Shown piece after piece: positions 1 through 52,832 of a stretch of DNA of 52,832 nucleotides (position 1 is its first letter; every line of letters begins with the position of its first letter). Made by a program: the position numbers and the translations under genes. Under the pieces are notes generated by a model. That model did no database searches and was not told the DNA's origin. It saw only the letters and a list, made by a program, of their open reading frames with translations. The stretch covers positions 1 through 52,832 of the forward strand of contig CAXTPN010000002.1 in the NCBI GenBank assembly GCA_964246125.1, given 5' to 3'. The stretch is from an uncultured Acidobacteriaceae bacterium (GTDB lineage: Bacteria; Acidobacteriota; Terriglobia; Terriglobales; Acidobacteriaceae).

Positions 1-87
1 CCTAGACCCTTTCCCGCCCCGGAGCGGATGGGAAAGCGCGTCCGTTCCACAACCGCAGTGCAACGCAACCGCTCAAGGAGAGCAGCC

Positions 88-1785
88 ATGCAGGATTCTT
101 CCGCCTTCCAATTCCTCGCCATCGACCAGATTCACGAATCCACCACCAACCCCCGCCGCACCTTCGATGAAGCCAAGCTGTACGAACTTGCCGAGTCCAT
201 CAAGCACAACGGCCTGATTCAGCCCATCACCGTCCGACCGAATAATCAAGGTTTCGAGATCGTCGCCGGAGCCAGACGTTATCGTGCCGCACAGCTTGCC
301 GAGTTGTTTTCGGTTCCCGCCCGTATCGTCGAGATCGACGACGCCAAGGCGCTCGAATGGCAGCTAGTCGAAAACAGCCAGCGGGTTGACGTGCATCCTT
401 ATGAGGAGGCGCAGGGCTTCCAACGTTTGCTCGATATTCCCAGCTACGACGTTGCAGCGTTGGTCGAGAAGTCAGGCAAGAGCGCAAGCCATGTCTATGC
501 CCGTCTTTCCCTCTTGCAACTCATCCCCACTGTGGCCGAGGCGTTCACTCAGGAGCGCATCACCGCCAGCCACGCCAACCTTATCGCCCGTCTCCCGCAG
601 GAGAGCCAGGCCGAAGCCTTCGAGCAATGCTGGCGCAAGGACTGGCAGGACAAAGAGCCGCACCTGCTACCCGCCAAGTACGTTGCCGCGTGGATACAGG
701 CCAACCTCTATCTCTCCCTCGCGGATGCACCGTTCGACCGCGAAGACCCGACCCTAAACCCCGCCGCCGGAGCTTGCGTCACCTGCCCCCGTCGCAGCGG
801 ATTCAACACCGCGCTTTTTGCCGACGTGGTTTCCGACCAGTGCCTCGATTCAAGCTGCTACAACAGCAAGGTTGAGGCATTCCTTGACCGGGAGATTGCC
901 GCCCATCCCGGACTCGTTCAGATTGAGAACGGTTGGCGCAATCCAAAGGAACAGCGACCCGGAGCCGTGCAACGCGGCCACGTTCGAGAGATTACTGACG
1001 TGATCGACAACCCGGACGCGGAACCCGTGATGCCGTGTGAAGCTGCCAGGCCAGCAATCGTCGTCTACGGCAAGCAGCTTGGCCGCAAACTGACCGTATG
1101 CACGGACAAGCATTGCCCGGTGCATGACCCACAGACAGCAGCCGAACGCGCCGCCCCCCCTGTGCCGACGATGCCACCGCCGCAGGAGACCGAGACGGAG
1201 GAGGAAGCCGCAGAACGGAAAGCCGAGTTCGAGCGGCAGAGAGCCGAGTACGAGGAAGAGCGGCAGCACCGAGAGGACGAGCGCAAGCAGCAGTTCGAAC
1301 GGGAGCAAGCGGAGATCGCAGCCGAGCGCAACCGCAAAGCTGAAATTCTGAAAGCACGCCGAGTCACATTCGAGCGCATTATCGAAGAGGCACCTACTTC
1401 TTTCAGCCCCGCACAGATGCGCGTCTTCCTTCACTTCCTCATCCACCTCGACTACAGCTTCCTTGAGGAAGTAGCCAATCACTTCGCAAACGGCGATGAG
1501 AACGCGGAACAGTCAGATGATGAAATCGTATTGGCCGCATTGAATGGCGCCGCAGACGAGAAGCTAACCGGCCTGGCCTTACGCCTCGTCCTCTCTGACC
1601 ACGTCGGCATTCCGCACGAAAGCCAACCGGACTTGCTCACTGAGGCCGAGCAGGTTTTTGCACCGAAGAAGCCGAAGGCGCTCAAAGCGAAGGGGGACGC
1701 TTCGGGCAAGCCTAAGCCCCAGCCCAAGCCGACAACCCTAGCAACCGCCGCCAAGAAGCACACGAGCAAGAAGAAAGCTGCTTAG
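88..1785 (+). CDS. ParB/RepB/Spo0J family protein, long ICE/plasmid-associated type
   Basis: N-terminal ParB domain (NPRRTFDE..LAESIK..GLIQPITVRP..IVAGARRYRAA, LVENSQR), an HTH, Cys-rich segments and a charged coiled region. AAGGAG lies before the ATG at 88, so the ORF-track start at 28 is probably too long. Confidence 0.9.
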   Translation: MQDSSAFQFLAIDQIHESTTNPRRTFDEAKLYELAESIKHNGLIQPITVRPNNQGFEIVAGARRYRAAQLAELFSVPARIVEIDDAKALEWQLVENSQRVDVHPYEEAQGFQRLLDIPSYDVAALVEKSGKSASHVYARLSLLQLIPTVAEAFTQERITASHANLIARLPQESQAEAFEQCWRKDWQDKEPHLLPAKYVAAWIQANLYLSLADAPFDREDPTLNPAAGACVTCPRRSGFNTALFADVVSDQCLDSSCYNSKVEAFLDREIAAHPGLVQIENGWRNPKEQRPGAVQRGHVREITDVIDNPDAEPVMPCEAARPAIVVYGKQLGRKLTVCTDKHCPVHDPQTAAERAAPPVPTMPPPQETETEEEAAERKAEFERQRAEYEEERQHREDERKQQFEREQAEIAAERNRKAEILKARRVTFERIIEEAPTSFSPAQMRVFLHFLIHLDYSFLEEVANHFANGDENAEQSDDEIVLAALNGAADEKLTGLALRLVLSDHVGIPHESQPDLLTEAEQVFAPKKPKALKAKGDASGKPKPQPKPTTLATAAKKHTSKKKAA

Positions 1786-1800
1786 CTCAGTATCAATTAT

Positions 1801-1826
1801 GGCCCCGGGTCCGCCGGGGCCGTTTT
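1801..1826 (+). terminator. Rho-independent terminator after parB
   Basis: GGCCCCGG-gtccg-CCGGGGCC perfect 8-bp stem followed by GTTTT, 15 bp after the parB stop. Confidence 0.8.
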
Positions 1827-1914
1827 GTGTCTTGACGTAGAAACCGAATGTCAGTCACCCTTGGTCGACAGATCGCCGTATCGCTGAGTAGCTGTCAATC
1901 ACGAAGTGATGTCG

Positions 1915-2400
1915 TCATAGCGCCGTCCATCTTCCATCTATAGTGAGGATACTTCCGTGCATGAAGTCAGCAGCTGGAGAGCAGAGATAGCGCATCAGAC
2001 TTGCTACTTCGGCCGGCTAGCCAAGCCGTCCTAATGGCTGTCGTGCTTCTAGAGCTTTGTGGGTTGCTTCTTCTTTACCAGAGTGAAAGCGCTCCAGGTA
2101 GCCAGCCACGAACCGGCTATCCACCGTTTCCGAGCAAATGCAAATGACCCGCAACTCCTTGGGTAGTCGGCGGCAAGCTGTCGCGTCGTCGCAATGACCG
2201 CACCCGTTGAGACGCAATAAGCAAAGCGCTGCTTGATGCCGACCAGGCCGGCGACCAAGGCAATATTTACCCCCTTGCCCTGGGGCACGCAGCAGATGCG
2301 GCAATAACGCGTGTGACCAGGTAGACCGGGTCGGTGTCGACGCGCATCAAGCGGGCAATCGATGATACGTACGGAAGCCGTTGGCAATACGCCTCACACA
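1915..2400 (-). pseudogene. Decayed, 5'-truncated SDR family oxidoreductase
   Basis: Joining frames gives ..LMRVD..VYLVTR/LPHLL../VNIALVAGLVGIKQRFAYCVSTGAVIATTRQLAADY/PKELRVICIC..ARQPLGRLG*PAEVASLMRYLCSPAADFMHGSILTIDGRWTAL*. This is a typical SDR C-terminal half with frameshifts, an internal stop and YxxxK mutated to YCVST. Confidence 0.8.
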
Positions 2401-2421
2401 CCTTTATTGCCGTCGAGAAGC

Positions 2422-4308
2422 CTACTGAATAGGAACCGGGATCTTCTTCAATTCTTCAACCAATTGCGCCAACTTGATCGCTTGGTCTCCAGTGAGGTGG
2501 TCGCTCAATTGTTCCAACGAGAAGACGGGCGTAATGCCAGTTCGCGGGATTTCAGGGAAGTACTTATCCAGAAGAGCTTTCGTGCGAGGGTCAGCGAGCA
2601 ATTCGCCAATTGTGAACTCGATCGAGTAGTGCTGAGGTTTGACCTCTATCGGAATCGCATTCGGTGCCTTCTCGATCGTCGGGTCACCGATCCATCTCGC
2701 CAAGAGGGTCTGAACATGATCTGCAATCAGCTTCTCGTCGACCGAGTCTGTCTTCGTGAAGCGCAGCATCGACGCCGCAAGCATCAGCCTAAACGCCTGC
2801 ATCCCTCCACGGACGTAGCCCAATTTGTACGTCTTCATCTGCCATGGATCAATGAGATCAACTTGATATGGCCCGCTGCCCTCCAAATCTACCTCCGTAA
2901 AGTCGGACGGACGCGCATAAGGGGACTCCACCCATAGAAGGTAGAACTGCCCTTTCATCGCCAGAGCCGGCGCGCCTTGCGCGACTTCCGGTGAGGGCAC
3001 CAGATTCTGGAAGGGCGCAGCGGTCATCACGGACTTGAGGAATCCAAGTCGTTGGGGACTATCTCCAACCAGTTCCCCACCGGAAGCCCACCACAGCACA
3101 CCACCTGGATGCACGAATGTCTCGCCGTGAGACGCATACCCGCCTTGCATCGTGATTTCCCAGTGGCGATACACTTCCTCTTTAGCGGAGAGGGTACCCC
3201 AGCCTTCTCCGTTGTTGCCTTCGTAGCCATATTCGTCAACAACAGTGGGCTTGTTGTATTTCGCGCGAGCGGCCAGGAGTCGCCGACCGGGATGCCCCCC
3301 ACCATCCTGGATGATGGTGTGGGTAATCCAAGGCTTTGAGTGGTCGTACCAAGTGGCAATGTTGTGGATACCCCGGAGGTGACCATAAGGATCGCTTTTC
3401 TCAAGGACCCGAAACATGCGGTCCCAATCTTTTACCTTTTGGCCTGGTGTGATCGCCGGATCGAAGAGATCATATTCGTTCGCCATCGTCCACCAGACAT
3501 TTCGATAAGCCGAAAAGCGAGCCGCTACATACTGGATGTATGCGTCGTCGTGCGCGGCGTCCATCGTCGCGAAGCCGAGATGGTCGTAAGGGTGGAACAG
3601 GATAATGTCGGCTTCAATGCCCAGGCGTTGTAGATCTTCAAGCCGCTTCTCGACGTGTTGGAAGAACTCCGGATTGAAGCGTTCAAGATCAAATTTTTGA
3701 GGTCCATTTTCAACATATGGGTAGGCCGCCGGTTCAACACGATTGAACTCGTACCACTTCGGAAACAAGCCGAAGCGCACTTTGGTGAAGGGGTTCTTAC
3801 TCAGAGTTTGGAGTGTCTGGGTCTGCAGCTCTTCGTCGCGGTTCAACCAGTTGTAAAGAGTCGTCCCGAGAAGAAAATATGGCGTTTGATCCGCGTATGA
3901 GAAGTGGAAGGTTTTTGCGACACGAACGGGCCCGTGATTCTGAGGCGAAGGTTTGACGACCACGAAACTACCGGATTGATCCTTCAAATGTGGGTCATTG
4001 GAAACCGTAGTAAAGGTCCACTTCCCAAGCTTCTCGGGCATGAAGCGAACCCGCCAGGTTTGGTTCCCATCGTAAAAACCCGACACCTGAATCGTTTGAC
4101 CTCCCGAGGTGAAACGCGCTCGAAGTTGGACGTCCTCGAACGGATTGTCATAATGCTCCTGTGACTGTACCGAGACTTCTTCGACGCCCCACTGCTCGAC
4201 CTGGGCAGAGCCGATCGAAGCTTGCGCGAGACCTTGTCCGCATGTGAGCAGACTGATTGTGAATGCCATCAACAATCCCGGTGCAACGCTTCTCGTTCCC
4301 TGTTTCAT
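2422..4308 (-). CDS. Secreted DUF5060-DUF4038 (apiosidase-like)-DUF5605 glycoside hydrolase with an extra C-terminal helical domain
   Basis: Signal peptide; NPFEDV..GFYDG..WRVRFMP..GKWTF (DUF5060); TIM-barrel segment with WWTMANEYD and DEYGYEG; YASHGET..LWWASGG; IDPWQM (DUF5605-like). Confidence 0.8.
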   Translation of the reverse strand: MKQGTRSVAPGLLMAFTISLLTCGQGLAQASIGSAQVEQWGVEEVSVQSQEHYDNPFEDVQLRARFTSGGQTIQVSGFYDGNQTWRVRFMPEKLGKWTFTTVSNDPHLKDQSGSFVVVKPSPQNHGPVRVAKTFHFSYADQTPYFLLGTTLYNWLNRDEELQTQTLQTLSKNPFTKVRFGLFPKWYEFNRVEPAAYPYVENGPQKFDLERFNPEFFQHVEKRLEDLQRLGIEADIILFHPYDHLGFATMDAAHDDAYIQYVAARFSAYRNVWWTMANEYDLFDPAITPGQKVKDWDRMFRVLEKSDPYGHLRGIHNIATWYDHSKPWITHTIIQDGGGHPGRRLLAARAKYNKPTVVDEYGYEGNNGEGWGTLSAKEEVYRHWEITMQGGYASHGETFVHPGGVLWWASGGELVGDSPQRLGFLKSVMTAAPFQNLVPSPEVAQGAPALAMKGQFYLLWVESPYARPSDFTEVDLEGSGPYQVDLIDPWQMKTYKLGYVRGGMQAFRLMLAASMLRFTKTDSVDEKLIADHVQTLLARWIGDPTIEKAPNAIPIEVKPQHYSIEFTIGELLADPRTKALLDKYFPEIPRTGITPVFSLEQLSDHLTGDQAIKLAQLVEELKKIPVPIQ

Positions 4309-4353
4309 TGCTATTCCCTCTCAAGTTCCGGCCTTCACCCGAATTCTTGGGCG

Positions 4354-5601
4354 CTACTCGAAGTCTTCGATTTTCCATTCAGATCGCCACTCGATGACAG
4401 GGCGATCCCCCTCGAATCGGACCGGCAGCCAGACATAGCGGGCCAGAGACGTGTTGATATTCAGGTCCGTATCCATCAACCGCTGTTCGGGTTCTGTCAG
4501 CTGTTCGGGGGGATCGGAAAAGCGCTTTCGGAACACGCTTTGCACCATGGCCGAAAGGTTGCCACTCTCGAACTCTTGACCTTCGATAGGTCCTCTCCAC
4601 CGGTCGGCCACGGCAATATAAAGATCCTTCTTCTTGGGGTGACGAAAAATGCAACTGATCTGGGAATTGAAGGAGGTTCGAGACCGGTCGCTTGGGTGCA
4701 AGTCGCCTAAAACCCGAAATGGCCCGTGAAACGTCTCGGCCACCGCGATCTCTGAAGGATTCGGGTAGTAGCCGGTGGTTCCGGATGTTGCAAGATAGTG
4801 CTTTCCGTGCCGAAAGAAGTGCGCGGGCCCTTCTCGGACGAATGGCGGTCCAGGCTCTGGGAAATGGGTGCTGTAGTACCATGTAAAGTCCGTGTAGTCC
4901 GCTGTCAGATCTGCGCAGATCATTTCGGTGTGGACACGTTCGAAGTACATGTATCCTTTACCGTCGGCTGGGCTAACGACCAGGTCGAAATCTCCAGCGT
5001 TCATCCCCAAAGGCTGCAAATCGTGACGGACGATAGAATAAGGACCGCGGATTCTATCAGCTACCAACACGGTTCGGGTTTGCTTAAACCCCGAGCTCAT
5101 CAACTTGATCCAGCAAACGAATTTGCCAGTTTCCTTGTTGAAAAGGATATGCGGACGGTCGAGAAACGCAGACGGAGCAAGCGGCGAATTCCGATCTCGG
5201 GTGTCGGGTGGAATGATGAGCCCAAGATCACGCCAGTTGTAAAGATCGGTTGATTCGTAGCAACGGACACCCCATGTCCAGACATCCGTCTTGCCCGTTG
5301 TGAATTCTTTGTTTTCGCCGTACCAGTAGTAGTTACCACCAACCTCGATGATCGAGCCACCATGCGCTTGAATGGGCTTGCCCGAGGTGTCCAGCCAGAC
5401 TTCACCAGGTCGAAACGAGTGGTATGGAGAACCGACTTCCCCGCCTCTAGCGGAAACTGGTAATGCGAAGCTGGTTGCAAGCGCAGCCCCCCCGATAAGG
5501 AAGCTCCTCCTCGTCAAGGAGTCTGCTGCACCTTCGGCTTCTGTTTGAGATTGTGCTGCAGATGCGGGAATTGCGCTTCCCTGCCCAACTGTGAACCTCA
5601 T
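4354..5601 (-). CDS. GH43 family glycoside hydrolase (CtGH43/GH43_24-like), Tat-exported
   Basis: TRRSFL Tat motif; WLDTSGKPIQAHGG, YYWYGENK, AGDFDL, REGPA, SQIS and YVWLP motifs of a five-bladed propeller. Confidence 0.85.
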   Translation of the reverse strand: MRFTVGQGSAIPASAAQSQTEAEGAADSLTRRSFLIGGAALATSFALPVSARGGEVGSPYHSFRPGEVWLDTSGKPIQAHGGSIIEVGGNYYWYGENKEFTTGKTDVWTWGVRCYESTDLYNWRDLGLIIPPDTRDRNSPLAPSAFLDRPHILFNKETGKFVCWIKLMSSGFKQTRTVLVADRIRGPYSIVRHDLQPLGMNAGDFDLVVSPADGKGYMYFERVHTEMICADLTADYTDFTWYYSTHFPEPGPPFVREGPAHFFRHGKHYLATSGTTGYYPNPSEIAVAETFHGPFRVLGDLHPSDRSRTSFNSQISCIFRHPKKKDLYIAVADRWRGPIEGQEFESGNLSAMVQSVFRKRFSDPPEQLTEPEQRLMDTDLNINTSLARYVWLPVRFEGDRPVIEWRSEWKIEDFE

Positions 5602-5730
5602 TTGTTTGCCTCTGCAATCAAGAGTTGAACCGCTTTCAACTCGACCACACTTCCATCCTGGATAGACTGATGGATCGGATTGTCAAACCTGCACCGGATG
5701 CCATTCAGAGCGAAATCAGTCTCAGTTTTG

Positions 5731-5803
5731 TGTCATTTTACGCAGACCTTGACAGTCTCTGCCATACGGGAGGACTATAGACATCGCGACGACTAGTTGT
5801 CAA
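5731..5803. promoter_or_regulatory. Tandem operator (copy 1) with promoter, between the divergent GH43 and GH1 genes
   Basis: TGTCA-TTTTA-CGCAG (5731-5745) and TGACA-GTCTC-TGCCA (5750-5764). Minus-strand TTGACA (5803-5798)-N18-TATAGT (5779-5774). Possible plus-strand TTGACA (5749-5754)-N18-GACTAT. Confidence 0.75.
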
Positions 5804-6015
5804 TGAGAAGTTCTAAGGTTCTCCAGATGTGTCCTGATTGGCAAGATCAACTCGGTGGCAAAGGAACTTTGTAAGCGACGCCCTGGAGATATTGGCGCGG
5901 CCGCTCGGCGGAGCCCTCGATCGCATATGGCACTCGGCAGAACATGAACTTCGATGATCCCAGCTATCGCCGTTACACAATAAGTCGTGGGTAAACTCGC
6001 GAAGGGAAAGATCAA

Positions 6016-7362
6016 ATGAAAGAGTTGACACGCAGAACGCTACTCGGCGGCGGTGCACTTTTGGCTGGCGACTTGCTCGTGCGCAAGGCCGTGGGAGCAC
6101 CGCAGCAGCACCTCTTTCCAGACGGATTCCTGTGGGGAGCCTCGACTGCCGGTCACCAGATTGAAGGCAACGATCTTGGTTCGGATCTATGGGTGCTCGA
6201 AAACGTTCAACCAACGATCTATGTGGAACGGTCCGGCGACGCCGACGACAGCTACAACCGCTATGAGGAAGACATTACGCTATTGCGATCGTTCGGTCTG
6301 AACGCGTACCGCTTCTCCATTGAATGGTCGCGCATCGAACCGACAAAAGACAAATTCTCCGTAGCGGAGCTTGATCACTATAAACGCATGATCGAGTTCT
6401 GCCGCGGACGGGGCGTCGCCCCGTCGGTTACGTTTCATCACAATGCCTCGCCAGCATGGTTCGCTGCGGAAGGTGGGTGGCTCTCAAAAGACTCCTCTGC
6501 ATTGTTTGGAAGGTACTGTGACAAGGCGGCTCGCGCGCTCGCGGATCAGATGGAAGTCGCCTTCACTATCAATGAACCACAGGCATCAGAGGTGATCATA
6601 TGGATTCCGGGGGCTGCGGAATATCTTGGCAGCTGGACGACCTCGCCCGATTCGGGCTTTCGAAAGATGAAAGCTGCCGGCGCTAAAGCGGTCGGCTCGT
6701 CGGTCTTTGAGCCGATGTTCCTGACCGATCCGAGGATTGCGACTCCGAATATCATCAATGCGCATCACGAAGCATTTGCCGCGATCAAGGCAGTGCGTGG
6801 GAACCTTCCGACGGGCGTCCCACTTGCTGTGCCAGATTTTCAGGGTGTCGGGCCTTCAAACCGGCTCGAAGAAGCTCGCAAATTTATCTTTGGTCCATGG
6901 ATAGAAGCGGCAAAGAAGTCGGGAGACTTCGTCGGCGTGCAGAATTACACCCGTTATAGGGTCGATGCAAGGGGACCCCAGTTGCCGCCCAAAGACGTTC
7001 CAATGCCCACCGGTGGAGAGGAAATCTACCCGCAGAGTCTCGCGAACGCTGTGACCTACATCCACCACGCGACAGGTAAGCCAATCATCGTCAGTGAGCA
7101 TGGCATCAACACGACGAATGACCCCCAACGCGTCAAGCTCATCGATGATGCGTTGATTCACCTTCGCAATGCTATTGCTGCAGGGGTGCCAGTCCTTGGT
7201 TACTACCATTGGTCGCTTCTCGACAACTTCGAATGGTTCTCGGGCTACACTCCGAAGTTTGGCCTGGTAGCCGTTGATCGCAACAACTTCGTTCGCACTC
7301 CAAAGCCGAGTGCGTTCCATCTCGGGTCCATTGCTAGAACCAATGGGTCCAATCTGACCTGA
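6016..7362 (+). CDS. GH1 family beta-glycosidase, Tat-exported
   Basis: TRRTLL Tat motif; FPDGFLWGASTAGHQIEG; acid/base motif INEP; nucleophile motif VSEHG; WSLLDNFEW. Confidence 0.92.
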   Translation: MKELTRRTLLGGGALLAGDLLVRKAVGAPQQHLFPDGFLWGASTAGHQIEGNDLGSDLWVLENVQPTIYVERSGDADDSYNRYEEDITLLRSFGLNAYRFSIEWSRIEPTKDKFSVAELDHYKRMIEFCRGRGVAPSVTFHHNASPAWFAAEGGWLSKDSSALFGRYCDKAARALADQMEVAFTINEPQASEVIIWIPGAAEYLGSWTTSPDSGFRKMKAAGAKAVGSSVFEPMFLTDPRIATPNIINAHHEAFAAIKAVRGNLPTGVPLAVPDFQGVGPSNRLEEARKFIFGPWIEAAKKSGDFVGVQNYTRYRVDARGPQLPPKDVPMPTGGEEIYPQSLANAVTYIHHATGKPIIVSEHGINTTNDPQRVKLIDDALIHLRNAIAAGVPVLGYYHWSLLDNFEWFSGYTPKFGLVAVDRNNFVRTPKPSAFHLGSIARTNGSNLT

Positions 7363-7746
7363 TGTCCAGGCCACCCGAGTCTCTGCAGCGATTGGAAGCT
7401 ATTCTCTGTGCTCAAGATCCCATGGCAATGGGAATGCTTGGATAATGCCTCACTGTCTTTGCGAAGCTTGCGTTGGCCCACCGGTTTCAGGCACTGGCGT
7501 GGCTTACTGCCCCTTGTCCAGCAGTGAAGTTCGCAAAGCGCATTCGCAATACTCGTATGCCTTTACGCGGCAGGATTTCATCAAGAGGTAAACAATTGCG
7601 GAGAGATCTAGAATGGAACTGGTTTTAACCACTTCAGGATCTTACCGCCAAGTCACTCATCAACTTCAAGGTATGAGAGTTGCTTGATTCTGATGCGTCC
7701 TCAGCAACCAGCAATGCCGGCTGAAATGAAGCGATACTCAACGGCT

Positions 7747-9159
7747 TCATTCTTGTCTCAGATGGTGGTAGACATCCCATCCCATGTAGGTTCCGAGTGC
7801 CTCCGCGACTGGAGCAGCGCAATGGCTTCCGTTCATCGCGGCATGGTGTTCGAAACCGTTCCGGCAGATCACCTGCATGAGCTTCTGAAGCTGTGGAATG
7901 CTGGCAACCGCCCGGGTGCCGAAGGTGTTCAAGGGATCGTCCGTAAACAGACCTTCGCCGACGTAGGCGCGAATCTTTCCGCCCAGATCGTCCGTGCTGA
8001 CGCGCCCGAACGTGAGCGGCCCGGCCGGCGTGCGGCCTTCGAGCGCGCCCACGGTGTTCTGTTCGCCGAGCACGGTTCCGAGGATGGGCGCCGTGCCGAT
8101 GCGAATGTCGGGCAGGAAATCCTTCGCCCAATTGCCGCAGTGAAACAGAACGCACTTATCCGGATCGTTGCCGTAATTGTTGTTCCAGTCCACGAGGGCT
8201 GAGGGCTTCTGCGAGGCAAGCTGCAAGGCATACATGCTGACGACGCCCGCGATATCGACCTCGCAGGCGGAGGGCAGCATCTGCTCGGACATCATGGACA
8301 TGATGGTGCACACGTTGACCCCAAAGTTCTTCTGCATGGACGACCAGCACTGAATCGCAGTTGCGGTCAGGCCCAGGTCGCGCATCCAGTCGTCGACCAC
8401 GAGCGCGAACTTCGCCATCTTGACCAGGCTTTCGCTGGGTGCGGCGGAGGCGTCCGCATAGCTGCGAATCTGATCGATGCGCTGCTTCACCCGGACGTCG
8501 CTATCGGAGATCAAGGCGGTCGAACCAAATACCTCCGAGAGGTCGATCGTGTTGACGGAGATACCGGCGGCCTCAAAGAGCTTCTCGCTGAAGCGAGTGG
8601 TGTTGAAGGCATTCGGCCTCGCTCCGACAGCACCGAGACGCACACGCCTGAGCCCGCGGGTGACCCGGCAGGTGGCTAGGAAGTTCAGGAGGTCCTCGCG
8701 GAATCGCGGGTCCGGAATGCCGACCGTGTGGTCGCGCGTCAGGGTGTACTTGAATCCGTATTGACGAAGATTGTTGCAGGCGGAGATCTTGCCGCAGAAG
8801 GCATCGCGGCGGCGCTCGAGCCCGAACGCGTCGAGGTCATCCGGGCAGGCCTGGACCAGGATGGGCACGTTCAGCTCGGAGAGGCGAATGGCATCCGAGA
8901 GCGCTTTTTCGTCGCCAAAGTTCGGCAGGCATACCAGGATGCCTTCAATGCTTGCGCGTTGATTGCGGAAGAGCTCGCCGCACTTGACTGCGTCGGCCCA
9001 GCTCTGCACGTCCCCGAGCTTCGTCTCCGCACTCGTCAGCCACACGGGCGTTATCTCCAGCTCCGCAAAGAGCCCGGTGAGCTGCTTGCGTGCTTCTGCG
9101 ATGAGCGAGTCGGGGAAGAAGTCGCGATTGCCGAGGATGACGCCGAGGGGACTAGGCAT
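7747..9159 (-). CDS. L-fucose/L-arabinose isomerase family protein (candidate apiose isomerase)
   Basis: GNRDFFP, LPNFGDE, RRDAFCGKIS, AIQCW, ACEVD, FHCGN and NGFEHH motifs; last gene of the transketolase/kinase/ABC operon. Confidence 0.8.
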   Translation of the reverse strand: MPSPLGVILGNRDFFPDSLIAEARKQLTGLFAELEITPVWLTSAETKLGDVQSWADAVKCGELFRNQRASIEGILVCLPNFGDEKALSDAIRLSELNVPILVQACPDDLDAFGLERRRDAFCGKISACNNLRQYGFKYTLTRDHTVGIPDPRFREDLLNFLATCRVTRGLRRVRLGAVGARPNAFNTTRFSEKLFEAAGISVNTIDLSEVFGSTALISDSDVRVKQRIDQIRSYADASAAPSESLVKMAKFALVVDDWMRDLGLTATAIQCWSSMQKNFGVNVCTIMSMMSEQMLPSACEVDIAGVVSMYALQLASQKPSALVDWNNNYGNDPDKCVLFHCGNWAKDFLPDIRIGTAPILGTVLGEQNTVGALEGRTPAGPLTFGRVSTDDLGGKIRAYVGEGLFTDDPLNTFGTRAVASIPQLQKLMQVICRNGFEHHAAMNGSHCAAPVAEALGTYMGWDVYHHLRQE

Positions 9160-9173
9160 GTTGGTGGCCTCTC

Positions 9174-10106
9174 TTATCTGATCTTTTCAAAGTCACGGTA
9201 TTCGTCGGCATTCCCGCGTGTCACGAGGTCGCAGGGGATGATCTGCTTCTCAGGCTGACCCGTGGATCCGGTCTTCAGGAAACGGTCCGCCTGATCGACC
9301 GCCATGCGCGAGATGACGACAGCCGGCTGCAAGGTCGTGGCCTGCATCTCGCCGGCGCGGATGGCGCTGACGGCATCCGGCGTGCCGTCGAAGCCGGTGA
9401 TGATGATGTGCGGCCGGCCGGAAGATTTGACCGCGGCCGCGGCCCCGAGCGCCATGGTGTCGTTGCCGGCAATGATGCCCACCAGGGCGGTATGCGCCTG
9501 CAGCATCGTCTCGGTTTTCTGGAAGGCCTCCGACTGCGACCAGTTGGCCGATTGCGCGGAGACGAGTTTCAGGCCGGGCATCTTGTCGAGCACCGCATGG
9601 AAGCCGCTGGTGCGGATCTGCGCGTTGGTATCCGATTCGCGGCCGAGTAGCTCGGCATAATCGCCAGTGCCGCTGGTGGCACGGGCAAACTCATCGGCGA
9701 CGATGCGAGCGCCCTGGTTGTTGTCTGCGATGATCTGCGCTTTGGCGACGCCTAAGGTCTGGATCTCGCGATCGATGAGGAAGACCGCAATGCCGGCACG
9801 TGTGGCGCGTCGCACCGCCGAGATGGATGATTCCGAACCCGCGTTGTCGAGGATGATCGCCTTCGCCCCGCTGGCGATGGCGGTGTCGATCAGGTTGTCC
9901 TGCCGGTAGGCATCGTCGTCGTGTGCGTCGACGCGGGTACGATAGCCGAGCTGTTGCGCGCGCATGCTTGCAGCATCCGCTTCGGCCTTGAAGTAAGGAT
10001 TGTCCTGCGATGGGACGATGATGGCGATCAGCGGCTTCGCAAGATCGCTCCGGTGGCATCCGGACAAGGGGAGAGCGGCCAACAGCAGCGCCGGCAGGAG
10101 CTTCAT
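9174..10106 (-). CDS. Sugar ABC transporter substrate-binding lipoprotein (apiose/erythritol/ribose-like subfamily)
   Basis: Lipobox LSGC; PSQDNPYFKAEAD, AIILDNAG, FLIDREI, LLGRESDTNA and ANWSQ..GNDTMALGA, which I recognise from D-apiose-binding proteins. Confidence 0.85.
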   Translation of the reverse strand: MKLLPALLLAALPLSGCHRSDLAKPLIAIIVPSQDNPYFKAEADAASMRAQQLGYRTRVDAHDDDAYRQDNLIDTAIASGAKAIILDNAGSESSISAVRRATRAGIAVFLIDREIQTLGVAKAQIIADNNQGARIVADEFARATSGTGDYAELLGRESDTNAQIRTSGFHAVLDKMPGLKLVSAQSANWSQSEAFQKTETMLQAHTALVGIIAGNDTMALGAAAAVKSSGRPHIIITGFDGTPDAVSAIRAGEMQATTLQPAVVISRMAVDQADRFLKTGSTGQPEKQIIPCDLVTRGNADEYRDFEKIR

Positions 10107-11173
10107 ACGCCGGCCTCGGGTGTGGAGCGCAGCAAGAGCGGCAGGAACTTCGCCTGCAGACGAGACTGGAGCTGATCGATCGCCACCGCGAGTACGATCA
10201 CGACGCCCTTGATGACGATCTGCCAGAACTCAGAGACGCCGAGCATGACCAGGCCATCGGTCAGGACACCGATGACGAAGGCTCCGATGAGCGATCCCGA
10301 GACCGAGCCGCGACCGCCCATCAGCGAGGTGCCGCCAAGCACCACGGCAGCGATGGCGTTGAGCTCGAACGTCTCGCCTGTGGCTGGATGTGCCGCCTCC
10401 AGTTGCGAGGCGATGATCAGGCCGACCAGCGCCGCACACAGCGCGGAGAAGAGGTAGGTGTAGAGCTTCACGCGGGGCACAACGATGCCGGCGAGCCGGG
10501 CTCCACGTTCGTTGCCGCCAATCGCGTAGACATGCCGTCCGAAGGGCGTCTTGGCAGCGACAAAGGCAGCGATGGCGAACAGAGCGAGCATCATCCAAAC
10601 GGGTGTGGGCAGATGAAGCAGGAAGCTCTGGCCGATCGAGGCGAATCCGGGAGAAGTGGCGGCCAGATTGGGGAACGTCTTGCCGTTGGACATCAGCAAC
10701 GCCGTGCCGCGGGCAATGTACAGTGTGCCCAGCGTGGCGATGAACGGGGCCACGCCGGCGCGCGCGACGAGCCAGCCATTGAGCGCACCGATCAGCAGGC
10801 AGACAAGCAGCGTCCCAAGCATCGCGGAGGCAAGACCTGGGTGAGATGTGTGGCCGCCCATGGTGATGCCGCGTGTCAGGATGTACCCCGCTACCATGCC
10901 GCCAAGCCCTGCCACGGATCCGACAGAGAGATCGATGCCTCCGGTCAGGATGACGAACGTCATGCCGATCGCGAGGATCGCATTGATGGCCACGTGCTTG
11001 GACAGGATCGAGAGATTGGCCACTGTAAGGAAGCTGGGAGAGAGCACGGAAAAGACGATCAGCAGCAGCAGTAGAACGAGAATCGCACGGCCGCGCAGCA
11101 GGATCAGCGCCATGCGCGCTCCGCTGCTGGCGAGACGTTCGGAAGAGGAGAGCGTGTTGGAAACCGAGGTCAT
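10103..11173 (-). CDS. Sugar ABC transporter permease (RbsC-like)
   Basis: GMTFVILTGGIDLSVGS, FIATLG, YAIGGNE and ELNAIAAVVLGGTSL motifs; highly hydrophobic. Confidence 0.93.
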   Translation of the reverse strand: MTSVSNTLSSSERLASSGARMALILLRGRAILVLLLLLIVFSVLSPSFLTVANLSILSKHVAINAILAIGMTFVILTGGIDLSVGSVAGLGGMVAGYILTRGITMGGHTSHPGLASAMLGTLLVCLLIGALNGWLVARAGVAPFIATLGTLYIARGTALLMSNGKTFPNLAATSPGFASIGQSFLLHLPTPVWMMLALFAIAAFVAAKTPFGRHVYAIGGNERGARLAGIVVPRVKLYTYLFSALCAALVGLIIASQLEAAHPATGETFELNAIAAVVLGGTSLMGGRGSVSGSLIGAFVIGVLTDGLVMLGVSEFWQIVIKGVVIVLAVAIDQLQSRLQAKFLPLLLRSTPEAGV

Positions 11174-12693
11174 ATCGCGATTCCTGTCGCTGTAACGGTT
11201 GGGCTGGCGGCCGCGAAGAGAGCTTCATCGGTCAGTTGATGGTGCGCAAACTCGGCAGCGACACTGCCCTGGCAGAGCACGAGAGCGCGATCGGCGAGAG
11301 TGCGGGTCTCTTCGATCTCGGACGAGGTAAATACGATGGCGAGCCCGTCTGCGGCAAGCTTGCGCAGAATGCGATAGATCTCCGCTTTGGCACCGGCGTC
11401 GACGCCGCGGGTGGGCTCATCGAGAAGAAGGACCGTTGGATGGCGCATCAGGCAGCGCGCGATCAGCACCTTCTGCTGGTTGCCCCCGGAGAGCGCAGCC
11501 ACCGGGAGTTCGAGATCGCGGGCAGCGATATTCAAACTCGTTGCAAGTTGCTTTACGCGTTCCGTCTCGCGAGCACGCGACAGCATAAAGCCGGTGCTGG
11601 ATGCGAGCGCGACATTCTCGCGAATCGACAGTTCCGGGATGAGGCCATCGCGTTGGCGATCTTCCGGCACCAGCACCACGCCAGCGCGCATCGTATCCCC
11701 GACTGATTTGAGATCGACCCGCTTGCCCCGCACGAGCACAGTGCCGGAGAGCGGCCTGCGACTGCCCGCAAGGGTCTCCATCAGCTCGGTGCGGCCGGCG
11801 CCAAGCAAGCCATAGATGCCCAGTACCTCACCCTTGTGGACGGTGAAGGAGATGTCGTGCAGCGCTGCCTGCGCGGCTTCGCCCCCTGCCGAGGTGCCTA
11901 GGTGCAATCGTTCGACGGTCAGGACCGGTTCGGTGGAGATGGTCGCGCGTGCCGCCATATCGGTTGTGTCGGCGCGGCCGGACATACGCTCGACGATCCA
12001 CTGACGCGTCACCTGTGACCGCGGCGCCTCGCCAACGACACGGCCTGATCGCAGCACGGTGAAGTAGTCCCCGAGGTGCAGCAATTCATGCAGCCGATGG
12101 GAGATGTAAACGATGGACACGCCGGATCGTTTGAGGTCGCCAACCACCTCGAAGAGAGCCTCAGCTTCATTCTTCGAGAGCGCGGAGGTTGGTTCGTCGA
12201 GAATAAGAATCTTCGCTCCGTGCGCGATCGTGCGAGCTACCTCGACCACCTGCCGACAGCCTAAGGACAGCCGCGAGGTCGGCCCGGTGACGCGCATCGG
12301 CATGTGCAGGCGACCGAGCGCAAGCTGGCTGCGGCTGTCTTCGTTTCTGCGATCGACCATGATCCCCGTGGTGAGTTCGCGTCCGGCGAAGATGTTCTCG
12401 CTGATGTCCAGATTCGGCATCAGGCTAAGCTCCTGGTGCACAATGCTGATGCCATGCGCCGCCGCATCGCGCGGGCTGCGCAGCGATATCGCCTGGTGTT
12501 CGAGAACGATGGTGCCTTCATCGCAGGTCTCGACACCCGACAGGATACGCATCAAGGTCGACTTGCCTGCACCATTCTCGCCGATCAGCACATTCACCGC
12601 GCCGCGATAGAGCTTGAAGTCAACGTGATCCAGGGCGACATTGCCTGGATATCGTTTCAAGACGCCCGTAGCCTGCAGGATGATCTCGCTCAT
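11170..12693 (-). CDS. Sugar ABC transporter ATP-binding protein (RbsA-like, two ABC domains)
   Basis: GENGAGKST, LILDEPT, LSGGNQQK, LLLDEPTRGVD. The start at 12693 overlaps the kinase stop (ATGA). Confidence 0.93.
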   Translation of the reverse strand: MSEIILQATGVLKRYPGNVALDHVDFKLYRGAVNVLIGENGAGKSTLMRILSGVETCDEGTIVLEHQAISLRSPRDAAAHGISIVHQELSLMPNLDISENIFAGRELTTGIMVDRRNEDSRSQLALGRLHMPMRVTGPTSRLSLGCRQVVEVARTIAHGAKILILDEPTSALSKNEAEALFEVVGDLKRSGVSIVYISHRLHELLHLGDYFTVLRSGRVVGEAPRSQVTRQWIVERMSGRADTTDMAARATISTEPVLTVERLHLGTSAGGEAAQAALHDISFTVHKGEVLGIYGLLGAGRTELMETLAGSRRPLSGTVLVRGKRVDLKSVGDTMRAGVVLVPEDRQRDGLIPELSIRENVALASSTGFMLSRARETERVKQLATSLNIAARDLELPVAALSGGNQQKVLIARCLMRHPTVLLLDEPTRGVDAGAKAEIYRILRKLAADGLAIVFTSSEIEETRTLADRALVLCQGSVAAEFAHHQLTDEALFAAASPTVTATGIAI

Positions 12694-14162
12694 GCCGCAG
12701 GCCTCTGCAGCCGTGCTTGCTTCACTGCGTGCTGCCAACGCTGGTAGCGACTTGCGGGCGATGCCTGCGGTGTGAAGACTTGTGTCTCCTGCGGCAGCGA
12801 CTGCAGATCGTCAATCTGCTTCCACCAACGGAGCGCCAGACCACCCAGCCACGCGGCACCCAGGGCAGACATATCTTCACAGGCGGAGCGACGTACCGGA
12901 AGCTGCAGCAGGTCGGCCTGGAACTGCATCAGGGAGGCGTTGCGCGTGGCGCCTCCGTCCACATACAGCGCGGGCAACGGCACGCCCGCAGCATCCTGCA
13001 TGGCGTAGAACACATCCGCGACCTGGAAGGCGATGCTTTCGACCGCAGCGCGAGCCATGTGCGCCCTGGTGCTGGTGCGGCTAAGCCCCGTGAGGGTGCC
13101 GCGTGCTCCAGAGTCCCAGTGCGGCGCGCCGAGGCCAACCATCGCCGGCACGAAGTACACTCCTTCGGCATCAGGCACAGACTCTGCAAGCGCGACGGCA
13201 TCGGCGGTGGGATCGGGCAGACCGAGGAATTCGCCCACCCACTGCACGGCAGATCCAGCCATGGTGATATTGCCCTCGAGTGCATATTGCACACCCGCGC
13301 TCGTAGACCAAGCGATGGTGCGCGCAAGATGTTCTTGAGCGCTCGGGATCGCAGGGGTCAGGGTCATCAGCGAAGAGCCTGTGCCGTAGGTGGCCTTCAC
13401 CGTTCCAGGACGATAGCTGCCATGGCCTGCCAACGCGGCATGGGAATCGCCGATGACCGTGACGATCGGAATGCCGGCAAGCTCCGGAATGGCCGAGACC
13501 GTTCCGAACACTCCCGAGGACGGAAGCAAGCGTGGCATCGCTGCGCGCGGCAGCGCAAACAGAGCGAGCAGGTCGTCATCCCAGTCGAGCGATGACAGGT
13601 TCAGGAGCCCGGTGCGCGATGCATTGGAAGGGTCGGTCGCATGAACCGTGCCACTGGTCAGCTTATAGACAAGCCAACTATCCACCGTGCCCAGGCACAA
13701 CTCTCCCGCGGCTGCGAGCACAGGCAACGTGTCCTTCTCCTCTTCGAACAGCCACGCCCACTTGCTGGCGGAGATCAAAGGATCGAGCGGAAGTCCTGTC
13801 TTCTCTCGAATCCTCTCGCCATGGGAGGACAGACGCCTGCAGAGATCCTCGCTGCGCCGGCATTGCCAGCTAACTGCGTTCGCCAGAGGAACACCGAGCC
13901 GCCGGTTCCAGGCGACGGCGGTCTCGCGCTGATTGGAGATGCTGATCCCGTCAATGGCCGATCCAGCGTGCTCGACACATTGCGCGATCACGTCAACGAC
14001 CGAATGCCAAAGCTTCATGGGATCCTGTTCGACGAACCCGGGACGCGGCGTGTGCAGCAACACCGGCGCGACGGCGCGAAAGACCGGCCGCCCATCGCGT
14101 CCGACAAGCAGCGCCTTCGTGTTGGTCGTTCCCTGGTCGATCGCAAGGATGAGGCCCGGCAT
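12690..14162 (-). CDS. FGGY family carbohydrate kinase (glycerol kinase-like; candidate apulose kinase AplK)
   Basis: AIDQGTTNTKA, ISNQRET, SWQCRR, TDPSNASRT, KATYGTGSS, DGGAT. Confidence 0.88.
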   Translation of the reverse strand: MPGLILAIDQGTTNTKALLVGRDGRPVFRAVAPVLLHTPRPGFVEQDPMKLWHSVVDVIAQCVEHAGSAIDGISISNQRETAVAWNRRLGVPLANAVSWQCRRSEDLCRRLSSHGERIREKTGLPLDPLISASKWAWLFEEEKDTLPVLAAAGELCLGTVDSWLVYKLTSGTVHATDPSNASRTGLLNLSSLDWDDDLLALFALPRAAMPRLLPSSGVFGTVSAIPELAGIPIVTVIGDSHAALAGHGSYRPGTVKATYGTGSSLMTLTPAIPSAQEHLARTIAWSTSAGVQYALEGNITMAGSAVQWVGEFLGLPDPTADAVALAESVPDAEGVYFVPAMVGLGAPHWDSGARGTLTGLSRTSTRAHMARAAVESIAFQVADVFYAMQDAAGVPLPALYVDGGATRNASLMQFQADLLQLPVRRSACEDMSALGAAWLGGLALRWWKQIDDLQSLPQETQVFTPQASPASRYQRWQHAVKQARLQRPAA

Positions 14163-14171
14163 CTGTTCTGT

Positions 14172-15161
14172 CTACCTCTTGATCTGCAGAAGATCCAGCG
14201 CGGCATCCACCATACCCTGCGCGTTCAGGTGGAAGTGCTCGAGCAGGAACTCCGCGGAGCCGGTCGGCGCGAAGACATCCGGCAAGCCCAGCATGCGCAT
14301 CGGCGCCGGATGATGCAGAGCCAACACCTCCGCGACCGCGCCGCCCAATCCGCCGGCCTGAAGCGCCTCCTCGGCGGTGACAATCCCGCGTGTCTCGCGT
14401 GCCGCGCGCACAATCGCGTCCGAATCGAGTGGCTTGATGCTGCTCATATTCAGCACGCGTGCCTGAATGCCTTGTTTGGCAAGTATCTTTGCCGCCGAAA
14501 CCGCCCGCGAAGCCAGCACCCCATTGGTGATGATTGTGACGTCGTCGCCCTCATGCAGCAGCGACGCCTTCCCCAGCGTAAAAGTATCCGCTGCTCCGTG
14601 GATGCGCGGAACCGGAATGCGGCTGATCCGGAGGAACATGGGCCCGGTATGCTGCAGCGAATACTCCATCACCTGCTCTGTCTCCTGAGGATCAGCAGGG
14701 ACGATCACCGTGAGGTTGGGGATGATGCGGGTCCAGGCAAGGTCTTCGATGGAATGATGCGTCGGGCCCAGCTCGCCGTAAGCCATGCCCGAGGACATGC
14801 CACACAGCTTCACATTCCATTTCGAATAACCAAGATCGACCTTGATCTGTTCCATCGCGCGCGCCGTTAGAAAACAGGAGGCGCCACACACGTATGGAAC
14901 CATGCCGCCATTGGCGAGCCCCGCGCCGACGCCCACCATATTCTGCTCGGCGATCCCGACGTTGACGAAGCGGTCGGGGAAGAGCCCCTGGAACTTCTTC
15001 AGCTTGGTGGATGAGACCGAGTCATTGACGACTGCGCACACACGCTTATCCATGGCGGCGAGCTTTTCCAGCGTTCCCGAGTATGCGTCACGGCAGTCGA
15101 ACAACTGCGGGACCTCCGGCGCGCCGGTCGCGACACCGCCTTCAACAGGAAGCTTCACCAC
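14172..15161 (-). CDS. Transketolase C-terminal subunit (candidate AptB)
   Basis: NVGIAEQNMVGVGAGLA, GPTHHSIED, IVTAEE. Confidence 0.92.
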   Translation of the reverse strand: MVKLPVEGGVATGAPEVPQLFDCRDAYSGTLEKLAAMDKRVCAVVNDSVSSTKLKKFQGLFPDRFVNVGIAEQNMVGVGAGLANGGMVPYVCGASCFLTARAMEQIKVDLGYSKWNVKLCGMSSGMAYGELGPTHHSIEDLAWTRIIPNLTVIVPADPQETEQVMEYSLQHTGPMFLRISRIPVPRIHGAADTFTLGKASLLHEGDDVTIITNGVLASRAVSAAKILAKQGIQARVLNMSSIKPLDSDAIVRAARETRGIVTAEEALQAGGLGGAVAEVLALHHPAPMRMLGLPDVFAPTGSAEFLLEHFHLNAQGMVDAALDLLQIKR

Positions 15162-15991
15162 GGGACCTCCACGCCAAGCTCTTGTGCGGCGAGCGTGAGC
15201 TGCTCACGAGTGGGCACACCGTGATGCCACGCAGGTTTGTTTTCAGCAAAGCTGACCCCCTTGCCCTTGATCGTGTTGGCAATGATGCAGGTCGGTTTTC
15301 CGGTGGTCAGCGGAATTGCCTTGAACGTCTCAAGCAGTTGCCCATGATCGTGCCCGTCTACCTCTTTCACGACGAAGCCGAACGCCTCCCACTTAGGTGC
15401 GAGTGGGTCCATGCGGATGGTGTTCTCCGTAAAGTCGCCTTGCTGGATGCGGTTGCGATCGACGATGACGACGAGGTTATCGAGATAGTACTGCTGCGCG
15501 GTCATGGCGGCCTCCCAGTTGGAACCCTCCTGCAGCTCGCCGTCGCCGACCAGCACGAAGACCCGCCAGCTCTCACCGCGCATCTTCGCCGCCAACGCTG
15601 CGCCAACCCCAATCGGCAGACCATGTCCAAGCGGCCCCGTGTTCGCCTCCACGCCCGGTAGCTTGTTCCGGTCAGGGTGCCCGTTCAGCATCGACAGCGG
15701 GTCCATGAAGGTCTTGAGCTGCGCCACCGGAAAGAAGCCGCGCATTGCCAACGTGGAATAGAAGGCCCCGGAGCAATGCCCTTTGGACATAATGAAGCGG
15801 TCACGCTGCTCCCAGATCACTTCCTCGGGTTTGACGTTGAGAATACCGCCGAGATACAAAACCGCCAGCAAATCGGAAGATGAAAGATCTCCGCCGGTAT
15901 GCCCCAATTTAGAGTGGTTCGTCATCGTCATCGCACTGATGCGTATGCGATTCGCAAGGTGGTGGAGTTCTGTGGCTACAGTCTCTATCAT
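15155..15991 (-). CDS. Transketolase N-terminal subunit (candidate AptA)
   Basis: GHTGGDLS, RDRFIMSKGH, TGPLGHGL and the ThDP motif GDGELQEGSNWEA..DRN. Confidence 0.93.
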   Translation of the reverse strand: MIETVATELHHLANRIRISAMTMTNHSKLGHTGGDLSSSDLLAVLYLGGILNVKPEEVIWEQRDRFIMSKGHCSGAFYSTLAMRGFFPVAQLKTFMDPLSMLNGHPDRNKLPGVEANTGPLGHGLPIGVGAALAAKMRGESWRVFVLVGDGELQEGSNWEAAMTAQQYYLDNLVVIVDRNRIQQGDFTENTIRMDPLAPKWEAFGFVVKEVDGHDHGQLLETFKAIPLTTGKPTCIIANTIKGKGVSFAENKPAWHHGVPTREQLTLAAQELGVEVPW

Positions 15992-16158
15992 TTGTACTTG
16001 ACCAGGTTTCGTTCTTCGGTGATCCGATTAGCCACGTCAACGAACAGGTATGTAGGTCTTGTGCGCGCCCACATTTATGTGTCCGGCATGCTCTCGACAG
16101 AGCAGCTCATGTGCATTACGGGAGCCGTTCGTGTCTTGAACCTAACAACGGTCCAATA

Positions 16159-16482
16159 CTATAGGCGTAAGGAGCGGAACGTGTACACGCCTTCGGCGCC
16201 CAAGGGTAGATAGCCATGTACGGAAAGCGTTCGAAGAATTCGGTAGGTTGTTGACTTCGACACACCTGTCAGTTCGGCCACCTCGTTAACGTTCAACGGG
16301 CGATCAGAATTCTCAAGAAGTCGCATGATTTTGATCGCATTGGTGAGAACTGGAATGATGTAATTGGGATGAAGATCGGGTCTGCGCACCTGTGCGATGG
16401 CTGTCCTGCCACCAGCACTTGGGATTCCTACACGGTTGGACTGTTTTCGGCAAACTTCGCTGTTGTGGACAACTGTAGCCAT
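16159..16482 (-). CDS. Small stand-alone IclR-type HTH protein (no effector domain)
   Basis: IPVLTNAIKIMRLL..PLNVNEVAELTGVSKSTTYRILRTLSVHGY matches the IclR winged HTH, and the ORF ends directly after it. Start codon uncertain. Confidence 0.7.
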   Translation of the reverse strand: MATVVHNSEVCRKQSNRVGIPSAGGRTAIAQVRRPDLHPNYIIPVLTNAIKIMRLLENSDRPLNVNEVAELTGVSKSTTYRILRTLSVHGYLPLGAEGVYTFRSLRL

Positions 16483-16720
16483 ACTGGTTTCCATCCCGTT
16501 GATTTTGATCTTTTGGTAATCCCAACTAATTAACACATCGCGGGTAGCACTTGTAACGTTTCTCCGTTCTCTCCCCCACGGCGTCCTTCCAGTAGGCTAC
16601 TCGCTGAGGCAATCCCTGCTAGAGCAGAACTTGCATAGGTCGAAACGGAACGAGGAAAATTCACACTCCGCCGTTCAATACATTTGCTCTCACTCAGCCC
16701 TCGTGCCGGTCAGCTCCACA

Positions 16721-16795
16721 TGGCATTGGCCGCCGCATGTGACAGTTTCTGCCACATGCGGGCTAAAGATAAATACATCAGAAGTGGATTGTCAA
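16721..16795 (-). promoter_or_regulatory. Tandem operator (copy 2) with promoter, upstream of the HTH gene and apiose-like operon
   Basis: TGGCA-TTGGC-CGCCG (16721-16735) and TGACA-GTTTC-TGCCA (16740-16754). Minus-strand TTGACA (16795-16790)-N18-TATCTT (16771-16766). Confidence 0.8.
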
Positions 16796-16816
16796 GTAGA
16801 TAGTTCACACCGTGTC

Positions 16817-16860
16817 TAGGCTGAAAGCCTAACCTCTCTAGCCGCACATGATATGCGGCT
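16817..16860 (-). terminator. Two hairpins downstream of the efflux operon (possible terminator)
   Basis: TAGGCT-gaa-AGCCTA and AGCCGCA-catgata-TGCGGCT inverted repeats; no clear U-tract. Confidence 0.4.
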
Positions 16861-16902
16861 TGCATCACAATGGTGCCGCCTCATCGTGCTTCGTCGTTTC
16901 AT

Positions 16903-18501
16903 CTAGTGGGCAGCCGCTGCTGCTTCCGACTCTTTGGCGCTGGGTCGTTTCATGATGAACGGAAGTGGAGTCAGGAGGACCACCAACACCGCAAGCACCC
17001 AGAATGCATTCTTGAACGCCAGGACGCTTGCTTGCAAATCCATCTGACCCGAAATTTGCGCCATCGCTCGATGCGACGCCTCAGTTGCACCCATCCCCGT
17101 TGCACGGTAATTGTGAACTAAGCCATTCAGCTCGCGGAGAAAGAAAGGGTTAGCGCTGTTTGTGTGAGAAGAGAGATTGCCTCTTTGGAGTTGACGCTGT
17201 TGGGCGATGAACGTGCTCAACAAAGAGACGCCGATTGCACCGCCGACGTTTCGCGTAAAGTTGCTGATCCCTGAGACCTGGTTGAACTTTTCACGTGGTA
17301 CACCGACGTAATTCAAGGTACTGATCGGGATGAAGATCAATGGTATCCCGATCACCTGAAAAACCCGAAAAGAAACAAGCGTCTTGAAGTCGATGCCATA
17401 GTAGATGCCAGTCACATGGAACAAGCCGGCAGCAGTGCAAGCGAAGCCAATTGCGATAATGACACGCGGATCAAACTTACTTGCGAGAATGCCGGCGATT
17501 GGCATCATGATCGCCAAGACAATACCTCCGGGCGAGAGCGCGAGCCCAGCGAGGGCCGCTGTATAGCCCAAGTTGTTCTGAAGGAACTGCGGAAGAAGGA
17601 TTGTGCTTCCGTTTAGCACCATGCCAAGCACAAAACTAAAGAAGACAGCCGTTGCAAAGTTGCGATTGCTTAGCAATCGAAGGTTCATGATCGGATCCTT
17701 GTGCCGCAACTCGTTGATCAGCAGCACGAACAGACAGACCACAGCCACCGAAAGGCAGATCAGGATGAGGTTGGAAGATAACCAGTCCTTCTCCTCCCCC
17801 TTGTCCAGTACGTACTGAAGAAGGCCGACACCAACGACGATGAGCCCCATACCTAAAAAGTCCACGCGCGTCGTGGGCCGCCGCATGTTCCTGAGATAAG
17901 CAGGATCGTAGACGAAGCGATGCGTCAGGAAGAGCGACAAAATGCCTATGGGAACGTTTACAAAGAAGATCCAATGCCAGTTGTAGTTGTCGGTAATCCA
18001 GCCACCCAAAGTGGGGCCGATGGCCGGAGCAACGACTACGGCCATACCGTACATAGCAAAAGCCATACCACGCTGTTTAGCGGAGAAAGTGTCGGCAAGA
18101 ATGGCCTGCTCGCTCGGACCGAGGCCTCCGCCGCCCGCGCCCTGCAGAATACGAAAGAAGATCAACATTGGGAGACTGGTCGAGAGTCCACACAGCAAAG
18201 AACTGACCGTAAAGATTGCGACGCACGACATGTAGAAGCGCTTCCGTCCGATGACATTTGATAGCCAGCCGCTCATCGGGAGGACGATCGCAGTGGCAAC
18301 GAGATAGCTCGTGATTACCCAAGTACTCTCATCGGAACTAGCTCCCAACGACCCTGCCATCTTTGGAAGTGCAACGTTGGCTACCGACGAGTCGAGGACC
18401 TCCATGAACGTTGCCAGAGTGACGGTGACGGCAACGATCCAGGGATTGATCGCTCCTCGAGCCTGCGGCACAGCCACCGAGTTCGCTAATGCTTCAGCCA
18501 T
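16903..18501 (-). CDS. DHA2 family MFS efflux permease (EmrB-like)
   Basis: LATFMEVLDSSVANVALP, WVITSYL, FRILQGAGGG, APAIGPTLGGWITDNYNWHWIFFVNVPIG; 14-TM pattern. Confidence 0.93.
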   Translation of the reverse strand: MAEALANSVAVPQARGAINPWIVAVTVTLATFMEVLDSSVANVALPKMAGSLGASSDESTWVITSYLVATAIVLPMSGWLSNVIGRKRFYMSCVAIFTVSSLLCGLSTSLPMLIFFRILQGAGGGGLGPSEQAILADTFSAKQRGMAFAMYGMAVVVAPAIGPTLGGWITDNYNWHWIFFVNVPIGILSLFLTHRFVYDPAYLRNMRRPTTRVDFLGMGLIVVGVGLLQYVLDKGEEKDWLSSNLILICLSVAVVCLFVLLINELRHKDPIMNLRLLSNRNFATAVFFSFVLGMVLNGSTILLPQFLQNNLGYTAALAGLALSPGGIVLAIMMPIAGILASKFDPRVIIAIGFACTAAGLFHVTGIYYGIDFKTLVSFRVFQVIGIPLIFIPISTLNYVGVPREKFNQVSGISNFTRNVGGAIGVSLLSTFIAQQRQLQRGNLSSHTNSANPFFLRELNGLVHNYRATGMGATEASHRAMAQISGQMDLQASVLAFKNAFWVLAVLVVLLTPLPFIMKRPSAKESEAAAAAH

Positions 18502-18503
18502 AC

Positions 18504-19724
18504 CTACTCCACATAGACCTTTGGTTCAACAGACATGCCTGGACGCAATTTGTCGAGATCCTTCTGTCCGGGATTCAACCGGATACGGACCGGCATCCGC
18601 TGAATCACCTTCACGTAGTTTCCGGTTGCATTTTCCGGCGGCAAAACGCTAGTCCGCGAACCTGTTATTGCGGGCATGCTTTCGACGGTACCCGAAAGAG
18701 TCTCATGCAGTGCGTCCACCGCGACCTCCACTCGCTGCCCTGCGTGCATTCTTGCAAGCTGAGTCTCCTTAAAGTTTGCTGTGATCCAAAGACCATCCGT
18801 CTGCACGATCATGAGAAGCTGTTGCCCGGACGATATACGTGCTCCAGGTTCAGCACTTCGTTGTGTCACAACTCCATTCACGGGTGCGACGATCTGGTTG
18901 TAAATGACATTGAGATTGGCTTTTTCATAGGCTGCCTGCGCCGCCTCAGCGCTGGCCCTTTGGGTCTTGATGTCAGCATCCCGGATCGCAACACGGAGCG
19001 GCGCACTGCTCCGCGATTGCTCAAGCTTGCTCTTTTCTTGCGCTAACTGTGCCAGCCGCTGCTCGACAACCTGTTCCGCCGATGACACGGCAGCTTGATT
19101 GCCGGCCACCGTCTGAACCTGTGCATCCGCGGTCGCTTTGTACTGGTCATAATCAGCGTGCGAAACCTCGTGCTTATCAAAAAGGGTCTGGTACCGCTGA
19201 AGGTTTGCTTGCGCACGCACATTTAAGGCCTGAGATTCATTTTGCCGAGCTTTAGCTACAGCAAGATCCTGACGAGCAGCTGCCACCGCAGCTTCTGCTG
19301 CTGAGACCTCCGCTGTCCCCGATGTCAAATCAGCCTCATTGGCGATGCGAGTCATCGGCAGATTGGGACTCGCTGCCGAAACTTGAGCGTTGGCTTGATC
19401 GTATTGAGCCTTCGCTTGGTCAAGTGCCACCTTGTAATCTCTTGGATCCAGCTCGACAAGCGTGTCGCCAGCGCGGACAATCTGGTTGTCATCCACTTTC
19501 ACTGTTTTGATTGTCCCGTCGATCCTCGATGAGATCGGGATGAGATGGCCGTCAACCTGAGCGTCGTCCGTTTCTTCAGTGCCGCGAGAAAGAAGGAACC
19601 ATCCGACGACCAGAAGGACCAGTGCAAGCAAGACTCCCACCAAAAGACCGCGGTTCAGGCGGCGAGGTGGTATTGAGGCTGCTTCGGAGGAGCTGACCTT
19701 GTCGGTGCCAACTTCAGCGCTCAT
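18504..19724 (-). CDS. HlyD/EmrA family membrane fusion protein
   Basis: ETDDAQVDG, V..GDTLVELDPRDY, ANFKETQL, LPPENATGNYVKVIQRMPVRI. Likely start MSAEVG at 19724 after an AGGA element. Confidence 0.92.
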   Translation of the reverse strand: MSAEVGTDKVSSSEAASIPPRRLNRGLLVGVLLALVLLVVGWFLLSRGTEETDDAQVDGHLIPISSRIDGTIKTVKVDDNQIVRAGDTLVELDPRDYKVALDQAKAQYDQANAQVSAASPNLPMTRIANEADLTSGTAEVSAAEAAVAAARQDLAVAKARQNESQALNVRAQANLQRYQTLFDKHEVSHADYDQYKATADAQVQTVAGNQAAVSSAEQVVEQRLAQLAQEKSKLEQSRSSAPLRVAIRDADIKTQRASAEAAQAAYEKANLNVIYNQIVAPVNGVVTQRSAEPGARISSGQQLLMIVQTDGLWITANFKETQLARMHAGQRVEVAVDALHETLSGTVESMPAITGSRTSVLPPENATGNYVKVIQRMPVRIRLNPGQKDLDKLRPGMSVEPKVYVE

Positions 19725-21279
19725 TGCGTTTTCCTTTGAACAATTCTGGGAGATGCTGTTCTGCCTCGCCCATGGCGTGCGCCAGAGCAATCCTGGCAAC
19801 GTATTGGGAGAAGAGGCTGTTGACATAGTCATTGTCGGCGGCCGCGAGCGCCTGTTGTGAAGTCACCACTTCAACTGAGTCTGCGACGCCCACAGCGAAT
19901 CTGTCCTGCGATTGCTTCAGAGTTTCGGTCGCAAGTCTCCGATTGCTATCGGACAGAGTCACCGCATCGTTGGCAACTTCCATGTCTACATATGCTGTCC
20001 TTACATCCGATTCGACGGAACCGCGTAGGTCAGCCAAATCTGCCCGTCTCTGCCTCACAACCGCGTCCGCCTGCACAATGTCGGCTTCGATGCGTCCACC
20101 TTGGTAGATCGGGATATTTACTGCTACCGCTGCTTGAAAGACGCCGTTGCCATGATCGGGGTTCGTTCCTTGGAGCCCGTATGTACCGCTAAGTGAGGCT
20201 GACGGAAGACGCTGAGCGGCAGAAGCCTTTTTTGCTTCTTCTGCCGATTGAACCTGAGCTTCGCCAGCCCTAAGATCTCGACGCTGCAACATTGCCCGAT
20301 TCAAGGCATCCTCCAACAGTGGAGCCTCGGCAGGAAGGCTATCTAATTGCTCTTTTGGCGTTATCTGGGTGGCGAGCGGCAGACCAATGAGTCGTGCAAG
20401 CTGGATCTGACGTTTTCTGACCTCTCCTATTTGTGACCTGAGGCGTTGTTGTTCTGTCTGGTATTCGACCAGGCTGCGGCTTGCTTCGATCTGCGCCTTA
20501 TTCCCTGCATCTGCCTGGGCCTGCGCTTGCTCATAGGTCGCTTTGCCCAGGGCAACCTCGGCCTTCTGTCGCTCCACCAAGGCATTGTCGGCCAGCAACT
20601 GCAAGTACACGCCGGCAACTGCCAATACCACTTCCTCCCGCGTTTGCTGGGCCTGAAGAACCGCCGCTTCCGCGGCCCTTCCCTGCCCACGAAGATTGTG
20701 TATCGCCGTCAAATCCAAGAGACTTTGCTGTAACGCTCCGTGCAGGTCATAGTAGTGAAATGGTCCTACGGTCGTCGGGAATTGAACGCCGAGCCCCGAG
20801 CCGAAGGCGCTCGCGCTGAACCCCTCCGCTGCAAGATTGAGTTTTGCCGCATTCTCTGATGCGTTGATGGTCACATCCGGGAGAAAGGCACTCTTCGCCA
20901 ACTTTATCTGTGCCCGTGCTTGTTGAACCGCGAGACTGGATTCCACGATCCCAAGGTTTGCTCGAAGTCCGCGCTGGACTGCCTCCATTAGCGTAAGCTC
21001 AAGAACTTCGGGAATCTGTTCCGCCGTGGACACGCTTCCCGCGCTCGAACCCTGAATTTGAATCTGGACCCGCGTGGCCGCTCCCGAGGGCGCAGGCGCA
21101 CTCTGCTGAACGGCGACTCCGCTGTTCTGCCGACCATTTAGCGGAAGCTGTAACGGGGGCGTTCCCGCTCCATTGCCTCTGCTCTGCCCGTGCGTCTGGG
21201 GCGCGCACATCAGCGCAAGACAGATCATGAGGATTGCTCTGCCCCAATTTCGCGCCGAATCTGCATGCTGTCTCATCAT
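19714..21279 (-). CDS. TolC family outer membrane efflux protein
   Basis: Signal peptide, LTLMEAVQRGLRANL, two OEP-type helical repeats, IPIYQGG; in an operon with emrAB-like genes. Confidence 0.88.
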   Translation of the reverse strand: MMRQHADSARNWGRAILMICLALMCAPQTHGQSRGNGAGTPPLQLPLNGRQNSGVAVQQSAPAPSGAATRVQIQIQGSSAGSVSTAEQIPEVLELTLMEAVQRGLRANLGIVESSLAVQQARAQIKLAKSAFLPDVTINASENAAKLNLAAEGFSASAFGSGLGVQFPTTVGPFHYYDLHGALQQSLLDLTAIHNLRGQGRAAEAAVLQAQQTREEVVLAVAGVYLQLLADNALVERQKAEVALGKATYEQAQAQADAGNKAQIEASRSLVEYQTEQQRLRSQIGEVRKRQIQLARLIGLPLATQITPKEQLDSLPAEAPLLEDALNRAMLQRRDLRAGEAQVQSAEEAKKASAAQRLPSASLSGTYGLQGTNPDHGNGVFQAAVAVNIPIYQGGRIEADIVQADAVVRQRRADLADLRGSVESDVRTAYVDMEVANDAVTLSDSNRRLATETLKQSQDRFAVGVADSVEVVTSQQALAAADNDYVNSLFSQYVARIALAHAMGEAEQHLPELFKGKRNER

Positions 21280-21379
21280 GAGTTCCTTGGCCTTTCGTCC
21301 AGGAATTTCGCCAACCTTTCTTGAATCTCAATAAGTGTGGACCCGTAATGGCGCTCTCCTAGACGTACAGTCACGAAGT

Positions 21380-24300
21380 TCACTGGATTAGGTACCGATG
21401 AACTCCACTCCCCACCTCGAATGCCTTGCCTCCCGGCAGTAGGACAGAAGCCGCGGTATTTGGCGGGATCACGATCGTGAATGTGTGAGTCCCCTGCTGC
21501 CAGTCTGAAATGACAGTCCCATAAGACGAGTCGTATTCGACATGCAGTTGCGGCAAGGCCGCATCGAAGTGCGGCTGGACCACCAAGTGCCCGTAGCCTG
21601 CACGTTTGCCATCTGTGTCGATGCCAGCCGCCCGCCGGTAGACCCAAGCCATAACCGATCCGAATGCGTAGTGGTTGTAGGAGTTCATGCTCGGATCACC
21701 GGTATCTCCGTTCCAACGCTCCCACCACGTGGTGGCGCCCTTCTTGATCATGTAACCCCAAGATGGATACGTATCAGACAGCAGGAGCTTGAATGCAACG
21801 TCAGACCGATTATGCTGATCGAGCACGGACAAAAGGAATGGCGTTCCCAAGAAGCCAGTAGTGAGGTGATTGCCATGTAATTCGATATCTTTCACAAGGC
21901 GATCCACCATTGCGTCCTGAAGGTCTGCCGGGGCAATCCCGGTGAAGAGGGTCGCAGAATATCCGGTCTGGGTGTCTCCAGTGACAGAGCCGTCCGGCCT
22001 GATGTAAGCAGTCCGGTATGCCGCAGCGACGTGATCGTAAATATCCTGATATTTCCGAGCTCCTTCTGGGTCATCAACTGCGGCAGCCATCTCCGTCATT
22101 TCACGGGCAATCAACGCCCAATATGCGGTCCCAATAAGATCCCTCGGCGTGTTGGGGTCAGGAGCCAGCCAGTCTCCATAGTTTTCGCCAAGGTTTTGCT
22201 GCCGCAGATAGTTTGGGTTATCAGCGAGGATATGATCCATCCAACGCTCCATCGCAGGCCAAGCCTGTTCGATGACTGATCTGTCTCCGTACTGAAGCCA
22301 AGTCGCGTATGGGATGAAGACCCCGGCATCCCCCCAGCCCGGAGCGCCCGTGGTCGGGCCAAGCACATTGGGTGACACATCGGTGAATTCACCCTTCGGC
22401 GTCTGGGCGTCCTCCACATCCAGCATGAACTTATGTGAGAACGCTTCGATGTCGAAGTTGAAGGTGCCGGTTCTCCAAAATACGCTCGCATCACCCATCC
22501 AACCAAGGCGTTCATCACGCTGTGGACAGTCCGTCGGAATCGAGAGGAAGTTCCCGCGCTGCCCCCAGGCTCCCAGCTCATTCATCTTATTGAGCGTCGC
22601 CGAAGAGCTGTTGAGACGTACCGTGGGTGTTTCGGGTAACGAATTGAAAACGAGTCCTTCAATGGTCTCCAGCGTGGGCGACTGCACCCCAGACAGCTCC
22701 ACATAACGAAAACCGTGGAACGTGAAAGCTGGGCTATATGTCTCCTCTCCGTCGCCGGACAACACGTAAGTATCCGTGGCATCCGCGTTCCGAAGGTTTT
22801 CTGTATAAATGCTCCCATCGGGATTGAGGCGTTCCGCGAAACGCATCCTGACTACTGTCCCACGCGAGCCGCTTACATGAAGGCGAATGTTGCCCACCAT
22901 GTTCTGCCCCATATCGAAAACGGCGCCATGGACTTCATTCTGTGGATTGATCGATTTCGGCTTCAGAGTGACTGTGCTGCGAATCGTTAGATCAGGCTGA
23001 GCCGTGACCGAGATGTTGGGGTTCGGGGGTACACCAGTCGATGCCTGAGACCAGACGATTCGGCTTGTGCCGGCAGTCGCCCAGTTCTTGTCCAGTAGCC
23101 GTGCGTCAAAGGACTCCCCCCCGTAGATCTCTGACGAGTCGATCGGTGAAGGAGACGTTTGCCAACTCCCGTCCGTTGCGATCATTTCACGTGACCCGTT
23201 TGCGAGTGTCACGTCAAGCTGCGCGCGAAGCAAGTTCGGTCCTGGCGTGAGGCGAACTCCAGCCCAGGACAGTGGCGAGGAATACCATCCTCCACCAAGC
23301 ATGGCCGCGATAGTGTTCGTGCGGGGGGACACCAGTTCAGTAACGTCATATGTCTGAAACTCGACCCGTTTTCGGAAGTCGGTCCAGCCGGGCGCTAGCA
23401 GCGTGGACGGCGCGACAGGCTTGCCGTTGATAAAAGCGACATACGCGCCCAGCGCTGTGATGCTGAGCCGAGCCGACTTGATCTTTGCACCCACAGTGAA
23501 GTCTTTACGGAAGAGCGAAGCGTCCGTAGCGACTCGGTCAGGACCGGGGACAGGACTCTTCCCCGTGATGTCGCGGGCATATGCCAGAGTGATCGGGCCC
23601 ACCGCCTGCGCTGACACCCACGAGTCTTGTTCAGTAGGCCTGGCCAGCCAGTTGGCGTCGGTCACGATTCGCCGCTGGCGCCCAGTACGGTCTGTGATAC
23701 GGATAGAAGCAGCAATTGCAGCACGAGATAGTGATGCAACGCCGCCGTCTTTACGGGATACGCAATCCAGTTCGATCTCGTTATCGCCGACGTGAAGGAG
23801 ATTCGTGATCTCTTCTCGATCAAATGCTCCCCAATCGTCATGATGTCCGCTGACCTTGCCGTTGACACGAGCGATTGCTGCGCCAGCCGCGAGCATATGT
23901 AGGCTCGCTGCCTGAGGGACCTCATCGAGATGCAGACGATAGAGGAAATGCGCTGTACTGCCTGATGGAACGCGTAGAGTATCCACACCTGGCAGCCAGA
24001 TCCAGCGGATTGACTCGAGCTCTGATTCAGCAGCCGGATCCTTACGAAAAACCCATTGAGCTTTCCAATCCGAATTCGTAAGCAAGCCTGTCTCGAAGCT
24101 GCTCTTTGCCCAAGGTCCGCTTTCCCCTCTACCGTCCCACACCCTGACCGCCCAGAGGTATCTTTGTTGAGCTTTCATTGCCGGGCCGAGGTACGAAATA
24201 TCGACGGAGTCCGAGGACGCAACCCTGCCCGAGTCCCAAACGTCTGCCTTACCGGGAGCTAAGTGCCGCTCGTCCGTAGCAATGACGATTTGATATGCGG

Positions 24301-24463
24301 TCTGGTGCCAGTCGGACACGGTGGAGTTACTCCTCCAGGAGAATACCGGCTTCGGCGTACCGATCCCAATTGGAGCCGGCAGCGCATTCGTCCGTAGATT
24401 CACAGGCGCAGCCGCAGCGGAGACCCCGATTGCCAGAACGAAGATCAAGGCCACACTTCGCAT
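21380..24463 (-). CDS. GH78 alpha-L-rhamnosidase, secreted, multidomain
   Basis: Signal peptide; P.FSW..WDSGRV; DMGQNMVG; FTFHGFRYVE; IPTDCPQRDERLGWMGD; GATTWWERW..SYNHYAFG. AAGGAG before the ATG at 24463. Confidence 0.92.
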   Translation of the reverse strand: MRSVALIFVLAIGVSAAAAPVNLRTNALPAPIGIGTPKPVFSWRSNSTVSDWHQTAYQIVIATDERHLAPGKADVWDSGRVASSDSVDISYLGPAMKAQQRYLWAVRVWDGRGESGPWAKSSFETGLLTNSDWKAQWVFRKDPAAESELESIRWIWLPGVDTLRVPSGSTAHFLYRLHLDEVPQAASLHMLAAGAAIARVNGKVSGHHDDWGAFDREEITNLLHVGDNEIELDCVSRKDGGVASLSRAAIAASIRITDRTGRQRRIVTDANWLARPTEQDSWVSAQAVGPITLAYARDITGKSPVPGPDRVATDASLFRKDFTVGAKIKSARLSITALGAYVAFINGKPVAPSTLLAPGWTDFRKRVEFQTYDVTELVSPRTNTIAAMLGGGWYSSPLSWAGVRLTPGPNLLRAQLDVTLANGSREMIATDGSWQTSPSPIDSSEIYGGESFDARLLDKNWATAGTSRIVWSQASTGVPPNPNISVTAQPDLTIRSTVTLKPKSINPQNEVHGAVFDMGQNMVGNIRLHVSGSRGTVVRMRFAERLNPDGSIYTENLRNADATDTYVLSGDGEETYSPAFTFHGFRYVELSGVQSPTLETIEGLVFNSLPETPTVRLNSSSATLNKMNELGAWGQRGNFLSIPTDCPQRDERLGWMGDASVFWRTGTFNFDIEAFSHKFMLDVEDAQTPKGEFTDVSPNVLGPTTGAPGWGDAGVFIPYATWLQYGDRSVIEQAWPAMERWMDHILADNPNYLRQQNLGENYGDWLAPDPNTPRDLIGTAYWALIAREMTEMAAAVDDPEGARKYQDIYDHVAAAYRTAYIRPDGSVTGDTQTGYSATLFTGIAPADLQDAMVDRLVKDIELHGNHLTTGFLGTPFLLSVLDQHNRSDVAFKLLLSDTYPSWGYMIKKGATTWWERWNGDTGDPSMNSYNHYAFGSVMAWVYRRAAGIDTDGKRAGYGHLVVQPHFDAALPQLHVEYDSSYGTVISDWQQGTHTFTIVIPPNTAASVLLPGGKAFEVGSGVHRYLIQ

Positions 24464-24517
24464 CGCCGGACGCTCCTTACCCAACATCACCCTCGCGAAG
24501 AGAGACAACGATCAAGA

Positions 24518-24590
24518 TTGTTGCTCCCGATCTCGCGAACCCATAATCAGCCTTTTTGGCAGAAGCTGTCAAGTTGTGCGTATGCTGACA
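24518..24590. promoter_or_regulatory. Tandem operator (copy 3, inverted) with overlapping divergent promoters
   Basis: The minus strand reads TGTCA-GCATA-CGCAC (24590-24576) and TGACA-GCTTC-TGCCA (24571-24557). Minus TTGACA (24572-24567)-N18-GATTAT; plus TTGTTG (24518-24523)-N18-CATAAT (24542-24547). Confidence 0.7.
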
Positions 24591-24953
24591 TGCATCTCGC
24601 GGGACGGTCACACTGAAGAGCTCCCGTCTATCGTCCTGACAGTCTCTCTCGCAAGGGCAGGCAATCGACTTCTGTAAACACAACGTCGCTGCGGCGCATC
24701 CTTCCGCCAGCAGGATAGTGCCATGGCCGCCCGAAGCACAGTATTGTGAGTCTTGGGCAGATGACGGGCAGGATCGCTGAGGGCTCCGGTTGCCCTCTGG
24801 TAAACATAATGGGCGATCCAATCTCAAGATCTGCTATATCAGCGGCACTAAGTGATAGCCGATTGAGCGATCTCGAGCCTGGAGGGAGTCCACTTCCGAT
24901 AGCGAACGGATCGCGACAAGGCAAAGTCCCGGTGAAACACCGTGCCTTTCCGG

Positions 24954-25736
24954 CTAGGCAACAGTGCGCCCCCCATCGATGATGAGGATGTCACCGGTAT
25001 GAAATCTAGAAGCATCGGAAGCGAGGTAGGCGGCCGGCCCTTCGATATCCTCTGGAGTGCCTGGCCGACCCAGCGGAGTAGTAGCCGACATCCGTTTTAC
25101 GACCTCCGCAGTTTGAGGGCTACCCTCAGTCATTCCAGTGAGAATGAAGCCCGGTGCGATCATGTTGACGCGCACTTCATATGGTCCGAGTTCTACCGCT
25201 AGGCTCTTCACCATCGCCGCCAGCGCGCCTTTCGCACCGGCGTAATGCTCCATACCTTTGAGTCCATGGAAGATTGAGAGACTGCCGCAAACCACGATTG
25301 AGCCCCCACTGTCCCCGGCGATAGACCTATCGCGCATGTGCCGGGCAGCTTCACGAAGTGTGTAGAAAGCGCCGTGGAGGTTTATGCCCAAGAGCTGGTG
25401 GTACATCTCGCTCGTCATTTCCGGAAACGATGAGGCACGCGAGGTGATACCCGCATTGGCAAATACGCAGTCAACGCGTCCCATCGCTGCAACGGTCGAT
25501 GCGAATGCAGACACGACTGCCCCCTCATCCGAAACGTCCACACGCTCAAAATGCGTCCGTCCGGCCCCGGATCGCTTCAACTGGGCTAATACTGATTCCT
25601 GGCCTGATCCTTCTATGTCCCAGATCACAACGTCAGCCCCTTGCCGGGCGCAGCCGGTGAGAAAACCGAGCCCTATCCCACTTCGTCCTCCAGTGGCTAA
25701 CACTACGCGGCCAGTCAGATCGAAAAGGCTAGACAT
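24954..25736 (-). CDS. SDR family oxidoreductase
   Basis: TGGRSGIG, ANAG, catalytic YAGAK, VNMIAPG, IIDGG. Confidence 0.9.
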   Translation of the reverse strand: MSSLFDLTGRVVLATGGRSGIGLGFLTGCARQGADVVIWDIEGSGQESVLAQLKRSGAGRTHFERVDVSDEGAVVSAFASTVAAMGRVDCVFANAGITSRASSFPEMTSEMYHQLLGINLHGAFYTLREAARHMRDRSIAGDSGGSIVVCGSLSIFHGLKGMEHYAGAKGALAAMVKSLAVELGPYEVRVNMIAPGFILTGMTEGSPQTAEVVKRMSATTPLGRPGTPEDIEGPAAYLASDASRFHTGDILIIDGGRTVA

Positions 25737-25885
25737 AATTCACCGTCAATCTCTCGGCAGAAGTTGATTGATACTGGGTGTCAAATTGGTAGCCGCCACA
25801 GAATCCAATGATCGGCAGGCGACAATGCAGTCGGACAGCATCGCCTGAAACTCTTCCCAAATGAACTGAGCACCCGGGATGAGGA

Positions 25886-26320
25886 CTACCGTTCTCTCTT
25901 TGCGGTGATCCTTGTCTCCAAAGGCAGCTTGGCTTGAGGCATCCAAACCGGCGGTGGAGGTTCTCCCGTGACAGTGAAGACGATCTCATCTCCCTTCAGG
26001 CTGCCTCTGAAAAACACCTTTGCCGGACTATCTTCACCACGCCACACATAAAAACTGATCGTTTCTCCGTTGACCTTTCCGTCCCAAATCTCACCATTCA
26101 CAGGAGCCTCCGTACCCTCCGAGCCGGCCATCTGGAGCACGCCTGAAATATTGTTCCCAACCTGATTGATCGTTAGGGTCTGGCCTGCACTTCCTTGACC
26201 GGGCTGCTGCGGAGGAATCACCCATTTGCCTGAAAAGTTCACCGAGACTGCTTGTAAGGCAAACCAAATGAACGCCAATGCCCCTCGGGCTCCTGACAAA
26301 ACCTTGGCTGTCACAATCAT
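25886..26320 (-). CDS. Small exported hypothetical protein (beta-rich)
   Basis: N-terminal hydrophobic segment, then FSGKW..LTINQ.G..ISG..GKVNGETISF..FRGSLKGDEIVFT; ATGA overlap with the upstream gene. Confidence 0.7.
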   Translation of the reverse strand: MIVTAKVLSGARGALAFIWFALQAVSVNFSGKWVIPPQQPGQGSAGQTLTINQVGNNISGVLQMAGSEGTEAPVNGEIWDGKVNGETISFYVWRGEDSPAKVFFRGSLKGDEIVFTVTGEPPPPVWMPQAKLPLETRITAKRER

Positions 26321-27801
26321 TTGGACCTCCTTGGTGGTTCATCGACTGTTAAGATGAAACGAGCGTAGCGAGTCAACTGAGGCTTCCCTGAGTCCGTGAC
26401 TTCTGCTATCAGATGAATCGTTTCACCCAGTTTCGCGTCCCCCGGAACGGTTATGCGGACCGTTGATGTATCGTCGGCCTGCAACACAACCTTGCCCCCG
26501 TATGAACCGGCCTCTCGGTACTGCCACCACAAATAACTTAGGTGGTCGCCATCCGGATCGGATGAACCTGCGACACTCAGGGTCACCGTACTGCCTGCTG
26601 CAACTGTCCGGTCTTCAGGTCCTTCAATATTCACAATTGGCGGATGATTTGCATCTCTATATGGCTTTACGGACCACGCCGCACGGGCAGCAAAGTCATT
26701 TTGGAACGCATCTGCCCAGCGCCAAATTGGTTTATATACATCGCCATCGTCTGACGCATCCGTCCACACATTAGTTTGGTTCGGCTTCTCCGCAACGAAG
26801 CGCCCTCCCCATCCCCCATAACTGGGACTCTCGAGACTGCGCAGGCCGGTCGGAATTTCATACATGAAAGAAGGCGAGTCCCCTTCGGACCTGAACGCGC
26901 CATTTTGTGACTCATAAGCACCTGCGAGCGACCCGTGGTCGACGGTAATATTTCCTTCCATCCAGGGACGCTCAAAAAACACTCGCTTTGACGCGGGCAT
27001 ATTGTCAGCCCAAGCATAAGCGAGCACGCCAAACTGCTGGAAGCTCCCCACGATCTGCAGCTTCGGCCAGTTCGGTTCTATGTAGCTCCTTAACGTCGAG
27101 TCTTGATCGAGGATGACAAAGACGACAGCCTTACGGCTAACCCTCTCCATTTGGTCTGGGTGATCGCGTTGTATCTTCGACAGAGCCCGGGCTATGGTGT
27201 TCGTGCCACCCCAGACGTCGAGGTAAACCGGACCCGGCTTATCATCCAGCAGTAGCTGCACAATCTTGTCCGCTCCTGGAGAATCCTGCTCCATTTCGCC
27301 GGCAGCGGTAATGTTCCCAACATACACTCGGCTTTTGAGTTGATCGGGGGTCGGATACCCGTCGGCATTTGCGCGAAGGTTCGGATAGATCCGGGAATAC
27401 ATTTCCAATTGGCCGTGAATCCATTCCACGCCAGACCAGTTGTGTCCCAGCCAATGGAAAATAGAACTATTGTAGATAAGCGCTTCTACGTCAAACTCGT
27501 TGGAGTACAGCAGGAACCGGATCATGGATTCACGGTCATCGACTTCACCGTCAGTTGTGATCACGACACGTGGCTTCGGAGCCCTGACCGCGAATCGCGG
27601 CGGCGGCGTAGCAGGCCAATTTGGGACACTCGGTAATGTACTTGTTTGCCGAGCGGGGGCTTGTGCGAGCGCCGTGCACGGGAAGAGACAAACAAGCAGA
27701 AGAGAAAGCACGGTCCGACTGCGGACTACGCTGCGCGTTTTAGCGGATTGAATCCCCATTGATCGCGGAACGACCGTTGCGGGTTGATTCCTGCTTCTCA
27801 T
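26317..27801 (-). CDS. DUF1593 (nucleoside-hydrolase-like) protein with a C-terminal Ig/PKD-like domain, secreted
   Basis: PRVVITTDGEVDDRESMIRFLLYSNEFDVE, WGGTNT, SEGDSPSF, GGWGGRF, FQNDFAAR, ANHPP, SSDPDGD..WWQYREAG. Start codon uncertain. Confidence 0.85.
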   Translation of the reverse strand: MRSRNQPATVVPRSMGIQSAKTRSVVRSRTVLSLLLVCLFPCTALAQAPARQTSTLPSVPNWPATPPPRFAVRAPKPRVVITTDGEVDDRESMIRFLLYSNEFDVEALIYNSSIFHWLGHNWSGVEWIHGQLEMYSRIYPNLRANADGYPTPDQLKSRVYVGNITAAGEMEQDSPGADKIVQLLLDDKPGPVYLDVWGGTNTIARALSKIQRDHPDQMERVSRKAVVFVILDQDSTLRSYIEPNWPKLQIVGSFQQFGVLAYAWADNMPASKRVFFERPWMEGNITVDHGSLAGAYESQNGAFRSEGDSPSFMYEIPTGLRSLESPSYGGWGGRFVAEKPNQTNVWTDASDDGDVYKPIWRWADAFQNDFAARAAWSVKPYRDANHPPIVNIEGPEDRTVAAGSTVTLSVAGSSDPDGDHLSYLWWQYREAGSYGGKVVLQADDTSTVRITVPGDAKLGETIHLIAEVTDSGKPQLTRYARFILTVDEPPRRSK

Positions 27802-27865
27802 TCGACCCTCCCGGGCATCGGCAAACCCCTGCGGCCCCACGGGGAGTTCCCCTGGCATGAACGTC

Positions 27866-29215
27866 TCACGCCACGATGGACGCCCGTATGGCCTGTGAGA
27901 AGCTGATGTCTGCCGCTCGCGTTGTAAGTATGGATGGCTGCTGCATAAAGATTGCAGCCGTCAAGTCAAGCTCTGGATCCGCCCAGCTATCCGTTCCGTA
28001 GGCTCCCGGCCACCCGGAACTTCCTGCTCCTCGCTTCGATTCTGCGGCCTTCGGGTCAAGCGTCACAGCGACACCTAACCCAAAACCTTGTCCGGCGGTC
28101 ATGGCTGGAAACTGTGGGATTGCGTGAACATAAAGCTCACCGATTTGGTTGGTAGACATGAGAACGATCGACTCAGGCTTGAGCAGGCGCTTGCCATTAA
28201 GCTCCCCTTTGTTGAGGCGCATCTCCTGAAATTGCATGAAGTCGCGGGCGGTGCTGAGGAGACCACCAGCGCCGGATATGTATGGCGCAGGACCGAGGGG
28301 AAAGTAGGGAGTAACGGGGGCCCAAGCGTCGGCTTTGCGGTCGTACACCTTCACCACCCGGGACTCCTTATCCTTCGGCAAACTGAAGTAGGTGTCGTAC
28401 ATATCCAGCGGGCTCAGGATTCGCTCTCGTACAAACTGTTCCGCCGGCCTGCCCGAGGTGATTTCTACGATTGCCAACAGGACGTCGAACCCGTCAAGTG
28501 GCGAATAGGCGAAGTGGTCGCCGGGGTGGAAGTCTAAAGGCACGGCCCCTAGCCGTGCGGCGCGCGCGGCCAGCGTTTCACCAGGAGGAGGTGGCGGGGG
28601 GACAACGGGACCGAGCAATGAACTCGGGCCCTGAGTCGAAAAACCCGCAGTATGCGTGAGCAAGTCTTTGATGGTGATTTCACGCTGTGCGGAGACGAGT
28701 TTGATCTGGGCCGCAATCTGCTCGCGCTGACTCGGGTCCGCGTAGACCTTCTCCCATCCCTGAGGCGCCACCGCCACCTTTTGGTTGGCGAAACTGGGAA
28801 TGAAGCGACTTACCTTATCATCTAGCTTTAGCTTGCCGGCCTCAATCATCATCATGATCGCTGCCGCTGTGACAGGTTTGGTGGCGGACATCATCCTAAA
28901 GATACTGTCCTTCTGCATGGGGGTCTTGGCTTCAACATCGCTGACTCCAAACGCCTCATAGCAGACCAGTTTGTTATGACGCGCTACTGCGATGACCGCC
29001 CCAAACAGATTGTTGTCTGTGATTTGCTTATGGAGCGCAGCACGAACTCCGTCCAAGCCAGCCCCGGACATTCCGACTTCTTCAGGCTGGTAGAGCTTCC
29101 AGTCGAAGTGACCATGCTTTTGCGGTTGTGCACACAACGGCCGAAATACCGTACCGGCTAAAGAGACCGCTCCCAGGCGGAGGAAATCACGGCGCGCAAT
29201 CAGATTCGGCTTCAT
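27866..29215 (-). CDS. Serine hydrolase, beta-lactamase-related (family VIII esterase-like), Tat-exported
   Basis: ARRDFL Tat motif; FRMMSATK (SxxK), LLTHTAG, PG..FAYS, GAGGLLST, GWPGAYGT. Confidence 0.88.
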   Translation of the reverse strand: MKPNLIARRDFLRLGAVSLAGTVFRPLCAQPQKHGHFDWKLYQPEEVGMSGAGLDGVRAALHKQITDNNLFGAVIAVARHNKLVCYEAFGVSDVEAKTPMQKDSIFRMMSATKPVTAAAIMMMIEAGKLKLDDKVSRFIPSFANQKVAVAPQGWEKVYADPSQREQIAAQIKLVSAQREITIKDLLTHTAGFSTQGPSSLLGPVVPPPPPPGETLAARAARLGAVPLDFHPGDHFAYSPLDGFDVLLAIVEITSGRPAEQFVRERILSPLDMYDTYFSLPKDKESRVVKVYDRKADAWAPVTPYFPLGPAPYISGAGGLLSTARDFMQFQEMRLNKGELNGKRLLKPESIVLMSTNQIGELYVHAIPQFPAMTAGQGFGLGVAVTLDPKAAESKRGAGSSGWPGAYGTDSWADPELDLTAAIFMQQPSILTTRAADISFSQAIRASIVA

Positions 29216-29453
29216 ACCTTCACCTTCGATCGTTACGAGGCCTAAAGGCCCCTGTATAAAACGTGGCATGTCCTGCCGTTCGTTGCTGCTTCCATGCAAA
29301 CCTCGGGATCGGTCAGGAATGCAATCGTTCTATGTTTAATACGGGATAGCGCGCACTCTTATCGCCCACGGCAGAGATGGTTGAGAATTTCCTCTTAGAG
29401 CAAATTACGAGTTTCCTCAGCATCTCCTAAGAGCCTGTGCGCTTCATCCGTTT

Positions 29454-29524
29454 CGGCAGTCAACGTAGCATTTGACACATTCTGCCACAGAGCGACGATA
29501 GTCAGATTAGGAAAGGCTTGTCAA
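29454..29524 (-). promoter_or_regulatory. Tandem operator (copy 4) with promoter, upstream of the esterase-DUF1593 gene cluster
   Basis: CGGCA-GTCAA-CGTAG (29454-29468) and TGACA-CATTC-TGCCA (29473-29487). Minus TTGACA (29524-29519)-N18-TATCGT (29500-29495). Confidence 0.8.
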
Positions 29525-29648
29525 GGATTTTTCCTGCCCCTTCTCAAAAGGCTACAGATCACATTGGCTGACTGGCGCTGACGCTCGAGATTGCATGAGC
29601 TCGGTCTCGCTCGGATGGTCCGCGTGCGAGGCGCCGGACAAGTCTCCT

Positions 29649-32099
29649 TCACGGTCGAGGTAGATCCAGCACTTGGGACCCCGCGTGAAGAGTGTGGACG
29701 GAACCTTGCCAGACCAAGGTCCCAGGCAGCCCGGCCGGCAAGTTGATCGTCGCCTTCATCGCCGTCGAACTGACTTCATAATCAACAGCCACAAGTCCAT
29801 GGGGGGTTGGCAACTCTGCGTGTACGTGACGCAAGCCTCCCAAATGCGGCTCAAGCCGCACGCTGTGAAATCCAGCTTCTGAAGGGGAAATGCCGGCCAC
29901 GACCGTGAGCAGATCATAGTTGGGATGGGAACTCCACGCATGAGAGTCGGATCGAGTTGGCTCAGGATTCTCCTGCCACGTCGTGAGGCCGTTCGCGAGC
30001 ATCGCCTTCCACGGTCCGAGCGTAGGAAGGTATTCGTCACCCAGACCGGCGTGCAGCATCGCTCGAGCAATATAGAACCGATAATAGAAAGACGCAGTTG
30101 CAAGGTGAGTTGCAGGATTTGGGCGGTCGGCTGCCAACACCCGTCGCATCACGCTAGCCTGCTCTGGAACTGGGATGACGTCCAACCAGACACCGAAGGA
30201 GTTCGCGTGCTGACTAAACTGTTTTTTATCCGGTGTGTCTGCCAGCAAATGTTTATCGGCATCCCAGCAGAGCTTGAGGATGGCTGCCGACAACGAATCG
30301 GCCTCTGCGGCATCCTGCACTGCCAGCGCCTCATTTCCTACGGATGCTTCGAGTGCCGCGGCGTTCCGGAGCGCCTCAAGAAACTGAAGACTCAGGATGG
30401 CCGATTCGCCCTGCGATGTTTGTGGGGGCTCTCCACGGGTGAAGTCGTTTGTCCAATCCACGAAAGACCACCAAGGAAGATGACCGAGAAGGAGATTGCT
30501 GTTCTGTCGAGCGCGAAACCAATCCAGCGTGCTTCGAACCACTGGCATTTGCGTTCGCACGAAGGCCGGATCATCTCTATAGGTTGCAAAATCGCGCACC
30601 ATGCCAATCCAATAAAGCGAGAACCCCGGAATGACCTGAAAATCGTTAGAGGGATAGCGGCTCTGCGAAATGCCCTCAGAAATGACCGAATCGTGGAAAG
30701 CTGAGATGGCTTGACGTGCAAGGCGGTCGTCTCCCGCAACGGCGTACGAGATCAAGGCTTGTACGCGAGTGTCACCAACGTATTGCAATCGCTCCCAATA
30801 CGGTGTGTCCATATAAGTGTCATGTGCGCAGAGCCTCGCCGTACGCCAGCCGACATCCCATATTGCCTTAAGCGAAAGATCGTCGGAGCTGAATGAGCCC
30901 AGCTCCTGAAAGGGATATGCCGTACGCCAGGTCTCGAGGCTGTCGAGAGCGACCGGCATGTCCTCAGTTTCTACATCTAGTTGTAAGTAACGCCACGTCC
31001 GCCAGTCGAGTGGCGCATACTTGCGGCTGCCTCCCCCATCGAGCAAGAATTCATCGGCGACGCCCATGATGTGCTTGCCCTCAATAACATTGCGGTTCCC
31101 TTTGCTTCCGTCCGGATTGTAAAGAGCCTCGGCGTAGGTGATTCTGACTCTTGCATTTGCGCCCCCGCTTACGTTGAGTTCCGGGAAAGCTGTAGTCAGT
31201 TCTCCGCGATCGACGAGCAGAGACGCTTTGGTATGCGATGGGATTACCACGGGTGCATTGGGAAACGTACCCGCTGAAAGCAGATTGGATGCTCGAACGA
31301 CTCGTCCAGTGTCTACCCGGATCCGTTCCATCGGTGGTAGCGGATCAGGCACCAGTTGCCATTCGTTGACCGAGAAGGAAGTTCCCTTAGAGAAAGCAGG
31401 ACCCACGATAGCAGCCTGCTTCCATTGCGATGCTGTTATGTCCGTCCTTACAGACTTCTCCCAGTTCCAGATAGCGCGCCGACCATCGAAACGCTCGGCT
31501 GGAGAACTGACGTAGTAATTTGTCTCAAGTTCAGAAGTCCTCGGCAAGGTGCTGAAACTGGGATCGACCGCAACTTGCCAACTTGTATTTGAGCGAATTG
31601 ACTGCTCGGCCTCTGTGTCACCCTCCATCAGGAAGGCGGTGCGGTCGGTGATTTGTCGCAAGGGAGCGTCTGTGCCCAGATTCCAAACGGTAGCAGCCAC
31701 CTGGTTCACGCCTACGTGAAGAAACGGAGCGAGGTCATACGTCTCGAAACGCCAATGCTGTAAATCACTGTGGGCGGGTCCAGAACCAACCAGCTTTCCA
31801 TTGACCAAAAGTAGAAACTGATTGTCCGCGGAAACATGAACAACAAAGTGCGCAGGAGCCGCCTCAAGCGTGATCTCCTTTCGCAAGCGGAGCATGCACG
31901 CTTCCTTCCGCGGGGCATCAACGCTGGTAATCCACTGCGCCAGCCATGTCCTTGGGGAGCCTAGGTTGACTGCTTGTCCCATTGCCGAGTACGCAACAAG
32001 CACAGTTACCAGCGCTGTATAGCGCCTGAAAGGTGACATCCGGGAAAGCACTTTGGAGTTTTGGCTAATACGAATGGAACACATCGGGTAGGACCTCAT
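29649..32099 (-). CDS. Second, divergent GH78 alpha-L-rhamnosidase family protein
   Basis: HVSADNQF, WRTWRYLQL, CAHDTYMDTPYWERLQYVGD, FVDW, GLTTWQE..RSDSHAWSSHP. Start codon uncertain. Confidence 0.88.
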   Translation of the reverse strand: MRSYPMCSIRISQNSKVLSRMSPFRRYTALVTVLVAYSAMGQAVNLGSPRTWLAQWITSVDAPRKEACMLRLRKEITLEAAPAHFVVHVSADNQFLLLVNGKLVGSGPAHSDLQHWRFETYDLAPFLHVGVNQVAATVWNLGTDAPLRQITDRTAFLMEGDTEAEQSIRSNTSWQVAVDPSFSTLPRTSELETNYYVSSPAERFDGRRAIWNWEKSVRTDITASQWKQAAIVGPAFSKGTSFSVNEWQLVPDPLPPMERIRVDTGRVVRASNLLSAGTFPNAPVVIPSHTKASLLVDRGELTTAFPELNVSGGANARVRITYAEALYNPDGSKGNRNVIEGKHIMGVADEFLLDGGGSRKYAPLDWRTWRYLQLDVETEDMPVALDSLETWRTAYPFQELGSFSSDDLSLKAIWDVGWRTARLCAHDTYMDTPYWERLQYVGDTRVQALISYAVAGDDRLARQAISAFHDSVISEGISQSRYPSNDFQVIPGFSLYWIGMVRDFATYRDDPAFVRTQMPVVRSTLDWFRARQNSNLLLGHLPWWSFVDWTNDFTRGEPPQTSQGESAILSLQFLEALRNAAALEASVGNEALAVQDAAEADSLSAAILKLCWDADKHLLADTPDKKQFSQHANSFGVWLDVIPVPEQASVMRRVLAADRPNPATHLATASFYYRFYIARAMLHAGLGDEYLPTLGPWKAMLANGLTTWQENPEPTRSDSHAWSSHPNYDLLTVVAGISPSEAGFHSVRLEPHLGGLRHVHAELPTPHGLVAVDYEVSSTAMKATINLPAGLPGTLVWQGSVHTLHAGSQVLDLPRP

Positions 32100-32290
32100 G
32101 GAGAATGCAAGACTTCGAGACGGTCTAAGGGCGCTTGAAGAGTAGCCGAGTGGCCTGAGAAACGGGTGGCTCCTGCTTCGTGGCGCGGATTTGTCAGTGC
32201 AGCCAGAGCTCTGGGTATCATTTCTGGGAGACCGCCCCCAACAGCGCGCCGTCAGTTATCTTCCCCGCATCTCCTCTGCGAAGCGGCAGC

Positions 32291-34669
32291 TCACGGCTGC
32301 ACCTGCAGCCGTACTTTGTTTTCAGTGGTTGAAGTGTCTCCTATGAAAATGTCAACTGATCCGGGCTCGACCACTTTCTGCATAGCCACATTCCAAACAA
32401 AGAGTTCTTCCGGTCCCACATGGAAAGTAACGGTCTTCACCTCCCCTGGCTCCAGGTGTACCCGCTCGAAAGCGCGAAGCATGATTACCGGCTGCACCGT
32501 GCTGCTTACCGTATGGTGGATGTACATCTGCGCCACCTCGCCGCCAGCGCGCTTTCCCGTATTCCTGACCGTAAACGAAACCGTCGCAGTATCCGAGGTC
32601 GAGATACTTGCCTTGTTCAACGTTGGGACCCCGAACCTAAAGCTTGTGTAGGTCATCCCGAAGCCGAAAGAGTAAAGCGGAGAGTTGTCATCGAACACGT
32701 ACCCTCGGCGAGCGGCAGGGGTCTTGTAGTAGTAGACGGGCAGTTGCCCCACGTTGCGGGGTATGGTCACCGGCAAGTGGCCTGAGGGATTTACGTCGCC
32801 AAAGAGAACACCCGCGATCGCGTTCCCCGTCTCCTGCCCGAGGTACCACCCTTCGAGAATCGCCGAAACGCGATGAGACAGCAAGTCAAGAGAGTACGCC
32901 TTGCCATTCAGCAACACAGCTACAGTTGGCTTCTTGAGTTGGGAGAGTCGTTCAATCAGTTCGTCTTGGCGTCCTGGCAGCTCGAGCGAGTCTGAGTCGC
33001 CATAGACCGGCTTCGCCATCCCGATGTCGCCGAGTGCTTCACGTGACACAACCTCGTTACCTCCGAGCACTAGCACGACCAGGTCCGCTGTCTTTGCCAC
33101 CTTTATCGCTTCCTGCATCAGCTTCCTGTCGGTCTCTTCCGAGGGCGCCTCGTAGGGCGCAATGCCATTCCTGTTAGGGGCGGTGTCCAAAGCCGATATT
33201 CGGCAGCCTTCTGCGTATACCACGCGCATTCCGTTCCCGGCACGCCGCTTGATCCCTTCCAGCACAGAGACGTAAGTCTTCGGAATTGCACTATACCCGC
33301 CCAGTCGTACCTTATTCGCGTTGGGACCGATTACTGCGATTGTCCGGATTCTCGCTGCGCCCAAAGGCAGGATGTCGTGGTCGTTCTTGAGCAAGATGAT
33401 CGCTTCATCTGCGGCTCTCCGAGCGAGCGGCGAGGCGGCCGGACTGCCGACCTCTGACACAGCCCGATCTTCATCGACAAAAGGCTGATCGAAAAGACCT
33501 GCTCGAAATTTCGCCATCAACACGCGGGAAACGGACTTATCGACGTCGCTCTCGCTGAGTCTGCCGGATCGGACATCCGTTGCTAGGCCGGGAAATGCGA
33601 CAGCCTCCGGAAGCTCCATATCAAGCCCGGATCTAAAAGCAAGCAAACCTGCGTCTGCTAAGTCAGTGGCGACATGGTGCACTGTATACAGTTGATCAAC
33701 GGCCCCGTAATCCGAGGCAGTAATGCCTTGGAAGCCCCACTCTCCGCGCAGCAAGTCGCGCAGCAGCCAGGAGTTCGCACTGGAAGGTATGCCGCCACGT
33801 GTCTCGTTGTACGAGGGCAAAATCACTTCGATATGAGCGTCCTTGACAGCGTGCTCGAAGGGCACCAGAAAGATACTTCGCATCGTCCGCTCGGAATAAT
33901 CACTGGGCCCGGAATTCGTCCCATTCTCGGGTTGACCGTGAATAAAGTGCTTCGCGGTGGCGAAGACGTGCTCGTGGTCCAGCAGGTCCGACGACCCTTG
34001 CAAAGCACGTATTGCAGCGACGCCAAGCGTTGATACGAGGAAGGGATCTTCCGAGTACATCTCCTCGACACGACCGAATCGCGGGTCACGACTCAAATCC
34101 AGTACGGGCGACAGAGTGAGCGTGTTTCCCAATGCCCGTTCTTCGAGAGCAATCCGGGAGTACACCTTTGTCAGCAGTTCGGGATCCCATGTGCTCCCCA
34201 GGGCGACCGCCTGCGGAAATGAGGTGGCACCTTTTACCACCGCGCCGTGCAGAGCCTCTCCGTGGAACAAGAGCGGGATGCCGAGTCGCGTGTTGTCCTT
34301 GACCCAGTGCTGGAGCAGGTTGCGGCGGTGAGCCTCGGTGCGAACATCTTCCGGTCCGTCAGGAACTCCGTTGAATTCGTCAAGGAACGCGAACGTTCCC
34401 AGACCAAGCCCGAACATCTTCTTTGCCGCGGCCTGGCTCAGTGTATTGCCTTCGAACAACTGTGAGCCGGGACTGCTCAGATACGGAGGCCGATTGAGCC
34501 CAGATTCCAACTGCGCGATTTTCTCTTCGAGCGTCATCCGAGACAGAAGATCCGCAACGCGCGCGGACATAGCCGCCTGTGAGTCTTGATAGACAGGCTC
34601 CGGTGGCGTCTGAGCGATGGACGGCAGGAAGCAGAAAGAAAAGACAAGGGCAGCGATGGCAACTCTCAT
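32291..34669 (-). CDS. GH3 beta-glucosidase/beta-xylosidase, secreted
   Basis: RMTLEEK, TRLGIP, EALHG, RDPRFGRVEE..EDP, AKHF, nucleophile motif ASDY, LLKND, C-terminal FnIII-like domain. Confidence 0.93.
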   Translation of the reverse strand: MRVAIAALVFSFCFLPSIAQTPPEPVYQDSQAAMSARVADLLSRMTLEEKIAQLESGLNRPPYLSSPGSQLFEGNTLSQAAAKKMFGLGLGTFAFLDEFNGVPDGPEDVRTEAHRRNLLQHWVKDNTRLGIPLLFHGEALHGAVVKGATSFPQAVALGSTWDPELLTKVYSRIALEERALGNTLTLSPVLDLSRDPRFGRVEEMYSEDPFLVSTLGVAAIRALQGSSDLLDHEHVFATAKHFIHGQPENGTNSGPSDYSERTMRSIFLVPFEHAVKDAHIEVILPSYNETRGGIPSSANSWLLRDLLRGEWGFQGITASDYGAVDQLYTVHHVATDLADAGLLAFRSGLDMELPEAVAFPGLATDVRSGRLSESDVDKSVSRVLMAKFRAGLFDQPFVDEDRAVSEVGSPAASPLARRAADEAIILLKNDHDILPLGAARIRTIAVIGPNANKVRLGGYSAIPKTYVSVLEGIKRRAGNGMRVVYAEGCRISALDTAPNRNGIAPYEAPSEETDRKLMQEAIKVAKTADLVVLVLGGNEVVSREALGDIGMAKPVYGDSDSLELPGRQDELIERLSQLKKPTVAVLLNGKAYSLDLLSHRVSAILEGWYLGQETGNAIAGVLFGDVNPSGHLPVTIPRNVGQLPVYYYKTPAARRGYVFDDNSPLYSFGFGMTYTSFRFGVPTLNKASISTSDTATVSFTVRNTGKRAGGEVAQMYIHHTVSSTVQPVIMLRAFERVHLEPGEVKTVTFHVGPEELFVWNVAMQKVVEPGSVDIFIGDTSTTENKVRLQVQP

Positions 34670-34874
34670 TATTTGGATATCCCCTGATCCGGAAAGTCTC
34701 TGGCCTCAATGTGATTGATCAAAGTTCTCTGCCCAACGAGCGGCGATCGGAACAAATGACCGCAACAGTCGAGGCCCATCACGTTGGGAGCGGACAAAAT
34801 ACGGCATACCAACGCGACTTCTCTTATGGCTTCATTGGCAAGCTCGTCATCAACGTGAATGCAAATTACCTCCG

Positions 34875-35735
34875 TTAGCCGTGAAGTGATTGCGCATACG
34901 AGACGACCTGCTGTCTTTGCTCCCCGAGGCCCTCAATGCCAAGCGTGATCTGATTGCCGGGTCGAAGGTAGACCGGAGGTTTCTGGCCGAAGCCGACGCC
35001 GGGAGGAGTGCCGGTTGCGATGATGTCTCCCGGCTTCAGACTCATGAAGCGGCTGAGATAGCTGATTAGGAAAGCCACGCCAAAGACCATCGTCTTCGTT
35101 GAACCATCTTGGTAGCCATGATCATCTACTTTCAGCCAGAGATGTAGGTTCTGGGGGTCAGGAACCTCGTCCCGCGTGACCAGGAAGGGGCCGATCGGAC
35201 CGAAGCTGTCAGCGCTTTTGCCCTTTACCCACTGACCCGTTCCTTCGAGCTGAAACGCACGCTCGGAAACGTCGTTCACCACACAGTATCCGGCCACGTG
35301 CGCAAGAGCCTCCTGCTCTGGAACGTACTTTGCTTCCTTGCCGATGACGACCCCAAGCTCAACCTCCCAATCCGTCTTCACGGAGTCTTTTGGGATTATG
35401 ACCTCGTCGTTGGGACCGACGATAGAAGACGTTGCCTTCATAAAGACAATCGGTTCGGATGGAATCACCATCCCGGACTCGGCGGCATGGTCCGCGTAAT
35501 TCAGACCGATGCACAAGAACTTGCCCACCCCTGACACGCAGGGTCCACGCCTGACATTCGGATCTACCAAAGGCAACGAAAAAAGGTCAAGATTCCTCAG
35601 CCGCTCGAACATCTCGTCGCTCAGCTCATCGCCGCCCAAGTCTCTCAAGTGTGCCGAAAGATCTCTGATCCCGCCTTGATCGTCCACAACGCCTGGTCGT
35701 TCTTCCCCTTTTAGCCCGTAGCGTAATAGTTTCAT
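34875..35735 (-). CDS. Fumarylacetoacetate hydrolase family protein (candidate 2,4-diketo-3-deoxy sugar acid hydrolase)
   Basis: MKLLRYG..E.PG, CIGLNYADHAAE, DWEVELG, NDVSER, QWVKGK, GDIIATGTPPGVG. AAGGAG before the ATG at 35735. Confidence 0.9.
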   Translation of the reverse strand: MKLLRYGLKGEERPGVVDDQGGIRDLSAHLRDLGGDELSDEMFERLRNLDLFSLPLVDPNVRRGPCVSGVGKFLCIGLNYADHAAESGMVIPSEPIVFMKATSSIVGPNDEVIIPKDSVKTDWEVELGVVIGKEAKYVPEQEALAHVAGYCVVNDVSERAFQLEGTGQWVKGKSADSFGPIGPFLVTRDEVPDPQNLHLWLKVDDHGYQDGSTKTMVFGVAFLISYLSRFMSLKPGDIIATGTPPGVGFGQKPPVYLRPGNQITLGIEGLGEQRQQVVSYAQSLHG

Positions 35736-35760
35736 CTCTTCTCCTTTCAAATGAGGCCCG

Positions 35761-36513
35761 CTAGTAAGTAGCCCGTCCGCCACTGAGATCGAAGACCGCG
35801 CCTGTTGTGAAGGAGTTCTCCTCCGACACAAGCCAGGCGACCATTGAAGCGACCTCATCCACCTCTAAGAAGCGTCCACGCGGTATCCGCGACAGCATGA
35901 AATCAATATGCGCTTGGGACATCTGGTCAAAGATGGCGGTGCGTGCCGCCGCAGGGGTGATGCAGTTGACCGCAATGTTCTTGCCTGCCGTTTCCTTCCC
36001 TAAAGATTTTGTTAGCGCAATCACACCACTCTTAGAAGCGCTGTACGCAGAGGCGTTGGCATTTCCTTCCTTCCCTGCTATGGAAGCAACGTTGACTATA
36101 CGGCCATACCCACGCTCCATCATGTGCGGAACCACAGAACGACAACACAAAAACGTTCCGACTAAGTTGATTTCGATGACCTGCTTCCAGGCGTCAATCG
36201 GGTATTCCCAGGTTGTGTGATTTGGTCCTGCAATCCCGGCGTTGGCAACGAGAATGTCGATCTTGCCGAAACGTTCGATAGTCTGCTTTGTCGCAACGGC
36301 AACACTCGCGGCATCCGCGATGTCTACCTCAGCGGCCAATGCTTTCTCTCCCTGCTCAAGGCTACCGACAGTCTTCTCGAGCAGTGTTTTGTCGCGATCC
36401 CAGAGCGAAACGGAGGCACCGGACGCAAGCAGCCGTTTGGTGACCGAAAGACCGATGCCCTGTGCTGCACCGGTAACCACGGCGTGACGATTTTGCAAGT
36501 CAATCTGGTTCAT
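35761..36513 (-). CDS. SDR oxidoreductase (candidate 2-keto-3-deoxy sugar acid 4-dehydrogenase, LRA5-like)
   Basis: TGAAQGIG, ASIAGKEGN, YSASK, LTKSLGKE, FDLSGGRATY C-terminus; adjacent to the FAH gene. Confidence 0.88.
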   Translation of the reverse strand: MNQIDLQNRHAVVTGAAQGIGLSVTKRLLASGASVSLWDRDKTLLEKTVGSLEQGEKALAAEVDIADAASVAVATKQTIERFGKIDILVANAGIAGPNHTTWEYPIDAWKQVIEINLVGTFLCCRSVVPHMMERGYGRIVNVASIAGKEGNANASAYSASKSGVIALTKSLGKETAGKNIAVNCITPAAARTAIFDQMSQAHIDFMLSRIPRGRFLEVDEVASMVAWLVSEENSFTTGAVFDLSGGRATY

Positions 36514-36522
36514 AGATACCCT

Positions 36523-37431
36523 TCAATGCGTGAGTTGAATTCTTTGATTCGGAATTCGCGAAAAGTTTTCTGCAACACCGCGCACATCTGCAATACAGCT
36601 AAAAAGCGCCCCCGCGTGTGGGTCTTCAGCACTTCGCTGCGCCCCCCCGGCAGTGGTGATGTACATCTCATCAAAGTGTTCCCCGCCAAATGAAAGACTT
36701 GACGTTTTAGGGGTCGTCACTGCGACACGATCAATGACATCTCCCTGAGGGGACAGACGAACAACACAACCGCCATCCCAAAGCGCTGACCACAAGCAGC
36801 CGTCTGCGTCGATTGTGAGCCCGTCCGGAAGGCCTTCCCTTGCGAGAAAGCCGGCGAAGAGCGTTTTCTCTGCGATCTCACCAGTCTGAGCCGAATACTC
36901 GAAGCGGTAAATTTCACCACGAAATGAGTCGGTGTAAAACAGGCTGCGGTTTTCTAAACCGAAACTAAGGCCGTTGGAACATTCGACATCGCTTACGATG
37001 ACCCGCAAGCTGCCGTCGACATCGAGCCGGTAAAGAGAGCCGTTCCCCTGAGCAGACGCCATAGTGCCGCAAAATACGCGGCCACTGGAATCGGCAATCA
37101 CATCGTTGAAACGCGACTCCCGTTCTGCAGGAATTTCTTCGAGCAGCGGAAAGACGGAACCGTCTCGCCAGATAGCAATGCTTCCCCGGTCCAGAAAGAG
37201 GAGAAGACCGCCGCCCGCCTGAAACGTGAAGCCTCCGACAGGGCGTCCGCAGTAAATTTCCTCATGCAGGCGCGTCGTGGGATCGTATCGGTAGATGCGA
37301 CCGCGAAGGATATCCGTCCAATAGAGCTTTTGCTCTATCGGATGCCAAAGAGGATTCTCTCCTAATTCGAAGGGCATATCGACAATCGGCCAGGGGACGC
37401 GCGTCTGAGGGTTGGCGAAAAAGGCGCTCAT
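36523..37431 (-). CDS. SMP-30/gluconolactonase family sugar lactonase
   Basis: LGENPLW..LYWTDI, RFND..D..GR, SNGLSF, PDGLTIDADG.LWSA, FGG...MYITTA. Confidence 0.92.
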   Translation of the reverse strand: MSAFFANPQTRVPWPIVDMPFELGENPLWHPIEQKLYWTDILRGRIYRYDPTTRLHEEIYCGRPVGGFTFQAGGGLLLFLDRGSIAIWRDGSVFPLLEEIPAERESRFNDVIADSSGRVFCGTMASAQGNGSLYRLDVDGSLRVIVSDVECSNGLSFGLENRSLFYTDSFRGEIYRFEYSAQTGEIAEKTLFAGFLAREGLPDGLTIDADGCLWSALWDGGCVVRLSPQGDVIDRVAVTTPKTSSLSFGGEHFDEMYITTAGGAQRSAEDPHAGALFSCIADVRGVAENFSRIPNQRIQLTH

Positions 37432-40367
37432 TGGCAGAACCCCCGTAAGACTTCAGCACTATGCAGTGCCCGCCGCGTGCTGTTTTGTTTGATCTGCTCT
37501 CGGCAACTAAAACCGTTGGAGATCAGAATGTCTTCAGAATCCGCTGCCCTCACCGCCGGCAACAAGCTCCGCTCGGCAAGCCTTTGCGAGATATCGAACT
37601 TATCAGCCTCAAAACCAAATGGTCCTGCCATTCCACAGCAACCTGCGTCCAGCAGATCCACTTGGGCACCGGTTTCTTGCAGTAGAGCGATCTCCTGTTT
37701 CATGTTGAGCAGGGCTTTCTGGTGGCAGTGACCATGCACCACCATGCGCCGCCCAGAATAGTCGGGCGGTTTCCAAGTTCCACGACTCCGTGTGAGTTGC
37801 TCGCTGAGCATCAGAGTTTGGCGGCTCAATCGCTTTGCCCGTTCATCCCTGGGAAAGAAATTGAGCAGTTCGTCACGAAACACACTCGCACAGCTAGGTT
37901 CCAACATCACAAACGGAATGCCGGCAAGAATCTCTGGCTCAAACTTGTCCAGAATGGTCTGTAGATATTGACGGGCCTGATCGAGAAAACCAAAATCGTA
38001 AAGCGGTCGGCCACAACAAACGTGTTGCTCGGGAACACTAACGGAGTGCCCTGACGCTTGAAGAAGTAAATTGGCGCTGACTAACGCCTCAGGGTTGAAG
38101 TAATTGTTCCAGGTGTCTGGCCAGAGCAGCACAGAAGGCGTTGCATCCGTTCTTCTCGAAGAAGCACGGAACTGCCGACGGAAGCTCTTTGGAGCAAAGC
38201 GCGGAAGAACTCGCTCCGACGCGATTCCCAGCGTTCGTTTCATAAGAATGTCAGCAAAAGGGAGGCGCAGAGGCAAGTTTGCTATAGACGGCGCCCACGA
38301 AGCGAGCCTGGACCAGCGGTCCATGAAGCCGAAGGCATAATGCTGGATTGGGCGGCTGGTGGACTCGAAGTGATGCGCGAGAAACTCCGCCTTCCACGTC
38401 GCCATATCTACGTTCACAGGACACTCTGTCTTACACGCCTTGCAGGACAGGCACAGATCTAAGGCTTCCTTCACGTCCTGATTCTGCCATCGATCTTTCA
38501 GCACGTCGCGCTGCAAGAGTTCCCAAAGGAGATGAGCTCGGCCTCGGGTGGAGTGCTTTTCGTCCCGCGTCGCCATAAAGCTCGGGCACATAGTACCGCC
38601 TTCTTGCTTGCGGCACGCACCCACGCCGACGCAGCGTGAAGTCGCCGCGACGAATGAGCCGCCGTCGCTCGAGAAGGTGAACCATTGCTTCTCGCCCCGA
38701 CTCTCCTCTGGCTTGCCGACTCGAAGATTCTCGACGGGGTCATACACTGCGATTGGATCGATCAGCTTACCCGGGTTCATCTTGTTTGTCGGGTCCCAGA
38801 GACGTTTGAACTCAACAAACGCCTGCATCAACTCTCGACCGAACATCTTGGGCAACAACGCAGCACGTGCTTGTCCGTCACCATGCTCTCCGGAGAAGCT
38901 CCCGCCGTATCGTAGTACGAGGTCGGCAGCCTCATCTATGAAGCGACGATAAGCGGAGATGCCATCGCCTGTCGTGAAGTCAAAGCTGATGCGAAGATGG
39001 ACGCAACCCTGACCAAAGTGCCCGTACATGGGCGACCGGTAGCCGTAGACATCCATAAGGGCAAAAAGCTCGCGGAGATATGCTCCAAGGTGAACGGGCG
39101 GAACGGCGGAATCCTCCCACCCTTCCCAGCTAATCTTCTCTCCGGGCACGAAGACAGACGCACCTAGCGCTGACTCGCGGACCTTCCAGACACGCTGCGC
39201 CTGTTCCGCCGTATAGAGGGCAGGGGCCGGCCGCTCCGCAAAGTCAGCTGTTCTGCGGACGAAATCCAATGCGAGCTCGTCTGCGGCATCTGCTGTATCT
39301 GCGCCGAACTCACACAGGAGAAATCCTTTGCCCTCAGGGAGCAGTGCGACATCGTCCACGGCCAAGCTTTTGCGCAGCATGAAGTCTATAAGTAGACCGT
39401 CGAAACCTTCGAGACCTATTGGCTGGTGAGCCAAAATCTGAGGCACATGATCCGCGGCTACGAAAGCATCACTAAAGCCAAGCGCTACAAGACGGCGATG
39501 CTGAGGGCTGTGGGTGAGTCTGCAGGTCGCTTCCAGAACCGTAACGCAAGTTCCTTCAGACCCTACCAGCGCTCGCGCTACATTGAACCCTTTCTCCGGC
39601 AGCAATTGATCCAGGTTGTAGCCGGAAACGCGCCTCGGAATGTCGGGAAACCGCTCCCTCACTAGGGTGGCATACACATCACGCAGATGCTTGAGGCCCG
39701 CGAAAATCTCACCCTTCCGACCGCCGGCGGCGGTGATAGCGTCCAGTTGCTCGTCGCTCGTGGGTCCAACCTGCATGCGCGTGCCGTCGTAGAGCAGGAT
39801 GTCTAGAGACTCCACGTTGTCGACCGTTTTGCCTCCCATCAGGGCGTGTACACCACAAGAGTTGTTTCCGATCATGCCACCCAAGGTGCAACGACTGTGG
39901 GTTGCCGGGTCCGGCGCGAAGGTCAGATCAAATCGTTCTGCTTCGTCGCGCAACCGGTCCAAGACCAGTCCCGGTTGTACTCGGGCCGAACACTTCGTGA
40001 GGTCCACTTCCAGCACCCGATCCATGTACCGCGAATAATCCAGAACCACTGCGGCGTTACAACACTGACCTGCGAGGGAAGTACCCCCACCACGCGACAG
40101 GACGGGAGCACCAAAGTGACGGCATGTGCTTATAGTCGCTTCGACATCTTCCACGTCCAGCGGCAGGACAACACCGATCGGCACTTGCCGATAGTTTGAA
40201 GCATCAGTGGCATAGAGCGCCCTTGACCCCTCGTCAAACTGGACGTCACCCCGTACGACTTCGCGAAGCATGGCTCCCAGGGCGTCCACCGCTGTGAAGT
40301 CTTCGTGCCGATGATGATGTTTTCCCTGTCTGTCTTGAAGAATCGGAAATGGGGTGATTGCTGGCAA
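37428..40367 (-). CDS. FAD- and Fe-S-binding 2-hydroxyacid dehydrogenase (GlcD-GlcF fusion/YdiJ-like)
   Basis: YATDASNY, RGGGTSLAGQ, GGMIGNNSCG, SGEHGDG, CVGVGAC, CLSCKACKTECP, CCG motifs. Probable TTG start at 40367 after AGGAG; the ORF-track start at 40529 overlaps the divergent regulator. Confidence 0.88.
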   Translation of the reverse strand: MPAITPFPILQDRQGKHHHRHEDFTAVDALGAMLREVVRGDVQFDEGSRALYATDASNYRQVPIGVVLPLDVEDVEATISTCRHFGAPVLSRGGGTSLAGQCCNAAVVLDYSRYMDRVLEVDLTKCSARVQPGLVLDRLRDEAERFDLTFAPDPATHSRCTLGGMIGNNSCGVHALMGGKTVDNVESLDILLYDGTRMQVGPTSDEQLDAITAAGGRKGEIFAGLKHLRDVYATLVRERFPDIPRRVSGYNLDQLLPEKGFNVARALVGSEGTCVTVLEATCRLTHSPQHRRLVALGFSDAFVAADHVPQILAHQPIGLEGFDGLLIDFMLRKSLAVDDVALLPEGKGFLLCEFGADTADAADELALDFVRRTADFAERPAPALYTAEQAQRVWKVRESALGASVFVPGEKISWEGWEDSAVPPVHLGAYLRELFALMDVYGYRSPMYGHFGQGCVHLRISFDFTTGDGISAYRRFIDEAADLVLRYGGSFSGEHGDGQARAALLPKMFGRELMQAFVEFKRLWDPTNKMNPGKLIDPIAVYDPVENLRVGKPEESRGEKQWFTFSSDGGSFVAATSRCVGVGACRKQEGGTMCPSFMATRDEKHSTRGRAHLLWELLQRDVLKDRWQNQDVKEALDLCLSCKACKTECPVNVDMATWKAEFLAHHFESTSRPIQHYAFGFMDRWSRLASWAPSIANLPLRLPFADILMKRTLGIASERVLPRFAPKSFRRQFRASSRRTDATPSVLLWPDTWNNYFNPEALVSANLLLQASGHSVSVPEQHVCCGRPLYDFGFLDQARQYLQTILDKFEPEILAGIPFVMLEPSCASVFRDELLNFFPRDERAKRLSRQTLMLSEQLTRSRGTWKPPDYSGRRMVVHGHCHQKALLNMKQEIALLQETGAQVDLLDAGCCGMAGPFGFEADKFDISQRLAERSLLPAVRAADSEDILISNGFSCREQIKQNSTRRALHSAEVLRGFCQ

Positions 40368-40402
40368 GTTGCTCCTGTTGAGTGAACATCGGCGGCGGAG
40401 CC

Positions 40403-40442
40403 GAGTATACCTTGTCATAACATCATATGTATACTCTTTGTC
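40403..40442. promoter_or_regulatory. Divergent promoter with symmetric -10 boxes and a putative FadR-type operator
   Basis: GAGTATAC-N18-GTATACTC inverted repeat, each arm containing an outward-facing TATACT. TTGTCATAACA and CATATG lie between the arms. Confidence 0.6.
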
Positions 40443-41246
40443 ATGCCTGGCGCTAAGACACCAATCATTTCTTCCATCGCACGCTCTTTCGAGCCTAGGC
40501 AGACTCTGCATAATGAGGTCGCGCGGCAACTTGGGTCAAGCATTGCGCAGGGAGAAATCCCGCCCGGTGCGACCCTGCCAAATGAGGCAGACTTGAGCCT
40601 GCAGTTCAACGTCAGCCGTACCGTTCTTCGTGAAGCCGTCAAAGTCATCGCTTCTAAAGGTATGGTTGAGATAAAGCGCAAGACAGGCACGCGCGTGAGG
40701 CCACGCGGTGACTGGAATATGCTTGACCCGCAGGTGCTTGGCTGGTTTTTCTCCGGCATTGATGTTTCCGAAGGTCTGGCAGACCTGCTTGAGGTTCGGC
40801 GTCAAATAGAACCGCAGGCAGCTGCATTGGCGGCAGAGCGCGCCACAGCCACCGACCTTGAAAAAATCGAAGCTGCTTACCGAGGGATGACGGACGCCAC
40901 GGAAGATCTCCGGGCGTCAGTCGCGGCGGACCTGAAGTTTCATCTCGCCATCTTGGAAGCAACGCACAACATATTCATGCTGCCGTTTGGGGCGATGATC
41001 CAGGCGGCACTAGCGCAAAGTTTCCAGCTTACGAATCAAGACCGCCCCGCCTATCTTCGCTCTCTGGTTCTGCACAGAGCTGTCGCCAGCGCGATTCGTG
41101 ATCGGGATAGCCACAGCGCAATGTCCGCAATGCTGGCAGTACTCGACCAAACGTCGGAGGATATCGCTCATAGACTCACGAACGGCAACGCAACATCGAT
41201 CAAGAAACATCGCCGAACTGCTCAGGCAAGGAAAGTGAAGGCATAG
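40443..41246 (+). CDS. FadR/GntR family transcriptional regulator (DgoR-like)
   Basis: LPNEADL..F.VSRTVLREAVKV..SKGMV..GTRVRPR.DWNMLDP, FCD domain with DLKFHLAI. Confidence 0.92.
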   Translation: MPGAKTPIISSIARSFEPRQTLHNEVARQLGSSIAQGEIPPGATLPNEADLSLQFNVSRTVLREAVKVIASKGMVEIKRKTGTRVRPRGDWNMLDPQVLGWFFSGIDVSEGLADLLEVRRQIEPQAAALAAERATATDLEKIEAAYRGMTDATEDLRASVAADLKFHLAILEATHNIFMLPFGAMIQAALAQSFQLTNQDRPAYLRSLVLHRAVASAIRDRDSHSAMSAMLAVLDQTSEDIAHRLTNGNATSIKKHRRTAQARKVKA

Positions 41247-41249
41247 ACA

Positions 41250-42977
41250 ATGAAAGAGCCAAGAACGTACCGGTCGGCTTCCTGGTTTTCGGGCACGGGA
41301 AAGGACACTTTCATTCATCGTAGCTGGATGAAGAACCAGGGCTTGCCTGCCGATGTGTTTGACGGACGTCCAGTCATCGGGATTTGTAATACCTGGTCGG
41401 AGTTGACTCCATGCAATGCTCACCTACGCGATCTGGCCGAGCGCGTCAAGCGGGGAGTCTGGGAGGCTGGCGGTCTGCCACTGGAGTTCCCCGTAATGTC
41501 TACCGGCGAAACAAACCTACGTCCTACAGCCATGCTTTTCCGAAATCTGGTGAGCATGGACGTGGAAGAGAGTATTCGGGGAAACCCGATCGATGGCGTG
41601 GTGTTGATGACAGGCTGCGACAAGACGACACCTTCACTGATCATGGGTGCCGCGAGTTGCGATATCCCGTCGATCGTTGTCTCGGGCGGCCCGATGTTGA
41701 ACGGTAAGTACAAAGGCCGCGATATCGGCTCCGGTACGGACGTATGGCGGTTCAGCGAGGAGGTGAAAGCCGGAACTATGAGCCAGGCCGCCTTCACCGA
41801 AGCCGAGGCCTGCATGTCACGATCTGCAGGCCATTGCATGACGATGGGCACTGCGTCGACGATGGGCTCGATGGCCGAAGCACTAGGTCTTGCGTTGCCA
41901 AATGGTGGTGTCATTCCAGCGGTTGATTCGCGGCGACTCGTGCTCGCCCATCATTCCGGTAGGCGCATCGTTGAGATGGTTCGTGAGGATATGAAATTAT
42001 CGCAAATCCTCACCCGCAACGCCTTTGAAAATGCGATCCGCGTCAACGCGGCACTGGGAGGCTCGACGAACGCTGTTATCCATCTGCTTGCGATCGCCGG
42101 TCGGGTCGGAGTACCGCTCTCCCTTGAGGATTGGGATCGCTTGGGGCGGAATGTGCCTACAATCGTGAATTTGAAACCGTCCGGGCAATACCTCATGGAG
42201 GACTTCTTCTATGCAGGAGGGCTTCCCGTTGTGATCAATACTCTTGAGGAACGTGGTTTGCTGAACGGAGATGCACTTACGGTGACCGGGCGCTCCATCA
42301 AAGAGAATTGCTCCGGAGCCGTCAACTATAACTCTGATGTGATACGGGCATTTGACAAGCCGCTGGTAGAGCATGGCGGCATCGCCGTCCTCCGCGGCAA
42401 CTTGGCACCCGACGGCGCAGTATTGAAGCCTTCTGCGGCCTCTCCACACCTCATGAAGCATCGCGGGCGTGCAGTTGTGTTCGAAACGATTGAGCATTAT
42501 CGGGAACGAATTATGGATCCCAAGCTCGATATCGATGAAACCTGCGTGATGGTGCTGAAGAACTGTGGCCCACGTGGCTATCCCGGCATGGCTGAAGTAG
42601 GAAACATGGGCCTACCTCCGGCGCTGCTGGCCCGGGGAGTCAAGGACATGGTGCGCATTTCAGATGCACGTATGAGTGGCACTGCCTACGGCACTGTAAT
42701 ACTTCACGTTTGCCCAGAAGCAGCGGCGGGAGGGCCTCTCGCGGTGGTGCGCGAGGGTGATTTTATCTCTCTGGACGTAGAGGCCAGAACTCTCGAACTG
42801 GAGTTATCAGAGGACGAACTGCGGCAGCGTCTTGACAGTTGGACTTCGCCCACCGACCTGCCGACGAGCGGGTACCAGCGGCTCTACGTTCAGCACGTCA
42901 GTCAGGCCTCTACCGGTGCCGACTTCGACTTCTTGCTAGGCTGCCGCGGCACCACAGTCACTCGAGAATCCCACTAG
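41250..42977 (+). CDS. IlvD/Edd family sugar acid dehydratase (L-arabinonate dehydratase-like)
   Basis: RSWMKNQG..FDGRPVIGICNTWSELTPCNAH, GCDKT, GHCMTMGTAS, GGSTNA, SDARMSGT and RESH C-terminus, as in Azospirillum/Rhizobium L-arabinonate dehydratases. Confidence 0.9.
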   Translation: MKEPRTYRSASWFSGTGKDTFIHRSWMKNQGLPADVFDGRPVIGICNTWSELTPCNAHLRDLAERVKRGVWEAGGLPLEFPVMSTGETNLRPTAMLFRNLVSMDVEESIRGNPIDGVVLMTGCDKTTPSLIMGAASCDIPSIVVSGGPMLNGKYKGRDIGSGTDVWRFSEEVKAGTMSQAAFTEAEACMSRSAGHCMTMGTASTMGSMAEALGLALPNGGVIPAVDSRRLVLAHHSGRRIVEMVREDMKLSQILTRNAFENAIRVNAALGGSTNAVIHLLAIAGRVGVPLSLEDWDRLGRNVPTIVNLKPSGQYLMEDFFYAGGLPVVINTLEERGLLNGDALTVTGRSIKENCSGAVNYNSDVIRAFDKPLVEHGGIAVLRGNLAPDGAVLKPSAASPHLMKHRGRAVVFETIEHYRERIMDPKLDIDETCVMVLKNCGPRGYPGMAEVGNMGLPPALLARGVKDMVRISDARMSGTAYGTVILHVCPEAAAGGPLAVVREGDFISLDVEARTLELELSEDELRQRLDSWTSPTDLPTSGYQRLYVQHVSQASTGADFDFLLGCRGTTVTRESH

Positions 42978-42987
42978 ACGGAGACTT

Positions 42988-43764
42988 ATGTCGAGAACAC
43001 CACAATTCGCAATCTATCCTAGTCTCGCGGGAAGACTTGTACTGGTGACAGGAGGAGCTAGCGGCATCGGCGAGTCCATCGTGCTCGCCTTCGCGCGGCA
43101 GAATTCCAAAGTGGTCTTCCTCGACATCAACGCCGAGGCGGGGCGGAAACTTAGCGATTCTGTCGCGACCCTCGGCCTGCCTCCTCCGGCTTTCTACGGC
43201 TGCGACCTCACTGACATCGACGCACTGCAACGGACCTTTGCGGAGATCAGCAGCAGACATGGTTCAGTCGATGTTCTAGTCAACAACGCCGGAGACGACA
43301 CGCGCCATCGCACGGAAGACGTAACGCCCGCTTCCTGGGACCGCATCATGGCCGTTAATCTCAAGCAGCAGTTCTTTCTTTGCCAGTGTGTGCTTCCTGC
43401 CATGCGGCAGCAAGAGCGCGGCTCGATCATCAACTTGAGCTCGATTGGTTGGATAATTCCTTCAACCGGACTCCCAATCTATGTGACCGCTAAAGCCGCC
43501 ATCGTGGGTTTGACCCGCACGCTCGCACATGAAGTGGGGGCTAACGAAGTCCGGGTCAACTGCGTACTACCGGGCGCCATCCTGACGGACCGCCAGGCGC
43601 GCCTTTGGTTTACAGACGAGTATCGCGACGAGATCCTGAGTGCGCAAGCACTCAAGCGTATGATTCTGCCCGAAGAGGTGGCGCGGCTGGTGCTGTTTCT
43701 AGCCGCCGATGACAGCTCTGGCATCACCAACCAGAGTTATATCGTTGACGGTGGATGGGTTTGA
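42988..43764 (+). CDS. SDR aldose dehydrogenase (Caulobacter XylB-like)
   Basis: AIYPSL.G..V.VTGGASGIG, NNAGDDTRH, YVTAK, RQ.RLW, VDGGWV. Confidence 0.85.
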   Translation: MSRTPQFAIYPSLAGRLVLVTGGASGIGESIVLAFARQNSKVVFLDINAEAGRKLSDSVATLGLPPPAFYGCDLTDIDALQRTFAEISSRHGSVDVLVNNAGDDTRHRTEDVTPASWDRIMAVNLKQQFFLCQCVLPAMRQQERGSIINLSSIGWIIPSTGLPIYVTAKAAIVGLTRTLAHEVGANEVRVNCVLPGAILTDRQARLWFTDEYRDEILSAQALKRMILPEEVARLVLFLAADDSSGITNQSYIVDGGWV

Positions 43765-43879
43765 ATCAGTTCCAAAAGTGCCAGGGCGTTCGGGGGCACC
43801 TCAGGTCGGCATTTGAATCGTTTCGTTTGAAGTGCAATAACCAGACCCAAGAGGCTTCTTATCAGATTTGCGAGGATTA

Positions 43880-44243
43880 CCTTCGGTCCTTTACTGACTC
43901 CAGTGCTCGCCTTATCCACTTTCCTCGGTGGTGCTGCTTCAGGGCAATCACACCAAGAGCCCTTCGAGTCGATTCCTTTCGGCGCTGTTTTATTACCGAA
44001 TACTCGCCGACTGATCGCCTGGATAAAGATATTCGCCTGATGAAGGCGGCCAACATTACGGTTGCACGGATCGCTGAGTCCACCTGGGGCACCCTAGAAC
44101 CGCAGGAAGGCGTTTTCAACTTCAGCCATGTCGATTGTGTTCTAAACGCCATGGATAAGGCTGGCATTAAGTCATCGTAGGTACGCCTACTTATGCCCTA
44201 CCTACTGGCTGGCACACGAGCACACCGATGTTCTTGCCGTAAG
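43880..44243 (+). pseudogene. 5' remnant of a GH42 beta-galactosidase
   Basis: Frameshifted ..SIPFGA/EYSPTDRLDKDIRLMKAANITVARIAESTWGTLEPQEGVFNFSHVD.VLNAMDKAGIK/VIVGTPTYALPT/WLA.., which then breaks off. Confidence 0.8.
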
Positions 44244-44457
44244 ACGGCACTCGCTTAAATTACCAAGGACTAAGTGAGCGGAGGAGAGAAAGTTCTTTGA
44301 CTGCGGTCCGGGTAGCCCAGCTAGTACACCTTGGCGGCAGGCCAGCGTCAGGCTCGCCTCGTTGACCCGTTATAACGCATTAGAGCAGATTATGGTTCAA
44401 CTCCTCACGGCCTGCAGACCGAAATCAGTCTTCACCATTGCGCCCAGAGTCTCTCCG

Positions 44458-45045
44458 TCAACCTTCACACAAAAGGCGAGACATGTGTCGCATGACCTCT
44501 TTCACTGCTGCACTCGGTTCCACAGAGACACCATGGTACCAAAGCGAGAGGGCGCTCTGAACGATCATCAACGTCGCGCTGGCATAGATGCGAGGTCTCG
44601 GATCATACGCCGATGAATTCCGTAAACGGGCTGCGAAAGCCTCAGTGAGCTTTTCCTGAATCTCAGCGATTACGGATTGTTGAGCTTGCCTCACGGAAGG
44701 ATGGGTAGAGGAAATATCGATGATCTCTCTCGTTCGAGGTTGGGCGATATTCCAACCGGTAGCCTCCACCGCAGCATGGCGAACAGTATCCAGCGGCGAG
44801 AGCTTGACGGGACATGCCTCTACCGTTTCCACGAGCTTCTTGCCATAACCGATCACGCGATGCGCTAAGAGTTCGTCCCTGGTCGCGAAGTACCGGTAAA
44901 GTGTGCGTGGCGAAACACCGGCCCCTTTGGCCACATCTTCCAGAGTCGTTTCATCGAATCCGTCCCGTGCAAACAGATCAACCGCAGAATCGTATATGGC
45001 ATTCCGGACAAGATCCTGCTTCCGGACGTGAAATGTTGCTTGCAT
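44458..45045 (-). CDS. TetR family regulator, MftR-like
   Basis: RKQDLVRNAIYDSAVDLFARDGFDETTLEDVAKGAGVSPRTLYRYFATRDELL HTH. Confidence 0.9.
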   Translation of the reverse strand: MQATFHVRKQDLVRNAIYDSAVDLFARDGFDETTLEDVAKGAGVSPRTLYRYFATRDELLAHRVIGYGKKLVETVEACPVKLSPLDTVRHAAVEATGWNIAQPRTREIIDISSTHPSVRQAQQSVIAEIQEKLTEAFAARLRNSSAYDPRPRIYASATLMIVQSALSLWYHGVSVEPSAAVKEVMRHMSRLLCEG

Positions 45046-45078
45046 TCTAAATCCTCTAGAGCACAGAGTGGGCAGCCT

Positions 45079-45112
45079 TAGGGTACGCTGCCAAGACTAA
45101 CAGACTCTGCCG
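45079..45112 (-). promoter_or_regulatory. Degenerate tandem operator upstream of tetR (possible autoregulation)
   Basis: TAGGG-TACGC-TGCCA and TAACA-GACTC-TGCCG, with right half-sites 19 bp apart as in the other copies. Confidence 0.5.
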
Positions 45113-45269
45113 GATTTATGCTCTTGTGACGAAGCGTCTTAGTCTTCAATCTTCGCTGGACTTCCGAGAATGAAGCCAAGCCTAAATTCAGGCCTGACCC
45201 TCACCCTCGGTCCATGCTTCTCCGATTTATCCGAAGCAACGTCTAGAAGGCTCTCGAGCGTTGCAGATT

Positions 45270-48200
45270 TTAGAACAAGAACTTGGCCGAGAGCTGGAGG
45301 ATACGAGGGTCTCTCACCCCAATGGTTTGGCCGAAGGTGCTCGGCGCATTGAAGTCAGACGCAGGCTGAAGGAAGTTGGGGTGGTTGAAAACGTTAAAGG
45401 CCTCGGCGCGAAGCTGCAGGTGTAGCTTTTCTGTGAAAAGTGCAAAGTTCTTCATGACTGCGGGATCGACATGCACGTAAGCGGGAGCTCTGAGCGAGTT
45501 ACGCTGCTGGTTTCCGTATGTGCCCGGAGTATTGGCCGTAAAAGCCTTGATGTTGAGTGTTCCTCCTACATAAGTTGGGACTCCTGGCACGGTATTGGCG
45601 AGATCGAGCCCTAGACCGGTCTGAGAAGCTCCTGCACCATCCGTCACGCTGAACGGCTGACCGGCGTCTGCGACTACAAGTCCCGTGATCGACCACGACC
45701 CGAGAGCCGTCTGCACAAGCCTGTTGCTTCCCTTCAGGGCGGGAAGATTCCAAACCACTGTCGTCCGTGACGTGAGGTTCTGATCAAAGTCACAACGGCC
45801 GCGACGAGCACCGGGCAAGTAGGCACCATTTGCCACTCGATTGTCACCGAGTCCGGTCGCACCGTAAATTCCCGTGGTAGTCGGAGGAACCGAGCCATCA
45901 TCCAAGCACTTGGACCAATTGAACGCGGACACCAGATCGAGTCCACCTCCCCCGTGGTGACGGAAAGTGAAGTTCAGCCCGTTGTAATTCGCGGTCGAAT
46001 TGCTCACCAAGGTCAGGATTTGCGTGAGTCCTTCGGCTCCGTATGGCCTCGTACCAAGCGCAGTGGGTGTCGCACTGTTGAAGACGGGCAAGTTGGCATC
46101 GTAGCTCTGCGCAACGTGAACACTCTCTGTGCCGATATAGGCTAACTCGATACTGTCGGAACGCGTGAATGCTTGCTGGAGTGATAGTGAGAACTGCTGG
46201 ACATAAGCGGGTCTGAACTTCGGGTCTAGTGCTGAGCCGGAGAGCCCGATAGCCGTGGCATTCGCAAAGCTCACATTTGCAGGTGGCTGATAGCTCGCGT
46301 CTTGAAAGCCCCCCGCAAACGGGTCCGTCTTGCCGTTTGAGGTCCACGGCGAGTCGATATTCTCAAATCCGACTGGTGTAACTGTCAGAAACGAACGCGT
46401 GAAGGGCGGCGCGACGAAGCCGCCTAGGCTCACAAGCTGAAATTGCGTCGAGTAGAGACCGTACCCACCGCGCAACGCGGTATTTCCCTTCGAGTCAAGC
46501 TGATACGCAAAGCCTAACCGAGGCTGAACGATGTTGTACTTCGACGAGGTTCCGCCGCTGCTGCAATTTGGATCTCCGGGGTAAATCAAACCAAGCGGCG
46601 CGTTGGTATAGACCTTCGATTGCTGTCCTGCATTGAAACAGCTGATGTGGCCGTTAGCCGGCGTGTATGGCAGGAAGGGATCCCACCGCAACCCGCCCGT
46701 AAGGGTTAGCCGACTCGTCGCCCGATACTTGTCCTGCGCATAGATGCCGAACAAATGTCCGGTGATGTCCTGGAAGGCGCCATCTCCTTGCAGGAATTCG
46801 TACGGATAACCTTCCTGGAGGTCCGCCAGAGCGTTATTGTCCAGAGCACCGGGCCCAAGATACAGTGTGTGCAAACCAACAAACGCAAATTGTGGATTCT
46901 GCGACCCTACATCATTCTGGGTGTACTTTATGAACCTGAATTCCGTACCGAAATCAAGCTCATGCTTCCCCCCGGAGTGGAGAACATTGAGACTGTAGTC
47001 GTTGGAAGTGGACTTGCTCGTGCCACTGTCCCCACCAGCCGCAAACAGACTTCCGATAGCGTAGAAGGTGGACAGCGTGGGCTGCGCGCCGATCGTTACC
47101 CCCGTAGCCCCTAGTTTTACGAGATTCAGGTTAGACAGGCTTGGGTCGGGTGCGCTAGTTGTTTCTGCACTGATATAGGACGCACGGCCATCGATGACGA
47201 AAGCCCTATGCACCCAGGTATCGCCCACCGCATAAGCATTCCACTTGCCGGCCTGACCCTGTGTTGCAGTCAACAAGTTGAAGCCGCTGGCAGTTTGAGT
47301 GCTAGGAGAGATCGGATTCGAAGCGATGGTTAGACGGTCCGTAAAGTAGCGGGCAAAGATTCGATGAGCGCCAACGGTGAAATCCACCTTGACAACGCCC
47401 TGAGGATCATTCGTCCTAAGCGGCGACGTCGAATTGTAATATTGCAAAAGGCCATTAACCGCAAAGTTCGGTGGCGGGATGTATTTGAATAGATTTGTTG
47501 CAACCTTGCTCAGTGGAACCTGCACTACTGTTCCAGTGGAGATCTGCTTGAATTGACCTTTCTGTTGGTTCTCAGATGGCGTCACCAGTCCGACATTTGC
47601 GTCAATAAGGTTTTGAGCGCGAATGGCCGTCTGTTGGTAGGAGCCAAATACGAAGAGTCTGTTCTTGAGGATAGGTCCGCCTGCGGCAAAGCCATATTGG
47701 TTCCGCTTCAGAGTGTCTGGCGTCGTCGAGAAGTAATTCTGCGCATTCGCGGCGCCGTTCCGGATGAACTCAAACACGGAACCGTGGATGGCGTTTGTCC
47801 CAGATCGCGTAACAATGTTCACCGCCCCCCCAGGTGCAGAGACATAGCGCGCACCGTAGCTACCGGTCACCACAGAGAACTCCTGTGTCGCGTCAGGATT
47901 AGGAAACGGTCCCCCGACTACTGCAAGGGGCTCGACATTTGTCGCCCCATCTAGCGAGAAGTACGTGCCGCCCGGACGTACACCATTGGCAGTAGGGGCA
48001 CTCTCATTGAGCAGGTTAGCGCCCGGAGCTATAGGTACGTTCGCATTCGTCCCTTTTGGGTTTAGGAGTGCGTCCGTAACTCCAGGTGCGGTGTAGACCA
48101 GCGCCGCAGGGTTGCGGCCATTCAGAGGAAGTCCCTCCACCACCGCTTGATCCACTACCGTTTGGATAGTACTGTCGGTGCTGTCAATGGCCGGGGTACC

Positions 48201-48596
48201 ACCCGCGACAGTGATCTCTACGTTAGCCGCCCCGACTTTAAGCGCGACCTGAACAGTTGCCGACTGACCCACAGTGAGCACGATGCCGGTCTGTTCGTAG
48301 CCCTCGAATCCCTCCCTGGTGACCTTCAATGTATATGGGCCGAGAGGTAGAGTCGAAAAACGGAAGAACCCGTCTTGCTTGGTCTGCACGTCTGAAGTGA
48401 AGTTCGTCTCTGTCTGAATCACGATCACTCTTGCGTCGGGAACCACCGCGCCGGTTACGTCTTTGACAGTTCCGTTCAGAGAAGCGGTAGAGCTCTGACC
48501 AAACAGGCGCACGGGTGTCAGCAGGCAGAGGACCATAACGAAAAACGCTGTCGCTGACAACCTGCTCATTGAGCGACCTAAATCATTGTTTAGCAT
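45270..48596 (-). CDS. TonB-dependent receptor (Oar-like, N-terminal carboxypeptidase-regulatory-like domain)
   Basis: GTVKDVTGAVVP, LPLNGRN, VNIVTRSGTN..HGS.FEF.RN, RNQYG..GGPI.K, GLRWD, QPRLGFAY, RAEAFNVFNHPNF and terminal F. AAGGAG before the ATG at 48596. Confidence 0.92.
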   Translation of the reverse strand: MLNNDLGRSMSRLSATAFFVMVLCLLTPVRLFGQSSTASLNGTVKDVTGAVVPDARVIVIQTETNFTSDVQTKQDGFFRFSTLPLGPYTLKVTREGFEGYEQTGIVLTVGQSATVQVALKVGAANVEITVAGGTPAIDSTDSTIQTVVDQAVVEGLPLNGRNPAALVYTAPGVTDALLNPKGTNANVPIAPGANLLNESAPTANGVRPGGTYFSLDGATNVEPLAVVGGPFPNPDATQEFSVVTGSYGARYVSAPGGAVNIVTRSGTNAIHGSVFEFIRNGAANAQNYFSTTPDTLKRNQYGFAAGGPILKNRLFVFGSYQQTAIRAQNLIDANVGLVTPSENQQKGQFKQISTGTVVQVPLSKVATNLFKYIPPPNFAVNGLLQYYNSTSPLRTNDPQGVVKVDFTVGAHRIFARYFTDRLTIASNPISPSTQTASGFNLLTATQGQAGKWNAYAVGDTWVHRAFVIDGRASYISAETTSAPDPSLSNLNLVKLGATGVTIGAQPTLSTFYAIGSLFAAGGDSGTSKSTSNDYSLNVLHSGGKHELDFGTEFRFIKYTQNDVGSQNPQFAFVGLHTLYLGPGALDNNALADLQEGYPYEFLQGDGAFQDITGHLFGIYAQDKYRATSRLTLTGGLRWDPFLPYTPANGHISCFNAGQQSKVYTNAPLGLIYPGDPNCSSGGTSSKYNIVQPRLGFAYQLDSKGNTALRGGYGLYSTQFQLVSLGGFVAPPFTRSFLTVTPVGFENIDSPWTSNGKTDPFAGGFQDASYQPPANVSFANATAIGLSGSALDPKFRPAYVQQFSLSLQQAFTRSDSIELAYIGTESVHVAQSYDANLPVFNSATPTALGTRPYGAEGLTQILTLVSNSTANYNGLNFTFRHHGGGGLDLVSAFNWSKCLDDGSVPPTTTGIYGATGLGDNRVANGAYLPGARRGRCDFDQNLTSRTTVVWNLPALKGSNRLVQTALGSWSITGLVVADAGQPFSVTDGAGASQTGLGLDLANTVPGVPTYVGGTLNIKAFTANTPGTYGNQQRNSLRAPAYVHVDPAVMKNFALFTEKLHLQLRAEAFNVFNHPNFLQPASDFNAPSTFGQTIGVRDPRILQLSAKFLF

Positions 48597-48643
48597 GTTC
48601 TCTCCTTGGCCATCGCCCAAAACCCTGCGGTCTTTATTACTTG

Positions 48644-48717
48644 CGGCAGTCCACGTAGTATTTGACAGTTTCTGCCAGTCAGCGAAGAAGATATTGAGAT
48701 TGGTTATGGATTGTCAA
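48644..48717 (-). promoter_or_regulatory. Tandem operator (copy 5) with promoter, upstream of the TonB-dependent receptor
   Basis: CGGCA-GTCCA-CGTAG (48644-48658) and TGACA-GTTTC-TGCCA (48663-48677). Minus TTGACA (48717-48712)-N18-TATCTT (48693-48688). Confidence 0.82.
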
Positions 48718-49126
48718 GTGTTTTTTTATGCTTCCGTAAAATGCTGCATATCTATGAGAGCGGGGCCTCCTCGCCGGCGCTCTAGCTCTCCGTGTACCTG
48801 TTTCGCACCGGTGGTCGCGTGAGGCATACACAGGTAAGCGCTTAGCGCGCTTGCTGCGAGATCCCCCGGGCACCTACAGCGTCGGCGCTGAGCATACAAT
48901 GTATCCCTCCTGCAGTTCATCAATCAGGATCCCTCGTCTTCCGTCAGCACTCCCGCCACGAGCAAAGCTTTGATTTGATTCGTCGGGTCCGTTTCCGCAC
49001 GCGATTCCACCATGTGAAAACTCGTGTTCCAAGTTGCTCCAGGAAATCATCCAGCCCGCAATTTGAGGCAAAACAGGCGCGGTCGGCTGCCTGAACGGGC
49101 CCTCTCAGTTTTGCTGGTCGCTGCGT

Positions 49127-50779
49127 TCATTTGACTGGAGAAGCAACGCAACTAAAGTGTTCTGCGGAGTTGGTATCTCCAGAGCCGTTGTAGTGGGCCA
49201 CAGCTGGAAAGGGACAGAGCGTACGAGTCAGCGGAGTGCCCTTGATACCAGCTTTTGGATCGGCCCCCAGTGCACCAGTGGCGATGATCCGGTCCGGAGC
49301 GATCCCTGATGTTACCCAGCGATCGAGGGCCATTACGATGTCGTGCTCTGCATCATCGGAGACACCGGCTGGAATGTCGCCGTTGCCGAAGCCCGTCGCC
49401 CCTTGGCCGCCGGCGCAGTGCTGCATTCCAGGAACCATGAATAGCCGGTAGAAAGACTCGATGGAGGCGGAGTCCTTTGCACGCGGGTCAGGATAGGTCC
49501 GGAGAAATGCCTGCACGCGGTTGTAGTAGTCAATGGAATCGCGCGGAGCAACAGCAGAATCGCCCCAGCCGTGATAGTGGATTAGCTTGCCTCCATGATC
49601 ACGGAAACTGCGCAAGTCAGGGCTCCAGCCGTTCAAAATCGCACCAGTCTTCTGCTCCGCCAAGGTCACTTCGCCGTGTAAATCGGCCGTGTGCCAGTCC
49701 CATCGAGGATCCTCATGAACGGCTTGTCCGTAAAAGGTATTCGCGAATCCGTTTTGGAGGTCCCCGAGAATCCAGGCGCTCCAACCAAGAGGGTCAGCCT
49801 CGGAGCCGGGTTCATAACCCGGGTAGATTTGTTCGCCGGTAACGGGATCTTTAGGGCCACCGTAAATCTTCCTCAGAGTGACCAGCTCTTGCTGGGTAAG
49901 GCACTCAGCAGAATCTGCTCCATGGCAAAGCAGAACAGATGGATCGAAGTGGCAGCTCAAAGGATTTTCGATGAGCCCATCTTTGACCCCGTCCAACTCA
50001 TCGCACTGTTTGAGCGCCGTCTTCTGAATAAGAGACAACTTGCCGATAGGAATCTTGCTTTCCGGCGTCGCGTGCACCGCCATTTCATCCCAGAGGAATC
50101 CCGCGATCTGATGCGTCCAATGATTCGCGGGCGCCCCAGCGAGAATGCCGTCGAAGTCTTCGGGATAGCGCTCAGCTTCGACAAACGCCTCACGACCTCC
50201 ATCGGAGCAACCAGAGAAATAGGCTTGACTGTTCGGCTTGCCGTAGTACGTATCGAGAATGGCTTTGGACGCCAAGGCCGTCTCATGTACAGCGCGATAG
50301 CCAAAGTCGACCAGTTTTTCCGGGTGTCCGATCGCGAACGTTGCGTCGGGCGGAATCACAGCTTGAGAAACGTGGCCATCGTCGGTAGCTGAGACCGCGT
50401 ACCCGAGCGTTAGCGGGCGAGTAAGGCTTGCGGATGAGACTACGCCGGCCCAACCACCGTTGCCGAGCTGCATATATTTGCCGTTCCATGCACCAGCGTA
50501 TGGGAGCCACAACAGAAAGTTGATCTCTGAATCGGTCGTGGGACGTGCGGTACCCTCGACTTCGCAGTGGCGTGGAACATTGCCTTGGGGTTGTGAAGAC
50601 TGGCCGGGCGCCTCCGGCGACTTCATCGGACCTGCCTCGACAAAGACGGCAGAGTTGATCGTTACGTGCTTGAGCGCAAGCTTCTTGAGATCCTCACATG
50701 ATTGCTGCGCCCGCACCCCATTCGGCGCAATCCCGAAAAGCACCAACACGAGAGAAATAACACCACCTTGTATGCGCAT
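49127..50779 (-). CDS. Tannase/feruloyl esterase family alpha/beta hydrolase, secreted
   Basis: WNGK..GNGG, TDDGH, YFSGCSDGGRE (CS nucleophile), DFDGILAGAP, CDELDGVKDG, HGWGD, RLFMVPGMQHC, LCPFP. Confidence 0.93.
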   Translation of the reverse strand: MRIQGGVISLVLVLFGIAPNGVRAQQSCEDLKKLALKHVTINSAVFVEAGPMKSPEAPGQSSQPQGNVPRHCEVEGTARPTTDSEINFLLWLPYAGAWNGKYMQLGNGGWAGVVSSASLTRPLTLGYAVSATDDGHVSQAVIPPDATFAIGHPEKLVDFGYRAVHETALASKAILDTYYGKPNSQAYFSGCSDGGREAFVEAERYPEDFDGILAGAPANHWTHQIAGFLWDEMAVHATPESKIPIGKLSLIQKTALKQCDELDGVKDGLIENPLSCHFDPSVLLCHGADSAECLTQQELVTLRKIYGGPKDPVTGEQIYPGYEPGSEADPLGWSAWILGDLQNGFANTFYGQAVHEDPRWDWHTADLHGEVTLAEQKTGAILNGWSPDLRSFRDHGGKLIHYHGWGDSAVAPRDSIDYYNRVQAFLRTYPDPRAKDSASIESFYRLFMVPGMQHCAGGQGATGFGNGDIPAGVSDDAEHDIVMALDRWVTSGIAPDRIIATGALGADPKAGIKGTPLTRTLCPFPAVAHYNGSGDTNSAEHFSCVASPVK

Positions 50780-51018
50780 CCGTTCCTTTCTTGGCTATCC
50801 GCTCAACCGATCGAGGTCGGCCGCAGATGTTCGGAATACAACTGATTTTCAGGAACACAAGGCCCGGCAGCGAGCGAAGTCCACGGTCTCAGCATGACTC
50901 CTCCCGCCGCATGCTTTTCTCGAAGCGGACAACACGCCCATCGACGTGATCGATACCGGTCCCGCATGTTTATGTGCTTCTTATCCATCTCTCACGCCTC
51001 TGCGGTTCCGATTCGCTA

Positions 51019-51093
51019 CGGCAGTCACGGCAAGATTCGACAGTTTATGCCATCAGGTCAGCGAAGTTAACCAAGCTGGTGCAGGCTTGTCAA
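51019..51093 (-). promoter_or_regulatory. Tandem operator (copy 6) with promoter, upstream of the tannase
   Basis: CGGCA-GTCAC-GGCAA (51019-51033) and CGACA-GTTTA-TGCCA (51038-51052). Minus TTGACA (51093-51088)-N18-TAACTT (51069-51064). Confidence 0.75.
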
Positions 51094-51249
51094 GTATGTT
51101 CTTGACCCTTTCAGAATCAACACGTGGCGACCCGGGCGTTGCGCATCGCCCATGACCTGTTTTTTCATAAAAGATCTCGCCCGAAGCCGATTATGGATGC
51201 GCAGCTTCGCTGCTTCCCTATTCAACGAGATTGCCTCCGAACATGCCGC

Positions 51250-51624
51250 AAGGAAGCAGCACGCCGGCTATTCGATCATCCTGAGCTGCCGCTTTCTGGT
51301 CGAGAAGACCTTCGGCTGGCTGAAGCAGATCGGACCGCTCGGTCAGGTGAACATGGGCGTTCTGGCCAGATGTGGACTTTCTTCGTTTTCACCTGTACCG
51401 CACACAACCTGCTCAGGCTGTCCAGGCTGATCGCGCAACGAACAACCGCAGCGCCTCACGCAGCAGTGCGCCTGAAGACTTCAAAAGAGCCAGGCTCCGC
51501 CTTCCAAGCGAACACTGTGAACCCAAGAAAGTTTAAAACAGCTCATGCGGGCGAACTTGCTTCAAAAACCACCCAGAACCCCAACCAACATGCACCGATG
51601 CTCCCTTGTTCAACAAGCTCCTAG
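51250..51624 (+). mobile_element. 3' remnant of an IS5/IS1182-type insertion sequence
   Basis: Frameshifted DDE C-terminus HAGYSI..SCRFLVEKTFGWLKQIGPL../FVFTCTAHNLLRL, followed by a terminal-repeat-like TTCAACAAGCTC and CTAG. Confidence 0.7.
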
Positions 51625-52619
51625 GAGCCGCGCCCGGTGAGTTTCAGCACCGCGGTCAGCATGCGGTCTCTCCTTGCCTCCAGTTCTTTCATTTCGGATC
51701 CCTCAACTTCCTCCAGCACTCCCGCCACCAGCAAAGCTCTGATTTCAGGCGTCAGCTCCGGTTCTCCGAGGTCATTCCACCAGGTAGAAAACGGTGTTCC
51801 AAGGTGCTCCAAGAAGTGCCTCAGCCCTCCTTCGCCACCCCCGAGGTGGAAGAGGAGATTAGGACCCATCACTGCCCATCGCGGGCCGAGGCTCGAACAG
51901 ATTAGCTCGTCTATATCGCAGACTGATATGACACCAGTCGAGACAAGGGAAACGCACTCCCTCCAAAGGGCGGCTTGGAGACGATTTGCTACGTGCCCTT
52001 TCACTTCTTTGTGGAGCCGGACTGGGCGCTTCCCGATTTGTTTCATGAAAGAAATCGCCCTGGCGATCGCATCCTCCCCTGTCAATCGGCCACCAACCAC
52101 TTCAACAGCCGGAATAAGATGCGGAGGATTAAAGGGGTGCCCAGTTAGGCAGCGCTGCGGATGCTCACACTGCGCCTGTATTTCGCTCATGAACAGGCCG
52201 GAGGAACTGGTCGACAGAATGACTTGTGCCGGGGTAAGCTGATCCATTTCGGCAAAGAGCTTCCGCTTAACGTCGATGCGTTCCGGTCCACTTTCCTGAA
52301 CCCACTCAGCACCTTGCAAGGCGTCAGATAAGTCGCTCGTAAAGCTAAGTCTGTCAAGGGAAGCCCCGCGAGCTAACCCAATCTCGATCAGGTCCGGCCA
52401 CACGCGCTCAATCAGGTTGTACAGAGTCTGCTTACCCTGCGGCGTCGGGTCTGTCGCCGCCACGTCTAATCCTCTGGAGAGAAAGTAAGCGGCCCAACTG
52501 GCGCCGATAACACCTGTGCCCACGACGGCTACTCTTTGTATCCGATCTCCAGCAGCAGTCGCCTCCAGCATCGTTATCCTCTCCAAACTCTCTCCGCTCG
52601 GTTGGAAACCAGTTTCCAT
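51621..52619 (-). CDS. 3-hydroxyacyl-CoA dehydrogenase family protein (L-carnitine/L-gulonate 3-dehydrogenase-like)
   Basis: GTGVIGASWA, VQESGPE..K, STSSSG, GHPFNPPHLIP.VE, GHVANRLQAALWRE, GPRWA.MGP. Start codon uncertain. Confidence 0.88.
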   Translation of the reverse strand: METGFQPSGESLERITMLEATAAGDRIQRVAVVGTGVIGASWAAYFLSRGLDVAATDPTPQGKQTLYNLIERVWPDLIEIGLARGASLDRLSFTSDLSDALQGAEWVQESGPERIDVKRKLFAEMDQLTPAQVILSTSSSGLFMSEIQAQCEHPQRCLTGHPFNPPHLIPAVEVVGGRLTGEDAIARAISFMKQIGKRPVRLHKEVKGHVANRLQAALWRECVSLVSTGVISVCDIDELICSSLGPRWAVMGPNLLFHLGGGEGGLRHFLEHLGTPFSTWWNDLGEPELTPEIRALLVAGVLEEVEGSEMKELEARRDRMLTAVLKLTGRGS

Positions 52620-52832
52620 AAGTACTAGGGCATGCCATTAGGACTGTAACGATGCACCAGCCGCCGATATCGAATATCAGAGTCTATGGCAAGGTCCTCG
52701 ATTGCCGTCCTCAGGAGAGAACACAAGCTCAACGCTGAGCAACCCCTAGGCTTTGGGTTGAACCTTGGAACTTTCCAGCAGCTGTAGTTGCTTTAGGCAG
52801 CCCCGCCCCTTGAGAGCATCTGCGAGCTTCCC

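What the first reader, a model, noticed from the sequence alone, without database searches (positions are those of the whole stretch)
5731..51093. Island-wide regulon defined by a composite 34-bp tandem operator and a stereotyped promoter
Seen in sequence: six intergenic copies of two 15-bp units exactly 19 bp apart. Unit B is TGACAGTCTCTGCCA (5750), TGACAGTTTCTGCCA (16740, 48663), TGACACATTCTGCCA (29473), CGACAGTTTATGCCA (51038) and, inverted, TGACAGCTTCTGCCA (24571-24557). Unit A is TGTCATTTTACGCAG, TGGCATTGGCCGCCG, CGGCAGTCAACGTAG, CGGCAGTCCACGTAG, CGGCAGTCACGGCAA and TGTCAGCATACGCAC. Copies 4 and 5 match at 30 of 34 positions. In five copies a minus-strand TTGACA-N18-TAnnnT promoter ends 7-11 bp before unit B, placing the operator just after the start site. 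Inference: one repressor, probably two dimers per site, co-controls the GH43/apiosidase-like genes, GH1, the apiose-like operon, GH78 plus efflux, the esterase-DUF1593 cluster, the TonB receptor and the tannase across 45 kb.
Basis: partly seen in the sequence, partly recalled or inferred. Interest (0 to 1): 0.88.

Follow-up and report, generated by a model that had tools for sequence, protein, structure and literature searches.

The report
TetR repressor sites across glycosidase island
A repeated double DNA site sits on the predicted promoters of many sugar- and ester-cleaving enzyme genes in a likely mobile island, and it matches the published binding site of a repressor family that has a member encoded in the same island, so that repressor likely switches these genes off together until a probably plant-derived compound appears.

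Summary
All six 34-bp composites and the five TTGACA-N18-TAnnnT promoters are at the stated places. A matrix built from them finds four more copies on the same contig beyond the window, each with the same promoter layout. A weaker copy lies in front of tetR (45079-45112).

Unit B is a 15-bp near-palindrome, TG[AG]CA-N5-TGCCA. It differs by 2-4 bases from the published site of the TetR protein SCO3201 and shares the MftR operator core. The island's TetR (44458-45045) has SCO3201 and MftR as its closest solved structures. 48 of 87 homologue loci carry a perfect box upstream, often with a second box 19 bp away. Composite plus promoter recurs only beside this TetR's relatives.

The likely mechanism is two TetR dimers covering the transcription start of near-consensus promoters, released by a hydrophobic effector that is not yet identified.

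Binding, start sites and effector are untested. This is a new regulon of a known kind.

The parts
5731..5764 (+). Composite operator 1 (unit A 5731-5745, unit B 5750-5764), between GH43 and divergent GH1
5774..5803 (-). Predicted promoter TTGACA-N18-TATAGT towards GH43 and apiosidase-like gene; ends 9 bp from unit B
5749..5778 (+). Predicted divergent promoter towards GH1: -35 TTGACA is the left half of unit B; -10-like GACTAT overlaps the opposite -10 (inferred)
   Evidence: geometry as
16721..16754 (+). Composite operator 2, ahead of a truncated IclR-type HTH gene
16766..16795 (-). Predicted promoter TTGACA-N18-TATCTT; ends 11 bp from unit B
24557..24590 (-). Composite operator 3 (inverted); unit B overlaps the -35 (TTGACA 24572-24567; -10-like GATTAT 24548-24543) of the predicted GH78a-OEP-emrA-emrB promoter
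29454..29487 (+). Composite operator 4, ahead of esterase-Sde182/DUF1593-hypothetical-SDR
29495..29524 (-). Predicted promoter TTGACA-N18-TATCGT; ends 7 bp from unit B
45079..45112 (+). Degenerate tandem copy upstream of tetR (likely autoregulatory); the most conserved block upstream of four close tetR orthologues
44458..45045 (-). TetR-family regulator, 195 aa (Pfam TetR_N and TetR_C_14), closest solved structures SCO3201 and MftR; likely cognate repressor
48644..48677 (+). Composite operator 5, ahead of the TonB-dependent receptor
48688..48717 (-). Predicted promoter TTGACA-N18-TATCTT; ends 10 bp from unit B
51019..51052 (+). Composite operator 6, ahead of the tannase/feruloyl esterase
51064..51093 (-). 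Predicted promoter TTGACA-N18-TAACTT; ends 11 bp from unit B
2422..5601 (-). Predicted target: GH43 and DUF5060/apiosidase-like gene
6016..7362 (+). Predicted target (via divergent promoter): GH1 beta-glucosidase-like; a homologue in L054 also has a tandem box upstream
16159..16497 (-). Truncated IclR-type HTH gene (no effector domain); first gene behind operator 2
7747..15991 (-). tktN-tktC-FGGY-ABC-permease-SBP-isomerase operon; doubtful target, at most by read-through
16903..24508 (-). Predicted target: GH78 rhamnosidase and OEP-EmrA-EmrB-type efflux pump
24954..29299 (-). Predicted target: beta-lactamase-fold esterase, Sde182/DUF1593 protein, hypothetical, SDR
45270..48620 (-). Predicted target: TonB-dependent receptor
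49127..50779 (-). Predicted target: tannase/feruloyl esterase family enzyme
51621..52619 (-). 3-hydroxyacyl-CoA/carnitine dehydrogenase-like gene; predicted last gene of the unit behind the copy at contig position 55726 (beyond the window); neighbour of close tetR orthologues

Best explanation
The 34-bp element is likely a tandem operator for the TetR repressor encoded at 44458-45045, which would hold a set of glycosidase, esterase, uptake and efflux promoters off until a probably plant-derived hydrophobic compound releases it. SHOWN: ten strong copies on the contig (six in the window) plus a weak one before tetR; nine lie 6-11 bp behind a perfect TTGACA-N17/18-TAnnnT; unit B is within 2-4 bases of the SCO3201 site; box and 19-bp tandem recur upstream of this TetR's homologues. 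INFERRED: one dimer binds the strong box B, which covers about +1 to +20 (or the -35 at 24557 and for GH1). A second dimer binds the weaker box A 19 bp away (about 1.8 helical turns), probably helped by the first, and together they block RNA polymerase at otherwise strong promoters. The TetR also damps its own gene through weaker boxes. MOST SPECULATIVE (about 0.5): the effector is the aromatic acid or aglycone freed from an acylated plant glycoside. The receptor would import the glycoside, the esterases and glycosidases would strip it, the cell would eat the sugars, and the EmrAB-type pump would export the hydrophobic remainder.
For: Motif identity: SCO3201 binds TGGCAGATTCTGCCA (PMC7324645, passages) and MftR binds a T-N2-GGCA-N5-TGCC-N2-A palindrome (PMC8728441, passages). 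The six unit B copies are 2-4 mismatches from the SCO3201 site. Protein identity: SCO3201 is the top PDB hit by sequence (E 1.8e-15; profile 6e-23) and by fold. MftR follows it by profile and by fold and ranks fifth by single-sequence search. The recognition helix GVSPRTLYRYF matches SCO3201 GVAPRTFYRYF. None of the other 6 TetR_N hits in the assembly has this helix. Footprinting: 48 of 87 non-redundant homologue loci have a perfect TGRCA-N5-TGYCA within 400 nt upstream (about 0.06 expected by shuffling), and 18 of those 48 have a second box at +-19 bp. Co-variation: Arg at residue 46 goes with C at half-site position 6 in 106 of 114 half-sites, Pro/Ala in 7 of 28. The island protein has Pro46 and its boxes have G in 14 of 20, C in 1 of 20. 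Co-occurrence: composite plus promoter is found in 2 of 401 genomes, and both hits in G340 flank its tetR homologue. Full composites lie next to the 67-89% orthologues in L029, L043, L044 and L045. Receptor, GH3, tannase-like, apiosidase, GH78 and efflux genes recur beside homologues.
Against: No binding, start-site or expression data. The site at tetR's own promoter is weak (10.8 bits against 17-23) and has no TTGACA-type promoter. 14 of the 15 other genomes with a TetR homologue at E<=1e-15 lack the exact composite-plus-promoter pattern, although most carry a box variant. I had seen the G340 sites before writing that pattern, so that test was not blind. Homologues were chosen by a helix pattern and are related, so counts overstate independence. 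In many homologues the second box overlaps a -35 hexamer, which inflates the 19-bp signal. Unit A's inner half (mostly ACGCAG) fits the canonical box poorly. The assembly is 57% complete, so a related trans-acting TetR cannot be excluded. The dehydrogenase neighbour and the MftR precedent could point to an acyl-CoA effector instead. A reversed response to ligand has been proposed for SCO3201 (PMC10087246, passages).
Confidence: 0.8

Rival explanations
1. TetR binds only unit B. Unit A is the site of a second protein, or the conserved ACGCA is a shifted half-site for a staggered dimer (ACGCA-N5-TGACA) rather than part of a side-by-side second box.
For: Unit A's inner half is mostly ACGCAG, with A at column 14 in 8 of 10 copies where the canonical box has C. 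Read as ACGCA it lies exactly 10 bp from unit B's first half-site. Unit A alone is a weak motif.
Against: Unit A's outer half is a TetR half-site (YGDCR) at exactly 19 bp in 10 of 10 copies. Homologues with no other shared regulator show the same strong box, 4 bp, weak box layout, some with three boxes at -106/-87/-68.
Confidence: 0.1
2. Another island regulator (GntR/FCD 40443-41246, LysR beyond the window, or the IclR-type gene) or an unassembled trans-acting factor binds the element.
For: These regulators are on the contig, and the assembly is 57% complete.
Against: The IclR gene is truncated. The GntR divergon has no copy. The box is a published TetR site and travels with TetR homologues. 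In the homologue loci searched, a GntR match appeared once and LysR or the IclR fragment never.
Confidence: 0.05
3. The repeats are copies of one promoter cassette, or a 5'-leader RNA hairpin, with no protein operator role.
For: Three distal copies share nearly identical unit A. Unit B can fold as a short hairpin at the predicted transcript start in several copies. The site at 5731 resembles the one in L045 although it lies between different genes.
Against: Spacers and flanks are near random identity (27-33%) while B is 86%. The inverted copy lies in an untranscribed -35 region. Predicted leader folds share no structure beyond the B hairpin. The motif equals a known protein-binding site.
Confidence: 0.05

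Closest known systems
SCO3201 (TetR/AcrR family, Streptomyces coelicolor) and its site TGGCAGATTCTGCCA
   Same: Top PDB hit by sequence and fold; near-identical recognition helix with Pro at the position matching residue 46; unit B within 2-4 bases of its site; its sites also overlap promoters.
   Different: About 27% overall identity. In the passages read a single 15-bp site is described, not a 19-bp tandem (the 2010 paper that defined the site was not available). Its targets are regulators and lipid genes, not glycosidases. Its effector is unknown and a reversed response has been proposed.
MftR (mycofactocin regulator, TIGR03968) and its operator Omft
   Same: Pfam TetR_C_14 domain above cut-off; same GGCA-N5-TGCC core with 10-bp half-site spacing; repressor released by a hydrophobic ligand.
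   Different: TIGR03968 score 73.9 against cut-off 224.9; no MftC over cut-off in the assembly; one operator at one gene cluster; Arg rather than Pro at the residue-46 position; effector is long-chain acyl-CoA.
TetR repressors that load two or more dimers per operator (QacR, EthR, CprB, TtgR); recalled, CprB seen only in a search listing
   Same: Several dimers on one extended operator over a promoter; control of efflux pumps by hydrophobic ligands.
   Different: Different motifs. As recalled, QacR-type dimers overlap on opposite DNA faces, whereas here the boxes are side by side at a 19-bp period.
Flavonoid-sensing TetR regulons such as Bacillus LmrA/QdoR (recalled, not checked here)
   Same: A TetR links a plant compound to a degrading enzyme and an efflux pump.
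   Different: Unrelated motif, and far fewer promoters; no receptor-glycosidase-esterase set.
Bacterial bidirectional promoters with overlapping -10 elements (10.1101/2020.01.31.928960; part 1 of 2 of the text read)
   Same: At copies with a 9-bp gap, positions 2 and 6 of the two opposite -10 hexamers pair, the arrangement described there for start sites 18 bp apart.
   Different: Here the second promoter's -35 is also the repressor half-site. Start sites are predicted, not mapped.

Membership tests
TetR/AcrR family regulon | N-terminal TetR HTH domain and all-helical C-terminal ligand/dimer domain | tested here: met
   Pfam TetR_N 58 bits (cut-off 24), TetR_C_14 29.9 (cut-off 22.7); nine-helix model, pLDDT 91.7, TM about 0.8 to SCO3201
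TetR/AcrR family regulon | Palindromic operator overlapping target promoters | tested here: met
   15-bp near-palindrome at the predicted start (9 copies) or -35 (1 copy); promoters are predicted from sequence
TetR/AcrR family regulon | Operator upstream of the regulator's own gene | tested here: met
   Weak tandem at 45079-45112, conserved in 4 close orthologues; perfect box upstream of 48 of 87 homologues
TetR/AcrR family regulon | Direct binding of the protein to the operator as a homodimer | not testable with these tools
   needs EMSA or footprinting
TetR/AcrR family regulon | Release from DNA by a small-molecule inducer | not testable with these tools
   effector unknown
SCO3201/MftR-type TetR subgroup (operator core GGCA-N5-TGCC) | Recognition helix of type G[VI]x[PR]R[TS]x[YF]RY[FY] | tested here: met
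   GVSPRTLYRYF against SCO3201 GVAPRTFYRYF and MftR GIARRTLFRYY
SCO3201/MftR-type TetR subgroup (operator core GGCA-N5-TGCC) | Box TG[AG]CA-N5-TG[CT]CA with 10-bp half-site spacing | tested here: met
   9 exact matches on the 70-kb contig against 8 in the other 2.92 Mb; 2-4 mismatches to the SCO3201 site
MftR proper (TIGR03968) | Score over the equivalog cut-off | tested here: not met
   73.9 against 224.9
MftR proper (TIGR03968) | Linked mycofactocin biosynthesis genes | tested here: not met
   none among the contig's ORFs scanned; MftC model under cut-off in the assembly (assembly 57% complete)
MftR proper (TIGR03968) | Long-chain acyl-CoA as effector | not testable with these tools
   needs ITC or competition EMSA
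D-apiose transketolase catabolic operon (recalled) | Split transketolase, FGGY kinase, isomerase and sugar ABC transporter in one operon | tested here: inconclusive
   gene set present and conserved in 12 of 12 loci fetched, but no apiose-specific model matched and no paper was found to check against

The most novel reading that the evidence does not exclude
A mobile Acidobacteriaceae island carries a whole plant-glycoside stripping system (receptor, three tannase-like and two other esterases, many glycosidases, efflux pump) whose eleven or more promoters were all built at near-consensus strength and clamped by one TetR that senses the aglycone or aromatic acid rather than a sugar. The operator doubles as the -35 of bidirectional promoters. 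The wider SCO3201/MftR-type TetR subgroup shares a cooperative 19-bp tandem and a one-residue code (Arg46 reads C, Pro46 relaxes to G) that makes its regulons predictable from sequence.
Probability: 0.35. Interest if true: 0.6.

Novelty: new member of a known kind. Interest (0 to 1): 0.4.

Why it matters
It gives a complete, testable regulator-operator-target set in Acidobacteriaceae, where my five literature searches found no such regulon. Carbohydrate-enzyme clusters are usually run by sugar sensors (own knowledge). A TetR in that role points to a hydrophobic plant compound as the cue, and so offers a route to the substrate of several unknown proteins (PKD-tannase-like family, DUF1593, DUF5060). 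The box-plus-19-bp rule and the residue-46 code could be used to reconstruct regulons for many unannotated TetRs of this subgroup, and the strong clamped promoters are ready parts for a biosensor. The mechanism itself, a TetR repressor on palindromic boxes at promoters, is textbook.

Tried and rejected
Sigma-54 site: rejected by inspection, no GG-N10-GC spacing in unit B (consensus recalled). LysR box: no T-N11-A fit, and the sites lie at or after the start (consensus recalled). GntR and IclR as cognate regulators: see rivals. Copied cassette or RNA leader: spacers diverge.

A first composite pattern with one mismatch found nothing in G401; a looser pattern then found its one site. One search counted two loci (L053, L089) whose upstream was not real; one search repeats the count without such rows (97 examined, 93 with at least 150 nt upstream, 87 non-redundant).

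RNA runs: no RNA holder listed for 44200-52000, so expression was not examined. The protein atlas look-up for the 729-aa hypothetical gave no answer. Its tannase-like nature rests on homologue annotation and weak Pfam scores. The orthologue survey of the isomerase showed it widespread (238 of 401 genomes at E<=1e-100), so it is not tied to this TetR. Earlier-findings look-ups returned nothing. Paper searches for the apiose pathway and for TetR-controlled glycosidase or esterase clusters returned 0 papers; one search returned one unrelated paper. Most subscription papers are not in the library. The 2010 SCO3201 paper is not held. A further candidate ahead of the distal GH3 (C2:59904) is weak (9.4 bits, no promoter) and is not counted. 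No complex prediction was run.


Full report
OBSERVATION. The six composites are at 5731, 16721, 24557 (inverted), 29454, 48644 and 51019: unit A (15 bp), 4 bp, unit B (15 bp). Five have a minus-strand TTGACA-N18-TAnnnT ending 7-11 bp from B. The window is the first 52,832 bp of a 70,482-bp contig (C2) in a 2.99-Mb, 57% complete assembly. A matrix trained on the six copies ranked four unseen copies on C2 (55726, 62129, 63265, 66267; 23.7-30.8 bits) above all other positions in the assembly (best 22.1). Each has the same promoter 6-9 bp from B. All 9 perfect TTGACA-N17-19-TAnnnT sequences on C2 are followed by the box; 0 of 32 elsewhere are. All ten strong boxes are intergenic, although genes and operons cover about 61 of 70 kb in my map (that matrix was trained on these ten). 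Unit A's outer half-site sits at offset 19 in 10 of 10 copies and at no offset from 14-18 or 20-25. Spacers and flanks are 27-33% alike, against 86% for B and 57% for A, so the motif is kept by selection and not by recent copying.

SETTING. Pfam gives ParB at the left end; apiosidase-like, GH43, GH1; a tkt-FGGY-ABC-isomerase operon; an IclR-type HTH remnant; EmrB-EmrA-OEP; two GH78; esterase and Sde182/DUF1593; GH3; a GntR divergon with sugar-acid enzymes; TetR; a TonB-dependent receptor; tannase; a 3-hydroxyacyl dehydrogenase-like gene. Beyond the window come PKD-bearing tannase-like genes, a second esterase, two more GH3, LysR and an integrase next to tRNA-Asn. A 47-bp exact copy of part of that tRNA gene lies on contig C3 without a tRNA gene, as expected for the far end of an integrated element (inference). 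The nearest named relative of the TetR (89%) is in an uncultured Acidobacteriaceae assembly, so the host is likely of that group.

THE BOX IS A KNOWN TetR SITE. Unit B is a near-palindrome, TG[AG]CA-N5-TGCCA. SCO3201 of Streptomyces coelicolor binds TGGCAGATTCTGCCA (PMC7324645, passages). MftR protects a 27-bp operator with core T-N2-GGCA-N5-TGCC-N2-A and is released by long-chain acyl-CoA (PMC8728441, passages). The six B copies differ from the SCO3201 site at 2-4 positions. The TetR at 44458-45045 has SCO3201 as its best PDB match by sequence, by profile and by fold (model pLDDT 91.7). MftR structures follow by profile and by fold. Its recognition helix GVSPRTLYRYF matches SCO3201's GVAPRTFYRYF. 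The six other TetR_N hits in the assembly have different helices. It is not MftR itself: TIGR03968 73.9 against cut-off 224.9, and no MftC over cut-off.

THE BOX TRAVELS WITH THIS TetR. I examined 97 homologue loci from genomes and metagenomes; 93 had at least 150 nt upstream and 87 were non-redundant. 48 of 87 have a perfect TGRCA-N5-TGYCA within 400 nt upstream and 73 of 87 have at least 9 of 10 bases; shuffling predicts about 0.06 perfect. Among the 48, a second box of at least 7/10 lies at +-19 bp in 18. The counts are 0-1 at offsets 18 and 20-28, 6 at 17, 11 at 29, 8 at 31 and 8 at 38; the 14 at offset 10 share a half-site. Part of this signal comes from an overlapping -35 hexamer, and the loci are related. 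In the window a weak tandem lies before tetR (45079-45112) and is the conserved block among four close orthologues. Residue 46 co-varies with half-site position 6: Arg with C in 106 of 114 half-sites, Pro/Ala in 7 of 28. The island protein has Pro46 and its boxes have G in 14 of 20 and C in 1 of 20, like SCO3201. A composite-plus-promoter pattern matched 2 of 401 genomes of the order: the own genome (9 hits) and G340 (2 hits, one on each side of its tetR homologue, before a receptor and a tannase); the reversed control matched none. I had seen the G340 sites before writing the pattern, and 14 of 15 other genomes with a homologue lack this exact pattern. Full composites also lie beside the 67-89% orthologues: before GH78 and receptor (L045), tannase (L044), a receptor remnant (L043) and the PKD-tannase (L029). 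Among the 31 metagenome loci with at least 39% identity (counted by hand; many are short), receptor and GH3 homologues occur in 7 each, PKD-tannase in 5, apiosidase and EmrB in 3 each.

MECHANISM. Shown: anatomy and co-occurrence as above. Inferred: with starts about 7 nt behind the -10, B covers roughly +1 to +20 and A the next 19 bp, so bound TetR would block RNA polymerase at promoters that are otherwise near consensus. At 24557 the left half of B is itself the -35 of the GH78-efflux promoter (TTGACA-N18-GATTAT). At 5731 the same reading gives TTGACA-N18-GACTAT towards GH1. Its -10 overlaps the opposite -10 in the arrangement described for bidirectional promoters (10.1101/2020.01.31.928960, part 1 of 2 read). 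A 9-bp gap produces this overlap, and 5 of 6 copies with a 9-bp gap lie between divergent genes against 0 of 10 with other gaps (only about three are independent, so this is suggestive). Two dimers side by side, 19 bp or about 1.8 turns apart, is the simplest reading. A's inner ACGCA could instead serve a staggered dimer, and the columns do not decide this. The effector is unknown. The recurring neighbours (tannase-family esterases, glycosidases for rhamnose, glucose and apiose, a receptor and an efflux pump) and the usual hydrophobic ligands of TetR proteins (own knowledge) point to an aromatic acid or aglycone from an acylated plant glycoside, at about even odds. An acyl-CoA, as for MftR, is the main alternative. 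A reversed response to ligand has been proposed for SCO3201 (PMC10087246, passages).

LIMITS OF THE REGULON. The copy at 16721 faces an IclR-type HTH that stops before any effector domain. tktN starts about 770 bp after the predicted start and has its own promoter-like TGTACA-N18-TATAGT. In 12 other genomes the orthologous operon has no perfect box within 1.4 kb upstream (one has 9/10 at -790). So the 'apiose-like' operon is at most an indirect target, and its apiose role rests on recalled gene content (one search found no paper). GH78b, GH3a and the GntR divergon have no intergenic site. The island shows decay (truncated or split genes), so some sites may now control remnants.

NOVELTY. Regulator family, box and logic are known. 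I found no description of this regulon, of a 19-bp tandem for this subgroup, or of the residue-46 rule in searches. The library lacks most subscription papers, and the 2010 paper that defined the SCO3201 site could not be read. Supplements were not consulted and could hold SCO3201 site lists. Verdict: real, well supported, a new member of a known kind; interest 0.4.

Noticed in passing
L001:16505-17887 (contig C2 68504-69886); window 28-1785; C3:2562-2608: Tyrosine integrase next to tRNA-Asn, a 47-bp exact partial copy of the tRNA gene on contig C3, and a ParB with five paralogues in the assembly: the region is likely part of a tRNA-Asn-integrated mobile element that runs off the contig's left end.
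   Followed up: partly
window 5623-5643: A LacI-like palindrome (GAGTTGAACCGCTTTCAACTC; family resemblance recalled) 22 bp before the GH43 start, with a second minus-strand TTGACA at 5686-5681. It was the only match to that pattern in the assembly. GH43 may have a second, sugar-sensing control.
   Followed up: partly
window 40400-40445: Palindrome-rich AT stretch between the FAD-oxidase operon and gntR (TTGTCATAACA...ATATGTATAC), probably the GntR's own operator (resemblance recalled).
   Followed up: no
window 43755-44180 and L001:10685-11173: An N-terminal GH42-type piece and a C-terminal DUF5597 piece lie 19 kb apart; they look like remnants of a beta-galactosidase-type gene after rearrangement.
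   Followed up: partly
L001:1392-3599 and L001:3925-5168: A PKD-tannase-like gene is interrupted by an in-frame stop (intact 728-aa ORF in L002), and the divergent esterase is split by a frameshift.
   Followed up: partly
window 51125-51624: Frameshifted remnant that looks like an IS5-type transposase end (resemblance recalled; no Pfam hit; one 33% match on C13) between the dehydrogenase gene and the tannase promoter.
   Followed up: partly
L001:8049-10238: 729-aa protein of a large family (289 homologues at E<=1e-60) with weak tannase and PKD matches and no solved relative by sequence; recurs beside TetR homologues. An uncharacterised esterase family worth its own look.
   Followed up: partly
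L145:5313-6389: A fusion of an IclR-type HTH with a periplasmic-binding-type sugar domain lies divergent from the orthologous tkt operon; the window's IclR remnant may derive from such a dedicated regulator.
   Followed up: partly
contig C2 62129, 63265, 66267 (L001): The three distal copies share a nearly identical unit A and also show plus-strand TAnnnT-like hexamers 18 bp after unit B's TGACA, pointing at no recognised gene; possible antisense starts.
   Followed up: no
L002:10001-10584: The 89% tetR orthologue aligns in three frames, either frameshifts or assembly errors.
   Followed up: no
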